In this document: piece by piece, positions 1 through 36,496 of the stretch
Position numbering within the stretch: the first letter of the stretch is position 1
Layout of the letters: every line of letters starts with the position of its first letter
Assembly (NCBI GenBank): GCA_047619465.1
Contig: JBLHJW010000003.1
Coordinates: 1 to 36,496 of the forward strand
DNA length: 36,496 nucleotides
Direction of reading: 5' to 3'
Source: Minisyncoccia bacterium
GTDB lineage: Bacteria > Patescibacteriota > Minisyncoccia > Phycocordibacterales > CSBR16-119
Position numbers and translations under genes: made by a program
Notes under the pieces: generated by a model
Told to the model about the DNA's origin: nothing
What the model saw: the letters and a program-made list of their open reading frames with translations, nothing else
The model's database searches: none

Positions 1-495
1 TCTTCAGTTATTCCAGGGTTGACGCAACTATCTGTTGATCTGCCTGAAATCCAGGAAACTGACGCCAAAAAAGTCATAGAAGCGAAGATTAAAGAAGCCT
101 TTAAACACAAGAAAGGTAGTTTTATTGTGGAAGATACTTCATTATATTTTGATGCATTAAACGGTCTGCCTGGGCCTTTGATCAAATGGTTTATGGACAA
201 AATAGGAAATGACGGACTGTTCAATCTAGCCGATAAACTTGGAAACACCAAGGCAGAAGCAAAAACTATGATTGGTTATGCTGAGAACATAGAAGATATT
301 ATTTACTTTGAAGGCTCAATAAGTGGTTCGATCGTTCCCCCTACAGGAGACACAGATTTTGGCTGGGATCCTATTTTCCGGCCAGACGGCCTGCAAAAAA
401 ACTTTGCTGAGATTTCACTTGAAGAGAAAAATAGTATAAGCATGAGGAAAATTGCCTTCAGTAAGTTAAAGGATTTTCTAGAAAGTAGAAAATAA
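1..495 (+). CDS. rdgB: Non-canonical purine NTP pyrophosphatase (Ham1/RdgB), 5' end outside the window
   Basis: Ham1 motifs LPEIQ, VEDTSL, LNGLPGPLIKWF, FGWDPIF and EKNSISMR; the frame is open from base 1. Confidence 0.92.
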   Translation, partial: SSVIPGLTQLSVDLPEIQETDAKKVIEAKIKEAFKHKKGSFIVEDTSLYFDALNGLPGPLIKWFMDKIGNDGLFNLADKLGNTKAEAKTMIGYAENIEDIIYFEGSISGSIVPPTGDTDFGWDPIFRPDGLQKNFAEISLEEKNSISMRKIAFSKLKDFLESRK

Positions 496-497
496 TT

Positions 498-870
498 ATG
501 GAATATAAAACAAAAAAAGAACGAAGTGTTTTTACTTAGCTTTCTTATTTATTTTTCTGATTGGGATTTTTATTCTTAGTTCAACTGAAAAGGTTGAGTT
601 TTTTTTATAGACATGGGAGGTGATAAGGAATCAGCTTTCAGTGATATGGGTTTACAAACAAATACAGGCAAATCACTTATTGATCTTGACCTTGTCCTAA
701 CTGGAACATCTCAAAAGGATAATATTCCCGCGCTTACCAATCCATCTTTTGTTGCCCAAGAAGAGGTGAACTATTTAGAAAGTGACAATGCAGGAATCGT
801 AGTAGAGTCTACACAGGATAATAATATATTTAACCCTCACCAGAGTTACTTTTGGGGAAAAAATGAGTAG
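498..870 (+). pseudogene. Broken DUF3179-like membrane-anchored protein
   Basis: KDNIPALTNPSFV resembles the DUF3179 KDGIPAIDxPxF motif (from memory). ATG at 498 and a hydrophobic anchor (FYLAFLFIFLIGIFILSS) lie in other frames, joined across A7 (512-518) and T8 (599-606) runs. The product is far shorter than the family. Confidence 0.55.
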
Positions 871-922
871 TTGATTTTTTAGATAGGTTTGTTAATCTTT
901 GGAAAAGACAAAACTTCACAAG

Positions 923-1216
923 ATGGCAAACGTAAAAGTATCGAGACATTCAAGAACAGTAAAAGGCTACGATGGTTCTCTGGAGGATTTAGCAATAGAT
1001 GTAGGGAATATGACCTATGATCAAACAGCTAAGTTTATTGACCACTTATCAAAAGACTTACGTAGACAAGCAGAAGGTGATCGTGGTCGCGGAAGACCAA
1101 GACTTGCTCAGAAGCTGGATCAAACAGCAAATTATTTAGAATACAGTAAAAATAATATGGACCTTGCCTGGAATCTATGTGTACCGTATATGCACTCAGA
1201 CGATCTAAGTGATTAA
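923..1216 (+). CDS. Hypothetical helical protein, 97 aa (class-B unit)
   Basis: ATG at 923 preferred over TTG at 899. TTGATT(871)-16-TAATCT promoter, A-rich leader, terminator at 1220-1245. Confidence 0.8.
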   Translation: MANVKVSRHSRTVKGYDGSLEDLAIDVGNMTYDQTAKFIDHLSKDLRRQAEGDRGRGRPRLAQKLDQTANYLEYSKNNMDLAWNLCVPYMHSDDLSD

Positions 1217-1219
1217 AGT

Positions 1220-1245
1220 AAACGGAGATTTGGTTCTCCGTTTTT
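1220..1245 (+). terminator. Intrinsic terminator
   Basis: AAACGGAGA/TCTCCGTTT stem followed by a T run. Confidence 0.8.
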
Positions 1246-1278
1246 GTTTTTAAATCAAGAGGAGTATAATAGAGACAT

Positions 1279-1740
1279 ATGAACATAGATCAAAAATTAC
1301 ATTTGTTTGACGACAAGATTATTCAATGGATAAGAAAGATCGGTGTTCCTTTTGGAAGGTTCTCGCTTTTTCTTGTATATTTCTGGTTTGGTATTTTAAA
1401 GATTATTGGAACAAGCGCAGCTAATCCTCTAGTTGAATCATTGCTGGGAGTCACAACACCGTGGATTCCATTTGCAACATTTGCTGTAGTGTTTGGGGCT
1501 TTTGAGATGTTCGTCGGAATATTATTTCTTAGAAAAGGAGCCGAGAGACTGGCTATCTTCCTAATGGCACTTCACATGCTTATGACATTTCTTCCTCTAA
1601 TTCTTCTACCAGAGATAACCTGGCAAGCATTTCTAACTCCTACAGTTGAGGGGCAATATATAATCAAGAATCTTGTATTTATATCTCTCGGAATGGGACT
1701 TCTAGCTCACTTGCATCCTTTGAAGAAGCAAAGTAAATAA
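1279..1740 (+). CDS. DoxX-family membrane protein
   Basis: Four hydrophobic segments, R..L..VYFWFG.LK and EGQYIIKNLV motifs; TATAAT 8 nt before the ATG. Confidence 0.8.
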   Translation: MNIDQKLHLFDDKIIQWIRKIGVPFGRFSLFLVYFWFGILKIIGTSAANPLVESLLGVTTPWIPFATFAVVFGAFEMFVGILFLRKGAERLAIFLMALHMLMTFLPLILLPEITWQAFLTPTVEGQYIIKNLVFISLGMGLLAHLHPLKKQSK

Positions 1741-1789
1741 AAAAGCACACTCTAAGGTGTGACTTTAATTGGTTTCCGGTGCTCAGGAC

Positions 1790-2131
1790 TTATGGCCTAT
1801 TGATGTTGGACATTGGAATGCAGTCAATTTTTATAATCTTCATTTCCCAGTTTTTTATATCCGAGTATGATCCTGATACTTTGAATTTTCTTTGATTTTT
1901 GTAATCAAATATATTATCTCTTACTTTAATACCTTTTAATTCGTTTTTTTCAACCTCAATTTTGAAAGTAACTCGTGCAGTTTCTTTTACCACTGAGGTC
2001 CTACCTGTAACCCTTTTTGTAATGGATGGTTCTGCTGGGCCAGTTAGTTGAAAAGTGACATTACAAGAGCAGTCATCCTGAGACAAAGCAAGGGATGGAA
2101 AAAATAATAGTGAAATAAGTAGCTTTTTCAT
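1790..2131 (-). CDS. Secreted hypothetical protein (class-B unit)
   Basis: Signal peptide MKKLLISLLFFPSLALS|Q; TTGACA at 2185-2180; A-rich leader; hairpin at 1741-1766 shared with the convergent DoxX gene. Confidence 0.8.
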   Translation of the reverse strand: MKKLLISLLFFPSLALSQDDCSCNVTFQLTGPAEPSITKRVTGRTSVVKETARVTFKIEVEKNELKGIKVRDNIFDYKNQRKFKVSGSYSDIKNWEMKIIKIDCIPMSNINRP

Positions 2132-2230
2132 AAGTTTTGTTCAGTTGTTTTTTAATACTTAAACATAATGATTCTTTTTTGTCAAGCAAAGAAGCTTGCC
2201 ACCAAACAACCCTTAATATAGAATTATCAC

Positions 2231-2935
2231 ATGACAGGAACACTCTACATCGTTGGTACTCCAATAGGGAACCTGGGAGATATCACATATCGAGCAGTTG
2301 AGACTTTGAAAAAAGTCTCTATTGTTGCGTGTGAGGATACTAGAGTTACTAGAAAGTTACTTTCTCATTTTGAAATATCTGTTCCCACTATTTCGTATAA
2401 TGCTCATGCGACAGACAAAAATACAAACAAAATAATAGACACGCTTATTGCTGGCGATGACATCGCGCTAGTTTCAGATGCCGGAATGCCGACAATATCT
2501 GACCCCGGAGTAATGCTTGTTCATCTGATCTACAACAGGAATGACGGTCTAGAAGAAGATGAGCAAATAAAAATAGAGTCAATTCCTGGGCCAACAGCTT
2601 TATCATCGGCGATTTCGCTATCTGGTATATCCGCTGCAAAGTTCACTTTTCTTGGGTTTATCCCTCATAAAAAAGGGAGACAGACAATCCTTAAGAAAGT
2701 AGCTGAAAATGAAGACACACATGTATTCTATGAGTCACCTCACAGGCTTAAAAAGGCTCTAGAATCACTAGCTGAGTACAATCCGAACAGATATGTGGTT
2801 GTAGCTAAAGAGCTCACAAAGATCCATGAACAGGTTGTACGAGGAACTGCAGAGGAGGTATTGACGTACTTTACAGAGAACGAAGACAGGGTAAGAGGAG
2901 AGTTTGTGATACTAACTGGAGAGAAGCTAAAATAG
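2231..2935 (+). CDS. rsmI: 16S rRNA (cytidine1402-2'-O)-methyltransferase
   Basis: LYIVGTPIGNLGDIT, ACEDTR, LVSDAGMPTISDPG, YESPHR, ELTKIHE; TTGCCA-17-TAGAAT 6 nt before the ATG. Confidence 0.96.
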   Translation: MTGTLYIVGTPIGNLGDITYRAVETLKKVSIVACEDTRVTRKLLSHFEISVPTISYNAHATDKNTNKIIDTLIAGDDIALVSDAGMPTISDPGVMLVHLIYNRNDGLEEDEQIKIESIPGPTALSSAISLSGISAAKFTFLGFIPHKKGRQTILKKVAENEDTHVFYESPHRLKKALESLAEYNPNRYVVVAKELTKIHEQVVRGTAEEVLTYFTENEDRVRGEFVILTGEKLK

Positions 2936-2951
2936 ATGATATAATTTTCTA

Positions 2952-3266
2952 ATGACTAAACAACGACTTCTATTTCTTATCGGTATTTGGGTGGCCGTGC
3001 TACCATTCCTTGGTTTTCCTCAGAGTATTAGAAATGTATTTTTCTTGGTTACAGGCCTTGGGATAATTCTACTTTCTTATTTTATGTATATCCAAATAAA
3101 AGCCATCAATGAAATGGACGAAAAAGGAGGAGGGATATTTGCACAAGAAGAAAAGGAAGCGGACGATATTGTGGAGGACAAATCTACTAAAGAAGAAAAA
3201 AAATTAGAGTCTGAAAAAGAAATTACTAGTGACGTAGAGGTGTCGCTTGATGGAAAAGAAATATAA
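2952..3266 (+). CDS. Small membrane protein with two TM helices and an acidic tail
   Basis: Two hydrophobic segments, then a Glu/Asp/Lys-rich tail; TGA-TATAAT 6 nt before the ATG. Confidence 0.75.
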   Translation: MTKQRLLFLIGIWVAVLPFLGFPQSIRNVFFLVTGLGIILLSYFMYIQIKAINEMDEKGGGIFAQEEKEADDIVEDKSTKEEKKLESEKEITSDVEVSLDGKEI

Positions 3267-4374
3267 AAAAATATTTGTAGTATTTATTTCGGGAGCATCT
3301 TTGGCCATGCTTATTTATTTTGCTGGAGGACTTTTTTCTAAAGAAGAGTACGTTGGATTTGAATCTGTCGGTGCAACTGTTCTCACTTCTTTAAAAAATA
3401 TGGATGTAATCATACCTTCATATGTTGATCAGCCGGAAAATGTCAAAGCTATATATATGACATCTTGGGTTGCTGGAACTGATAAACTAAGGAGAGATCT
3501 TATTGACTTTGTTTCCAAGAGTAACATTAACAGTGTGGTTTTAGACATCAAAGATACTTCGGGCAAGGTTGCCTTTGATATTGATAATAAATACCTTAGA
3601 AAAATTGATCCATTTGATGATCGAATTAAGGAGATTTCCGTGGTTATTGATGAGCTTCATCACAAAAATATATATGTAATAGGTAGGATTTCAGTTTTTC
3701 AAGATGATTTTGCTACTGAGGCCTGGCCAAATAAAGTGATAAGAGAAATTGATGGTAATATTTGGTTGGATAAGAATGGAAACTCGTGGATGGATCCAGC
3801 TTCGGATGAAATCTGGGAATACAATACTATTTTAGCAAAAGAGGCTTTCGAGTTGGGTTTTGATGAGATAAATTTCGACTACGTTCGTTTTCCAGAAGAG
3901 TGGGGAATAGAGGAGGTCGTCTATCCAGTATCAAAAGAAAGGTTTCAGCAAAAAGATACCAAGGATACTATATTGGAAGACTTTCTTGTTTATACTTCGC
4001 AGGAAATAGATTCTAATAAAAATATATCTGTGAGTTTTGCAAAGGAAGACATGGATGGTTTAATGACTATTGCAGGAAAATATATAGATACTCTTTCTCC
4101 TGTAGTTTATCCTTCATCATTTGAAAAAGGCTATCTCGGCTACGATAATCCAAGCCTATATCCATATGAGGTGATTTATGAGACAATGCAAGCAGTTACT
4201 GAAAAAGTCGACAAGGAAAAATTGAGACCTTGGTTGCAAGACTTTAATTTAGGCTCAAGATATACCGAAGTGGAGATTATGGATCAGCAAAGTGCTTTGA
4301 ACGATGTTGGTGTTAGTAGTTGGATGATGTGGGATCCATCAAACAGATATACAAAAAATGCTTATTTTAAATAA
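3247..4374 (+). CDS. Putative glycoside hydrolase (DUF4015-like TIM barrel), membrane anchored
   Basis: VKAIYMT, NSVVLDIKD, IYVIGRISVFQD, GFDEINFDYVRFP, LRPWLQDF and WMMWDPSNRY motifs. Confidence 0.8.
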   Translation: MMEKKYKKIFVVFISGASLAMLIYFAGGLFSKEEYVGFESVGATVLTSLKNMDVIIPSYVDQPENVKAIYMTSWVAGTDKLRRDLIDFVSKSNINSVVLDIKDTSGKVAFDIDNKYLRKIDPFDDRIKEISVVIDELHHKNIYVIGRISVFQDDFATEAWPNKVIREIDGNIWLDKNGNSWMDPASDEIWEYNTILAKEAFELGFDEINFDYVRFPEEWGIEEVVYPVSKERFQQKDTKDTILEDFLVYTSQEIDSNKNISVSFAKEDMDGLMTIAGKYIDTLSPVVYPSSFEKGYLGYDNPSLYPYEVIYETMQAVTEKVDKEKLRPWLQDFNLGSRYTEVEIMDQQSALNDVGVSSWMMWDPSNRYTKNAYFK

Positions 4375-5590
4375 AAAAAATGTTCTAGGTGTTTCGTCGC
4401 TACTACTGATTGCTGGTATTTTTGTTGGCGGTTTCTTTCTAGGGAAGGGCGCTATAGACTCATCTAGCTCAGTAGCCCTTGCAAACAAAGCCTTACCTGA
4501 TTATGTTTTGGAGGAAGATTTTGATGAATCTGATTTCAAAGTTTTTTGGGATGTTTGGAAGCTAATTGATGACAAATATCCAAATGGTACTGAAGTTGAA
4601 TTTCAAGATAGGGTTTATTCAGCAACAAAAGGTCTTGTAGATTCTCTAGATGACAACTATAGCTCCTTTTTTGATCCAGTAGAATCAGAATACTTTAATC
4701 AAAATTTAGCAGGAGAATTTGGTGGAGTTGGTATGGAAGTTGGAATAAGGGAGGGTAACATAACTGTTATTTCACCATTGAAAGATAGTCCAGCCCAAAA
4801 AGCTGGGATACTAGCAGGCGACTACATTATTGCTGTGGATGGCGATTCCATAGCAGAGATGACAATTGATGAAGCTGTAAAAATAATTCGAGGAGAGGTT
4901 GGTACAGAGATAACTCTTACAATTTTTCGTGAAGGTGATGAAGGTACAAAAGACATAAAGATAATTAGAGACATAATAGAAGTGCCAACAATAGAAACAG
5001 AGATTAAAGATGGTGTGTTTATAATTTCTTTGTTTAGTTTTTCTGAAACTTCACCAAAGCTTTTCCGTGAGTCTCTACAGGATTTTATTGACTCTAAAGC
5101 TGAATATCTAATCCTTGATCTGCGAGGTAATCCAGGAGGGTTCTTGAATGCTGCACAAGATATGGCAAGCTGGTTTCTTCCAGAAGGCAAAGTTGTTGTC
5201 ATAGAAAAATACGCAGATGGGGAAGACGTGATTCATCGATCAAAAGGATATGATGTTTTTAATGATAATTTAAAGCTTGTCGTTCTCGTAAACGGTGGCT
5301 CAGCATCAGCCTCAGAAATTCTAGCTGGAGCCCTACAGGACCATGATATTGCGACTGTTGTGGGGTCTCAGACCTTTGGTAAGGGGTCAGTTCAAGAGCT
5401 GATACCAGTTAGAGGTGGTGGAAGTCTTAAAATTACAGTTGCTAAGTGGCTTACACCAGATGGATTATCAATTTCAGACTCTGGCCTAACACCAGATGTT
5501 GAAGTTGAAGTTACAAAAGAAGACATAGAGGCAGATTTAGATCCTCAGTTAGCCAAAGCAATAGAGACTGTAAAAGATTTAGAAAAATAA
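4358..5590 (+). CDS. ctpA: S41 C-terminal processing peptidase with PDZ domain
   Basis: FGGVGMEV (PDZ), LILDLRGNPGG, SASASEI, TFGKGSVQ. Confidence 0.93.
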   Translation: MLILNKKNVLGVSSLLLIAGIFVGGFFLGKGAIDSSSSVALANKALPDYVLEEDFDESDFKVFWDVWKLIDDKYPNGTEVEFQDRVYSATKGLVDSLDDNYSSFFDPVESEYFNQNLAGEFGGVGMEVGIREGNITVISPLKDSPAQKAGILAGDYIIAVDGDSIAEMTIDEAVKIIRGEVGTEITLTIFREGDEGTKDIKIIRDIIEVPTIETEIKDGVFIISLFSFSETSPKLFRESLQDFIDSKAEYLILDLRGNPGGFLNAAQDMASWFLPEGKVVVIEKYADGEDVIHRSKGYDVFNDNLKLVVLVNGGSASASEILAGALQDHDIATVVGSQTFGKGSVQELIPVRGGGSLKITVAKWLTPDGLSISDSGLTPDVEVEVTKEDIEADLDPQLAKAIETVKDLEK

Positions 5591-5602
5591 TAATACACTC
5601 AT

Positions 5603-6049
5603 ATGAAAATTATCCTACTGCAAGATGTAAAGAAGATTGGAAAGAAAAATGATGTAAAAGATGTTCCAGATGGGTACGCAAGAAACTTTCTTATAGCTCG
5701 CGGATTTGCGAAGACAGCCACTGGAGAAGCCGTTTCAAAGCTCAACAAAGACCTGGGAAACAAAGCTTCGGAAAAAGCAATTCAGAATGATCTCTTATTT
5801 AAGAACGTCGAAGAACTTAAAGGAAAAAATTTGGAAATTGAAGCTAATGCAAATGATAAAGGAGGCTTGTTTAAATCTGTAAAAGCAAAAGATGTAGCTG
5901 TAGAGATTCAAAAACAATTTGGCTTTCAAATAGATGACAAGTTTATATCCATTCCTGAAGATCAGATAAAAGAAGTAGGGAAGAGTGAGATCAAGATTTC
6001 ATTTGAAGGTGTCAAAGAAACAATTTTAGTTTCTGTTGTAAAAAAATAA
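5603..6049 (+). CDS. rplI: 50S ribosomal protein L9
   Basis: [27 protein letters not shown]. Confidence 0.96.
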
Positions 6050-6075
6050 CCACTCATATGAGTGGTTATTTTTTT
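6041..6075. terminator. Bidirectional terminator between rplI and rpmA
   Basis: AAAAAATAACCACTCAT/ATGAGTGGTTATTTTTT perfect inverted repeat. Confidence 0.88.
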
Positions 6076-6088
6076 ATATTTAAAGAGA

Positions 6089-6367
6089 TTATGCAGTTAT
6101 AACGTCTACTAGCTTTCTTGAAGTTTTAGCTCCTGTAAAAGTAGTTTTTCTCTTGTTTGAGTACTTTACAGTACCGTCTGTAAGAGCAAATAGAGTATGG
6201 TCTTTTCCAACTGCAACATTTGCCCCAGGAACAAACTTTGTTCCTCTTTGACGCACTATAATAGAACCATGTTTAGCTTTCTGACCATCAGCAAGCTTTA
6301 TACCAAGGTATTGTGCATTTGAATCTCTAAGGTTTTTTGCCGAACCACCGGCTTTCCTATGTGCCAT
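6089..6367 (-). CDS. rpmA: 50S ribosomal protein L27
   Basis: [34 protein letters not shown]; TTGCAT-17-TATACT promoter with a U-rich leader. Confidence 0.97.
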
Positions 6368-6497
6368 ACGATTAAATAATATAAATAATAACAGAAAAAA
6401 GTATACCTATATTCTCCAAAAAATGCAATACCTTTAATTTGTAATATGTTGACACAGTCCAAGCTCTATAGTAATTTGGAATAAAACAATAACAATC

Positions 6498-6842
6498 ATG
6501 AAAAAGAAAGTTTTTTGCATATTAAAGAAAAATCCTACTGTTTACACCTTGATGGAGCCAGATCTTCAGAAGAGAGGCTATGTGAAAAGTAGTACCTCCC
6601 CAACATGGGTGACAGCAAAAGAATGGATTCCTTTTGGTTTTAAAGAAGAGAAATCTGTAACTGGAAGTCATGTTATCGTTTTCAAGAATATGGTTAAAGA
6701 GATATCAGATATTCTAGATAAGCTAAATGGCCAAAGTCACCAGACTTTTGCAATACTCCTAAGGGGTGAGGAGGTCCAAAGCAAGGATGAATTTCCTGAG
6801 TATCAGTTCTTTGAGTACCAGGTATTGGTTTACAAGCCTTAA
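6498..6842 (+). CDS. Hypothetical protein (class-B unit)
   Basis: TTGACA(6449)-17-TAATTT, leader GGAATAAAACAATAACAATC, terminator at 6851-6879. Confidence 0.8.
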   Translation: MKKKVFCILKKNPTVYTLMEPDLQKRGYVKSSTSPTWVTAKEWIPFGFKEEKSVTGSHVIVFKNMVKEISDILDKLNGQSHQTFAILLRGEEVQSKDEFPEYQFFEYQVLVYKP

Positions 6843-6987
6843 TATTATTCAAAAAAGCCGCATGTTTTGTGGCTTTTTTATATTTTCAAATGAGGAGCAA
6901 TCGGGAGCTCGATCATGTATTGCCCGAATGAAGGAAGTATATGAGCCGAGAGACTCACCGAGTGCCCATATTTGGTATACTTATCAT

Positions 6988-7311
6988 ATGAAAAATATTC
7001 AAGCTAAGAAGAAAAATCTTTTATTTATTGTAGCTTTGGTGATACTTACATCGCTTATTTCTTTCTTCTTGGGGCGGCTATCTGTTTTGGAAATAGACAG
7101 CGGGGGAGTTGAGATTTACTATCCGGATATAGTAGCTGAACTTGCAGGAGATGATTCGCAGCAGAAAGTATACGCCTCCAAGAACGGATCAAAATACTAT
7201 TTTGATTGGTGCAGTAGTCAGGTTAAGGATTCGAATAAAGTTTATTTTAATTCAACAGAACTAGCTCAGGGAGCTGGGTACACTTTGGCTTCTGGTTGCA
7301 GGGAATACTAA
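6988..7311 (+). CDS. Membrane-anchored protein with a C-terminal Ada metal-binding-like domain
   Basis: Start moved to MKNIQ at 6988 (TGG-TATACT 6 nt upstream); one TM helix; YASKNGSKYY..C...N.VYF....AQ.AGY....C pattern. Confidence 0.75.
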   Translation: MKNIQAKKKNLLFIVALVILTSLISFFLGRLSVLEIDSGGVEIYYPDIVAELAGDDSQQKVYASKNGSKYYFDWCSSQVKDSNKVYFNSTELAQGAGYTLASGCREY

Positions 7312-7380
7312 ATTCTTTTTATAAAAAGAGGGGGGTGTGAAGATGTTTTTATTAGATACGATATATCAAATAACATAGTA

Positions 7381-7408
7381 GTGTCTCACAATATATCTTG
7401 CGCGACAT
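7381..7408. other. dif-like Xer recombination site (11-6-11)
   Basis: GTGTCTCACAA-TATATC-TTGCGCGACAT imperfect palindrome in a 700-bp gap between convergent genes. Confidence 0.55.
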
Positions 7409-8011
7409 ACTTTGATTTATAATGGAAGAAGTACTCTTGTAGTGCGACATTACACAGTAAACAAAGGGTTTATCTACGCTTATATTGACTTAGCGTGCAC
7501 CCACAACAAAGACTGTAAACATTGACTATTTAGAGGCTCAAAACGGCGCTCTAAGGGATTTATTTAATACCGAGGACTCTTGTATCATCTGCATATCCAG
7601 TTTAACCCTTGCTTTATAAGACTCATATAGAAAAACTAATTTTGGCTAAGGTTTATAGTTATTTATTATAAATTTATGTAATTCTATTTGATAATTTTTT
7701 TATGAAAAAGCACCTGGTTGAAAACTATCTTTTTTGTTGATTCAGTTAGCGTCATCAGTCTAATGATATAAAGTAGTCTCAAGTTAGGGATAATAAAACA
7801 GAACCCCTCTTCCCTTGCTCTTGTGATATAAGTCTTTATAGTCCCACAACGTGGCGTACTTCTTTTTCTGTAACTCACTTCGTTCTAACAGAAAAAAGTC
7901 GCACAATATATTACGCCTAGAGTAAAATAAAAAACGCGAACGTTTTTAATTTCGCGTCTCTCCTTTTGTAAATGTTTTTTGTATATTCAAAGACAATTAA
8001 GTGAAAATAAT

Positions 8012-8323
8012 CTAACTTGATGGATAGGGGCTCAGCTGGTTTCCCATTTGCTGCAGTGAGTTACCTTCACCGGCTTTTATACTCTGTAGATTTGCAATAA
8101 AAGAGTTCCATAGCAGGTCTATAAAAATATTATTCCAGAAATAAGTAAGAGGGTTTTGTAAATACTCTTCCCAAACATACGTAACACCACCCCAGACATA
8201 TCCTAGGTTCGATTGAGTTTGAGGAGCCTTAATAAATGATTCAATATCAAAAGAGAAAAAAGACAAAACAAGTATTCCAAGAATTACAAGTAAAATTGTT
8301 CTGATTCGCATAAAGCCTTTCAT
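8012..8323 (-). CDS. Hypothetical membrane protein
   Basis: Start moved to MKGF at 8323 (TGC-TACAAT 6 nt upstream); N-terminal TM helix; Trp-rich helix. Confidence 0.75.
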   Translation of the reverse strand: MKGFMRIRTILLVILGILVLSFFSFDIESFIKAPQTQSNLGYVWGGVTYVWEEYLQNPLTYFWNNIFIDLLWNSFIANLQSIKAGEGNSLQQMGNQLSPYPSS

Positions 8324-8327
8324 ACAA

Positions 8328-9662
8328 TTATTGTAGCATGTTAATTGCGTAATCAATTCGTTCTATGGAAGTTTTTTTTCCTATAACCTCAGCAATGCTA
8401 AATGGGTCTGGAGATCTATCTCTTCCTGAAAGGGAGAATCGCAATGGCCACAGGACCTGGCCACGGCCATTTTCTGTAGCATAATCCCAAACAGAATTTT
8501 TTATATCTTCTGAATTAAAAGACTCCATACTTGAAAAGGATTCTTTGATATGTTTTAAATGTTTTAGAGTTGTTTCCTTGTCTGACTTTTTCATGATTAG
8601 TTTATCAAACTCATATTTGGGTTGACCATAAAGATAAACAAAGTTTCCTTCTTTTTCCTGTGTTCGAAGTTCTCCAAAGTTGTCAATTCTCTCTGTGAGC
8701 ATTTTGACAGCTGTAGTATTGTCTCTTACCTTTTCAAACAAATCAGAAGACACAAATTCTGAAACCTTTATCAATAAAGCATCATCAGATAGATTCTTTA
8801 TGTATTGTTTGTTCGTCCAGTCTAGTTTTTCGCTATTAAACGCGGCTCCGCCTTTTTGAACCCTTTCGAGTGAAAACTCTTTAACAAATTCTAATAAAGG
8901 GATTATTTCTCTGTCGTCTCCTGGGTTCCATCCAATAAAAGATAGAAAGTTCAGCAGTGCATCTTTTAAATATCCAGCATCTCTATACTCCAGAACAGAT
9001 TTAACTCCTGGGTCTCTTTTTGAAAGCTTACCTCCTGTTGGACTCATGATCAATGGAATGTGCGCGTAAATTGGTCTTTCATATCCAAGGGCTTCAAGTA
9101 TCACCAACTGCCGGGCTGTACTATTTAGATGTTCTTGGCCTCTTATTACATGAGTGATACCCATATCTCCATCATCAACAACCACAACGAAGTGGTAAAC
9201 AGGAGAGCTGATATCTCTAGCAATCACAAAGTCTCCAAGCTCCTCAATATCAAAGGTCACCTCCCCTACTATCTCATCTTGGAAACTAACTTTTGTATTT
9301 GGATTTTTAAACCTAATAACTTTTCCAGATTTTTCCTTATTTTCTTCTGCTTCATAGGCAAAACCACTGTCAATGAGCTGTTGGAGTTTATTCTTATAAA
9401 CCTCTCCCCTGTCGGACTGTCTATAGAATTCGTCATGTTTAAGGCCGAGCCATGAAAATGATTCGAGAATACCATCCTCGTGTTCCTTTTTAGATCTTTC
9501 CTTATCTGTATCTTCTATTCTAAGTACAAACTTACCTCCATTCTGTTTAGCAAAAGCATAATTAAACAAAGCTGTTCGAACACCTCCAATATGAAGAACT
9601 CCTGTTGGAGATGGGGCAAATCTGGTCACTACCTTTTTATCTTTCTTAAGAAAATTAAACAT
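8328..9662 (-). CDS. gltX: Glutamate--tRNA ligase
   Basis: VTRFAPSPTG.LHIGG, LRIEDTD, THVIRG and KLSKR; likely start MFNF at 9662. Confidence 0.96.
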   Translation of the reverse strand: MFNFLKKDKKVVTRFAPSPTGVLHIGGVRTALFNYAFAKQNGGKFVLRIEDTDKERSKKEHEDGILESFSWLGLKHDEFYRQSDRGEVYKNKLQQLIDSGFAYEAEENKEKSGKVIRFKNPNTKVSFQDEIVGEVTFDIEELGDFVIARDISSPVYHFVVVVDDGDMGITHVIRGQEHLNSTARQLVILEALGYERPIYAHIPLIMSPTGGKLSKRDPGVKSVLEYRDAGYLKDALLNFLSFIGWNPGDDREIIPLLEFVKEFSLERVQKGGAAFNSEKLDWTNKQYIKNLSDDALLIKVSEFVSSDLFEKVRDNTTAVKMLTERIDNFGELRTQEKEGNFVYLYGQPKYEFDKLIMKKSDKETTLKHLKHIKESFSSMESFNSEDIKNSVWDYATENGRGQVLWPLRFSLSGRDRSPDPFSIAEVIGKKTSIERIDYAINMLQ

Positions 9663-9663
9663 T

Positions 9664-10797
9664 TTATTTTTCGTGCTTAAGGGCAATTGATAATACTTCT
9701 TTTGCTATAACTTCTGAGGCATCTTCTCTTATAAATTCTGAACCTTTCAATCCCATGTTCTTAAGTTCGTTTTTATCACTCAATAGTCTTTTTATCTCAG
9801 CGAGAAATACATGGGGCTCAAGATTTTTCTCTTCTAATACAACTGCAGCTCCAGTGGCTGCGTAGTTGTAGGCGTTGGTTCTCTGATGGTCTCCATTGGA
9901 TTTTTCAATTGGGATTACAATTGCAGCTTTTCCCCAAAGAGCCATATCAAATATACTCCCGGCTCCGCCTCTTGTGATAAAAAGATCAGTGGAAGCTCCT
10001 AGCATTTTTAGCATTAAAGGGGTGAAGAAACCAAAGATCTTGTATCTATCTTTAAATTCACTTTTAGTTAACAGGAACTCAGCTCGTGATTTAATTTCTG
10101 ACTCATTTTTAGCACCTACCTGGTGAATAACTTGAGCTTCTGGAAGTAAATCATTAATGATCTCCAAGACTGCATCGTTTATAATACTTGAACCAAGTGA
10201 GCCTCCGTAAATAACAACCAAAGGTACGTTTTTTTCTAATCCAAAATATTCGTGTGTTTTATCTCCTGACGTTTCCCACATTCCCTTTCTAATAGGTTGA
10301 CCAGTCCAAGCCGTAATATCTTTTTTGTTAAATAAATTCAATCCCTCCTTAAAAGACACTCCTATTCTTTTGGCAAATTTTGATGTTATCTTGTTTACTC
10401 TTCCAGCAGACATGTCTGACTCATGCATTATGACAGGTATTCTGAGTAGCCAAGCTGCAACAACAACAGGAAAGGCTGGATAGCCACCTTTACTCATCAC
10501 CACATCAGGATAAATTCTAATCATAACTACTAAAGCTCTAAATATTGCAAAAAATGTCTTAACAGAATCAAATACATTTTTTATAGAAAAATAAACTCGC
10601 AGCTTCCCCGTTGGAACTGATACAAATTCAAGCTCGTTTACAAACAACGCCTTTTCATCGTATGGCTTATCTGCAACGTAATAGAGTTTTACATCTAGAA
10701 TATTTTGATCTTCAATTTGATCTTTTACAGCTTCAGCTATAGCTATAAGTGGATAAAAGTGACCTCCAGATCCTCCTCCTGTGAATACTATTTTCAT
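9664..10797 (-). CDS. murG: MurG glycosyltransferase
   Basis: GGGSGGHFYP, KGGY, HES, GGSLGS, TRGGAGS, HQRTNA. Confidence 0.96.
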   Translation of the reverse strand: MKIVFTGGGSGGHFYPLIAIAEAVKDQIEDQNILDVKLYYVADKPYDEKALFVNELEFVSVPTGKLRVYFSIKNVFDSVKTFFAIFRALVVMIRIYPDVVMSKGGYPAFPVVVAAWLLRIPVIMHESDMSAGRVNKITSKFAKRIGVSFKEGLNLFNKKDITAWTGQPIRKGMWETSGDKTHEYFGLEKNVPLVVIYGGSLGSSIINDAVLEIINDLLPEAQVIHQVGAKNESEIKSRAEFLLTKSEFKDRYKIFGFFTPLMLKMLGASTDLFITRGGAGSIFDMALWGKAAIVIPIEKSNGDHQRTNAYNYAATGAAVVLEEKNLEPHVFLAEIKRLLSDKNELKNMGLKGSEFIREDASEVIAKEVLSIALKHEK

Positions 10798-11906
10798 GAT
10801 TTTGAGTTTGTTATATATCGTGAGACATTAAGAATAATTCCAACTGCAAAAAGCGATATTATGAGCGCAGAGCCACCGTGGCTCATGAATACGAGAGGAA
10901 CTCCCGTAAGCGGAAATAGTCCGGTAATTGAATAAATATTCAGGAAAGATTGCGCTAATAACAGTATAGCAAGCCCAGACACCACAAGTCTACCGAAGCT
11001 GTCTGTTGCGTGCCTTGCTATCCACAGAGCTCTTTGCCCAAAGGCGACATAGAGCAATATAACAAAAACAGAACCAACAAAACCAAACTCTTCTCCTATC
11101 ACAGCAAAAATAGAGTCTCCCTGTGGCTCCGGAAGATAGCTGAATTTCTGAATACTCTGACCTAGCCCTCTCCCAAACACTCCACCAGACCCAATAGCAA
11201 TAAGTGACTGCTGTAGCTGAAAAGATGACCCCTGCGGATCACTAGATGGATCCACAAATGTCTGAACTCTCTTAAGCAGGTAGGGCTTGGCTGCAATCAG
11301 CGAAGCAAAACCCACAAGAGCTATTAGTATACTCCCAAAAATATATTTTTTAGGGAGACCGGCGAGGTAAGCGAGTGTTCCTCCTGTGCCTACCATTAAA
11401 AGCAGACTTTTTGTGTCTGGCTGACGAAGAAGGAGAAATGCTCCAAGTACAAAAAGTATTGCAAGCGGCAAAATTCCTGATTTCATTTTTTTATACTCTG
11501 CTTTTGTCCATCCCAGCCAAGCAGCAAAATATATTACAAACCCAACTTTTAGTAGTTCCACAGGTTGAAAAGAAAAAGGTCCTAGGTTTAGCCACCTTGT
11601 TGCTCCCCCGTGAGAGTTTCCTAGTTCTGGTATGAAAACAAGACCCACAGCAACAACACCTAGAGCAAATATATAAAAAGCATATTTCTTCCAAATAGTG
11701 TAATGAATTCTTGAAGAAAGCCACATAACACCCAAACCAAGAACAAGACCAAGCCCTTGATTTAATATTATTCCATAGAATTTTGTTGAGTTTTTTGCCA
11801 GAACACCAAAAGAAGCCGATATAAATGAGAACAGGCCAACTATTATTAGTAGAGATACTATAACTAGGAAAGGTCTATCAAATTGTTTTTTACTTTTAAC
11901 CATCAT
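10794..11906 (-). CDS. ftsW: SEDS peptidoglycan polymerase FtsW
   Basis: GATRWL, FQPVELLK, QPD, YLPEPQGDSIFAVIGEE, PLTGVPL; lies between mraY and murG. Confidence 0.92.
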   Translation of the reverse strand: MMVKSKKQFDRPFLVIVSLLIIVGLFSFISASFGVLAKNSTKFYGIILNQGLGLVLGLGVMWLSSRIHYTIWKKYAFYIFALGVVAVGLVFIPELGNSHGGATRWLNLGPFSFQPVELLKVGFVIYFAAWLGWTKAEYKKMKSGILPLAILFVLGAFLLLRQPDTKSLLLMVGTGGTLAYLAGLPKKYIFGSILIALVGFASLIAAKPYLLKRVQTFVDPSSDPQGSSFQLQQSLIAIGSGGVFGRGLGQSIQKFSYLPEPQGDSIFAVIGEEFGFVGSVFVILLYVAFGQRALWIARHATDSFGRLVVSGLAILLLAQSFLNIYSITGLFPLTGVPLVFMSHGGSALIISLFAVGIILNVSRYITNSKS

Positions 11907-11909
11907 GTC

Positions 11910-12977
11910 TTAAAGTAGTTCAATTATAACCCCAAGCATGGCAAACACCCCGGTAAGAACCCAGTATCTCATGGTTATCCTCTCTCGAGACCAACCTATT
12001 GCTTCAAAGTGGTGATGCAAAGGCGCTACTTTAAAAACCTTTTTATTGAATAACCTTTTTGAAGTTATTTGAATTACTGAGGACAGTGAAGTTAGAACAA
12101 GTGGGAAAGCAATAATCGGAAGTATCAAAACGGAGTCTGTCAGAAAAGAAATTATTGCGAGTGTAATCGTGAGTCCAAGCATTCCAGTATCTCCCATGTA
12201 AAATCGAGCTGGTGGGATATTGAACCAAAGAAAGGCTAGAAGACCTCCAGAAATGGCCGAACACAAGGCCGCAATATCGTGAAGCCCTTTTGAAAATGCA
12301 ATCAGGGCAAAGGCAGAGTAGATAATCATCATAACTCCCCCCGCTAAACCGTCTATTCCGTCTATCACACTCGATGAAAAAGTTGCCAGAACTACAATTA
12401 TGAAAAAAGGAACGAACAGCCATCCCAGCTCAAGCGTTCCAGACGAAAATGGAATAGATATTGCTGTAATACCCAGTTTTGAGAAGAACCACCAAGCTCC
12501 AACCAAGCCAACTAGCGACACTGCAAATATCCTTACTTTTCTATCTAGGCCCTCTAAAAATAATTTTCCCTTCCCTAGTATTTGTAGTAGGTCGTCGGCA
12601 AGTCCAAGCAATGAGCCAACAACAAGAGTAAACAGCGGCAGCCATGTCTGACCCCTAGATATAAAGTCAAAAATTTCCCGCTCAGGAAGTGGCATGAATC
12701 TAGAAACAATCCAGAAAACAAATATTGTAAGTAAAACAGATCCCCAAATAAGAACGCCTCCAATTCTAGGTGTATTTAACTCATCTGCTTCGTTGTGTAT
12801 TGCTTTAAAGTCTGGATTTATTTCATCTTCTGGTTGATTAGATGAGTCAATAGACCTAGAGCTTCTCTTCCACATCTTGTGCTTATACAAAAAAGAAGCA
12901 ACAAATGGCGTTAAGCCCATTCCGATCAGGAAAGTCAGAAATCCTGGAATAATAACCTTCAAAAGCTCTGAAAACAT
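11910..12977 (-). CDS. mraY: Phospho-N-acetylmuramoyl-pentapeptide transferase
   Basis: TPRIGG, GLADD, DGIDGL, FYMGDTG, APLHHHFE; TATAAT 6 nt before the ATG. Confidence 0.95.
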   Translation of the reverse strand: MFSELLKVIIPGFLTFLIGMGLTPFVASFLYKHKMWKRSSRSIDSSNQPEDEINPDFKAIHNEADELNTPRIGGVLIWGSVLLTIFVFWIVSRFMPLPEREIFDFISRGQTWLPLFTLVVGSLLGLADDLLQILGKGKLFLEGLDRKVRIFAVSLVGLVGAWWFFSKLGITAISIPFSSGTLELGWLFVPFFIIVVLATFSSSVIDGIDGLAGGVMMIIYSAFALIAFSKGLHDIAALCSAISGGLLAFLWFNIPPARFYMGDTGMLGLTITLAIISFLTDSVLILPIIAFPLVLTSLSSVIQITSKRLFNKKVFKVAPLHHHFEAIGWSRERITMRYWVLTGVFAMLGVIIELL

Positions 12978-13064
12978 TACCGTATTATACCCTATATAGT
13001 TATTTTAGTAATCCACATAGCGAAATGTGCATAAAAACCATTGTAGTAGATCTTATAAAAACTA

Positions 13065-13943
13065 TTAATTTGCCAAGTAGATAGAGTAATCTTTGATTAT
13101 CTTCTTTATATCATCAAAGCGGCCACTTCTACTGTCTACTCCAAGCACAACAGCAATAACAGGTCGATTCAACCCGATATTAAACCTCACAGCTAAAGAC
13201 CCTCCAGACTGATTAGTGTAGCCGGTCTTTGAAGCCTGTAGTCCAAGTAATGAGTTTGCGACAAGGTTTGTATTCTCTGCTACATGGTCTGTATTTTCCG
13301 ATGAAATGGAAAAAGTATTCCGGACTGTTCCACTAAGTATTTGAGGATATTTATTATATATATAAGAAAGTAGACTAGCCACATCCTCAGCGCTTCCCTT
13401 TCCTCCAAACTCATCTGTCTCGTTTAGCCCTGTTGGATTTTTAAATACAAGACCCAAGCTCAACTCACGAGCTTTATCGTTCATTCTCTCTATAAACCTC
13501 TCTCTTCCTCTATGGTAAGTGCTTGCTATAGCTTCTGCTGCATCATTTGAAGAGTTCACAAGCATAAATGACACCAGATCCTCTGCCCGCCATTTCTCGT
13601 TTATAAGAAGCCCCGTGTCTCCAATGCTTTTGAAAGAATTCCAGTCAATATACACATACTGATCAGACATCTCTTCCATCGCTATAAGTCCTGTCATAAG
13701 TTTTGTAATTGAAGCTATTTCAAATTGTTCTTCAGAATTTTTACTATATAAAATGTCTCCAGTTTTATCGTCAATAACGATAGCAGCCTCAGCAGAAAGT
13801 TCTTGTTCTGAAAATATGCCAAAATCTGCCTCAGAAGAAACTTCCTTGTTACTATGTCCAGCAAGAAAAGATAGAGTCAGCACAGACACTCCTATAAAAT
13901 ATACGTTTTTATACTTATTAAAATGACTCCAGACTTTATTCAT
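13065..13943 (-). CDS. D-alanyl-D-alanine carboxypeptidase (peptidase S11)
   Basis: ASITK (SxxK), SSN (SxN), KTG and NPTGL motifs. Confidence 0.92.
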   Translation of the reverse strand: MNKVWSHFNKYKNVYFIGVSVLTLSFLAGHSNKEVSSEADFGIFSEQELSAEAAIVIDDKTGDILYSKNSEEQFEIASITKLMTGLIAMEEMSDQYVYIDWNSFKSIGDTGLLINEKWRAEDLVSFMLVNSSNDAAEAIASTYHRGRERFIERMNDKARELSLGLVFKNPTGLNETDEFGGKGSAEDVASLLSYIYNKYPQILSGTVRNTFSISSENTDHVAENTNLVANSLLGLQASKTGYTNQSGGSLAVRFNIGLNRPVIAVVLGVDSRSGRFDDIKKIIKDYSIYLAN

Positions 13944-14029
13944 GGCTCTATATTATATTGATATTACACGTCTGTCCATGTATAGAAAAACCCAACAACT
14001 TAGACGGGTTTTATAATATTTAATATCTA

Positions 14030-14632
14030 TTATTGTTCTTTCGCTGATACATCCGCAGACTCTTCAATCTTCTGAACCAGTCCATCCTCTCTGTCTTCGC
14101 CGTTTACCTTATCTTCTAGCTTATTTTGAACTTCCTCAAATCTTGGAAGATCTAGCCTGTTAGTAACGCCCAGAAAAGAAAGTAATTCCAAGCTTGGCTT
14201 GTATACATATTTTCGGCTATCGTCTCTGTGGGACTCTCGCTCTACTAGCCCTCGAACGGAAAGGTTTCGTAGGATAAAACTAGAGTTCACTCCTCGTATG
14301 TAGTCGATGTCTGCGCGTGTTACGTCTTTCTTATATAAAACAATAGAAAGGGTTTCTAGGCTAGGTTTTGACAGGTCTTTTGAAAGTTCTTCTTTTCTAA
14401 TCTCTTTGAAGAATTCACTCATCTGTGGGTGTGTTCCAAGGGAGACCTTTTCATCGTCTAGCTGCATCAAAACCACACCTCTACCCTCTAGAGACATTTT
14501 TAGTTGGGATAGTGATTCGTTAATATCCTCTGTTTTTTTACCAAAAGTTTTTGCGAGTTTTTTTATACTCACAGGTTCTCCTTTGAAGAATAGATAACTT
14601 TCTATTTGTAAATGTAACGGTGTGTTTTCCAT
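14030..14632 (-). CDS. scpB: SMC-Scp complex subunit ScpB
   Basis: IESYLF..GEP, LSKPSLETLSIV, TRADIDYIRGVNS; start at 14632 or 14644. Confidence 0.93.
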   Translation of the reverse strand: MENTPLHLQIESYLFFKGEPVSIKKLAKTFGKKTEDINESLSQLKMSLEGRGVVLMQLDDEKVSLGTHPQMSEFFKEIRKEELSKDLSKPSLETLSIVLYKKDVTRADIDYIRGVNSSFILRNLSVRGLVERESHRDDSRKYVYKPSLELLSFLGVTNRLDLPRFEEVQNKLEDKVNGEDREDGLVQKIEESADVSAKEQ

Positions 14633-14633
14633 A

Positions 14634-15410
14634 CTATAATTCATCTATTGTAACCTCTTCATTCACTTCTTCCAATTCAGAATCCTTCTTGTTTATGGTG
14701 ATATCGTCAAAATGATTTTCCTGAACTAAAGATAGTATTCCTTCTCGAGCCATCTCAAGAACAGCTAGGAAGCTTACTATCACATGAATTCTCTCTTCTC
14801 TTGGCGTATCGTACTTCCCTTTTGTATCAGAAAAGTCCTTAAAACTCATAGACAAACTGCTAGATATTCTCTCGGTCAGACCTGTAATCATCTGATCTAT
14901 GGACATTACTTTTGAAATAGATATTTCTGGGAGCTTTTCCTTTGCTGCTGGAACAGCAGACAGCACGTCCCCTGCAACAGCGAGCATAGCGTCGATAGTA
15001 ATTTGTTCATCAGGAGAGAAGACTATGTTACTTCTTTTTGTCTCACCTTGCGGGTAGATAACTTTTCTTCCAAAAGACCTTGCAATATCAACGCTGATTG
15101 ATTGAAATAGTTGATACAACTCAAGCCTCCTTTTCAAGCTACTTACATCCTCTTCTTCATCATTAGATAATTCCAGCTTTGGCAGAAGGGACTTAGACTT
15201 GATTAGTATCAGAGTTGAGGCAACAGATATAAAGCTAGACAAGTCTGTTATAGATCCAGACCCTTGTTCTCTCATGTATGAAATATAGTCCGCTGTAACT
15301 TCAGCCAACGATAGATCGTTTATAAAAAGCTTTCTTTTGTCTATCAAGTGTAAAAGTAGGTCAAAAGGACCTTCAAATGCTTCTGTTACTATCTGATATT
15401 TGTTGTCCAT
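14634..15410 (-). CDS. scpA: Segregation/condensation protein A (kleisin)
   Basis: FEGPFDLLLHLI, LILIKSKSLLP, FLAVLEM; TGT-TACAAT 7 nt before the ATG. Confidence 0.94.
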   Translation of the reverse strand: MDNKYQIVTEAFEGPFDLLLHLIDKRKLFINDLSLAEVTADYISYMREQGSGSITDLSSFISVASTLILIKSKSLLPKLELSNDEEEDVSSLKRRLELYQLFQSISVDIARSFGRKVIYPQGETKRSNIVFSPDEQITIDAMLAVAGDVLSAVPAAKEKLPEISISKVMSIDQMITGLTERISSSLSMSFKDFSDTKGKYDTPREERIHVIVSFLAVLEMAREGILSLVQENHFDDITINKKDSELEEVNEEVTIDEL

Positions 15411-15476
15411 GGCTAATATTGTAACAGATGATTGACTTCTTTGTTTTTAAACCTAAATTTAATAAAAATCAAAACA

Positions 15477-15677
15477 ATGACCAATCTAACTGAAAGTAGG
15501 TATTTCTACGACACAATATTTGGTGAATTCAGAGATATTGAAAAGGACCCTCCTGATTCTAGATTTGCAGGCCATGTATATCACCAACCACCAATAAAAT
15601 TCTTCGATCCAAGGTTTGAATCTACATCAAAGCAAGAGTTTACTGACCCAAGGTTTTCCAAAAACCACCAGTTATAG
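15477..15677 (+). CDS. Small hypothetical protein, 66 aa, with DPRF repeats (class-B unit)
   Basis: TTGACT(15432)-16-TAAATT, A-rich leader, ATG at 15477, terminator at 15660-15691. Confidence 0.65.
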   Translation: MTNLTESRYFYDTIFGEFRDIEKDPPDSRFAGHVYHQPPIKFFDPRFESTSKQEFTDPRFSKNHQL

Positions 15678-15692
15678 CTGGTGGTTTTTTTA

Positions 15693-16370
15693 TTAAACTC
15701 TTCTTATTATCGCAACAGGTGTCTGTTCATCATTTTGTCCAAATGGATTACCTTTGAAAACTTCTGTGCAGAATTTATTTGTAAGACCTTCGTCTGAGCG
15801 GCCGAGTACATTCATACCGAGATCATTACTATCCACGATAGCCACTCGTACATTTAGAGCTTGCGATAGCTCTCTGGCGGCCTTGTCTGGATTCTTCGGG
15901 CCAAGTTTAGCGTGAGTATTGTATGGAGCAATAGTGTTTGATGTAGGACCGTCTATAGCGTTTACATTATTCCCTGCCAGTTTATAAAAAAGACCTTTTA
16001 CCCCAAATGGTCGAGTGATAGCTGCTATTCCTGCAGCAAAGAGTATACGCATAACATTTACCTCGCGAAGAGCCAGCTCCATAGTCCAGGGGCTTCCTAG
16101 TCCTATTCCGGACGGGGTCTTGTTCACATGGTTGGATAGAAATACCGCCATTCGACTAGGGTGAATGGTATTTATAGGAAAGGATCTCCCTTGTGATATT
16201 GCAACTATTCGCTCACTCACAAAGACAATGTCGTCTCCAGACACTTGGCCTCCAACAGCTACTTGTAGAACCTGAACTATATTGTCGTTCTTTGTTACAA
16301 GATGGGTTTTGATCATCTTCCTCTCGTACTCACCATCTGCAAGGGTTACTTTTGATATATATTGATCCAT
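15693..16370 (-). CDS. CofE-like (F420-0:gamma-glutamyl ligase family) protein
   Basis: IKTHLV, VSERIVAISQGR, AIDGP, VAIVDSND and NPFGQNDEQTP motifs. Confidence 0.8.
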   Translation of the reverse strand: MDQYISKVTLADGEYERKMIKTHLVTKNDNIVQVLQVAVGGQVSGDDIVFVSERIVAISQGRSFPINTIHPSRMAVFLSNHVNKTPSGIGLGSPWTMELALREVNVMRILFAAGIAAITRPFGVKGLFYKLAGNNVNAIDGPTSNTIAPYNTHAKLGPKNPDKAARELSQALNVRVAIVDSNDLGMNVLGRSDEGLTNKFCTEVFKGNPFGQNDEQTPVAIIRRV

Positions 16371-16461
16371 AATTCGCTTATTATATCATAAAGCAGTTTA
16401 GTACTGTTAATTGACTTTATTCTCTTTTTGTATAATCTATATAAAAAGTAAAAATTAACAC

Positions 16462-16611
16462 ATGCAGAGAAGAAACTTATTAAGAGCAAGACGATCCTTC
16501 AGATCAAAGGGTGGATTCAGACACGGATACTCCAGATATATTTTTACTGGGAGGCTAAGATCTGAGTATAAAAAACGAATTCTTAAAGAACATTGGGGCT
16601 GTTTAATATAG
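16462..16611 (+). CDS. Arg-rich 49-aa peptide not in the ORF track (class-B unit)
   Basis: MQRRNLLRARRSFRSKGGFRHGYSRYIFTGRLRSEYKKRILKEHWGCLI; TTGACT(16411)-16-TAATCT, A-rich leader, terminator right after the stop. Confidence 0.65.
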   Translation: MQRRNLLRARRSFRSKGGFRHGYSRYIFTGRLRSEYKKRILKEHWGCLI

Positions 16612-16616
16612 ATCCC

Positions 16617-16645
16617 AAAAGACCGCCCTTCGGGCGGTCTTTTTT
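16617..16645. terminator. Bidirectional terminator (peptide gene / aspS)
   Basis: AAAAGACCGCCC-TTC-GGGCGGTCTTTTTT. Confidence 0.88.
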
Positions 16646-16687
16646 GCATCTCATCAAACTGCCCATCAAGCCGAGCCGTTTGAATTT

Positions 16688-18109
16688 CTATTCTTCTTCT
16701 TTTATATTTTCCAACTTCAAATGCAATTCATCCAACTGCTTCTCTGCGATCTTCGCGGGAGCGTCCATGAGTGGGTCTCTTCCACCACGTGTCTTTGGAA
16801 AGGCTATTACCTCTCGGATATTTGGCTCTCCCTGGAGAATCATCATCAGTCGATCAAATCCCCATGCTATTCCACCATGTGGAGGACATCCTGATCCAAG
16901 TGCCTTTAGCATGTGAGAGAAGTTCTCATCTATCTTCTCATCTGAGTGTCCTAGAATTTGCAGGATTGATCTTAGAACTTCTGGATCATGAGCTCGAATA
17001 GATCCTCCTCCTATCTCATATCCGTTTAGTACGATGTCGTACTGGCTGGCCATGATCTCTCCAATGTTTTCTTTGTTTTTTAGATTCTCTAAGTGTTCTG
17101 GTTTTGAAAGTGAGAACGGGTTGTGAGTAAATGTCCACTCACCCTGTGCTTGTGGATCATCTGACTTTGCAGTCTTCTCAAAGAATGGAAAGTCTACAAC
17201 CCAACCAAAAGCCAAAGTATTTTTGTCTTCCTTGTCTTCTCGGAAGTCTGGAGCGTCTGATCCATAATTCTCCATCGCGTCCTTGTAAGTAATTCGTGGG
17301 AAAGGAACTTCTTGGATTTTCTTCTCTGGATATAGAGTCTCTACAATCTTAATTAGAAGCTTCTCATTGATCTCCATTATTTCTTCTTCTGTTGCAAAGG
17401 ACATCTCTAAGTCCATCTGTGTAAACTCTGGCTGTCGGTCTCCTCGCAAGTCTTCATCTCGCATACAGTGAGCCATTTGGAAGTACTTCTCCATTCCTCC
17501 TGCCATCAGAAGCTGCTTGTACTGCTGTGGTGACTGTGGAAGTGCGTAGAAGTGCCCTGGAACAAGTCTAGATGGTACTACATAGTCACGAGCTCCCTCT
17601 GGAGTAGACCTAGTAAATAGTGGAGTTTCTACTTCTGTGAAGTCTTGTGCCCCAAGCTCTGCTCGGATCATGTTCGCAACTTTTCCTCGCATTCGCATGT
17701 TGCTCTGCATTCGTTCTGTACGAAGGTCTACGTATCGGTTCTTTAGTCTCACTTCCTCGTTTATATCTGCTGAGCTCTCTGTAACTTCAAATGCTGGAGT
17801 CTCTGCCATGTTCAGTACTTCGATCTTTGTTATCTCTAACTCGATATCGCCATTTAGCACGTCAGCCTTCACCATCTTGGGTGGTCGCTCGTTCACAATA
17901 CCCGTAACAGCTACTACCCATTCTGGTCGAAGAGTCTTGGCTACTTCTAGTACATCAGGCTTTCCGAACACTACTCCCTGCACTTTTCCAGTCATATCTC
18001 GAAAATCAAAGAAAGCCATCTTTCCCTGGTTTCGTGCAACGTCAACCCATCCGTTGATAGTTACCTCACTTCCCTTTGCTTCTGATAAGTTTTTTATGTA
18101 TGTTCGCAT
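16688..18109 (-). CDS. aspS: Aspartate--tRNA ligase, short form lacking most of the GAD insertion
   Basis: OB fold, TPEGARDY, ALPQSPQQYKQLLM, RDEDLRGDRQPEFTQ, GGGSIR, PPHGG; 473 aa. Confidence 0.95.
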   Translation of the reverse strand: MRTYIKNLSEAKGSEVTINGWVDVARNQGKMAFFDFRDMTGKVQGVVFGKPDVLEVAKTLRPEWVVAVTGIVNERPPKMVKADVLNGDIELEITKIEVLNMAETPAFEVTESSADINEEVRLKNRYVDLRTERMQSNMRMRGKVANMIRAELGAQDFTEVETPLFTRSTPEGARDYVVPSRLVPGHFYALPQSPQQYKQLLMAGGMEKYFQMAHCMRDEDLRGDRQPEFTQMDLEMSFATEEEIMEINEKLLIKIVETLYPEKKIQEVPFPRITYKDAMENYGSDAPDFREDKEDKNTLAFGWVVDFPFFEKTAKSDDPQAQGEWTFTHNPFSLSKPEHLENLKNKENIGEIMASQYDIVLNGYEIGGGSIRAHDPEVLRSILQILGHSDEKIDENFSHMLKALGSGCPPHGGIAWGFDRLMMILQGEPNIREVIAFPKTRGGRDPLMDAPAKIAEKQLDELHLKLENIKEEE

Positions 18110-18110
18110 G

Positions 18111-18692
18111 TTAATTTATATATGGATCAATTTTGTTAATAAAAATACCCAACTTCAAAACTTCACTCCTTATGTTCTCTATTTTTACTGAATCAAATTC
18201 AGCAAGCTCCTTTGAATTCTTTAGGAATTTTTTATAGACCATTTGCTTGTCATCATCAACAGCCATTGAAATTAACGGATTAATGAAATCATAGACAGAA
18301 GCTTCAAGGCTACTAAATTTTATATTAACTTCGCTGTTATTCAACAGTAAGAGCAAAGACTTAATGTCTAAAACCTTCAGTGGTATTTTTTCATTGATCA
18401 ATAATCCGAAATTGTACAATTCCTTATCTAGCTCCTCTGTTAGTTCTTCAATTGAAATGTTTGACCCTCTCTGAACTTCTTCAACAGTATTCACTCTTCT
18501 GTTCCAATAGTATAGAGTAGTCTCTATTAAGTAGATTAAATTAGAGGAACTCTTAATTATGTCTCTTTTAATATGAAGTGTTGAATCCATCAATCCATCA
18601 AGCTTCTTCTGTCTCTTATAGAAAAGATAAAAAACTAGAATAGAAACTCCCGCTCCAGCAAAGAGAGTTCCAATAAAAGTATTATCTAGCAT
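18111..18692 (-). CDS. Low-GC hypothetical protein with an N-terminal TM helix, between the T-box and aspS
   Basis: Start moved to MLDNT at 18692 because the longer ORF runs through the T-box terminator. Confidence 0.75.
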   Translation of the reverse strand: MLDNTFIGTLFAGAGVSILVFYLFYKRQKKLDGLMDSTLHIKRDIIKSSSNLIYLIETTLYYWNRRVNTVEEVQRGSNISIEELTEELDKELYNFGLLINEKIPLKVLDIKSLLLLLNNSEVNIKFSSLEASVYDFINPLISMAVDDDKQMVYKKFLKNSKELAEFDSVKIENIRSEVLKLGIFINKIDPYIN

Positions 18693-18715
18693 GCATAATA
18701 TATAGCTCCATCCCA

Positions 18716-18851
18716 TAAAAAAATCCCTACAAACTAAACTAATAATCTGTAGGGACGAAGTAGATCCGCGGTACCACCCTGATTCCTGCCTCTCAGCAGA
18801 CACTTTTATGTATTTGTAGCACCTCCACCCGTATCATTGGGCTTCATTGGT
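18716..18851 (-). promoter_or_regulatory. T-box riboswitch (transcription-termination type, very short Stem I)
   Basis: AGGGTGGTACCGCG at 18780-18767, antiterminator partner TTCGTCCCT, terminator TCCCTACA..TGTAGGGA with a T run; TATAAT at 18863-18858. Confidence 0.88.
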
Positions 18852-18948
18852 CAACCCATTATACAACATCTCACTTCCCCACTCACCATTGACTTATCTA
18901 TATAATATTGTAATACTTGAAGTAATCAACAGAACCTAATAAAGTTAC

Positions 18949-19203
18949 ATGAAGTATCTATTTGACTCAAAGAAACGTGAAGTACAAGCAATTGTAAAAG
19001 GAACACAGGTCTCGCTCTTAGATATAAATAAGGCGTTTGATCAATTTTGTAAGGACTTTGGAAGTAGAAAAACGTGGGAGCGCAAGACGATAGTAAGATC
19101 AGGAATAGATGATCGATTCGGGAATGCTGTAATGATAATTGCCATGGAAATTCCACAGGGAACCAAGGTTCCTAAGAATTATTCTTGGAAAAAAATAGTC
19201 TAA
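18949..19203 (+). CDS. Hypothetical basic protein, 84 aa (class-B unit)
   Basis: TTGACT at 18889, A-rich leader, terminator at 19213-19240. Confidence 0.78.
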   Translation: MKYLFDSKKREVQAIVKGTQVSLLDINKAFDQFCKDFGSRKTWERKTIVRSGIDDRFGNAVMIIAMEIPQGTKVPKNYSWKKIV

Positions 19204-19245
19204 ATATTGAACAAGCCCCAACACATTTGTGCTGGGGCTTATTTA

Positions 19246-19644
19246 TTACCCTATCAACTTTGTAAAATAGTACCCAAGCCCAGAAACTGCTCCTCCTAGA
19301 ACTATTCCCCAGACAATATCTATAATCACTATTTGCCATGGCCACCCTTCTATAACAGCATAGTTTGTAAGCTCGTATGTCATATATGCAAAGAAGCCAA
19401 ATAGTGCACCATATAAGATTGCATGAGTAAGTGATCCTTTTTCTAGCGCGGGAGCAATCGCGAAGATGACAAGCCCAGCAATGAATAGTAGATAGAAAAG
19501 TATTGCTGCTCCCCACTTTGTATTTTCAGCCATTATGTATCCAAGATATTTTTGGTAAATAGGTTTTGCTATAAAACCGAGCCAGGTAATGTCTATGATA
19601 AAAAATATTGGAGTTGAGATTAGATAAGGTATTAGAAATTTCAT
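19246..19644 (-). CDS. DUF2177-family membrane protein
   Basis: IDITWLG.IA, FYLLF..G, YMTYELTNYA, W....DIVWG motifs. Confidence 0.85.
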   Translation of the reverse strand: MKFLIPYLISTPIFFIIDITWLGFIAKPIYQKYLGYIMAENTKWGAAILFYLLFIAGLVIFAIAPALEKGSLTHAILYGALFGFFAYMTYELTNYAVIEGWPWQIVIIDIVWGIVLGGAVSGLGYYFTKLIG

Positions 19645-19686
19645 GATTTTTATTTATTAATTGATAGTTTAAAAAATGTTTTGAAC

Positions 19687-19767
19687 AAAAAGAGAGGGAC
19701 TTCCCCGCCGCCCAGTAAAAGAAGAAATAAAACTTATAATTATTCTTCTTTGCCAGGCCGCTGGAAG
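19687..19767 (-). promoter_or_regulatory. Attenuator-like hairpin in the DUF2177 5' leader
   Basis: CTTCC..CTGG.AAAGAAGAATAA / TTATTTCTTCTTTT.CTGG..GGAAG followed by TCCCTCTCTTTTT. Confidence 0.55.
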
Positions 19768-19785
19768 CATTTCTCCAGGCAGAAC

Positions 19786-19836
19786 TTATCTCTTTCTAAA
19801 AGGCACGTACTCGCGGAAAATGAGAAAAATAGTCAT
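19786..19836 (-). CDS. Putative 16-aa leader peptide MTIFLIFREYVPFRKR
   Basis: uORF between TGC-TATAAT (19862-19857) and a long hairpin with a U tract in the DUF2177 leader. Confidence 0.5.
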   Translation of the reverse strand: MTIFLIFREYVPFRKR

Positions 19837-20011
19837 TTAGAGTAAGTATTACCAAATTATAGCATGTCTTTGAATCATTCTTTTATAAACGCTGATCAAG
19901 TATTGTAACTATCGAAGAGCCGCTAATTCGAACGCCTTTTTCGATACATTGACATGACAGTATTTAATGTTAGTATTTAAAAAAACGTAATCATCAACAA
20001 TTTCATAACAC

Positions 20012-20413
20012 ATGACAGATAGAACATTTTGTTCGAAAATCTTTATCCCTTCTATTCTTTTATTTCTTGTGGCAACACTTGCAACAACAAGAGATTTAGG
20101 TTTTATCAATCATGAGACCATTCTCATGATTGATAATCACATGAGCGCTTTAGTGTTTATTGCAATGGCAATACATTCGAACTTCCAGAGTGGAGATAAG
20201 ACAGGACATAGAATTTTTTGCATGATCGGATTGATCTTTGCCTCTAATGATTTAGTAGGGGTTTGGGGGCCTATAATAGCCTCAAATATCGACCCTATAT
20301 ATTTAAAGCTAGTCTTTGTATTTGCAGTCTATATACCTCTATTTTATCTCAAAAAAGTCAAAGGCATAACCTTCAAGCCTGAGTCTAAAAAGGCCACATC
20401 TGGTACACCATAG
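20012..20413 (+). CDS. Hypothetical 4-TM membrane protein (class-B array unit 1)
   Basis: TTGACA(19949)-16-TAGTAT; terminator at 20422-20453. Confidence 0.78.
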   Translation: MTDRTFCSKIFIPSILLFLVATLATTRDLGFINHETILMIDNHMSALVFIAMAIHSNFQSGDKTGHRIFCMIGLIFASNDLVGVWGPIIASNIDPIYLKLVFVFAVYIPLFYLKKVKGITFKPESKKATSGTP

Positions 20414-20518
20414 ATTCTATCACCCTCCAACACAATTGTGTTGGAGGGTTTTTGTTTGCATTGACAAACAGCTATATCTGTGATAGTATATCTTAAACGT
20501 TAAACTAACGAAAAGAAC

Positions 20519-21079
20519 ATGAAAAACGGATTAATTACTTTGATTGCCTTTATTTCTATTGCCTTAACAGTTCATATAATCTTGATGGATAAATACGAAT
20601 GGAAGGCACTCATCCTGGAAAACACTGGCTCTGTGGAACTTTCAGCTACGTCAACAAGCGAATCCGGAAACATTAGCTCAAACTTCAGAAATGATGTTGC
20701 TAATCCATTTTCGGATGCTGTTGGTAAATTCTTGAAAGCAAACCACCCTGCTAGAGTTGAGGGAGTGGTTGTGAAAGTCGAATCCAATGGCGAAGAGTTG
20801 CGTCTTACTTATAAGGCGACCATACAGAAATGCTCTGAAGAAGAAGCACACTTTCACTTCGACCATAGAGGCCTGTTAACTCCCGCTAAAAGTAGCAGAG
20901 GTTGGCTTCAGAACAGTGTTAAGACTCAGGTAGAGGAAGGAGTTCCTGCTACAAAAGCAAAATTTGAAAAAGCTTTTGGAAAAACTGACGTATATCTAGA
21001 TTTCGATAGTGATATCGATGATCTTAGATCATATGGCTTAGCAGAAGCTTTCTTCTGCTCAAGGAAAATCTCTAACTAA
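20519..21079 (+). CDS. Hypothetical membrane-anchored protein (class-B array unit 2)
   Basis: TTGACA(20461)-17-TAGTAT; N-terminal TM helix; terminator at 21093-21121. Confidence 0.82.
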   Translation: MKNGLITLIAFISIALTVHIILMDKYEWKALILENTGSVELSATSTSESGNISSNFRNDVANPFSDAVGKFLKANHPARVEGVVVKVESNGEELRLTYKATIQKCSEEEAHFHFDHRGLLTPAKSSRGWLQNSVKTQVEEGVPATKAKFEKAFGKTDVYLDFDSDIDDLRSYGLAEAFFCSRKISN

Positions 21080-21187
21080 TTTTAGTTAAAGGAAAAAGCC
21101 CCGCATTTGCGGGGCTTTTTTGTTTGAATTTGACAAAGATATTTCTAGGAGTAATATGCAAACAAAAGAACCTTAAAATACATTCAA

Positions 21188-21781
21188 ATGAAAAGATACA
21201 TGGCACTGATTCTGTTATTCACCATTCTTTCCTTTATTTATGGATCAATTGCCAAAACTTTAATTGAGGAATATGCATCAGAAGAAGATTTAAAAGGTTT
21301 CTGCTCCACAACTGCTGACTTCACAAAAAGCGAGATCTTGAAGGTAAGTTTTCCTTTCAAGAGAATTGAGAGTGCTTTTGGAGAGGATTTTAAATATAAG
21401 ATTTTTCCATTACTCTTAATTAGCATCATATTAATGCTAATCGGAAGAGTAAGGACTGAACTTGTGAAGAACAACAAGCAAACAAGAGTAATAATATTTT
21501 TTGTACTTTTTTGTACAACAATAGTTGGAACTGTATTCTTTGGCTTGATTCATGGAAACTTTCTAAATGTTTTTGCTCAAGGTGTTTCTGGTCTCATACA
21601 ATCATTGCTCGTTCTTCTAATAATCGATGATTCACTCAGATTCAGAAAGAGCCCTCTGGAGCATGGAATAAAATTCAATCCATACAGAATATTCTACGGA
21701 CTTCTAGCTGGCTACTTAGCCCTTGTCACTTCGCATTCTTTATTTAACCTGACCATTTTCTACTGGAAAGCATTAAGCTGA
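21188..21781 (+). CDS. CPBP/CAAX-protease-like intramembrane protein (class-B array unit 3)
   Basis: GEDFKYK (EExxxR-like), FGLIH (FxxxH) and HSLFN (HxxxN); TTGACA(21130)-16-TAATAT; terminator at 21787-21810. Confidence 0.65.
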   Translation: MKRYMALILLFTILSFIYGSIAKTLIEEYASEEDLKGFCSTTADFTKSEILKVSFPFKRIESAFGEDFKYKIFPLLLISIILMLIGRVRTELVKNNKQTRVIIFFVLFCTTIVGTVFFGLIHGNFLNVFAQGVSGLIQSLLVLLIIDDSLRFRKSPLEHGIKFNPYRIFYGLLAGYLALVTSHSLFNLTIFYWKALS

Positions 21782-21876
21782 ATTTTAAAACCTCCACTTT
21801 GGGGGTTTTTATATTATATTGACATATGCCATAATTAGTGTTAATTTATAAAAAACAGTTAAATGAACTTTTAATT

Positions 21877-22830
21877 ATGAAAAAAATATTAACTTCCTTT
21901 ATTTGCCTACTTGTAGGCGGGATAATTTCTGCACAGACGAGTTTTACTACTACAAATTTTGAGGCGCTTATCGCCTTAGAAACTGTACAACAAGAAGATG
22001 CTAAATGGGATGCAATGATTGCAGCTCAAGCCAATCAGGCAAATGTTCCCTCTCAGAAATATGACACGTATCTCAGGGAAAGTGGGTACGAGTTTGAAAA
22101 CCACCAACAAGCTTGGTATGTCGTGCACAAAGGAGACACTGTTGGGGAGTTCATTCCTGTATGGAATGTAAATCTGGTAACAAACCAAACAGAGCCTCAT
22201 CTTTTTACAAAAAGAATGACTATGAAAATGCTTCATGACTCATTGAAGTATAGCGTAGCGATAACCCCAGATGGGATGACAGCTGCATCAATGCCTCTAC
22301 GTATGGAAGGAAAGGCTCTTGCCAACGGTGTGCCATGCGGAGATGGCAAGGTCTACAACTATGGAATTATTATCGCGCATACTAAAAAAGTTGGTTTAAC
22401 CTTTACCCACAAGAAAGAGATTCCTGATTTTCAAAACCAATATGACAAGGTCAAGAGAAGTAAGGGGACACTATTCTTTCTTCCTGCGATTTACAATAAA
22501 GGATCAATGAATCCTTCAACAAAATCTACCGTAGACAGAATTCTTGTGAACAGAATAACTCCGAGGGTTAGCAATGACGTTCTTCCTGGCAAGCAACAGG
22601 GCGTGATCGTCTTCTACAAAAGATACAGCTATCCAAAAGTTATGGAAATAGTCTTTGGATTAGACAGAAAATACAAGAATGGATCTACCAAATCTTCCAC
22701 TAAGCATGTCTATGTTTTAGACGGAGGACCAAACTATGGAGCAGTAGTTAAAAAAAACATTAATGGGAACGTTGATGTAATCGGCACCAGGAATTCTGGA
22801 GTTAACTCATGTTATATAGTTTGTTATTAA
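21877..22830 (+). CDS. Secreted hypothetical protein (class-B array unit 4)
   Basis: Start MKKILT at 21877; signal peptide ends ISA|Q; C-terminal YVLDGG weakly recalls phosphodiester glycosidase (NAGPA) domains; TTGACA(21819)-17-TAATTT. Confidence 0.8.
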   Translation: MKKILTSFICLLVGGIISAQTSFTTTNFEALIALETVQQEDAKWDAMIAAQANQANVPSQKYDTYLRESGYEFENHQQAWYVVHKGDTVGEFIPVWNVNLVTNQTEPHLFTKRMTMKMLHDSLKYSVAITPDGMTAASMPLRMEGKALANGVPCGDGKVYNYGIIIAHTKKVGLTFTHKKEIPDFQNQYDKVKRSKGTLFFLPAIYNKGSMNPSTKSTVDRILVNRITPRVSNDVLPGKQQGVIVFYKRYSYPKVMEIVFGLDRKYKNGSTKSSTKHVYVLDGGPNYGAVVKKNINGNVDVIGTRNSGVNSCYIVCY

Positions 22831-22846
22831 AGTTAAAACTATTTTC

Positions 22847-22875
22847 AAAAGCCCCGCCATTCGGCGGGGCTTTTT
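22847..22875. terminator. Bidirectional terminator
   Basis: AAAAGCCCCGCC-ATTC-GGCGGGGCTTTT. Confidence 0.88.
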
Positions 22876-22877
22876 AA

Positions 22878-24629
22878 TTATCCGAGGTCTAGATACTGAT
22901 GAGAGCTGAGCTCTGTATACTCTACAGAACTCATTAGAAGTTCCTTGTGCGTGCCCCAGTCTTTGAGTCTTCCATTTTTAAAGTAAAATATTTTATCAGC
23001 ATTTACTATGGTGGATAGTCTGTGAGCAATGACTATAGTCGTTCTTCCTTTTGATGCTTTATCAATGGCCGCCTGAATCTCCTTTTCATTTTTGGCATCT
23101 AGATTGCTTGTTGCCTCATCAAAGATAAGAATTTTTGGGTCACGAAGGATTGCCCTAGCAATAGACAGTCTCTGCCTCTCCCCTCCAGAAAATCTAATCC
23201 CTTGTTCTCCAATTTTCTCTTTGAGTCCTTTTTTTGATGACATGATCTTCTTGTAAAGGTTTGTCATTCTCAGAGCTTTTAATAAATCCTTATCTGTAGC
23301 TTTCTTGCGTAATCCATACGTTAGGTTTTGCTTAATTGTGTCATCAAAGAGTTGAGTTGTTTGATCCACATAACCTATGTTTGATAGATAGTCAGACAAG
23401 TCCAAATTCTTCAAGTCGATCCCGTCAATTAAAATCCTACCGCCTTTGGGGTCAAAGTTTCTCAAGAGGAGTCTAACCAAAGTTGTTTTTCCTGATCCAG
23501 AAACACCTACAAAAGCAACTTTTTCTCCTGGATTTATTCTGAAAGACACACTGTTTAAACCAAAGGACTTTGATTCCTGTTCTTGATATTTGTATGACAC
23601 TTTTTCAAATTCTATCTCACCGTTTACTACTGCTTTTTTAATGGGATTATCAGCATGTACGATAGTTGATTTTTTATTAAGCTGTTTTTGATAATCCCTT
23701 ATAGGGGGCAAGTGAATCATGATAGCTCTTTGAAACCACTCCACTCTCCATATTCCAGCTACAGCCATCCCTCCCCACGAGACAACCATTAGAAACTGCC
23801 CTATGGTTATAACTCCTGTATAAGCCTGCCAAGACCCCACCAAGAAAAGCAGTCCAATAACAAATGGATTAATCATAGCAATAATGGTCAGTTTCTTAAC
23901 AAATCTAATCCATAATTGCTTTCCGTATTGCTCGTGAGAATCCACAGACTTCATTAGAGCTTTTGCTGCTAAATTCTCAACGCCCAAATTTTTTGTAAGA
24001 GGGGCGTTTCTTATATGTTCTCCAATAGTTTTATGCTTATTTTTACTTTTCTTCTCCCATATATCAAAATCACTCATCATCTTTCTCGCTATTCTTGTCT
24101 GAAAAAATACGTTAAATGAAAGAGCGACAGCCATAATTATCGCGTATACAGGCTTCAAAAGCAGCAAGGCAACCAGTATCGCTACAAACTTGAGGGCCAT
24201 TGGTATGATCTGGTTGAATATCAGGACAGTTAGGTTCATACTCGACTGAACACCTGCCCTCAAAATTGCGGCTTTTTTGTGTGAATTTCCATCCATGTGC
24301 TCTCCTCCAGAAAAAGAAAAGAAGTTTTTAACTCCGCCCCTAAACATGTCTGGCCGATAATCAAAAGCAAAGTTCTTCTGATCATATATAGCATGAAAAT
24401 AGGAAACAACTCTTTCTAGAATCAAAGCCAGAAAGTACACTCCTACTAAACTGACAATAGGTATAAATGAGTTCAGGTCGCCTCTTGTTATCTCGTCGAT
24501 AATATTCCCAGAAAAATACGGGAGCAAAATACTTACCGCCTGTTGTATGAGGGTAAAAAATACTAAGACAGGTATAACAACCTTGTATTTTTTATTAGCC
24601 CCAAATAAAAATCGTAATGATTTTATCAT
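22878..24629 (-). CDS. ABC exporter with fused permease and ATPase domains
   Basis: Six-TM domain, GVSGSGKTT, FSGGERQR, DEATSNLD, IAHRLST. Confidence 0.94.
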   Translation of the reverse strand: MIKSLRFLFGANKKYKVVIPVLVFFTLIQQAVSILLPYFSGNIIDEITRGDLNSFIPIVSLVGVYFLALILERVVSYFHAIYDQKNFAFDYRPDMFRGGVKNFFSFSGGEHMDGNSHKKAAILRAGVQSSMNLTVLIFNQIIPMALKFVAILVALLLLKPVYAIIMAVALSFNVFFQTRIARKMMSDFDIWEKKSKNKHKTIGEHIRNAPLTKNLGVENLAAKALMKSVDSHEQYGKQLWIRFVKKLTIIAMINPFVIGLLFLVGSWQAYTGVITIGQFLMVVSWGGMAVAGIWRVEWFQRAIMIHLPPIRDYQKQLNKKSTIVHADNPIKKAVVNGEIEFEKVSYKYQEQESKSFGLNSVSFRINPGEKVAFVGVSGSGKTTLVRLLLRNFDPKGGRILIDGIDLKNLDLSDYLSNIGYVDQTTQLFDDTIKQNLTYGLRKKATDKDLLKALRMTNLYKKIMSSKKGLKEKIGEQGIRFSGGERQRLSIARAILRDPKILIFDEATSNLDAKNEKEIQAAIDKASKGRTTIVIAHRLSTIVNADKIFYFKNGRLKDWGTHKELLMSSVEYTELSSHQYLDLG

Positions 24630-24657
24630 TTACCACTATGCAAAGTTAATTTATAAG

Positions 24658-24996
24658 TTAATCTCGTCTCTTCCAAAAGAAAACCCAAAAGAAAGTTCCA
24701 ACCAAAAGAAAGGCTGCGCCATCAATAATATCTTCTGTTTTTTGAGCTACAAATCGTGAGTGCTCTGTCTCTATAATCTCTTCTTTACATGTTTCTATTT
24801 GCTCAGGTGTTTGCTCTATTTCCTTCTCCAATTGAGGGCTGTATTTGTTTTCACAACCAAATCTAGTGTCATAAGAAATTGAAACATCAAATACCAATTT
24901 AAAAGTAGAAGAAATTAACATTGTTGATCCGATGGCAACAAAAATAATTCCGATAAGCAGTCCCAGTGATGGGATAAGTTTTTTTAGCCATTCCAT
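24658..24996 (-). CDS. Hypothetical 2-TM protein with a Cys pair in the loop
   Basis: TGA-TACAAT 6 nt before the ATG; TM helices at both ends. Confidence 0.78.
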   Translation of the reverse strand: MEWLKKLIPSLGLLIGIIFVAIGSTMLISSTFKLVFDVSISYDTRFGCENKYSPQLEKEIEQTPEQIETCKEEIIETEHSRFVAQKTEDIIDGAAFLLVGTFFWVFFWKRRD

Positions 24997-25046
24997 TTGA
25001 TTATTGTATCAGATAAAAACAAAAAAGACTGCTGTGCAGCAGTCTT

Positions 25047-25181
25047 TTAATCTAATAATTTTTTTAATTTAGATTTAATCATTTTGAAAATATTAATAAG
25101 TCCGACAGTAACTGCCAAAACTATCAACACCGGAACAACCATAAGGTTAAATCCTTCTCCATCTTCACTTGGACTTTCCAT
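25047..25181 (-). CDS. 44-aa single-TM peptide not in the ORF track
   Basis: MESPSEDGEGFNLMVVPVLIVLAVTVGLINIFKMIKSKLKKLLD; A-rich leader; the stop abuts the terminator at 25023-25048; TTGCAT-18-TATACT upstream. Confidence 0.55.
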   Translation of the reverse strand: MESPSEDGEGFNLMVVPVLIVLAVTVGLINIFKMIKSKLKKLLD

Positions 25182-25350
25182 TTTCTATATTTTTAGAAGT
25201 TTCTGAAAATAACTCAAGAAATGGTGCTTTATTGATAAAGTATATAAGGCACCACAATGTATATGCAAATTTTTTCATTACTCTCATTTGATCTATTTTA
25301 ACTAACAATACCATCAAAAAAACAGGGTTACAACCCTGTTTAAATATCAA

Positions 25351-25542
25351 TTAATTTCGTCTCGGGAAAATTCTAAAGTTTCGAAGAAGACTCCAGTTAG
25401 GACTCTTTCGAGCCTGACTTTCTTTCTGAAGCTCGGCAATTCTCTCAAAGCGTCTCATGTCTGATGGCTTCATGTCTTTTAAACTTCTTATTTTGAAATT
25501 CTCGCCATGTACTAAAATGTCACTCAGATTTGTCTTTGGCAT
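25351..25542 (-). CDS. Small basic hypothetical protein (class-B unit)
   Basis: TTGTAA-16-TATACT overlapping the trpS stop, A-rich leader, terminator at 25316-25341. Confidence 0.68.
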   Translation of the reverse strand: MPKTNLSDILVHGENFKIRSLKDMKPSDMRRFERIAELQKESQARKSPNWSLLRNFRIFPRRN

Positions 25543-25580
25543 GACTTTGTTTTTATTCAGTATATATCAAAAAAGCAGTG

Positions 25581-26549
25581 TTACAACCCCACTTTTTCTT
25601 TTACTTCTTTCATTTTTTCTTCAGCAACCTTTCGAGCTTTTCTAGACCCTTCTGACAAAATTTTGTCTACCAATTCTGGATTTAATTCAAACTTTTCTCT
25701 ACGTTCTCTCATGGGGGCAATCATCTCAATAACCGCTTCAAGAAGAAGTTTCTTTGCATCTCCATACCCAAGTCCCCCAGTCTCTAGTCCTGATTTCATT
25801 TCTTCGACCTTCTCAACTGAAGCAACAAGTTTGTATATCTGATAAACAATTACATCATCTGGATTCTTTTTATCTTCAGGCTCTTTACTGTCTGTGACAA
25901 TAGACATCACAGCTTTCTTAATTTCAGAATCAGTTCCAAAAAGTGGAATTGTATTGTTATAAGACTTACTCATCTTCTGACCGTCCACACCAGGAACAAC
26001 AGCTACATCCTTCAGAATCATGGCTTCAGGCTCTGCAAAAGTATCTCCGTAATGGTTATTGAACTTTCTGGCAATATCTCGTGCCATTTCAACATGCTGC
26101 TCTTGATCTTTTCCGACAGGAACAACTTCTCCGTCCATCATAAGTATGTCAGCGGCCATAAGAACAGGATAGTCGTATAAACCAACAGAAGCCTCTATTC
26201 CCTTCTCGGTTTTATCTTTATATGAGTGGGCACGTGCCAACCATGGCATGGTAACCAAACAATTAAAAATCCAAGTCAGCTCTGGAAGTTCTGGAAGTTC
26301 TGACTGAACAAAGAGTGTTATTTTTTCCGGGTCAAGACCAACAGCTAAATAGTCTAAAACAACGTCTCGAGTAAATTTAAGCAAATCATCTCTGTTTTGA
26401 ACTGTTGTTAGAGCATGATAGTTAACTACAGATATAAAAGCATTATGAGAATTTTGAAACTCTACAAACTGACGCATAGCTCCGAGGTAGTTTCCTAAGT
26501 GTAATTGACCAGAAGGCTGTATAGCGGATACAAGTGTTTTCTTTTTCAT
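25581..26549 (-). CDS. trpS: Tryptophan--tRNA ligase
   Basis: IQPSGQLHLGNY, YPVLMAADIL, VPVGKDQ, KMSKS; TGA-TACAAT 6 nt before the ATG. Confidence 0.97.
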   Translation of the reverse strand: MKKKTLVSAIQPSGQLHLGNYLGAMRQFVEFQNSHNAFISVVNYHALTTVQNRDDLLKFTRDVVLDYLAVGLDPEKITLFVQSELPELPELTWIFNCLVTMPWLARAHSYKDKTEKGIEASVGLYDYPVLMAADILMMDGEVVPVGKDQEQHVEMARDIARKFNNHYGDTFAEPEAMILKDVAVVPGVDGQKMSKSYNNTIPLFGTDSEIKKAVMSIVTDSKEPEDKKNPDDVIVYQIYKLVASVEKVEEMKSGLETGGLGYGDAKKLLLEAVIEMIAPMRERREKFELNPELVDKILSEGSRKARKVAEEKMKEVKEKVGL

Positions 26550-26589
26550 AGAAGCATTGTATCAGAAAGGAGCAAACAAAAAAGACCCA

Positions 26590-26994
26590 TTACTTGAGTC
26601 TTTGTTTAAATGGTCTAATGTGAGCCTTACTATACAGACTCATCATATATGATTTATTTGCTAGAAAAAAAGCCGCTTTGATGGGTTCTTCCTCTGAGTT
26701 TGCTGTGTAGGCTGTGAATTTCCCCGGACCTTTTTCCATAAAATATTTCAGCCACTGAGTATAAAAATCCATTTCTACTATCAAATAATGATCTTCATTA
26801 GAAAGCAACCACCTATCGATTTTTGGTAGAGAATCCCTGTGAATTTTTAAAGGATCTTTACCCATGTAGTCAATTTCGAATCGAGAGAATAATAATTTAT
26901 TAAAAAAAGATTCCTCGCTTATTCTGATATCAAACATAAGATTATGAGAACCCTCAGAGGGTTTATGCCTCGTAGAAGGAATTAAATGTACCAT
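26590..26994 (-). CDS. Hypothetical protein (class-B unit)
   Basis: TTGACA(27046)-16-TAACCT, A-rich leader, terminator at 26574-26608. Confidence 0.78.
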   Translation of the reverse strand: MVHLIPSTRHKPSEGSHNLMFDIRISEESFFNKLLFSRFEIDYMGKDPLKIHRDSLPKIDRWLLSNEDHYLIVEMDFYTQWLKYFMEKGPGKFTAYTANSEEEPIKAAFFLANKSYMMSLYSKAHIRPFKQRLK

Positions 26995-27044
26995 TCTATG
27001 TCTTTTTAATTTTAATTTAGGTTATCATAATTTATTTAGATGTC

Positions 27045-27317
27045 AAAAAAAATAACCCCAAGGAACTCGGGGTTATTTCGCAGCGTGCGGTGCTTTTGAA
27101 TGCATGGCAGCTGCTGGCAGAGTGATGAAGAACCAACAAGACCACTCTGAGTGTGGCGGAGGTCCCAAAGTTTGGGAAGAAAAAGAAATCCACTTTTCCC
27201 TGAGGGTTGAATTTCCTTTACGCAAGAGATGATAGCTCTTGCAGAGATTCAATCTTCCTAAACTTTGGTAAACAGGCTTTAGGCCTGAGTCCTCCCATGT
27301 GTCATTAAAAAGAACGG
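27045..27317 (-). ncRNA. Candidate structured non-coding RNA, family not recognised
   Basis: TTGCCA(27352)-17-GATACT promoter, at least six helices, terminator at 27050-27078, no ATG-initiated ORF longer than 26 aa. Confidence 0.6.
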
Positions 27318-27437
27318 ATTTACAGTATCACATACTATTGCATCTTTGGCAACAGTTATGTCACTATCCACAGATTCTCCACTATTTTCTAAGCAAAATT
27401 GAAATCCTTGTTTCCCTCTTTATGTTAAAATTACCAA

Positions 27438-28829
27438 ATGAAAAAAACCGGTCAGAGCGGGAGAATACCACCCCATAGCATAGAGAGTGAGCAGGCTGTT
27501 TTAGGAGCGATTATGCTTCGCGCTGATGCTATTCACGATGTGATAGACATGCTTATTCCAGCGACTTTCTATAGTGAAAAACACCGAATGATATACAAAG
27601 CAATGTTGGACCTTTCAACTAAGTCAGAGCCTATTGATCTAGTCTCTGTCTCTGCCAAGTTGGAAGAGAAAAAAGAGCTTGAGGCTATTGGAGGAAGATC
27701 ATACTTAATAGATCTAACAAACACGGTTCCCGCTGCAACAAACGTTAAACACTACGGAAACATCGTAGATAAAAAATTTCTTTTAAGATCTCTAATCAAT
27801 GCAGCAGATACTATTGTGGAACTTGGTTTCAATGATGACGCAACTGAAGTTGGCGATATTCTTGATATGGCAGAGAAGCAAATATTCTCCATTACGGGAA
27901 ACCCAAAAGGTGCAAAATTCATATCTATTAAGGAGTCACTGAAAGAAACATGGGAACAGCTGGAAAAACTTCAAGATTCAGAAGATGGTATTCGAGGTGT
28001 CCCTACTGGATACCCGTCTCTGGATAACTTACTCTCTGGGCTTCAGCCATCTGACCTAATTATTCTTGCGGCTCGTCCTTCCATGGGAAAAACTACTTTA
28101 GCACTAGATATGGCACGACACGCCGCTACAAAGCACAATGTTCCTGTTGCAATATTCTCACTCGAGATGAGCGCAAACCAGCTTACTCAACGTATGCTAG
28201 CAGCTGAGTCCCAGGTGAACGCTTGGAACTTGCGAACCGGTAAAATTAAAGATGAGAATGATTTTGAGAAAATTAGAGATGCTCTAGGAACCCTTTCAAA
28301 AGCTCCTATCTATATTGACGATATGGCAGGAAACTCTATCGTAAAGATGAAAGCTGTTTGTCGTAGACTGAAGTCAGAACATGGACTAGGTCTAATTGTT
28401 GTTGATTACCTGCAACTTATGTCTGCCGGAAAGAACTTCGACTCTATGGTAAACCAAGTTACAGAGATATCACGATCTCTAAAGGCTCTTGCTCGTGAAG
28501 TAGACGCGCCTGTTCTAGCCCTATCTCAGCTCTCCCGTGCTGTGGAAGCACGTGGAGGAAAACCTCGACTGTCTGACCTTCGTGACTCCGGATCTATTGA
28601 GCAGGATGCTGATGTGGTAATGTTTATTCACAGAGAAGACAGAATGGGGTCACGATCAGACGATGAGAATACCGGAATGGCAGAAATCCTAATTGAGAAG
28701 CACCGAAATGGACCTGTTGGAAAAGTGGACCTATTCTTTGATGAGAAAACCAGCACTTTCATGTCTATTGAGAAAAGTGATATGGGTGGATTTGCTAACA
28801 GCGGAGGAGGATCACTAGACGATTTTTAA
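27438..28829 (+). CDS. dnaB: Replicative DNA helicase
   Basis: PPHSIESEQAVLG, AARPSMGKT, VVDYLQLM, LSQLSR, DLRDSGSIEQDAD, KHRNG. Confidence 0.98.
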   Translation: MKKTGQSGRIPPHSIESEQAVLGAIMLRADAIHDVIDMLIPATFYSEKHRMIYKAMLDLSTKSEPIDLVSVSAKLEEKKELEAIGGRSYLIDLTNTVPAATNVKHYGNIVDKKFLLRSLINAADTIVELGFNDDATEVGDILDMAEKQIFSITGNPKGAKFISIKESLKETWEQLEKLQDSEDGIRGVPTGYPSLDNLLSGLQPSDLIILAARPSMGKTTLALDMARHAATKHNVPVAIFSLEMSANQLTQRMLAAESQVNAWNLRTGKIKDENDFEKIRDALGTLSKAPIYIDDMAGNSIVKMKAVCRRLKSEHGLGLIVVDYLQLMSAGKNFDSMVNQVTEISRSLKALAREVDAPVLALSQLSRAVEARGGKPRLSDLRDSGSIEQDADVVMFIHREDRMGSRSDDENTGMAEILIEKHRNGPVGKVDLFFDEKTSTFMSIEKSDMGGFANSGGGSLDDF

Positions 28830-28832
28830 AAT

Positions 28833-29459
28833 ATGAGCAGCATAGAAGAACTAGCACAACTATTTAGAAAATTCCCTGGAATTGGCGAACGACAAGCCAA
28901 GCGTTTTGTCTACTTTCTACTCAAGTCACGTCCAGAGTACGTAGAAAAGCTTTTACAAGAAATAAGGAATACTAGAAACAATACAAAGGTTTGCCAGGAA
29001 AGCTACCAATTCTTTGTTGCAGACGAACAGAGCTCCACAATTTCTTTTATTGCCAGAGATCCATCACGAGATAAAACAAAGCTCTTGATAGTAGAAAAAG
29101 ATACCGACCTACAGAATATTGAGAAAATGAGGGTGTACGATGGAAACTATTTTGTTCTAGGTGGTTCACTTCCCTACCTTGCTGAAAATCCAGAGAGACT
29201 CATTCGAATAAATGAATTAAAAGCCATTATTGAAATGAAAGTAAAGAGAGACTCTTTGACTGAAATAATCTTTGCTCTTTCTGCCACACCTCAAGGAGAA
29301 CATACTGAAGAATATATAAAAAATAATGTTAGCGAAATAGTATCGAAAAATAGTTTAAAGCTATCACACTTAGGACGAGGACTTTCTACTGGACTTGAAA
29401 TTGAGTACTCCGATAAAGACACGTTTGAGAATGCTTTTAATCATCGCTCTGAAGTATAA
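28833..29459 (+). CDS. recR: Recombination mediator RecR
   Basis: HhH FPGIGERQAKR, Toprim LLIVE..D, EIIFALSATPQGE, GLEIEYSD. Confidence 0.92.
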   Translation: MSSIEELAQLFRKFPGIGERQAKRFVYFLLKSRPEYVEKLLQEIRNTRNNTKVCQESYQFFVADEQSSTISFIARDPSRDKTKLLIVEKDTDLQNIEKMRVYDGNYFVLGGSLPYLAENPERLIRINELKAIIEMKVKRDSLTEIIFALSATPQGEHTEEYIKNNVSEIVSKNSLKLSHLGRGLSTGLEIEYSDKDTFENAFNHRSEV

Positions 29460-29471
29460 ATTGAGTATCAA

Positions 29472-29500
29472 AAAAGGCGGAACAAATTGTTCCGCCTTTT
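29472..29500. terminator. Bidirectional terminator
   Basis: AAAAGGCGGAACAA-A-TTGTTCCGCCTTTT. Confidence 0.88.
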
Positions 29501-29513
29501 GTATTAAATTAAA

Positions 29514-32500
29514 TTAATGAGATAGAATCTTCACAGACCCTTCATCATTGCTTCCTGTCCAAACAACGATCTGTCGTCCGAAGGTTACATCACCTCGAAC
29601 AATGTCATTTAGTTTTACTAGGTTACGAGAAAGTTCTCGTCCGCTAATATCAACAACTTTTCCAGACGCATTGGGACTCCTAGATAGAATTTCCTTTATT
29701 CCATTAGGTTCCGTTTCCAACAAGTAAGTTTCTGTTGTCGCAGGGTAAAGTCCGCCACCAACTTTAACAAACATCTTGAAAAAGTATAAGGTAGCTGAAT
29801 TTAGCTCCTCCATAGCGAAAAGATATTCGCCATCGAGTATTCCATCCTGAACGGGAGTAAAATTCTCGTTAGGAGTTAGCTGTCCATATCCAACATAAAG
29901 TTCGACATCTTCAACTCCGTTAATATCCACGTACCAACTAACGGATGCCGCGTTATGATAGATCAAAGTATATGGACCATCATAAACAACAACAGAGTCA
30001 ACTGGTTCTGGAGGTGTAATTGGACCCTCATCGGTCGTAAAATACAACCAAGGACCAGTATACAAATCTCCGGAATTGTCATACAAGATTCCTCTTGCTG
30101 ACACAAACTCACCAGCAGACAAGCCACTCAAACCTTGAGTGTAAACTCCTTGAGAGCTCACAGACTGGAATGTTGAATTCAAAGTATTATTCATGAACTC
30201 ATATTCGACCCGGAAACTTACTCCAGGTAAATTACCATTTGTCAGTACAAAGGTTAGCATGGCAGTATTGATACCAACAGAAACAGTGTCACTGTTGGTA
30301 ATCATTGGAACAGGAGGCTCAACCACTACAACTGGACCTAAGTCCGTTATAAACTGCTGAATTGGTCCTAGAACCATGACATTGCCCAGACCGTCTAAAA
30401 GTCTTGCCTGATACAAACACGTAGAACCAGCTGGTAAACCATTCAAACTTGTCGTGTACAAACCATCTAGAGGTATTGACTGTTGAGCCGAATACATAAC
30501 CTGGCCCTGAACTGTGTATTTGTAGTCATGAAAAAGACCTATCCAATCACCCATTACGATATTTGAAACTAGTGTTGCTGACGTTGAATCAACAACAAGA
30601 GTATCACTGTTCAGTATTACAGGATTCACAACAACAATCACAGGACCTTCGTCCGTAGTGAACTGTTCCCATGATGACTGATAAAACATTCCATACTGGT
30701 TAGATAATTCTACTTGCCACGACACCAACGTTCCTACTGGAAGTGGGTTTAGGTTTGCGAGATAGTTTCCCCAAGTTGGTGACATCACACTTGGTGGTGT
30801 CGAGAATGTCATACTATTGTACGAGTAGTTTACACTGTACATAGTATTCAGTGAGTCATTTGCTGCTCCTTCGAAGCCAACAGTTGCCGCTGTTGAATCA
30901 ACACTAAGCGTGTCAAGATTCATAACAACTGGACCCTCTAAAGGATCTGGTGGCAGAATTACAGGACCTTCGTCCGTAGTAAATTGCTCCCATGAAGACG
31001 ACTGAAAAACTCCATACTGGTTAGATAATTCTACTTGCCAGAAAACCAACCTTCCCGAAAGAAGTGGATTCAAATTAACAAGATAGCTACCCCAAGTTTG
31101 AGACATCGCACTTGGAGCTGTCGAGAATGCCATGTTGTCGTAATTATAATTTATACGATACATGGTATTTAGAGAATCATTGGCTTCACCCTGGAAACCA
31201 ACAACTGCCCCCGTTGAATCAACACTAAGCGTGTCAAGATTTACAACAACCGGACCAAACAACTGCACTGGTGGCACAATCGTGTCAGGCAATGCAGGAA
31301 GCGTAAAGAAATTGTTAAATTGCGCTTCTGAATATCCACCACTACTATTAGTGGCATCCATTGTAAACCAGACAATGACCGTCTGACCAATTTGTCTGTA
31401 CGGATCACCATCAAAGCTAAGTGAGGAATTTGTTGCTCCTGTAATATTCTCAGTTGCAACTGGCACGTTGATCACCTGTGGGTTCAATCCAATTTTCACT
31501 CTCGTGTCTGCCGTAGCAGCAGGATTGCTTATATCTGGATTACACCAGTATGAGATCTGTACCCACCCAGTGATTGGATCATAAAATCCATTTCCCATGT
31601 TTATTTGAGGAAGTACTCCAGGTCCGGCAATCGCGAACGATCCACCATCTTGGTACTGACCAACTGTGTCAGTAATCTCAATAGACCAATCATACGTAGT
31701 GTTGAAAACTCCCGAAAGAGCAAAACAAGACGCCCCAGACCACTCGAAAGTGGTATCTAGTAAAACTGGACCATTTAATGCAGCCTGAACAATTAATTCA
31801 ACTGTAGCTCCGTTCGAATCCTGACTAATCACATCATCTAAACAAAACGTATAACTGTTTGTGTTTATCTGCTGTGTGTATGTAGCCGTTGGACCATCTG
31901 CATTTGCAGTGGAGAACACTCTATTCACAGTTTCTGTTTGCGAATCCACATTCTGAGTCAGTGTTACCTGAACAGCATAACTTGTATTCACAACAGTACC
32001 GCTAATAGGTATAGCTAAACCAGTACTTGGGCCCTGTGGAACTGTTCCACCTGGGAAAGTTCCTAATCCTGGAACATATACTGAAACATTTCCACCTCCG
32101 CCAAAGACGGTGGCATCAACGTAAACAACAGAATTATACCAATCCAAAACAACAATAGTGTCTATGGAAAGAATAGGATTGTCATAGCCGGTCGTAGCTA
32201 AATTCGCTGTGTAGACCTGCGGATCACCCAAACTGTTATTTACAGTAAGGACCGCAGTGACAGGTGTCTCTGACGTCCAAATAGGAATCCATTGACATCC
32301 ATCTGTCGAATCAGCAAAAGCATATGTAGATGCAAGAATTGTATCTACTCCAACAACATACTCAAGTGTTACTGAACCCGTAAGGTCATTCGACTGAGCA
32401 TCAAAACAAACGAGAACTGAGTCTACGTTTGATCCTCCGTCTGAGACGGAACCTGTTGGAAGCTCGGGAAGCGTAGTTGTAAAAGTGTCTGGCACGAATG

Positions 32501-33185
32501 CTGACGATTCATTTATCAACTGATCCTCTGCATAGGCTTGAACCCAGTACGAGTTTCCTGGTAGAAGTCCAAATATACTCAAGTCGGCTTCAGCATTTGG
32601 TCCTTGCACATAGGCAGAACCAGCAGACCACTGAGCTGACCCTGGGCCAACTGCAATGTCGTAGTACCAATAACGCACATAAGCACCCGCATGGGCATCA
32701 AGTGACGTTCTGATATTTAGCGAAGTCTGCAATGCTTCAAGCAGAACAATTCCGGAGATAATAGGCTGATCGTGTTCCCACATGGTGGTCCCACTAATAG
32801 CGTAAGTACTGACTTCGGAATAAACCGAATCAGTCCCCCCAGTTGTATCTGCAACTTGTCCAACGATAATATATCCGTTGGTTTCATTCTCGTATAGACC
32901 TTCCACATAGTGAGGCATAGGAATGGTGTTCCCTTCGTAATACGTAGTATCCGATCGGTGCATTCCATCCTCTGACTCTGTGTAGAATCTTCCCACCAAG
33001 TTTGACGTTGCTGGATTGATGTTTACTCCACCTTTGCCGTAAACGACAAGACTTGAATCTGTAAGTGTATAGTTCTCATACGTTGCCGTAGAGTCGATAA
33101 ACACATTCGGAGTTGGTGTTTGAGCGCTAGCCCAATTAGTAATTGCCACTATGGCGATTACCAAACTTAGCATTTTTCTTTTCAT
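29514..33185 (-). CDS. Large secreted beta-rich protein, 1223 aa, with FN3-like repeats and a T9SS-CTD-like tail (class-B unit)
   Basis: Start MKRKML at 33185; signal peptide ends ASA|Q; ~100-aa modules ending F(T/I)TD.GP; tail GIKEI..KVVDISGREL..G..IV..VKI; TTGACT(33257)-17-TAGGTT. Confidence 0.85.
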   Translation of the reverse strand: MKRKMLSLVIAIVAITNWASAQTPTPNVFIDSTATYENYTLTDSSLVVYGKGGVNINPATSNLVGRFYTESEDGMHRSDTTYYEGNTIPMPHYVEGLYENETNGYIIVGQVADTTGGTDSVYSEVSTYAISGTTMWEHDQPIISGIVLLEALQTSLNIRTSLDAHAGAYVRYWYYDIAVGPGSAQWSAGSAYVQGPNAEADLSIFGLLPGNSYWVQAYAEDQLINESSAFVPDTFTTTLPELPTGSVSDGGSNVDSVLVCFDAQSNDLTGSVTLEYVVGVDTILASTYAFADSTDGCQWIPIWTSETPVTAVLTVNNSLGDPQVYTANLATTGYDNPILSIDTIVVLDWYNSVVYVDATVFGGGGNVSVYVPGLGTFPGGTVPQGPSTGLAIPISGTVVNTSYAVQVTLTQNVDSQTETVNRVFSTANADGPTATYTQQINTNSYTFCLDDVISQDSNGATVELIVQAALNGPVLLDTTFEWSGASCFALSGVFNTTYDWSIEITDTVGQYQDGGSFAIAGPGVLPQINMGNGFYDPITGWVQISYWCNPDISNPAATADTRVKIGLNPQVINVPVATENITGATNSSLSFDGDPYRQIGQTVIVWFTMDATNSSGGYSEAQFNNFFTLPALPDTIVPPVQLFGPVVVNLDTLSVDSTGAVVGFQGEANDSLNTMYRINYNYDNMAFSTAPSAMSQTWGSYLVNLNPLLSGRLVFWQVELSNQYGVFQSSSWEQFTTDEGPVILPPDPLEGPVVMNLDTLSVDSTAATVGFEGAANDSLNTMYSVNYSYNSMTFSTPPSVMSPTWGNYLANLNPLPVGTLVSWQVELSNQYGMFYQSSWEQFTTDEGPVIVVVNPVILNSDTLVVDSTSATLVSNIVMGDWIGLFHDYKYTVQGQVMYSAQQSIPLDGLYTTSLNGLPAGSTCLYQARLLDGLGNVMVLGPIQQFITDLGPVVVVEPPVPMITNSDTVSVGINTAMLTFVLTNGNLPGVSFRVEYEFMNNTLNSTFQSVSSQGVYTQGLSGLSAGEFVSARGILYDNSGDLYTGPWLYFTTDEGPITPPEPVDSVVVYDGPYTLIYHNAASVSWYVDINGVEDVELYVGYGQLTPNENFTPVQDGILDGEYLFAMEELNSATLYFFKMFVKVGGGLYPATTETYLLETEPNGIKEILSRSPNASGKVVDISGRELSRNLVKLNDIVRGDVTFGRQIVVWTGSNDEGSVKILSH
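30637..31257 (-). repeat. Tandem intragenic duplication, period 321 nt
   Basis: ACAGGACCTTCGTCCGTAGT occurs at 30640 and 30961; NLDTLSVDST..WQVELSNQYG..WEQFTTDEGPVI occurs twice. Confidence 0.92.
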
Positions 33186-33240
33186 TCTTATTGATTTTTT
33201 TATTAATGTTCTACTTATATTTGAGTTAAACCTACCATAG

Positions 33241-33259
33241 TATTGACAAAAAGTCAATA
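33241..33259. promoter_or_regulatory. Palindrome containing two opposed TTGAC boxes
   Basis: TATTGAC-AAAAA-GTCAATA between the divergent large gene and rsmE. Confidence 0.5.
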
Positions 33260-33294
33260 TGTATCCATGGTTATCATCTTGGTAGACTAGAACC

Positions 33295-33981
33295 ATGAAA
33301 ATTCATCGATTCTTCAGCCCTTCCATAGATAAGACGGATGAGATAACTATCTCTGACAGGGATTTAGTACACCAAATGCACAATGTACTCAAGCTCCAGA
33401 ATGGAGAGTTTGTAGAGCTATTTGACGGCTCTGGGGACGCTTTACTAGGTGAGATAGGTGATGTTTCTAAGAAATCCCTAATTCTAAATAAGAAAGAGGT
33501 TAAGTCTGTAGAAGATACTCGAAAAGATATCTTTGCCTATATTCCCCTCCTGAAGCGATCCAATACAGAACTGATGATTCAAAAGCTAACTGAACTTGGT
33601 ATCAAAAATATAATCCCAATCAAAACTGACAGAACTATCAAGTCTGATGTAAATTTAGATAGACTGAAGAAAATATCACTTGAAGCTACCGAGCAATCTG
33701 GCCAGTACTTCCTGTCAAAAATAAGTGAGCCTATTAAACTAAAAGACGCCATAGAAATAGCGTCTGGTACAGATATATTTGTTTTGGATATGGGAAGAGA
33801 ATCCTTCCGAGACAACAAGCGTGATTACCCACTATCTTTCTTTATTGGCCCTGAAGGAGGTTGGACAGACGAAGAGCGAGAACTATTCAAAGGGTCATCT
33901 GCAAAAATTGTATCCCTCACAGAAACTACTTTGCGTGGAGAAACTGCCGCTATTAATGCCGCATACGAAAGCCTTGTGTAA
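33295..33981 (+). CDS. rsmE: 16S rRNA (uracil1498-N3)-methyltransferase
   Basis: HNVLKL, QKLTELG, EATEQS, FIGPEGGW, LRGETAA; TGG-TAGACT 6 nt before the ATG. Confidence 0.95.
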   Translation: MKIHRFFSPSIDKTDEITISDRDLVHQMHNVLKLQNGEFVELFDGSGDALLGEIGDVSKKSLILNKKEVKSVEDTRKDIFAYIPLLKRSNTELMIQKLTELGIKNIIPIKTDRTIKSDVNLDRLKKISLEATEQSGQYFLSKISEPIKLKDAIEIASGTDIFVLDMGRESFRDNKRDYPLSFFIGPEGGWTDEERELFKGSSAKIVSLTETTLRGETAAINAAYESLV

Positions 33982-34038
33982 AAAAATACGACCTCTCCAA
34001 TCGTAGAGGTCGCTTATTATACCTTTTCTTAAAGTTGT

Positions 34039-34437
34039 CTATTTTTCTTGAAGCGGGGGTAGCATTACCCAATTAATGGCAGGAAATTTACTGTAACCAC
34101 CATTAGAGTTTTCGCCATCCATGGAAAACCATAATCGAACAGTTTTATCAACTTCCCGAAATGGGTTGCCATCAAACTCAAAAGAATAGTTTCCAACTTC
34201 TGAAATTTCTTTTACTGCGACAATGGTATTTATACTATCCGGGCTTGTACCGACTTTTAGTGTGGCTACACCTGTAGCAAACTGATCAGTTGGGTCTGGT
34301 TTGAACCAAAAACCAATACTGACATGGTTACTTTCGGAATCTATATACGCGTTACCCATATTCATCATTTGGCCATTAACCAAATTATTAGCTATTATTA
34401 ATATAGCAATAGCTAGACTTAAAGTTTTGATTCGCAT
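34039..34437 (-). CDS. Secreted single-domain paralog of part of the 1223-aa protein (class-B unit)
   Basis: Signal peptide ends VNG|Q; TTGACA(34489)-16-TAAACT; hairpin at 33989-34012. Confidence 0.85.
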   Translation of the reverse strand: MRIKTLSLAIAILIIANNLVNGQMMNMGNAYIDSESNHVSIGFWFKPDPTDQFATGVATLKVGTSPDSINTIVAVKEISEVGNYSFEFDGNPFREVDKTVRLWFSMDGENSNGGYSKFPAINWVMLPPLQEK

Positions 34438-34478
34438 TTTCTTCAGTTTTCGTTTTTTTACAGTTTACCATAAACAAG

Positions 34479-35189
34479 TTATTTGTCAAGTTTATAAATA
34501 TTATTAAAAATAGCCTTGATTTCCTTAGTAGATATAACTCTTGCGTCATCAACCTTATAATCCCCTATTGATGTTCGTCTGAGCGCTGAAAGTGTAGCTG
34601 GCACGCCAAGCCGGTCCCCCAGTTCACGAGCAAGACTGCGAATATATGTTCCTGATCCAACATCAAAAGTTACTGAAAGATATATCTCACTTCCCTTTCT
34701 CTCTATGTCTTTTATTTCAGCTGAAATAATATTCATGGTTTTTATGGGAACATCTATAGCCTGACCCTTGCGAGCATATTTGTAGAGAGCCTTTCCGTCA
34801 CGTTTTATGGCGGAGTACACAGGCACAGCAATCTCCTGTTCTCCAGCTAGAGTTTTTACTTTTACTCTAATATCATCATCGCTCAAAGTACTTGCATCTG
34901 CCTCAGCGACAATCTCCCCTTCTAGGTCATCTGTTGTTGTCTGCTTCCCAAGCAGTATCATAGAATCATAAGTTTTCGATTCTCCTATAAGACCCGTCAA
35001 ACTTTTTGTCATCTTTCCAAGTCCAACTAGTAGCAGGCCTGTAGCTCTAGGGTCCAGAGTTCCAGCGTGTCCTATCTTAATCTTGGGATAACCAGCCTCC
35101 CTATATTCGCGTTTCAAAAAACGGATCACATCGTATGATGTGACTCCAAAAGGCTTGTCTATAAGTAATAGTTCCGACTCAGGATTCAT
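34479..35189 (-). CDS. truB: tRNA pseudouridine(55) synthase
   Basis: LLIDKP.G.TS, KIGHAGTLDPRATGLL, P.YSAIK, GTYIRSLA; start moved to MNPES at 35189. Confidence 0.96.
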   Translation of the reverse strand: MNPESELLLIDKPFGVTSYDVIRFLKREYREAGYPKIKIGHAGTLDPRATGLLLVGLGKMTKSLTGLIGESKTYDSMILLGKQTTTDDLEGEIVAEADASTLSDDDIRVKVKTLAGEQEIAVPVYSAIKRDGKALYKYARKGQAIDVPIKTMNIISAEIKDIERKGSEIYLSVTFDVGSGTYIRSLARELGDRLGVPATLSALRRTSIGDYKVDDARVISTKEIKAIFNNIYKLDK

Positions 35190-35289
35190 AGACAATACTT
35201 TATGAAAAATACGCCAAACAATCAAGTGCTGCGTGTTTGACAAAATAACATTCAGGGTATAGTCTCAGTACAAACAAAAGAAAGAAGTA

Positions 35290-35658
35290 ATGTTCACATA
35301 TGGAGAACTTGGGCCAAAAGTAGGCCGCCAACTAATCAAAATTAAGCAAGGAATAATTTCAAACAAGGAAACTATTTCTGATTTCAAAAAAACACACGCG
35401 TGGTCAAAAGACCTTCTTTCAGAAGAAGGTGGGGAGTCTAAAATCTTTAATAATCTGGTAAGCGGAGAAGTCACTATTAGATCTAAGAGACTAACTAAGG
35501 AACCGGTAGAGAAAAAACTACCTGTTACCCACCAGGAAAAACCATATGCCGCTGAAGTTTCTGTTTGTGGAAAAGACTACATTTTGCGAATTCTTTGCGG
35601 AAAGAACTCACAGCATAAATATGTTGTACATGAGTACGAACTGGAAAAAATACTATAA
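35290..35658 (+). CDS. Hypothetical basic protein (class-B unit)
   Basis: TTGACA(35237)-17-TAGTCT, A-rich leader, terminator at 35662-35685. Confidence 0.78.
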   Translation: MFTYGELGPKVGRQLIKIKQGIISNKETISDFKKTHAWSKDLLSEEGGESKIFNNLVSGEVTIRSKRLTKEPVEKKLPVTHQEKPYAAEVSVCGKDYILRILCGKNSQHKYVVHEYELEKIL

Positions 35659-35710
35659 ATTAAGGCGACCTTGAGTCGCCTTTTTATTTTATATAAAGTA
35701 TACTTTTCTC

Positions 35711-36475
35711 ATGGATATTTTTTCAGCGATAATACTTGGAATCGTAGAAGGTATAACGGAGTTTCTTCCGATTTCTTCTACAGGGCATTTAATGGTGACA
35801 AGTAATATTTTAGGATTAGAATCAAGTTCTTTTCTTTCTAGTTTTGAGATAGGAATTCAGTCTGGAGCTATTTTTGCAATAATAATTTACTATTTTAAAA
35901 AGATATTTTCTTCTAAGAACCTTTTCTGGAAGGTTGCTTTTGGATTTATTCCGACCGGGGTTTTGGGTCTTCTTCTATACAAGATTGTAAAAACATATTT
36001 ACTTGAATCACTGGTGATTGTTGGTTGGGCGTTAATTGTTGGAGGAATTATAATATTGCTCGTTGAGAAATTCCACAAGAAAATAGATGCGGAATCTAAA
36101 GTTGAAGATATTACATACAAACAGTCTTTTCTACTTGGATTATATCAAGTGCTCGCCATGATTCCAGGAGTGTCTCGATCAGGAGCAACCATCATGGGAG
36201 GGCTTCTCTCTGGAATAGGAAGAAAGCAAATTGTTGAGTTCTCATTCCTTCTAGCGATCCCTACCATACTTGGAGCTACTGTTTTTGACCTATACAAGAC
36301 TGGTGTTGATTTTACTCAATCAGAAATATCTTTGTTTCTTTTGGGAACAGTGGTTTCTGGAATTACCGCCTGGTTTGCAATTAGATTCTTTTTGAAATTT
36401 ATCTCAAATCACTCGTTTGAGATATTTGGATGGTATAGAATAGTTGCAGGTTCTCTTATACTTTTATTTTTATAA
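35711..36475 (+). CDS. uppP: Undecaprenyl-diphosphate phosphatase
   Basis: GIVEGITEFLPISSTGHL, PGVSRSGATI, EFSFLLAIP; TATACT 6 nt before the ATG. Confidence 0.97.
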   Translation: MDIFSAIILGIVEGITEFLPISSTGHLMVTSNILGLESSSFLSSFEIGIQSGAIFAIIIYYFKKIFSSKNLFWKVAFGFIPTGVLGLLLYKIVKTYLLESLVIVGWALIVGGIIILLVEKFHKKIDAESKVEDITYKQSFLLGLYQVLAMIPGVSRSGATIMGGLLSGIGRKQIVEFSFLLAIPTILGATVFDLYKTGVDFTQSEISLFLLGTVVSGITAWFAIRFFLKFISNHSFEIFGWYRIVAGSLILLFL

Positions 36476-36496
36476 AATGTTGGCACTTCTCGTTTT

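Follow-up and report, generated by a model that had tools for sequence, protein, structure and literature searches.

Single-ORF modules that differ between related genomes have been described in several systems. Phage morons are independent promoter-ORF-terminator units located between the core genes of related phages (PMC3594210). The units analysed here, found in a small-genome member of the Patescibacteria, within the candidate phyla radiation, resemble them in having their own promoter, a single ORF and their own terminator, and in being missing at the same junction of a close relative while the conserved neighbours are undisrupted. However, they lie between housekeeping genes of a cellular chromosome and not in a phage or prophage, their base composition is neither deviant nor foreign (GC3 of 0.325 vs. 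0.312), and the three units tested had no viral relatives. With MMEs they share conserved flanking genes, unrelated occupants in each genome, the lack of mobility genes of their own and the presence of the DNA-uptake channel gene comEC. They differ in that the comparison made here is between species of one genus and not between strains, with recombination in the flanks presumed, and in that most units are single genes with a stereotyped, putatively strong promoter, which falls outside the MME definition. Integron gene cassettes are also single-ORF modules varying between related genomes, but they are promoterless, carry attC, need the integron integrase and are arrayed at one locus, whereas the units described here are dispersed, carry their own promoter, showed no shared flanking repeat and belong to a genome with a single tyrosine recombinase.

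The studied window (36,496 nucleotides) is one complete contig of a 661-kb MAG that is 96% complete; the genomes of its relatives measure 0.5-0.9 Mb. The layout that the original prediction had reported for 15 units is real, and all 15 ORFs are present at the predicted starts (Table 1). They encode 49 to 1223 aa, the ATGs at 21877 and 33185 being preferred over longer frames because signal-peptide-like N-termini begin there. None of the 15 ORFs had a Pfam match at E<=0.01, and seven of the proteins have signal or membrane N-termini. As claimed, the -35 box reads TTGAC in 13 of 15 units, starting 44-72 nt before the ATG, with TTGATT in unit 923 and TTGTAA in unit 25542c as exceptions. The hexamers are 15-17 nt apart in the best-scoring assignment, which was replaced in unit 16462 by a site at -51. 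The strict pattern TTGAC-N16-18-TANNNT (hereafter, strict promoter) was found 14 times in the window vs. 5.99±2.01 times in 100 dinucleotide shuffles, none of which reached 14; 11 of these matches lie directly upstream of the claimed ORFs and three are intragenic. A loose 9-of-12 consensus scan showed no enrichment over shuffles (51 vs. 52.8±7.3; 44 vs. 49.1±6.8). The hairpin expected at or after the stop codon was recovered by folding in 15 of 15 units (85-nt window MFE of -11.8 to -32.4 kcal/mol), and a terminator scan flagged 10 of them. The assertion that no unit is operonic was mostly right, but no terminator separates 25542c or 34437c from the upstream same-strand gene, so that read-through is possible in both. 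The short members 15477, 16462 and 25542c have a weak coding signal.

Table 1. Layout of the 15 single-gene units in the window (unit names give the ORF start; c, complementary strand)
Unit	Span	Strand	Promoter elements	ORF	Terminator or hairpin
923	871-1251	+	-35 TTGATT 871-876; -10 TAATCT 893-898	923-1216 (97 aa)	terminator 1220-1243
2131c	1738-2185	-	-35 TTGACA 2180-2185	1790-2131 (113 aa)	hairpin 1746-1761
6498	6449-6885	+	-35 TTGACA 6449-6454	6498-6842 (114 aa)	terminator 6851-6879
15477	15432-15692	+	-35 TTGACT 15432-15437	15477-15677 (66 aa)	hairpin 15660-15689
16462	16411-16649	+	TTGACT 16411-16416 with TGTATAAT region	16462-16611 (49 aa)	hairpin 16617-16643
18949	18889-19247	+	-35 TTGACT 18889-18894	18949-19203 (84 aa)	hairpin 19213-19240
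20012	19949-20454	+	-35 TTGACA 19949-19954; TG-extended -10 TAGTAT	20012-20413 (133 aa)	terminator 20422-20449
20519	20461-21127	+	-35 TTGACA 20461-20466	20519-21079 (186 aa)	terminator 21092-21121
21188	21130-21812	+	-35 TTGACA 21130-21135	21188-21781 (197 aa)	terminator 21787-21809
21877	21819-22880	+	-35 TTGACA 21819-21824	21877-22830 (317 aa)	hairpin 22847-22874
25542c	25313-25586	-	-35 TTGTAA 25581-25586	25351-25542 (63 aa)	terminator 25320-25341
26994c	26574-27046	-	-35 TTGACA 27041-27046	26590-26994 (134 aa)	terminator 26581-26603
33185c	29466-33257	-	-35 TTGACT 33252-33257	29514-33185 (1223 aa)	hairpin 29472-29500
34437c	33982-34489	-	-35 TTGACA 34484-34489	34039-34437 (132 aa)	bidirectional hairpin 33988-34013
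35290	35237-35690	+	-35 TTGACA 35237-35242	35290-35658 (122 aa)	terminator 35662-35682

The leaders are A-rich (48-71% A in the 14 units with a correctly assigned promoter), and no GGAG, GAGG or AGGA word was found in any of the 15. This trait had been taken as a mark of the class, which it is not: every gene in this genome has such leaders. The 3' end of the 16S rRNA lacks CCTCC, and the whole gene complement is SD-less because the lineage has lost the anti-SD. Indeed, an SD-like 4-mer occurs at -20 to -4 in only 39 of 657 genes vs. 75 of 657 in a control window, genes and start codons having been called with a simple, crude purpose-made caller. Loss of the anti-SD has been published for one Parcubacteria subgroup, and the account of these SD-independent bacteria matches the present genome in both the 16S 3' end without CCTCC and the genes without SD words (PMC9297842). 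As far as can be read from the sequence, the class is set apart by its contrast with core genes and not by the missing SD.

The class extends beyond the window. About 55 non-conserved genes of the genome carry the strict promoter, conservation having been assessed by tblastn against two genomes, one at the family and one at the genus level, and 47 of these 55 have their own terminator, vs. 31% of 380 conserved genes. The genome-wide scan for promoter plus terminator, proposed as a comparison of orphan with core genes, thus revealed enrichment among lineage-restricted genes. Among all lead genes, the strict promoter precedes 49 of 180 non-conserved vs. 9 of 193 conserved genes (p=1e-9), and 40 of 142 vs. 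8 of 144 when the upstream gap is at least 80 nt. Its frequency follows conservation tiers, with 8/144 in family-conserved, 10/47 in genus-only and 32/95 in species-only lead genes; within the genus-only tier, it was found in 9 of 21 genes at <=55% identity vs. 1 of 26 above 55%. The difference between gene classes is confined to the -35 box, whereas the -10 box is alike: with gaps of at least 80 nt, TGnTAnnnT is equally common upstream of non-conserved (61/142) and conserved (56/144) lead genes. In G003, a genome of another genus, the strict promoter precedes 24 of 115 non-conserved vs. 6 of 132 conserved genes, the replication genomes being kin and not independent samples. These data support a link between the strict promoter and lineage-restricted genes. 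The association is statistical, since the promoter is absent from 61-66% of species-only lead genes, and 25% of the lead genes of this tier are of a leaderless type. The approximately 55 units are spread over most contigs without clustering (5 adjacent pairs vs. 6.4 expected).

A contrasting architecture was found at core genes. A TAnnnT peak lies 6 nt before the start codon in 15% of genes vs. a 3-4% baseline, a sharp -10 box peak like that of leaderless-gene genomes. The -10 box of core genes tends to lie 6-8 nt ahead of the ATG and is often TG-extended, with a poor -35 region; in the window, this leaderless-type spacing was read at the rsmI-like, mraY, dacA-like, scpA, trpS/tyrS-like, dnaB, rsmE-like and uppP genes, among others. 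From the position of the -10 box, we infer that core mRNAs are leaderless. Leaderless-type genes make up 74/198 of the family-conserved, 17/67 of the genus-only and 32/130 of the species-only tier, the corresponding shares of leadered TTGAC genes being 10/198, 13/67 and 38/130 (chi-square p=1.4e-7), and the same tier pattern was found in G003 (p=5.8e-7). The split into young genes with a leader and a consensus -35 box and core genes with a close -10 box does exist, and no description of leaderless core genes beside such young genes was found in the literature searched.

The explanation that we consider reasonably probable is that the units are ordinary transcription units of one gene each, though unusually complete ones; they would encode lineage-restricted accessory proteins, occupy slots that turn over and stand in contrast with the core genes. 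Each would be driven by a near-consensus housekeeping-sigma promoter whose boxes, judged by their letters, are probably used as such and probably strong. Transcription probably begins at an AAA some 7 nt downstream of the -10 box, and a 15-35-nt A-rich leader, the single ORF and an intrinsic terminator would follow. The products would be fast-evolving, lineage-restricted accessory proteins, about half of them with signal or membrane N-termini.

A simpler view, that there is no class and the units are just the monocistronic genes of the contig, with a sigma-70 promoter and a terminator as in any bacterium and a contrast with core genes that stems from operons, seems unlikely to us. It agrees with the general nature of the promoter, also present on housekeeping genes, with the genome-wide lack of SD sequences and with the loose promoter scan, which does not exceed chance; moreover, being monocistronic accounts for part of the terminator enrichment. 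Nevertheless, a comparison limited to lead genes that have a terminator of their own and an upstream gap of 80 nt or more still finds the strict promoter before 35 of 76 non-conserved vs. 2 of 41 conserved genes. The gradient across conservation tiers, the restriction of the difference to the -35 box, the different, leaderless-type spacing of conserved lead genes and the recurrence of the pattern in G003 also argue against it.

The original prediction of a second gene class with its own expression grammar holds for the dispersed class, but not for the grammar, as the promoter matches the usual sigma-70 consensus (TTGACA, about 17 nt, TAnnnT, often TG-extended) and is also used by housekeeping genes. 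Ten conserved genes carry the strict promoter, namely those for S6, S19, IF-3, RF, trigger factor, ClpB, KhpA, a SpoU methylase, a TraG-like protein and one unknown protein. The idea of a dedicated co-regulated programme found no support, since the only features shared by the 61 aligned promoters were the two boxes (-35 and -10) and the start AAA, with no further operator motif. That the units form a regulon, switched on together, for instance on host contact, by a dedicated factor reading the TTGACA box, is quite improbable. The -35 box hardly varies within the class and is almost missing from core promoters, signal or membrane N-termini occur in seven of the 15 proteins of the window, and candidate factors are encoded besides the one full RpoD: an ECF-like sigma, and a protein in which HARE-HTH is fused to a sigma region-4 domain. 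However, TTGACA-N17-TAnnnT is the RpoD consensus, while ECF sigmas usually read other motifs; genes such as those for S6, S19, IF-3, RF, trigger factor and ClpB have the same promoter; no additional operator-like positions are conserved; and the proteins are a mixed set, hydrophobic N-termini being only modestly more frequent in the class (36% vs. 22%).

Core genes are collinear in the two congeneric genomes G001 and G002 (54-90% identity), and eight of the 15 window units have no homolog in either. The slot content between syntenic core genes differs among congeners. At two junctions the difference is clean: the scpA/cofE-like gap measures 6 nt in G001 and G002 vs. 283 nt here (unit 15477), and the rsmE-like/truB gap 30 nt in G001 vs. 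498 nt here (unit 34437c), the insert having in both cases the -35 box and the terminator as its exact limits, with no target-site duplication evident. Between strains, all compared units are present in contigs at 2-3% divergence, and neither gain nor loss was observed. When the 55 units were compared with G001, 10 had a homolog in the syntenic slot (27-49% identity), two elsewhere and 32 none, 11 being not evaluable. For the 32 units without a homolog, the G001 slot is at least 400 nt long in 27 cases and mostly has a strict promoter of its own. Weak resemblance to the occupant of the G001 slot was seen in 3 of 30 and borderline resemblance in four more, and some of the variation between slots may stem from sequences having diverged past recognition and not from replacement. 

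An unrecognised gene-capture process had also been proposed, but it is unsupported by the genome, in which we found neither an integrase system nor any attC-like repeats or transposases. It is very improbable that the units are cassettes of a site-specific system, integron-like or other, inserting promoter-ORF-terminator modules between core genes. The two clean junctions, the unrelated occupants in the congeners' slots and the dispersal of the units would fit such a system; the lack of target-site duplications there and of any shared element in the aligned promoters beyond the boxes and the start AAA does not, nor do the promoters themselves, which integron cassettes lack. The stems of the terminators are varied, with the most frequent stem word accounting for 16 of 260 two-strand matches and the GCCCCGC(C) type for about five loci, each counted on both strands, among the stem words listed. 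The genome has one tyrosine recombinase, which may be a Xer-type housekeeping enzyme, and searches for rve and DDE_Tnp_1 transposases found none. Least probable of all are phage-derived morons or prophage remnants scattered in the chromosome: the units fit the moron definition (PMC3594210), but their neighbours are core genes and not phage genes, their GC3 is not deviant, about 55 of them are dispersed over most contigs, and no viral-contig relatives were found for the 3 of 15 tested with a search that finds close relatives only.

Returning to complete single-gene units with slot turnover, they occupy slots between syntenic core genes, and slot contents would turn over between congeneric species. 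Following DNA uptake, homologous recombination in the conserved flanks may bring units in or exchange them, and their own promoter and terminator would allow a newcomer to function in whichever slot it lands, leaving the adjacent genes undisturbed.

Individual units differ widely in their relatives. No homolog was found in 30 relatives for 2131c, 6498 or 20012, while 923 has one in a single relative of the 30, from another family (34% identity). The product of 20012 is membrane-like and that of 2131c has a signal-peptide-like N-terminus; in G002 the 2131c slot is 83 nt long, and in G001 it is filled by another ORF, of 203 aa. In 15477, whose coding score is below the gene caller's threshold, the hairpin overlaps and encodes the final codons. 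Unit 16462 encodes a very basic product and has the strong hairpin of -32.4 kcal/mol; it matched no Rfam family at E<=0.01, was unalignable to the G001 or G002 slot, and could be a small RNA instead of a protein gene. In 18949 the T-run after the hairpin is weak, and a syntenic homolog exists in G002 only (52% identity). Unit 25542c, whose -35 box overlaps the end of the trpS/tyrS-like gene, is an atypical member without TTGAC, possibly co-transcribed, and is conserved in G001 (65%) and, at another position, in G002 (40%).

Syntenic homologs with the same type of promoter were found for 20519 (G001, 36% identity; no viral relatives in a search that detects close relatives only) and 35290 (120 and 118 aa in G001 and G002, 27-33% identity, each with a strict promoter; no usable match in an Atlas search). 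The product of 33185c, with a signal peptide, has a G001 homolog at 39% identity over 1027 aa, also with this promoter type, and its stretch 30363-30628 is replaced in strain contig X3; the 34437c product, with a signal peptide as well, is paralogous to part of it. Exhaustive HMMER searching of 1.84 billion representatives gave one match for 26994c (62% identity), in which 26701-27023 is swapped for 325 unlike letters in strain contigs X3 and X4. The sole match of 21188 among 5.8 billion proteins is a copy at 96% identity. At least one predicted orphan, unit 21877, belongs instead to a patchy family of 30 hypothetical proteins (33-59% identity), its profile being found in only one of the 30 relatives. 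Its product has a signal peptide and looks like a remote phosphodiester glycosidase: with an AF2 model of pLDDT 81.8, the top three Foldseek matches were to NAGPA phosphodiester glycosidase (prob 1.0, TM 0.39-0.47), and an Atlas feature search gave the same lead.

All 15 orphan ORFs of the original prediction, named here by their start (c for the minus strand), were found in the window, and none matched a Pfam family at E<=0.01. TTGAC was carried by 13 of them, with the -35 box beginning 44-72 nt 5' of the ATG, and no SD-like word was detected in any of the 15 leaders. A content ranged from 48 to 71% in the 14 leaders whose promoter was placed by best-scoring assignment, the promoter of unit 16462 being taken from a separate assignment. 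A stem-loop was located at, overlapping or after the stop codon in every unit, 10 of them being recovered by the terminator scan and the remainder by folding; in unit 18949 the hairpin is followed by a weak T-run. The strict pattern TTGAC-N16-18-TANNNT occurred 14 times in the window versus 5.99±2.01 times in shuffled sequences, with none of 100 shuffles reaching 14, and 11 of the 14 matches lay directly 5' of these ORFs, sigma-70 hexamers (TTGACA-like/TAnnnT, 16-18 nt apart) being thereby found upstream of the units above chance. A looser 9-of-12 consensus scan of the window showed no enrichment over shuffles, indicating that the signal resides in the near-perfect -35 box. Across the genome, the density of the strict pattern was 0.89 per kb in intergenic and 0.10 per kb in coding DNA.

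The window is the entire contig C3 of a small Patescibacteria (CPR) MAG (661,236 bp in 32 contigs, rated 96% complete, GC 38%), and the 30 genomes of related species measure 0.5-0.9 Mb each. Core genes of the window comprise Ham1, rsmI-like, DUF4015, S41 peptidase, L9, L27, gltX, murG, ftsW, mraY, D-Ala-D-Ala carboxypeptidase, scpB, scpA, CofE-like, aspS/asnS-like, DUF2177, ABC transporter, trpS/tyrS-like, dnaB, recR, rsmE-like, truB and uppP genes. The units are flanked by the rsmI-like, L27, scpA, aspS/asnS-like, ABC transporter, trpS/tyrS-like, dnaB, recR, rsmE-like, truB and uppP genes.

The A-rich leader devoid of a Shine-Dalgarno (SD) sequence, which had been regarded as a mark of the class, proved to be a property of the whole genome. 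Indeed, GGAG, GAGG or AGGA was present at positions -20 to -4 in 39 of 657 genes versus 75 of 657 in a control window farther upstream, positions -13 to -2 of all genes are approximately 45% A and 10% G, and the 16S rRNA lacks the CCTCC anti-SD at its 3' terminus. The family-level relative G003, which belongs to another genus, is likewise SD-less (32 of 636 genes versus 64 in the control). SD-led genes combine an SD word 4-20 nt ahead of the start codon with an anti-SD in the 16S rRNA, and neither was present for the units. A subgroup of Parcubacteria has been described as having lost the anti-SD (PMC9297842). In a lineage without anti-SD, an SD-less leader is uninformative, which should serve as a warning. 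The genome also encodes an S1-domain protein with at least 3 S1 domains.

For the genome-wide comparison, 664 genes were called with a simple codon-score caller, whose gene starts are crude, and a gene was considered conserved when it had a tblastn match (E<1e-5) in the whole genome of G003. The enrichment among ORFans relative to core genes that the original prediction entailed was clear: among lead genes, the strict promoter was present in 49 of 180 non-conserved versus 9 of 193 conserved genes (p=1e-9), and in 40/142 versus 8/144 when the upstream gap was at least 80 nt. For this latter set, TTGAC alone preceded 57/142 non-conserved and 19/144 conserved genes, whereas -10-type words were equally frequent in both groups (TGnTAnnnT, 61/142 versus 56/144; TATAAT, 37/142 versus 45/144). 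The -35 match of conserved genes equalled that of an offset control (2.43 versus 2.43 of 6), that of non-conserved genes was bimodal, with 36/142 scoring 5-6 of 6, and the k-mers best separating both classes were TTGACA and its neighbours. The contrast was kept with a wider scan window (47/142 versus 14/144) and when only genes with their own terminator were considered (35/76 versus 2/41). A gradient was also observed across conservation tiers, which rest on two reference genomes (G003 and the whole genome of the congener G001), the strict promoter heading 8/144 family-conserved, 10/47 genus-only and 32/95 species-only lead genes; within the genus-only tier it was found in 9/21 genes with identity of up to 55% versus 1/26 above this value. 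G003 analysed in its own right gave 24/115 non-conserved versus 6/132 conserved genes, a replication in kin rather than in an independent sample. The association between strict promoter and conservation tier is a tendency and not a rule.

An own terminator followed 47 of the 55 strict-promoter non-conserved genes versus 31% of 380 conserved genes. As to codon usage, the codon score of strict-promoter non-conserved genes was lower but their GC3 was normal (0.325 versus 0.312, p=0.10); overall GC was 0.363 versus 0.387. Paralogs are rare among these genes (3.6%), which are not clustered (5 adjacent pairs versus 6.4 expected), and Pfam matches were obtained for 3 of 20 taken at random from the 48 outside the window versus 6 of 10 other non-conserved genes.

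Only four features are shared by 61 aligned strict promoters: the -35 box, a TG extension (approximately 40%), the -10 box and, 6-8 nt past it, an AAA (69-79% A) that probably corresponds to the transcription start site; the median gap between the end of the -10 box and the start codon is 29 nt. From these features, they are read as strong housekeeping-sigma promoters with predicted leaders of about 15-30 nt. The same strict promoter heads 10 family-conserved genes, so that a promoter grammar private to the orphans can be discarded. Nine of the 10 have Pfam domains (S6, S19, IF-3, class-1 release factor, trigger factor, ClpB, KhpA, SpoU methylase and a TraG-like ATPase), and the fact that genes for translation and chaperone proteins carry it suggests a strong promoter. 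The sigma set of the genome consists of one complete RpoD, one ECF-like sigma and one protein combining sigma region 4 with HARE-HTH (L101 in the table), which may act as a -35-box-binding factor.

A different architecture was found on the other side of the gradient. Considering all genes, the TAnnnT hexamer shows a sharp peak 6 nt before the start codon (15% versus a baseline of 3-4%), the spacing expected if transcription begins at the A of the ATG, and core mRNAs would accordingly be leaderless. Within the window, a -10 box lies 6-8 nt before the ATG of the rsmI-like, 2952, mraY, dacA-like and scpA genes, as well as of 24996c and the trpS/tyrS-like, dnaB, rsmE-like and uppP genes. When lead genes preceded by a gap of 40 nt or more were sorted by type, the leaderless type accounted for 74/198 family-conserved (28/198 in the offset control), 17/67 genus-only and 32/130 species-only genes, and the leadered TTGAC type for 10/198, 13/67 and 38/130, respectively (chi-square p=1.4e-7); the same pattern was detected in G003 (p=5.8e-7). 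At leaderless-type -10 boxes the -35 match is weak (mean 2.7 of 6), and approximately 45% of these boxes are TG-extended. The assigned -10 box of the 15 units ends 16-43 nt before the ATG, outside the 6-8 nt of the leaderless type, and only 2% of the 55 strict-promoter non-conserved genes have TAnnnT at a 6-nt gap, a share that does not exceed background. Thus, the second gene class with its own expression grammar that had been proposed survives as one side of a real split between two architectures, but without the SD-less leader and the private promoter as its marks. Searches of the literature outside subscription journals and supplements listed no paper describing, for Patescibacteria, either a link between consensus -35 boxes and lineage-specific genes or a leaderless/leadered split.

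Comparison with syntenic contigs of the congeners G001 and G002, in which core genes are collinear (54-90% identity), revealed that 8 of the 15 units have no homolog there. Homologs of 18949 (52% identity) were found only in G002 and those of 20519 (36%) and 21877 (54%) only in G001; 33185c has a G001 homolog (39%), 35290 has homologs in both congeners (27-33%), 25542c is conserved in the congeners, and 34437c matches a segment of a large G001 gene. The slot between scpA and the cofE-like gene measures 6 nt in G001 and G002 and 283 nt in the window, the insert having the -35 box and the terminator of unit 15477 as its exact borders, and that between the rsmE-like gene and truB measures 30 nt in G001 versus 498 nt in the window. 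Slot occupants in relatives bear the same promoter type. Regarding the insert that carries unit 15477, its hairpin may terminate transcription on both strands. The scpA -10 box TGTTACAAT, 7 nt before the ATG, falls within the insert, with which scpA may thus have gained a new leaderless promoter.

Extending the comparison with G001 to the 55 strict-promoter non-conserved units, 10 had a homolog of 27-49% identity in the syntenic slot, 2 had one elsewhere, 32 had none and 11 were not evaluable. For most of the 32 units without homolog (27), the G001 slot spanned 400 nt or more; another 3 had a slot of 150-400 nt, and for 2 it was smaller than 150 nt. Divergence beyond recognition as the sole cause of absent homologs was rejected, since just 3 of 30 slot occupants showed weak similarity (z>=5) to the corresponding protein; it is not the main cause, albeit a possible one for some slots. 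Strain contigs diverged by approximately 2-3% carry the units, and those compared did not differ by the gain or loss of any complete unit, joints with 20-21-letter sides having been disregarded as unreliable. Two stretches replaced in these strains, one at the 5' part of 26994c and the other inside the large gene 33185c, are local hypervariable patches.

Accessory genes would turn over in inter-operon slots, most plausibly through recombination in conserved flanks following DNA uptake, as in the definition of the minimal mobile elements of Neisseria (PMC3082526). As in these elements, different occupants are found between conserved flanks (27 of 32 G001 slots of at least 400 nt), although the slot comparison here spans species and not strains. 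ComEC is present in the genome. A newcomer gene would function only with a self-sufficient promoter and terminator, as phage morons do (PMC3594210). The units resemble morons in that an ORF with its own promoter and terminator has been added relative to a related genome (6 versus 283 nt and 30 versus 498 nt), but they adjoin core genes instead of phage or prophage genes, no viral relatives were found for the 3 units tested, and the deviant base composition of morons is absent from GC3. The alternative put forward in the original prediction, a product of gene capture, showed no sign of a dedicated machine: neither 61 aligned promoters nor a genome-wide scan of terminator stems revealed a shared border repeat, rve and DDE_Tnp_1 transposases were not found in the genome, and its one tyrosine recombinase is encoded on a contig other than the window. 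Integron cassettes differ further, as they have no promoters of their own and form arrays served by a common one, whereas the units are dispersed, each with its own promoter, and no attC-type site or integron integrase was found for them. Two terminators gave short blastn matches to many loci, but a MITE/REP-like element was rejected because stems were diverse genome-wide, with the GCCCCGC(C) type at approximately 5 loci among the matches listed, each on both strands.

The age gradient fits selection on young genes to be expressed strongly and autonomously, and it also fits a gradual loss of leader and -35 box in a streamlining genome. A broader proposal, which we regard as unlikely, is that gene expression in Patescibacteria without anti-SD follows a code of two tiers according to gene age, running from insulated, -35-dependent newcomers to leaderless old genes with an extended -10. 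New genes would enter, or be swapped into, inter-operon slots as insulated modules of promoter, A-rich leader and terminator, and deletion-biased streamlining would strip leader and -35 box until the TG-extended -10 abuts the ATG, yielding a leaderless mRNA. If true, promoter architecture would be a gauge of gene age and would mark, in uncultured CPR bacteria, the host-interaction repertoire, which turns over fast and is probably highly expressed. Most Patescibacteria have not been cultured, and no function is known for nearly half of their genes. A rule based on sequence only would split the old core (leaderless, -35-poor) from young accessory genes (leadered, with consensus -35 and own terminator), providing a cheap choice of fast-evolving and probably well-expressed candidates for a role in host contact; such a rule would also sharpen gene-start calling in SD-less genomes and permit a direct test of new-gene expression in streamlined genomes without mobile-element machinery.

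Locations and characteristics of individual features in the window and in other contigs (C) of the same genome
Location	Feature	Observation
Window 6766-7311	Reading frame	Part of ~115 aa 69-71% identical in G001 and G002
Window 6842-8012	Stretch after unit 6498	No confident gene called
Window 7312-8011	Downstream of the 6766-7311 frame	No Rfam match at gathering score
Window 15411-15692	Insert with unit 15477	Hairpin with A-run on one side and T-run on the other
Window 16411-16649	Unit 16462	Strongest terminator (-32.4 kcal/mol); holds only a 49-aa, very basic ORF; overlapped by antisense 64-aa ORF
Window 26701-27023	5' part and promoter of 26994c	Swapped for 325 unlike letters in 2-3% diverged strains
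Window 29514-33185	Large gene 33185c	Secreted protein, 1223 aa
Window 30363-30628	Inside large gene 33185c	Swapped for 282 unlike letters in 2-3% diverged strains
Window 34039-34437	Unit 34437c, 132 aa	Paralogous to part of the 1223-aa secreted protein
C2:4220-5248 (L101)	Protein of 342 aa	N-terminal sigma-70 region 4 plus HARE-HTH, without region 2; conserved in G003
C4:18667-19350 (L088)	Strict-promoter orphan	Signal peptide and Por_Secre_tail domain (E=1.4e-10)
C5:15790-18087 (L145)	TraG/VirD4-like type IV coupling ATPase	Under strict TTGAC promoter; conserved in G003
C10:21622-23148, minus strand (L001)	16S rRNA	
C11:18017-18090 (L143 318-391)	tRNA	Called tRNA-Stop(tta) by ARAGORN; headed by strict TTGAC promoter

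Concerning individual orphans, four were sought in the 30 relatives, one being found in 1 genome and three in 0. The sole match of 21188 among 5.8 billion proteins was a 96%-identical copy, and an exhaustive search of 1.84 billion representatives returned a single relative of 26994c (62% identical). Unit 21877 falls in a 30-member family of hypothetical proteins whose profile is present in 1 of the 30 relatives, and this patchiness suggests that the family was transferred or repeatedly lost. The structural model of 21877 (pLDDT 81.8) matched NAGPA phosphodiester glycosidases in Foldseek (prob 1.0, TM 0.39-0.47), a lead with which the Atlas feature search agrees; a WD40 match, the only one obtained with the family profile in a PDB sequence search, was short and was dismissed as spurious. 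The Atlas search for 35290 gave nothing usable. The product of 34437c is 58% identical over 109 aa to part of the large G001 gene, and this unit resembles a domain that was copied into a unit of its own. Unit 16462 possibly encodes a small RNA and not a protein; the corresponding slots of G001 and G002 hold no similar sequence, and Rfam matches around it were all below threshold.

Rfam at gathering score detected no family anywhere in the window, and the frame at 6766-7311 is likely a conserved gene with a later start. The type IX secretion C-terminal sorting domain of L088 is unexpected for a Patescibacterium. Signal peptides with a terminal ...SAQ or ...AQ, a style seen in Bacteroidota, occur in several orphans of the window. 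As a check for an alternative code, TGA was found to terminate just 18 of 375 long ORFs, and ORFs of at least 100 aa under table 11 span 83% of the genome. A suppressor function for the tRNA in the table was rejected, as the Rfam alignment (61.4 bits) of its loop CUUUUAA sets UUU as the anticodon; it is probably the otherwise missing tRNA-Lys(UUU).

Follow-up and report, generated by a model that had tools for sequence, protein, structure and literature searches.

A Patescibacteria-like genome appears to encode a class of about 24 exported proteins with Bacteroidota-like export signals, four of which (P0001 to P0004) lie in the 36,496-nt stretch of DNA analyzed here (the window). The signals are a Gln directly after the predicted cleavage site of short signal peptides and, in four ORFs elsewhere in the genome, a C-terminal T9SS type-A sorting domain. 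They are a trait of the whole family and are not contamination. Bacteroidota-like export signals without the machinery that reads them hint at the symbiont's possible host. We give roughly even chances to an explanation in which the class stems from an old Bacteroidota-like acquisition and now consists of fast-evolving host-contact proteins in which selection maintains both Gln and sorting domain.

The genome (661 kb, 96.4% complete, 1.0% contamination) has a uniform GC content of 36.5 to 39.3% across its 32 contigs. Ribosomal_L30 (uL30), loss of which we take to be a mark of CPR, is absent from the genome, with 13/14 controls positive. Its DnaB is 61 to 65% identical to proteins from MAGs labelled Patescibacteria group, Paceibacterota, and (one) Saccharibacteria and 47 to 48% identical to those of Gracilibacteria and Peregrinibacteria. 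By these sequence comparisons, the genome is Patescibacteria-like.

Cleavage sites in P0001 to P0004 were placed with the -3/-1 rule, by eye and with crude custom scripts. P0001 (1790 to 2131, minus strand) is a predicted 113-aa secreted protein that begins with a 17-aa signal peptide (2081 to 2131; translation from the start at 2131, MKKLLISLLFFPSLALS|QDD) ending in ALS|Q, with the Gln codon at 2078 to 2080; the crude predictor offers an alternative site, SLA|L, two residues upstream. Its mature part of 96 aa contains three Cys. A profile search assigned it no family and 40 related genomes contain no relative, so it is an orphan. P0002 (21877 to 22830, plus strand) is a predicted secreted protein of 317 aa with a putative NAGPA/DUF2233-like (phosphodiester glycosidase) fold, whose signal peptide (21877 to 21933; translation from ATG 21877, MKKILTSFICLLVGGIISA|QTS) ends in ISA|Q with the Gln codon at 21934 to 21936. 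Members of its family are ∼40% identical and retain [small]x[AGS]|Q in 10 of 12 Sec-type cases; all 16 genome-collection loci found for its relatives by a single peptide pattern search are in Patescibacteria-labelled MAGs. P0003 (29514 to 33185, minus strand) is a predicted 1,223-aa secreted protein with repeats that only a look-alike search relates to fn3. Its signal peptide (33123 to 33185; translation from ATG 33185, MKRKMLSLVIAIVAITNWASA|QTP) ends in ASA|Q, with the Gln codon at 33120 to 33122 and another possible cleavage site two residues upstream. It is only 41 to 46% identical to its syntenic homologue in the same genus, and word-based searches returned P0003 itself alone; look-alike scores of 0.90 to 0.91 to fn3 plus Por_Secre_tail clusters are a lead only. 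P0004 (34039 to 34437, minus strand), a predicted 132-aa secreted protein, is a one-domain paralogue of P0003 (40% identity to residues 527 to 634, E = 3e-22). Its signal peptide (34372 to 34437; translation from the start at 34437, MRIKTLSLAIAILIIANNLVNG|QMM) ends in VNG|Q, with the Gln codon at 34369 to 34371.

N-, h-, and c-regions and suitable -3/-1 residues, the marks of putative Sec/SPI signal peptides, were seen in four of four window proteins, as was Gln at +1 of the predicted site. The translations thus bear out the ALS|Q, ISA|Q, ASA|Q, and VNG|Q endings given in the preliminary description, and its statement that flanking envelope proteins lack the pattern also holds: the adjacent S11 carboxypeptidase (FLA|G), S41 protease, DUF4015 protein, and FtsW have no +1 Gln. 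Two further window ORFs (20012 to 20413 and 21188 to 21781) have the promoter type of the class and hydrophobic N termini, in which T or K comes after the possible sites. These N termini can be read as cleaved peptides or as anchors, which qualifies the word "all" in the earlier phrase "all four."

Each of the four genes is preceded by a TTGACN-type promoter. On the minus strand, the P0001 -35 box TTGACA (2180 to 2185) lies 54 nt before the ATG; downstream of the box come a -10-like TAAGTAT and an A-rich leader. The P0002 promoter (21819 to 21847, plus strand) consists of TTGACA, a 17-nt spacer, and TAATTT, 29 nt from -10 box to ATG. For P0003 (33229 to 33257, minus strand) the elements are TTGACT, a 17-nt spacer, and TAGGTT, with 43 nt to the ATG, and for P0004 (34462 to 34489, minus strand) TTGACA, a 16-nt spacer, and TAAACT, with 24 nt to the ATG. 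The starts at 21877 and 33185 are internal: their -35/-10 boxes fall within longer ORFs (that of P0003 in an ORF starting at 33296), and homologues likewise begin at the signal peptide. Most members of the +1-Gln class have TTGACA-type promoters and leaders that are A-rich, 20 to 45 nt long, and without SD sites. Leadered TTGACN promoters precede 12/24 Gln-type and 0/19 non-Gln signal-peptide genes (Fisher P = 3e-4; P = 1e-3 with paralogues collapsed), an enrichment by class that the preliminary description had proposed to look for.

Counted by eye across the 661-kb genome, Gln occupies +1 in 24 of the 43 clearly cleavable signal peptides; all signal-peptide calls here are heuristic or by eye. 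Gln accounts for 2.8% of residues overall and for 3.4% of those that follow [AVST]x[AGS] within proteins, so the chance of four of four in the window is about 1e-6. Two +1-blind site predictors, both noisy and prone to mis-call membrane anchors as cleavage sites, placed Gln at 13/75 (P about 1e-6) and 12/76 (P about 1e-5) sites. Gln-type signal peptides average 23 aa versus 30 aa for non-Gln ones, and the long non-Gln type coexists with the Gln type in a genome with one S26 signal peptidase. Gln-type and non-Gln secreted genes have GC contents of 0.395 and 0.400, and GC3 is 0.303 in both; any transfer is therefore old, or none occurred. Gln at +1 is also found on the CPR-typical families T4SS_pilin (PF18895), DUF5667, and Peptidase_M23, and a relative that lacks the sorting domain also has a pilin-like +1 Gln.

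Between genomes, we compared how many of the ORFs whose N terminus resembles a signal peptide or an anchor have Gln directly after a (-3,-1) site. Three genomes of the family gave 9/37, 7/51, and 7/49, versus 1/43, 5/41, 0/34, and 3/39 in four families of the order that lack the sorting domain (pooled, 23/137 versus 9/157, P = 0.003); related genomes are not independent observations in this or in the domain comparisons. Two unrelated lineages with the sorting domain gave 5/53 and 10/65, and three lineages without it gave 1/20, 2/19, and 1/16.

The sorting-domain models PF18962 and TIGR04183 score above their curated cut-offs at the C termini of four +1-Gln ORFs outside the window (C4:18667-19350, C2:22009-23700, C4:1472-2839, and C11:12122-12817) and in 0/14 control genomes. 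Scored as whole proteins, three of the four exceed the NCBIfam cut-off and one reaches 22.4 versus a cut-off of 23. One domain, with YPNPT and LPAG-Y motifs, aligns with the C-terminal domain of PDB 7pzj_A (E = 2e-4). All 19 other genomes of the family, spanning four genera, carry one to four copies; the bearers are 0.5 to 0.8 Mb in size, some of them in 6 to 10 contigs. The domain was also found in 2/21 other families of the order and in 19/400 genomes sampled across the phylum, among them a closed 1-contig genome of another family with four copies. Short signal peptides with an A/G|Q end begin 16 of the 18 readable sorting-domain proteins of relatives, and BLASTP alignments between the proteins of this genome and those of relatives are confined to the C-terminal 50 to 85 aa in 8/8 hits. 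A protein joining ASST to the sorting domain has a look-alike score of 0.96 to clusters that share this architecture, most of them from Bacteroidota or Ignavibacteriota (a lead only); word-based searches with the protein returned itself alone. With 24/43 +1 Gln, the promoter link, and family-wide sorting domains, the Bacteroidota-like export signals first noted in four ORFs prove to mark a real gene class.

P0001 to P0004 themselves gave no Pfam or NCBIfam sorting-domain match. P0003 ends in a conserved 60-aa tail, and its identity as a sorting domain is unsupported by a lineage-specific HMM (E = 7), by an hhalign comparison of the P0003-family tail with the sorting-domain alignment (probability of 6%), and by a structure model of one helix and about four strands that has no PDB match at E ≤ 0.001.

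The machinery expected to read these signals was not found. Omp85/BamA (control positive in seven diderm genomes), Glu_cyclase_2 (control positive in 4), and Peptidase_M28 (control positive in 14) were each detected in 0/20 family genomes. SprA_N (0/20 family genomes), Peptidase_C25 (PorU-type; 0/1, this genome alone searched), and the type-B sorting domain were likewise not detected, and these are weaker absences since their controls were silent in every genome, for SprA and C25 because a T9SS is present in none of the control genomes. The glutaminyl cyclase that had been put forward as a check is missing from this genome (PF05096 and PF04389), and a similar check for T9SS genes came out in part, with type-A sorting domains in four ORFs and neither SprA nor Omp85.

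We propose that P0001 to P0004 are genuinely secreted by a Patescibacteria (CPR) cell, which would export them by its own Sec system and cleave them with its single signal peptidase I. Genes of the class, with their short signal peptides, small-x-small|Gln sites, and A-rich leaders, may have been acquired in the distant past from Bacteroidota-like (FCB group) bacteria, and the symbiont would now retain them for fast-evolving proteins of host contact. P0003 would be a giant repeat adhesin-like protein and P0004 its small paralogue; P0002, as a NAGPA-like phosphodiester glycosidase, and P0001, as a small Cys protein, would both act in host contact. The Gln and the sorting domain may persist because they matter at the place where the class proteins act. 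The simplest such place would be a Bacteroidota host's envelope, either on it or within it, and we infer such a host for this symbiont. Counting against the proposal are the restriction of the P0002 family to Patescibacteria-labelled MAGs in the single-pattern search, the self-only word-based results for P0003 and the ASST protein, the like GC of Gln and non-Gln genes, +1 Gln on CPR-typical families, window proteins without the sorting domain, and the orphan status of P0001. The earlier suggestion of capture from a Bacteroidota host is speculative in view of the matching GC and GC3 and of the 16/16 Patescibacteria-labelled loci that the single pattern found for P0002 relatives.

For a metagenome-assembled genome, the obvious first suspicion is that Bacteroidota contigs were binned or mis-assembled into a CPR genome. 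We found no support for this and put its probability close to nil. The four ORFs are placed among housekeeping genes on a single contig, a same-genus genome has P0002 and P0003 homologues on one contig with similar spacing, and contigs of other samples span P0001 and its neighbors (X3, 859 to 5788; X4, 1766 to 2400; X5, 1997 to 2545), so the contig is not chimeric, a possibility that the preliminary description had called unlikely. The low contamination, the 19/19 family genomes, and the closed genome with four domains also argue against it. Very improbable, too, is the idea that the symbiont makes these mRNAs for host ribosomes, with the leaders as Bacteroidota-style translation signals. The A-rich leaders without SD sites would suit it, but SD-like motifs precede only 36/666 ORFs in the whole genome and the 16S rRNA 3' tail is GGACUAAUUCAAUU in place of the model's GGAUCACCUCCUUU and lacks the anti-SD; SD absence is thus organism-wide and says nothing for Bacteroidota-style leaders. 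The identical promoter/leader type also occurs on nonsecreted hypothetical genes (64/653 by strict pattern), and no mRNA transfer route is indicated; nothing favors this part of the preliminary description.

A native or convergent system is possible, if rather doubtful. The lineage itself would favor +1 Gln, perhaps because N-terminal Gln cyclizes spontaneously and shields exoproteins, and the sorting-domain fold would serve its own surface anchoring via yet-unrecognized machinery, with no need of a Bacteroidota donor or host. Gln on T4SS_pilin, DUF5667, and M23 proteins, codon and GC composition like the rest of the genome, and the single-pattern search for P0002 relatives fit such a system, as does the conservation of sorting domain and Gln in otherwise divergent proteins, which would mean that both work in this lineage. 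However, the domains exceed the curated cut-offs of T9SS-cargo models and have canonical motifs, and the combination of short signal peptide, +1 Gln, and type-A sorting domain is a known hallmark of Bacteroidota or Ignavibacteria. Long non-Gln signal peptides alongside a single signal peptidase also speak against it, and the patchy distribution (19/400 genomes, 2/21 neighboring families) suits acquisition better than ancestry. Unlikely in our view is that the class came from Bacteroidota-type neighbors with signal peptides that fit any Sec system and that +1 Gln and the domain are functionless leftovers. Horizontal transfer into CPR genomes is known, and the lack of reading machinery in the family would agree with relics. 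Neutral leftovers would be expected to decay in streamlined, fast-evolving genes, but nothing outside the sorting domain can still be aligned between family members, the domain is retained in genomes of 0.5 to 0.8 Mb (19/19), and +1 Gln is held in 16/18 sorting-domain proteins and 10/12 Sec-type P0002 relatives at 40% or lower identity. Old acquisition followed by selection for host contact is the explanation that we prefer.

A limited literature search returned no paper linking T9SS sorting domains or the Q-rule to Patescibacteria. According to the Q-rule paper (Bochtler et al. 2018, PMC5837995), Q-values exceed 48% in >99% of 334 Bacteroidetes species and average 71%. The SPI substrates that it describes are alike in their short Sec signal peptide, small-x-small site, and +1 Gln (24/43 here). 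The present case differs from Q-rule Bacteroidetes in its Patescibacteria-like genome, in the lack of plant-type and animal-type glutaminyl cyclase in 20/20 family genomes, in that long, non-Gln signal peptides form a second population, and in that pyroglutamate on the mature proteins is putative. Like T9SS type-A cargo, the products of four ORFs here have a signal peptide at the N terminus and a TIGR04183/PF18962 domain at the C terminus, and the ASST architecture is common in Bacteroidota clusters too (again a lead only). Unlike in T9SS systems, Omp85, SprA, a C25 (PorU-type) peptidase, and the type-B sorting domain were not found here, and P0001 to P0004 have no supported sorting domain.

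The P0002 structure model (pLDDT 80) matches the NAGPA "uncovering enzyme"/DUF2233 structures PDB 3ohg and 6pky (Foldseek E = 2e-5 to 2e-4, probability of 1.00), although with TM-scores of only 0.40 to 0.48 and 9 to 11% identity. P0002 has no Pfam or NCBIfam match at E ≤ 0.01; its family has a conserved LDGG-type motif, which is presumably typical of NAGPA/DUF2233 proteins. On this fold match, P0002 is a candidate NAGPA-like phosphodiester glycosidase. Cultivated CPR epibionts encode large, fast-evolving, lineage-specific surface or secreted host-interaction proteins in tiny genomes, and the present genome, also tiny, resembles theirs in its large, fast-evolving, lineage-specific secreted proteins alongside type IV pilins and T4SS-pilin-like genes.

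The N-termini of all four secreted ORFs in the window (P0001, 1790 to 2131, reverse strand; P0002, 21877 to 22830, forward strand; P0003, 29514 to 33185, reverse strand; and P0004, 34039 to 34437, reverse strand) combine a positive charge, a hydrophobic core, and a small-x-small site that is followed by Gln. The starts at 21877 (P0002) and 33185 (P0003) are backed by homologues and by promoter boxes within longer ORFs. Given that Gln follows such motifs inside proteins at a rate of 3.4%, the chance of finding it in four of four is ∼1e-6, and the earlier claim that these proteins carry Gln after the signal peptide was borne out for all four, with sites assigned by eye. Two more ORFs with the same promoter type (20012 to 20413 and 21188 to 21781) have hydrophobic N-termini in which T or K comes after the possible site, so that “all four” may instead be four of six.

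Gln at +1 was then counted across the genome under study (G000), in which 670 ORFs were called and 134 with a charged start and hydrophobic core were listed. Signal peptides were counted by eye from lists of N-termini and from predictor output, and both kinds of count are reported. By eye, 43 signal peptides were clearly cleavable, and Gln occupied +1 in 24 of them. Among the sites called by two predictors blind to the +1 residue, 13/75 and 12/76 had Gln, which was the first or second commonest residue there; these predictors are noisy, mistaking membrane anchors for signal peptides and misplacing sites by 2 residues. The 24 Gln-type signal peptides averaged 23 amino acids, versus 30 for the 19 non-Gln signal peptides. 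A TTGACN box lay 45 to 95 nt upstream of 12/24 Gln-type and 0/19 non-Gln genes (Fisher P = 3e-4; 1e-3 with paralogues collapsed), while a −10 box abutted the ATG in 4/24 and 13/19, respectively. The two populations differ in both signal peptide length and promoter, and we therefore conclude that the “class B” of the preliminary description, a gene set with TTGACA-type leadered promoters, is real.

Domains recognised in other Gln-type proteins were collagen repeats, a YadA head repeat, Peptidase_M23, DUF5667, and T4SS_pilin; part of the class does not look foreign. The collagen triple-helix repeats are in two secreted proteins with +1 Gln (C1:39619-41076 and C7:2-1783; Pfam E values of 2e-32 and 3e-18). 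T4SS_pilin (PF18895)-type proteins with +1 Gln were found in G000 (C27:6672-7028 and C7:17340-19070) and in two further genomes (G020, L063:323-706; G004, L095:7867-8229), including a relative without T9SS sorting domains. This Gln parallels VirB2 processing and may be a feature of the pilin family rather than part of the Q-rule (+1 Gln) class.

SD-less leaders had been read as a Bacteroidota mark of class B, with translation of its mRNAs by a Bacteroidota host as one possibility. Only 36 of 666 G000 ORFs have an SD-like motif upstream. Furthermore, the 3' tail of the 16S rRNA (C10:21622-23148; L153:1501-3027) reads GGACUAAUUCAAUU, versus GGAUCACCUCCUUU in the Rfam model, and the CCUCC anti-Shine-Dalgarno sequence is missing from it. 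G000 is therefore without an anti-SD, and SD-less leaders characterise the genome throughout rather than marking class B as Bacteroidota-like. Translation of symbiont mRNAs by the host is effectively excluded on the same grounds. Housekeeping genes look leaderless, as a −10-like box lies 6 to 12 nt before the ATG with no −35 box (e.g., at 1279, 2231, 13943c, 16370c, 24996c, 26549c, and 35711); a loose leaderless-type pattern fits 259/653 ORFs. The second promoter class consists of TTGACA, a 17-nt spacer, TAnnnT, and predicted A-rich leaders of 20 to 45 nt. Its strict form (TTGACN-N16-19-TAnnnT) precedes 64/653 ORFs, mostly encoding small hypothetical proteins.

The tails of several Gln-type proteins resembled T9SS type-A sorting domains by eye. 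Searches with PF18962 (Por_Secre_tail) and TIGR04183 confirmed four sorting-domain ORFs in G000 above the curated cutoffs, which no control genome exceeded. Such proteins may already be labelled by the automatic annotation of public databases. One of these domains, which has the canonical motifs, aligned to the C-terminal domain of PDB entry 7pzj_A (E value of 2e-4); its alignment to 8glj_D, whose chain name is that of a Por sorting domain, was weak. Passengers include ASST-type beta-propellers. In a word-based homologue search, the protein combining ASST and a sorting domain matched only itself.

None of the four window proteins contained a supported sorting domain by Pfam, NCBIfam, HMM, hhalign, or tail model. 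The tail of P0003 had suggested one by eye (a D-x-S-G-R-x-L hairpin), and this candidate was unsupported by Pfam, NCBIfam, two custom sorting-domain HMMs, hhalign (6%), and a fold search of the confident tail model. The tail of C1:81516-83198 was likewise unsupported.

The sorting domain was found in all 19 other genomes of the family, which span four genera and several of which are assembled in 6 to 10 contigs, in 2 of 21 other families of the order, and in 19 of 400 genomes sampled evenly across the phylum; one of these 19 is a closed genome of 0.96 Mb that carries four copies. Among 20 full-length sorting-domain ORFs from relatives, 18 had readable N-termini, and these began with a short signal peptide ending A/G|Q in 16 cases and |S in 2. 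When the four G000 proteins were compared with these 20 by BLASTP, the C-terminal 50 to 85 residues alone aligned in 8/8 matches. Therefore, the sorting domain and the Gln are the conserved parts of proteins that have otherwise diverged beyond recognition, which we read as selection probably acting on both.

Co-occurrence of the two signals was assessed by sampling 60 to 200 kb per genome and dividing the number of ORFs with a (−3,−1) site followed by Gln by the number with a signal-peptide-like or anchor-like N-terminus. Three family genomes gave 9/37, 7/51, and 7/49, and four further families of the order that lack the sorting domain gave 1/43, 5/41, 0/34, and 3/39 (pooled, 23/137 versus 9/157; P = 0.003, with related genomes not being independent). 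Another family of the order that has the domain gave 1/19. Two unrelated lineages with the domain gave 5/53 and 10/65, with 6 of their 19 sampled pieces having been picked for their sorting-domain genes, and three lineages without it gave 1/20, 2/19, and 1/16. By eye, the Gln matches in domain-less genomes were mostly anchors or cytoplasmic proteins.

The machinery that reads these signals was sought in all 20 family genomes. Omp85/BamA was found in none (positive in all 7 diderm controls), nor were the two types of glutaminyl cyclase, Glu_cyclase_2 (positive in 4 controls) and Peptidase_M28 (positive in 14). SprA_N and the type-B sorting domain gave no match in the family, and Peptidase_C25 gave none in G000; for these three the absence comes from the search itself, because all 14 control genomes, which have no T9SS, were silent too. 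To our knowledge, Bacteroides thetaiotaomicron is without a T9SS. One S26 signal peptidase was found in G000.

Homologues of the window proteins were unevenly distributed. P0002 has 30 relatives, 16 of which were aligned; 12 have Sec-type N-termini, 10 of these retaining [small]x[AGS]|Q, and 4 have twin-arginine-like leaders. A single-pattern search placed 16/16 genome-collection loci of this family in Patescibacteria-labelled MAGs, and sorting domains exceeded the cutoff in 2 of 5 such MAGs tested. The model of P0002 (pLDDT 80) matches DUF2233 and NAGPA phosphodiester glycosidases (E values of 2e-5 to 2e-4; TM of 0.40 to 0.48). The twin-arginine-like leaders (RREF/RRTF/RRSF, rather than a Sec signal peptide with +1 Gln) are those of P0015, P0029, P0032, and P0033, the last labelled Gracilibacteria. 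No sorting domain was matched in the tested Peregrinibacteria- and Gracilibacteria-labelled MAGs (G043 and G045), to which we infer that these leaders belong. In the same-genus genome G001, the P0002 homologue (C2:28494-29366; 53% identity) has two TGA codons and one TAA codon inside the match and may be a pseudogene. It is syntenic with the homologue of P0003, a 1,223-amino-acid repeat protein found in that genome alone among 40 relatives of the order (41 to 46% identity). A word-based search with P0003 returned only itself, and an exhaustive HMMER search with its C-terminus returned four close relatives and fn3-like repeat proteins. P0004 is a paralogue of one P0003 domain, and P0001 had no relative in the 40 genomes.

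The window is the complete contig C3 of G000 (661 kb, 32 contigs, rated 96.4% complete and 1.0% contaminated), which has an even GC content across all contigs (36.5 to 39.3%). G000 is Patescibacteria-like: ribosomal protein L30 was not found in it and is present in 13/14 controls, all 40 sampled relatives have genomes of 0.5 to 0.9 Mb, and its DnaB is 61 to 65% identical to those of MAGs labelled Patescibacteria group, Paceibacterota, and (one) Saccharibacteria, versus 47 to 48% for Gracilibacteria and Peregrinibacteria. By Pfam, housekeeping genes lie along the window contig (Ham1, an RsmI-like methylase, DUF4015, S41 protease, L9, GluRS, MurG, FtsW, MraY, S11 carboxypeptidase, ScpA/B, AspRS, an ABC transporter, a class-I W/Y tRNA synthetase, DnaB, RecR, RsmE, TruB, and BacA). 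In contigs assembled from other samples, P0001 is joined to its housekeeping neighbours, and synteny in G001 supports the junctions of P0002 to P0004. With the sorting domain also present family-wide, the contig is not chimeric, and contamination as the source of the class is effectively excluded.

Positions 20000 to 29999 of the window were found in eight runs labelled ice metagenome from eight studies (0.08 to 0.99 of sampled words), and positions 1 to 20000 were covered by all four of the ice metagenome runs compared. In a stretch of ∼1.1 kb (6843 to 8011), no ORF was confidently coding, and neither a tRNA nor an Rfam family was matched; in contigs from two other samples, 39 nt are inserted at ∼7383 and 8 nt after 7671. 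Elsewhere in G000, five paralogous secreted proteins of ∼540 amino acids (C1:1-1251, C2:20231-21874, C2:23771-25411, C15:3598-5307, and C18:43-1797) begin with long signal peptides that are nearly identical (MKINTLISKQTT...LQA|A). Several of the genes are located at contig ends or close to them and may break the assembly.

Together, these results show an exported class with Bacteroidota-type N- and C-terminal export signals that is kept across a Patescibacteria family without the machinery to read them. Most likely, the class would have been acquired anciently from bacteria of the FCB group and then retained as rapidly evolving host-contact proteins; if the host belonged to Bacteroidota, the lasting usefulness of both Gln and sorting domain would be explained. 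The main rival is native, convergent use of the two signals. Gln-type and non-Gln genes did not differ in GC (0.395 and 0.400) or GC3 (0.303 for both), and neither measure gave a compositional mark of recent transfer. In a language-model atlas, used as a lead only, the ASST protein adjoins clusters of Bacteroidota and Ignavibacteriota proteins combining ASST with Por_Secre_tail (score of 0.96). The signals could also be neutral relics, a poor fit to the pattern of conservation.

It is conceivable, if improbable, that a subset of Patescibacteria (∼5% of sampled genomes plus the whole family) parasitises Bacteroidota through the host's own envelope machinery. Gln and sorting domain would then be kept because host enzymes process the proteins where the two cells meet. 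Capping would be done by host glutaminyl cyclase, and the surface-exposed T9SS attachment complex of the host (PorU/PorV/PorZ) would cut off the sorting domain and link the proteins covalently to the surface of the host cell. In that case, the two signals would allow the host phylum of uncultured CPR lineages to be predicted from their genomes. Few Patescibacteria have a known host, and such a signature would make the question of their hosts testable. Should the signals be old baggage, they would remain a clear example of foreign export signals retained over the long term.

In the passages matching the terms searched, the Q-rule paper (PMC5837995) gives high Q-values for Bacteroidetes and some Ignavibacteria and Chlorobi relatives, and none of these passages mentions CPR. 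A full-text literature search returned no paper linking T9SS with Patescibacteria or CPR; one preprint co-mentioning them handles them separately in the text retrieved. The Q-rule and T9SS sorting domains count as hallmarks of Bacteroidota and closely related groups. In this family of sub-megabase Patescibacteria genomes without outer membrane, T9SS, or glutaminyl cyclase, selection has apparently conserved both, which asks of T9SS biology what role a sorting domain plays in a cell without a T9SS.
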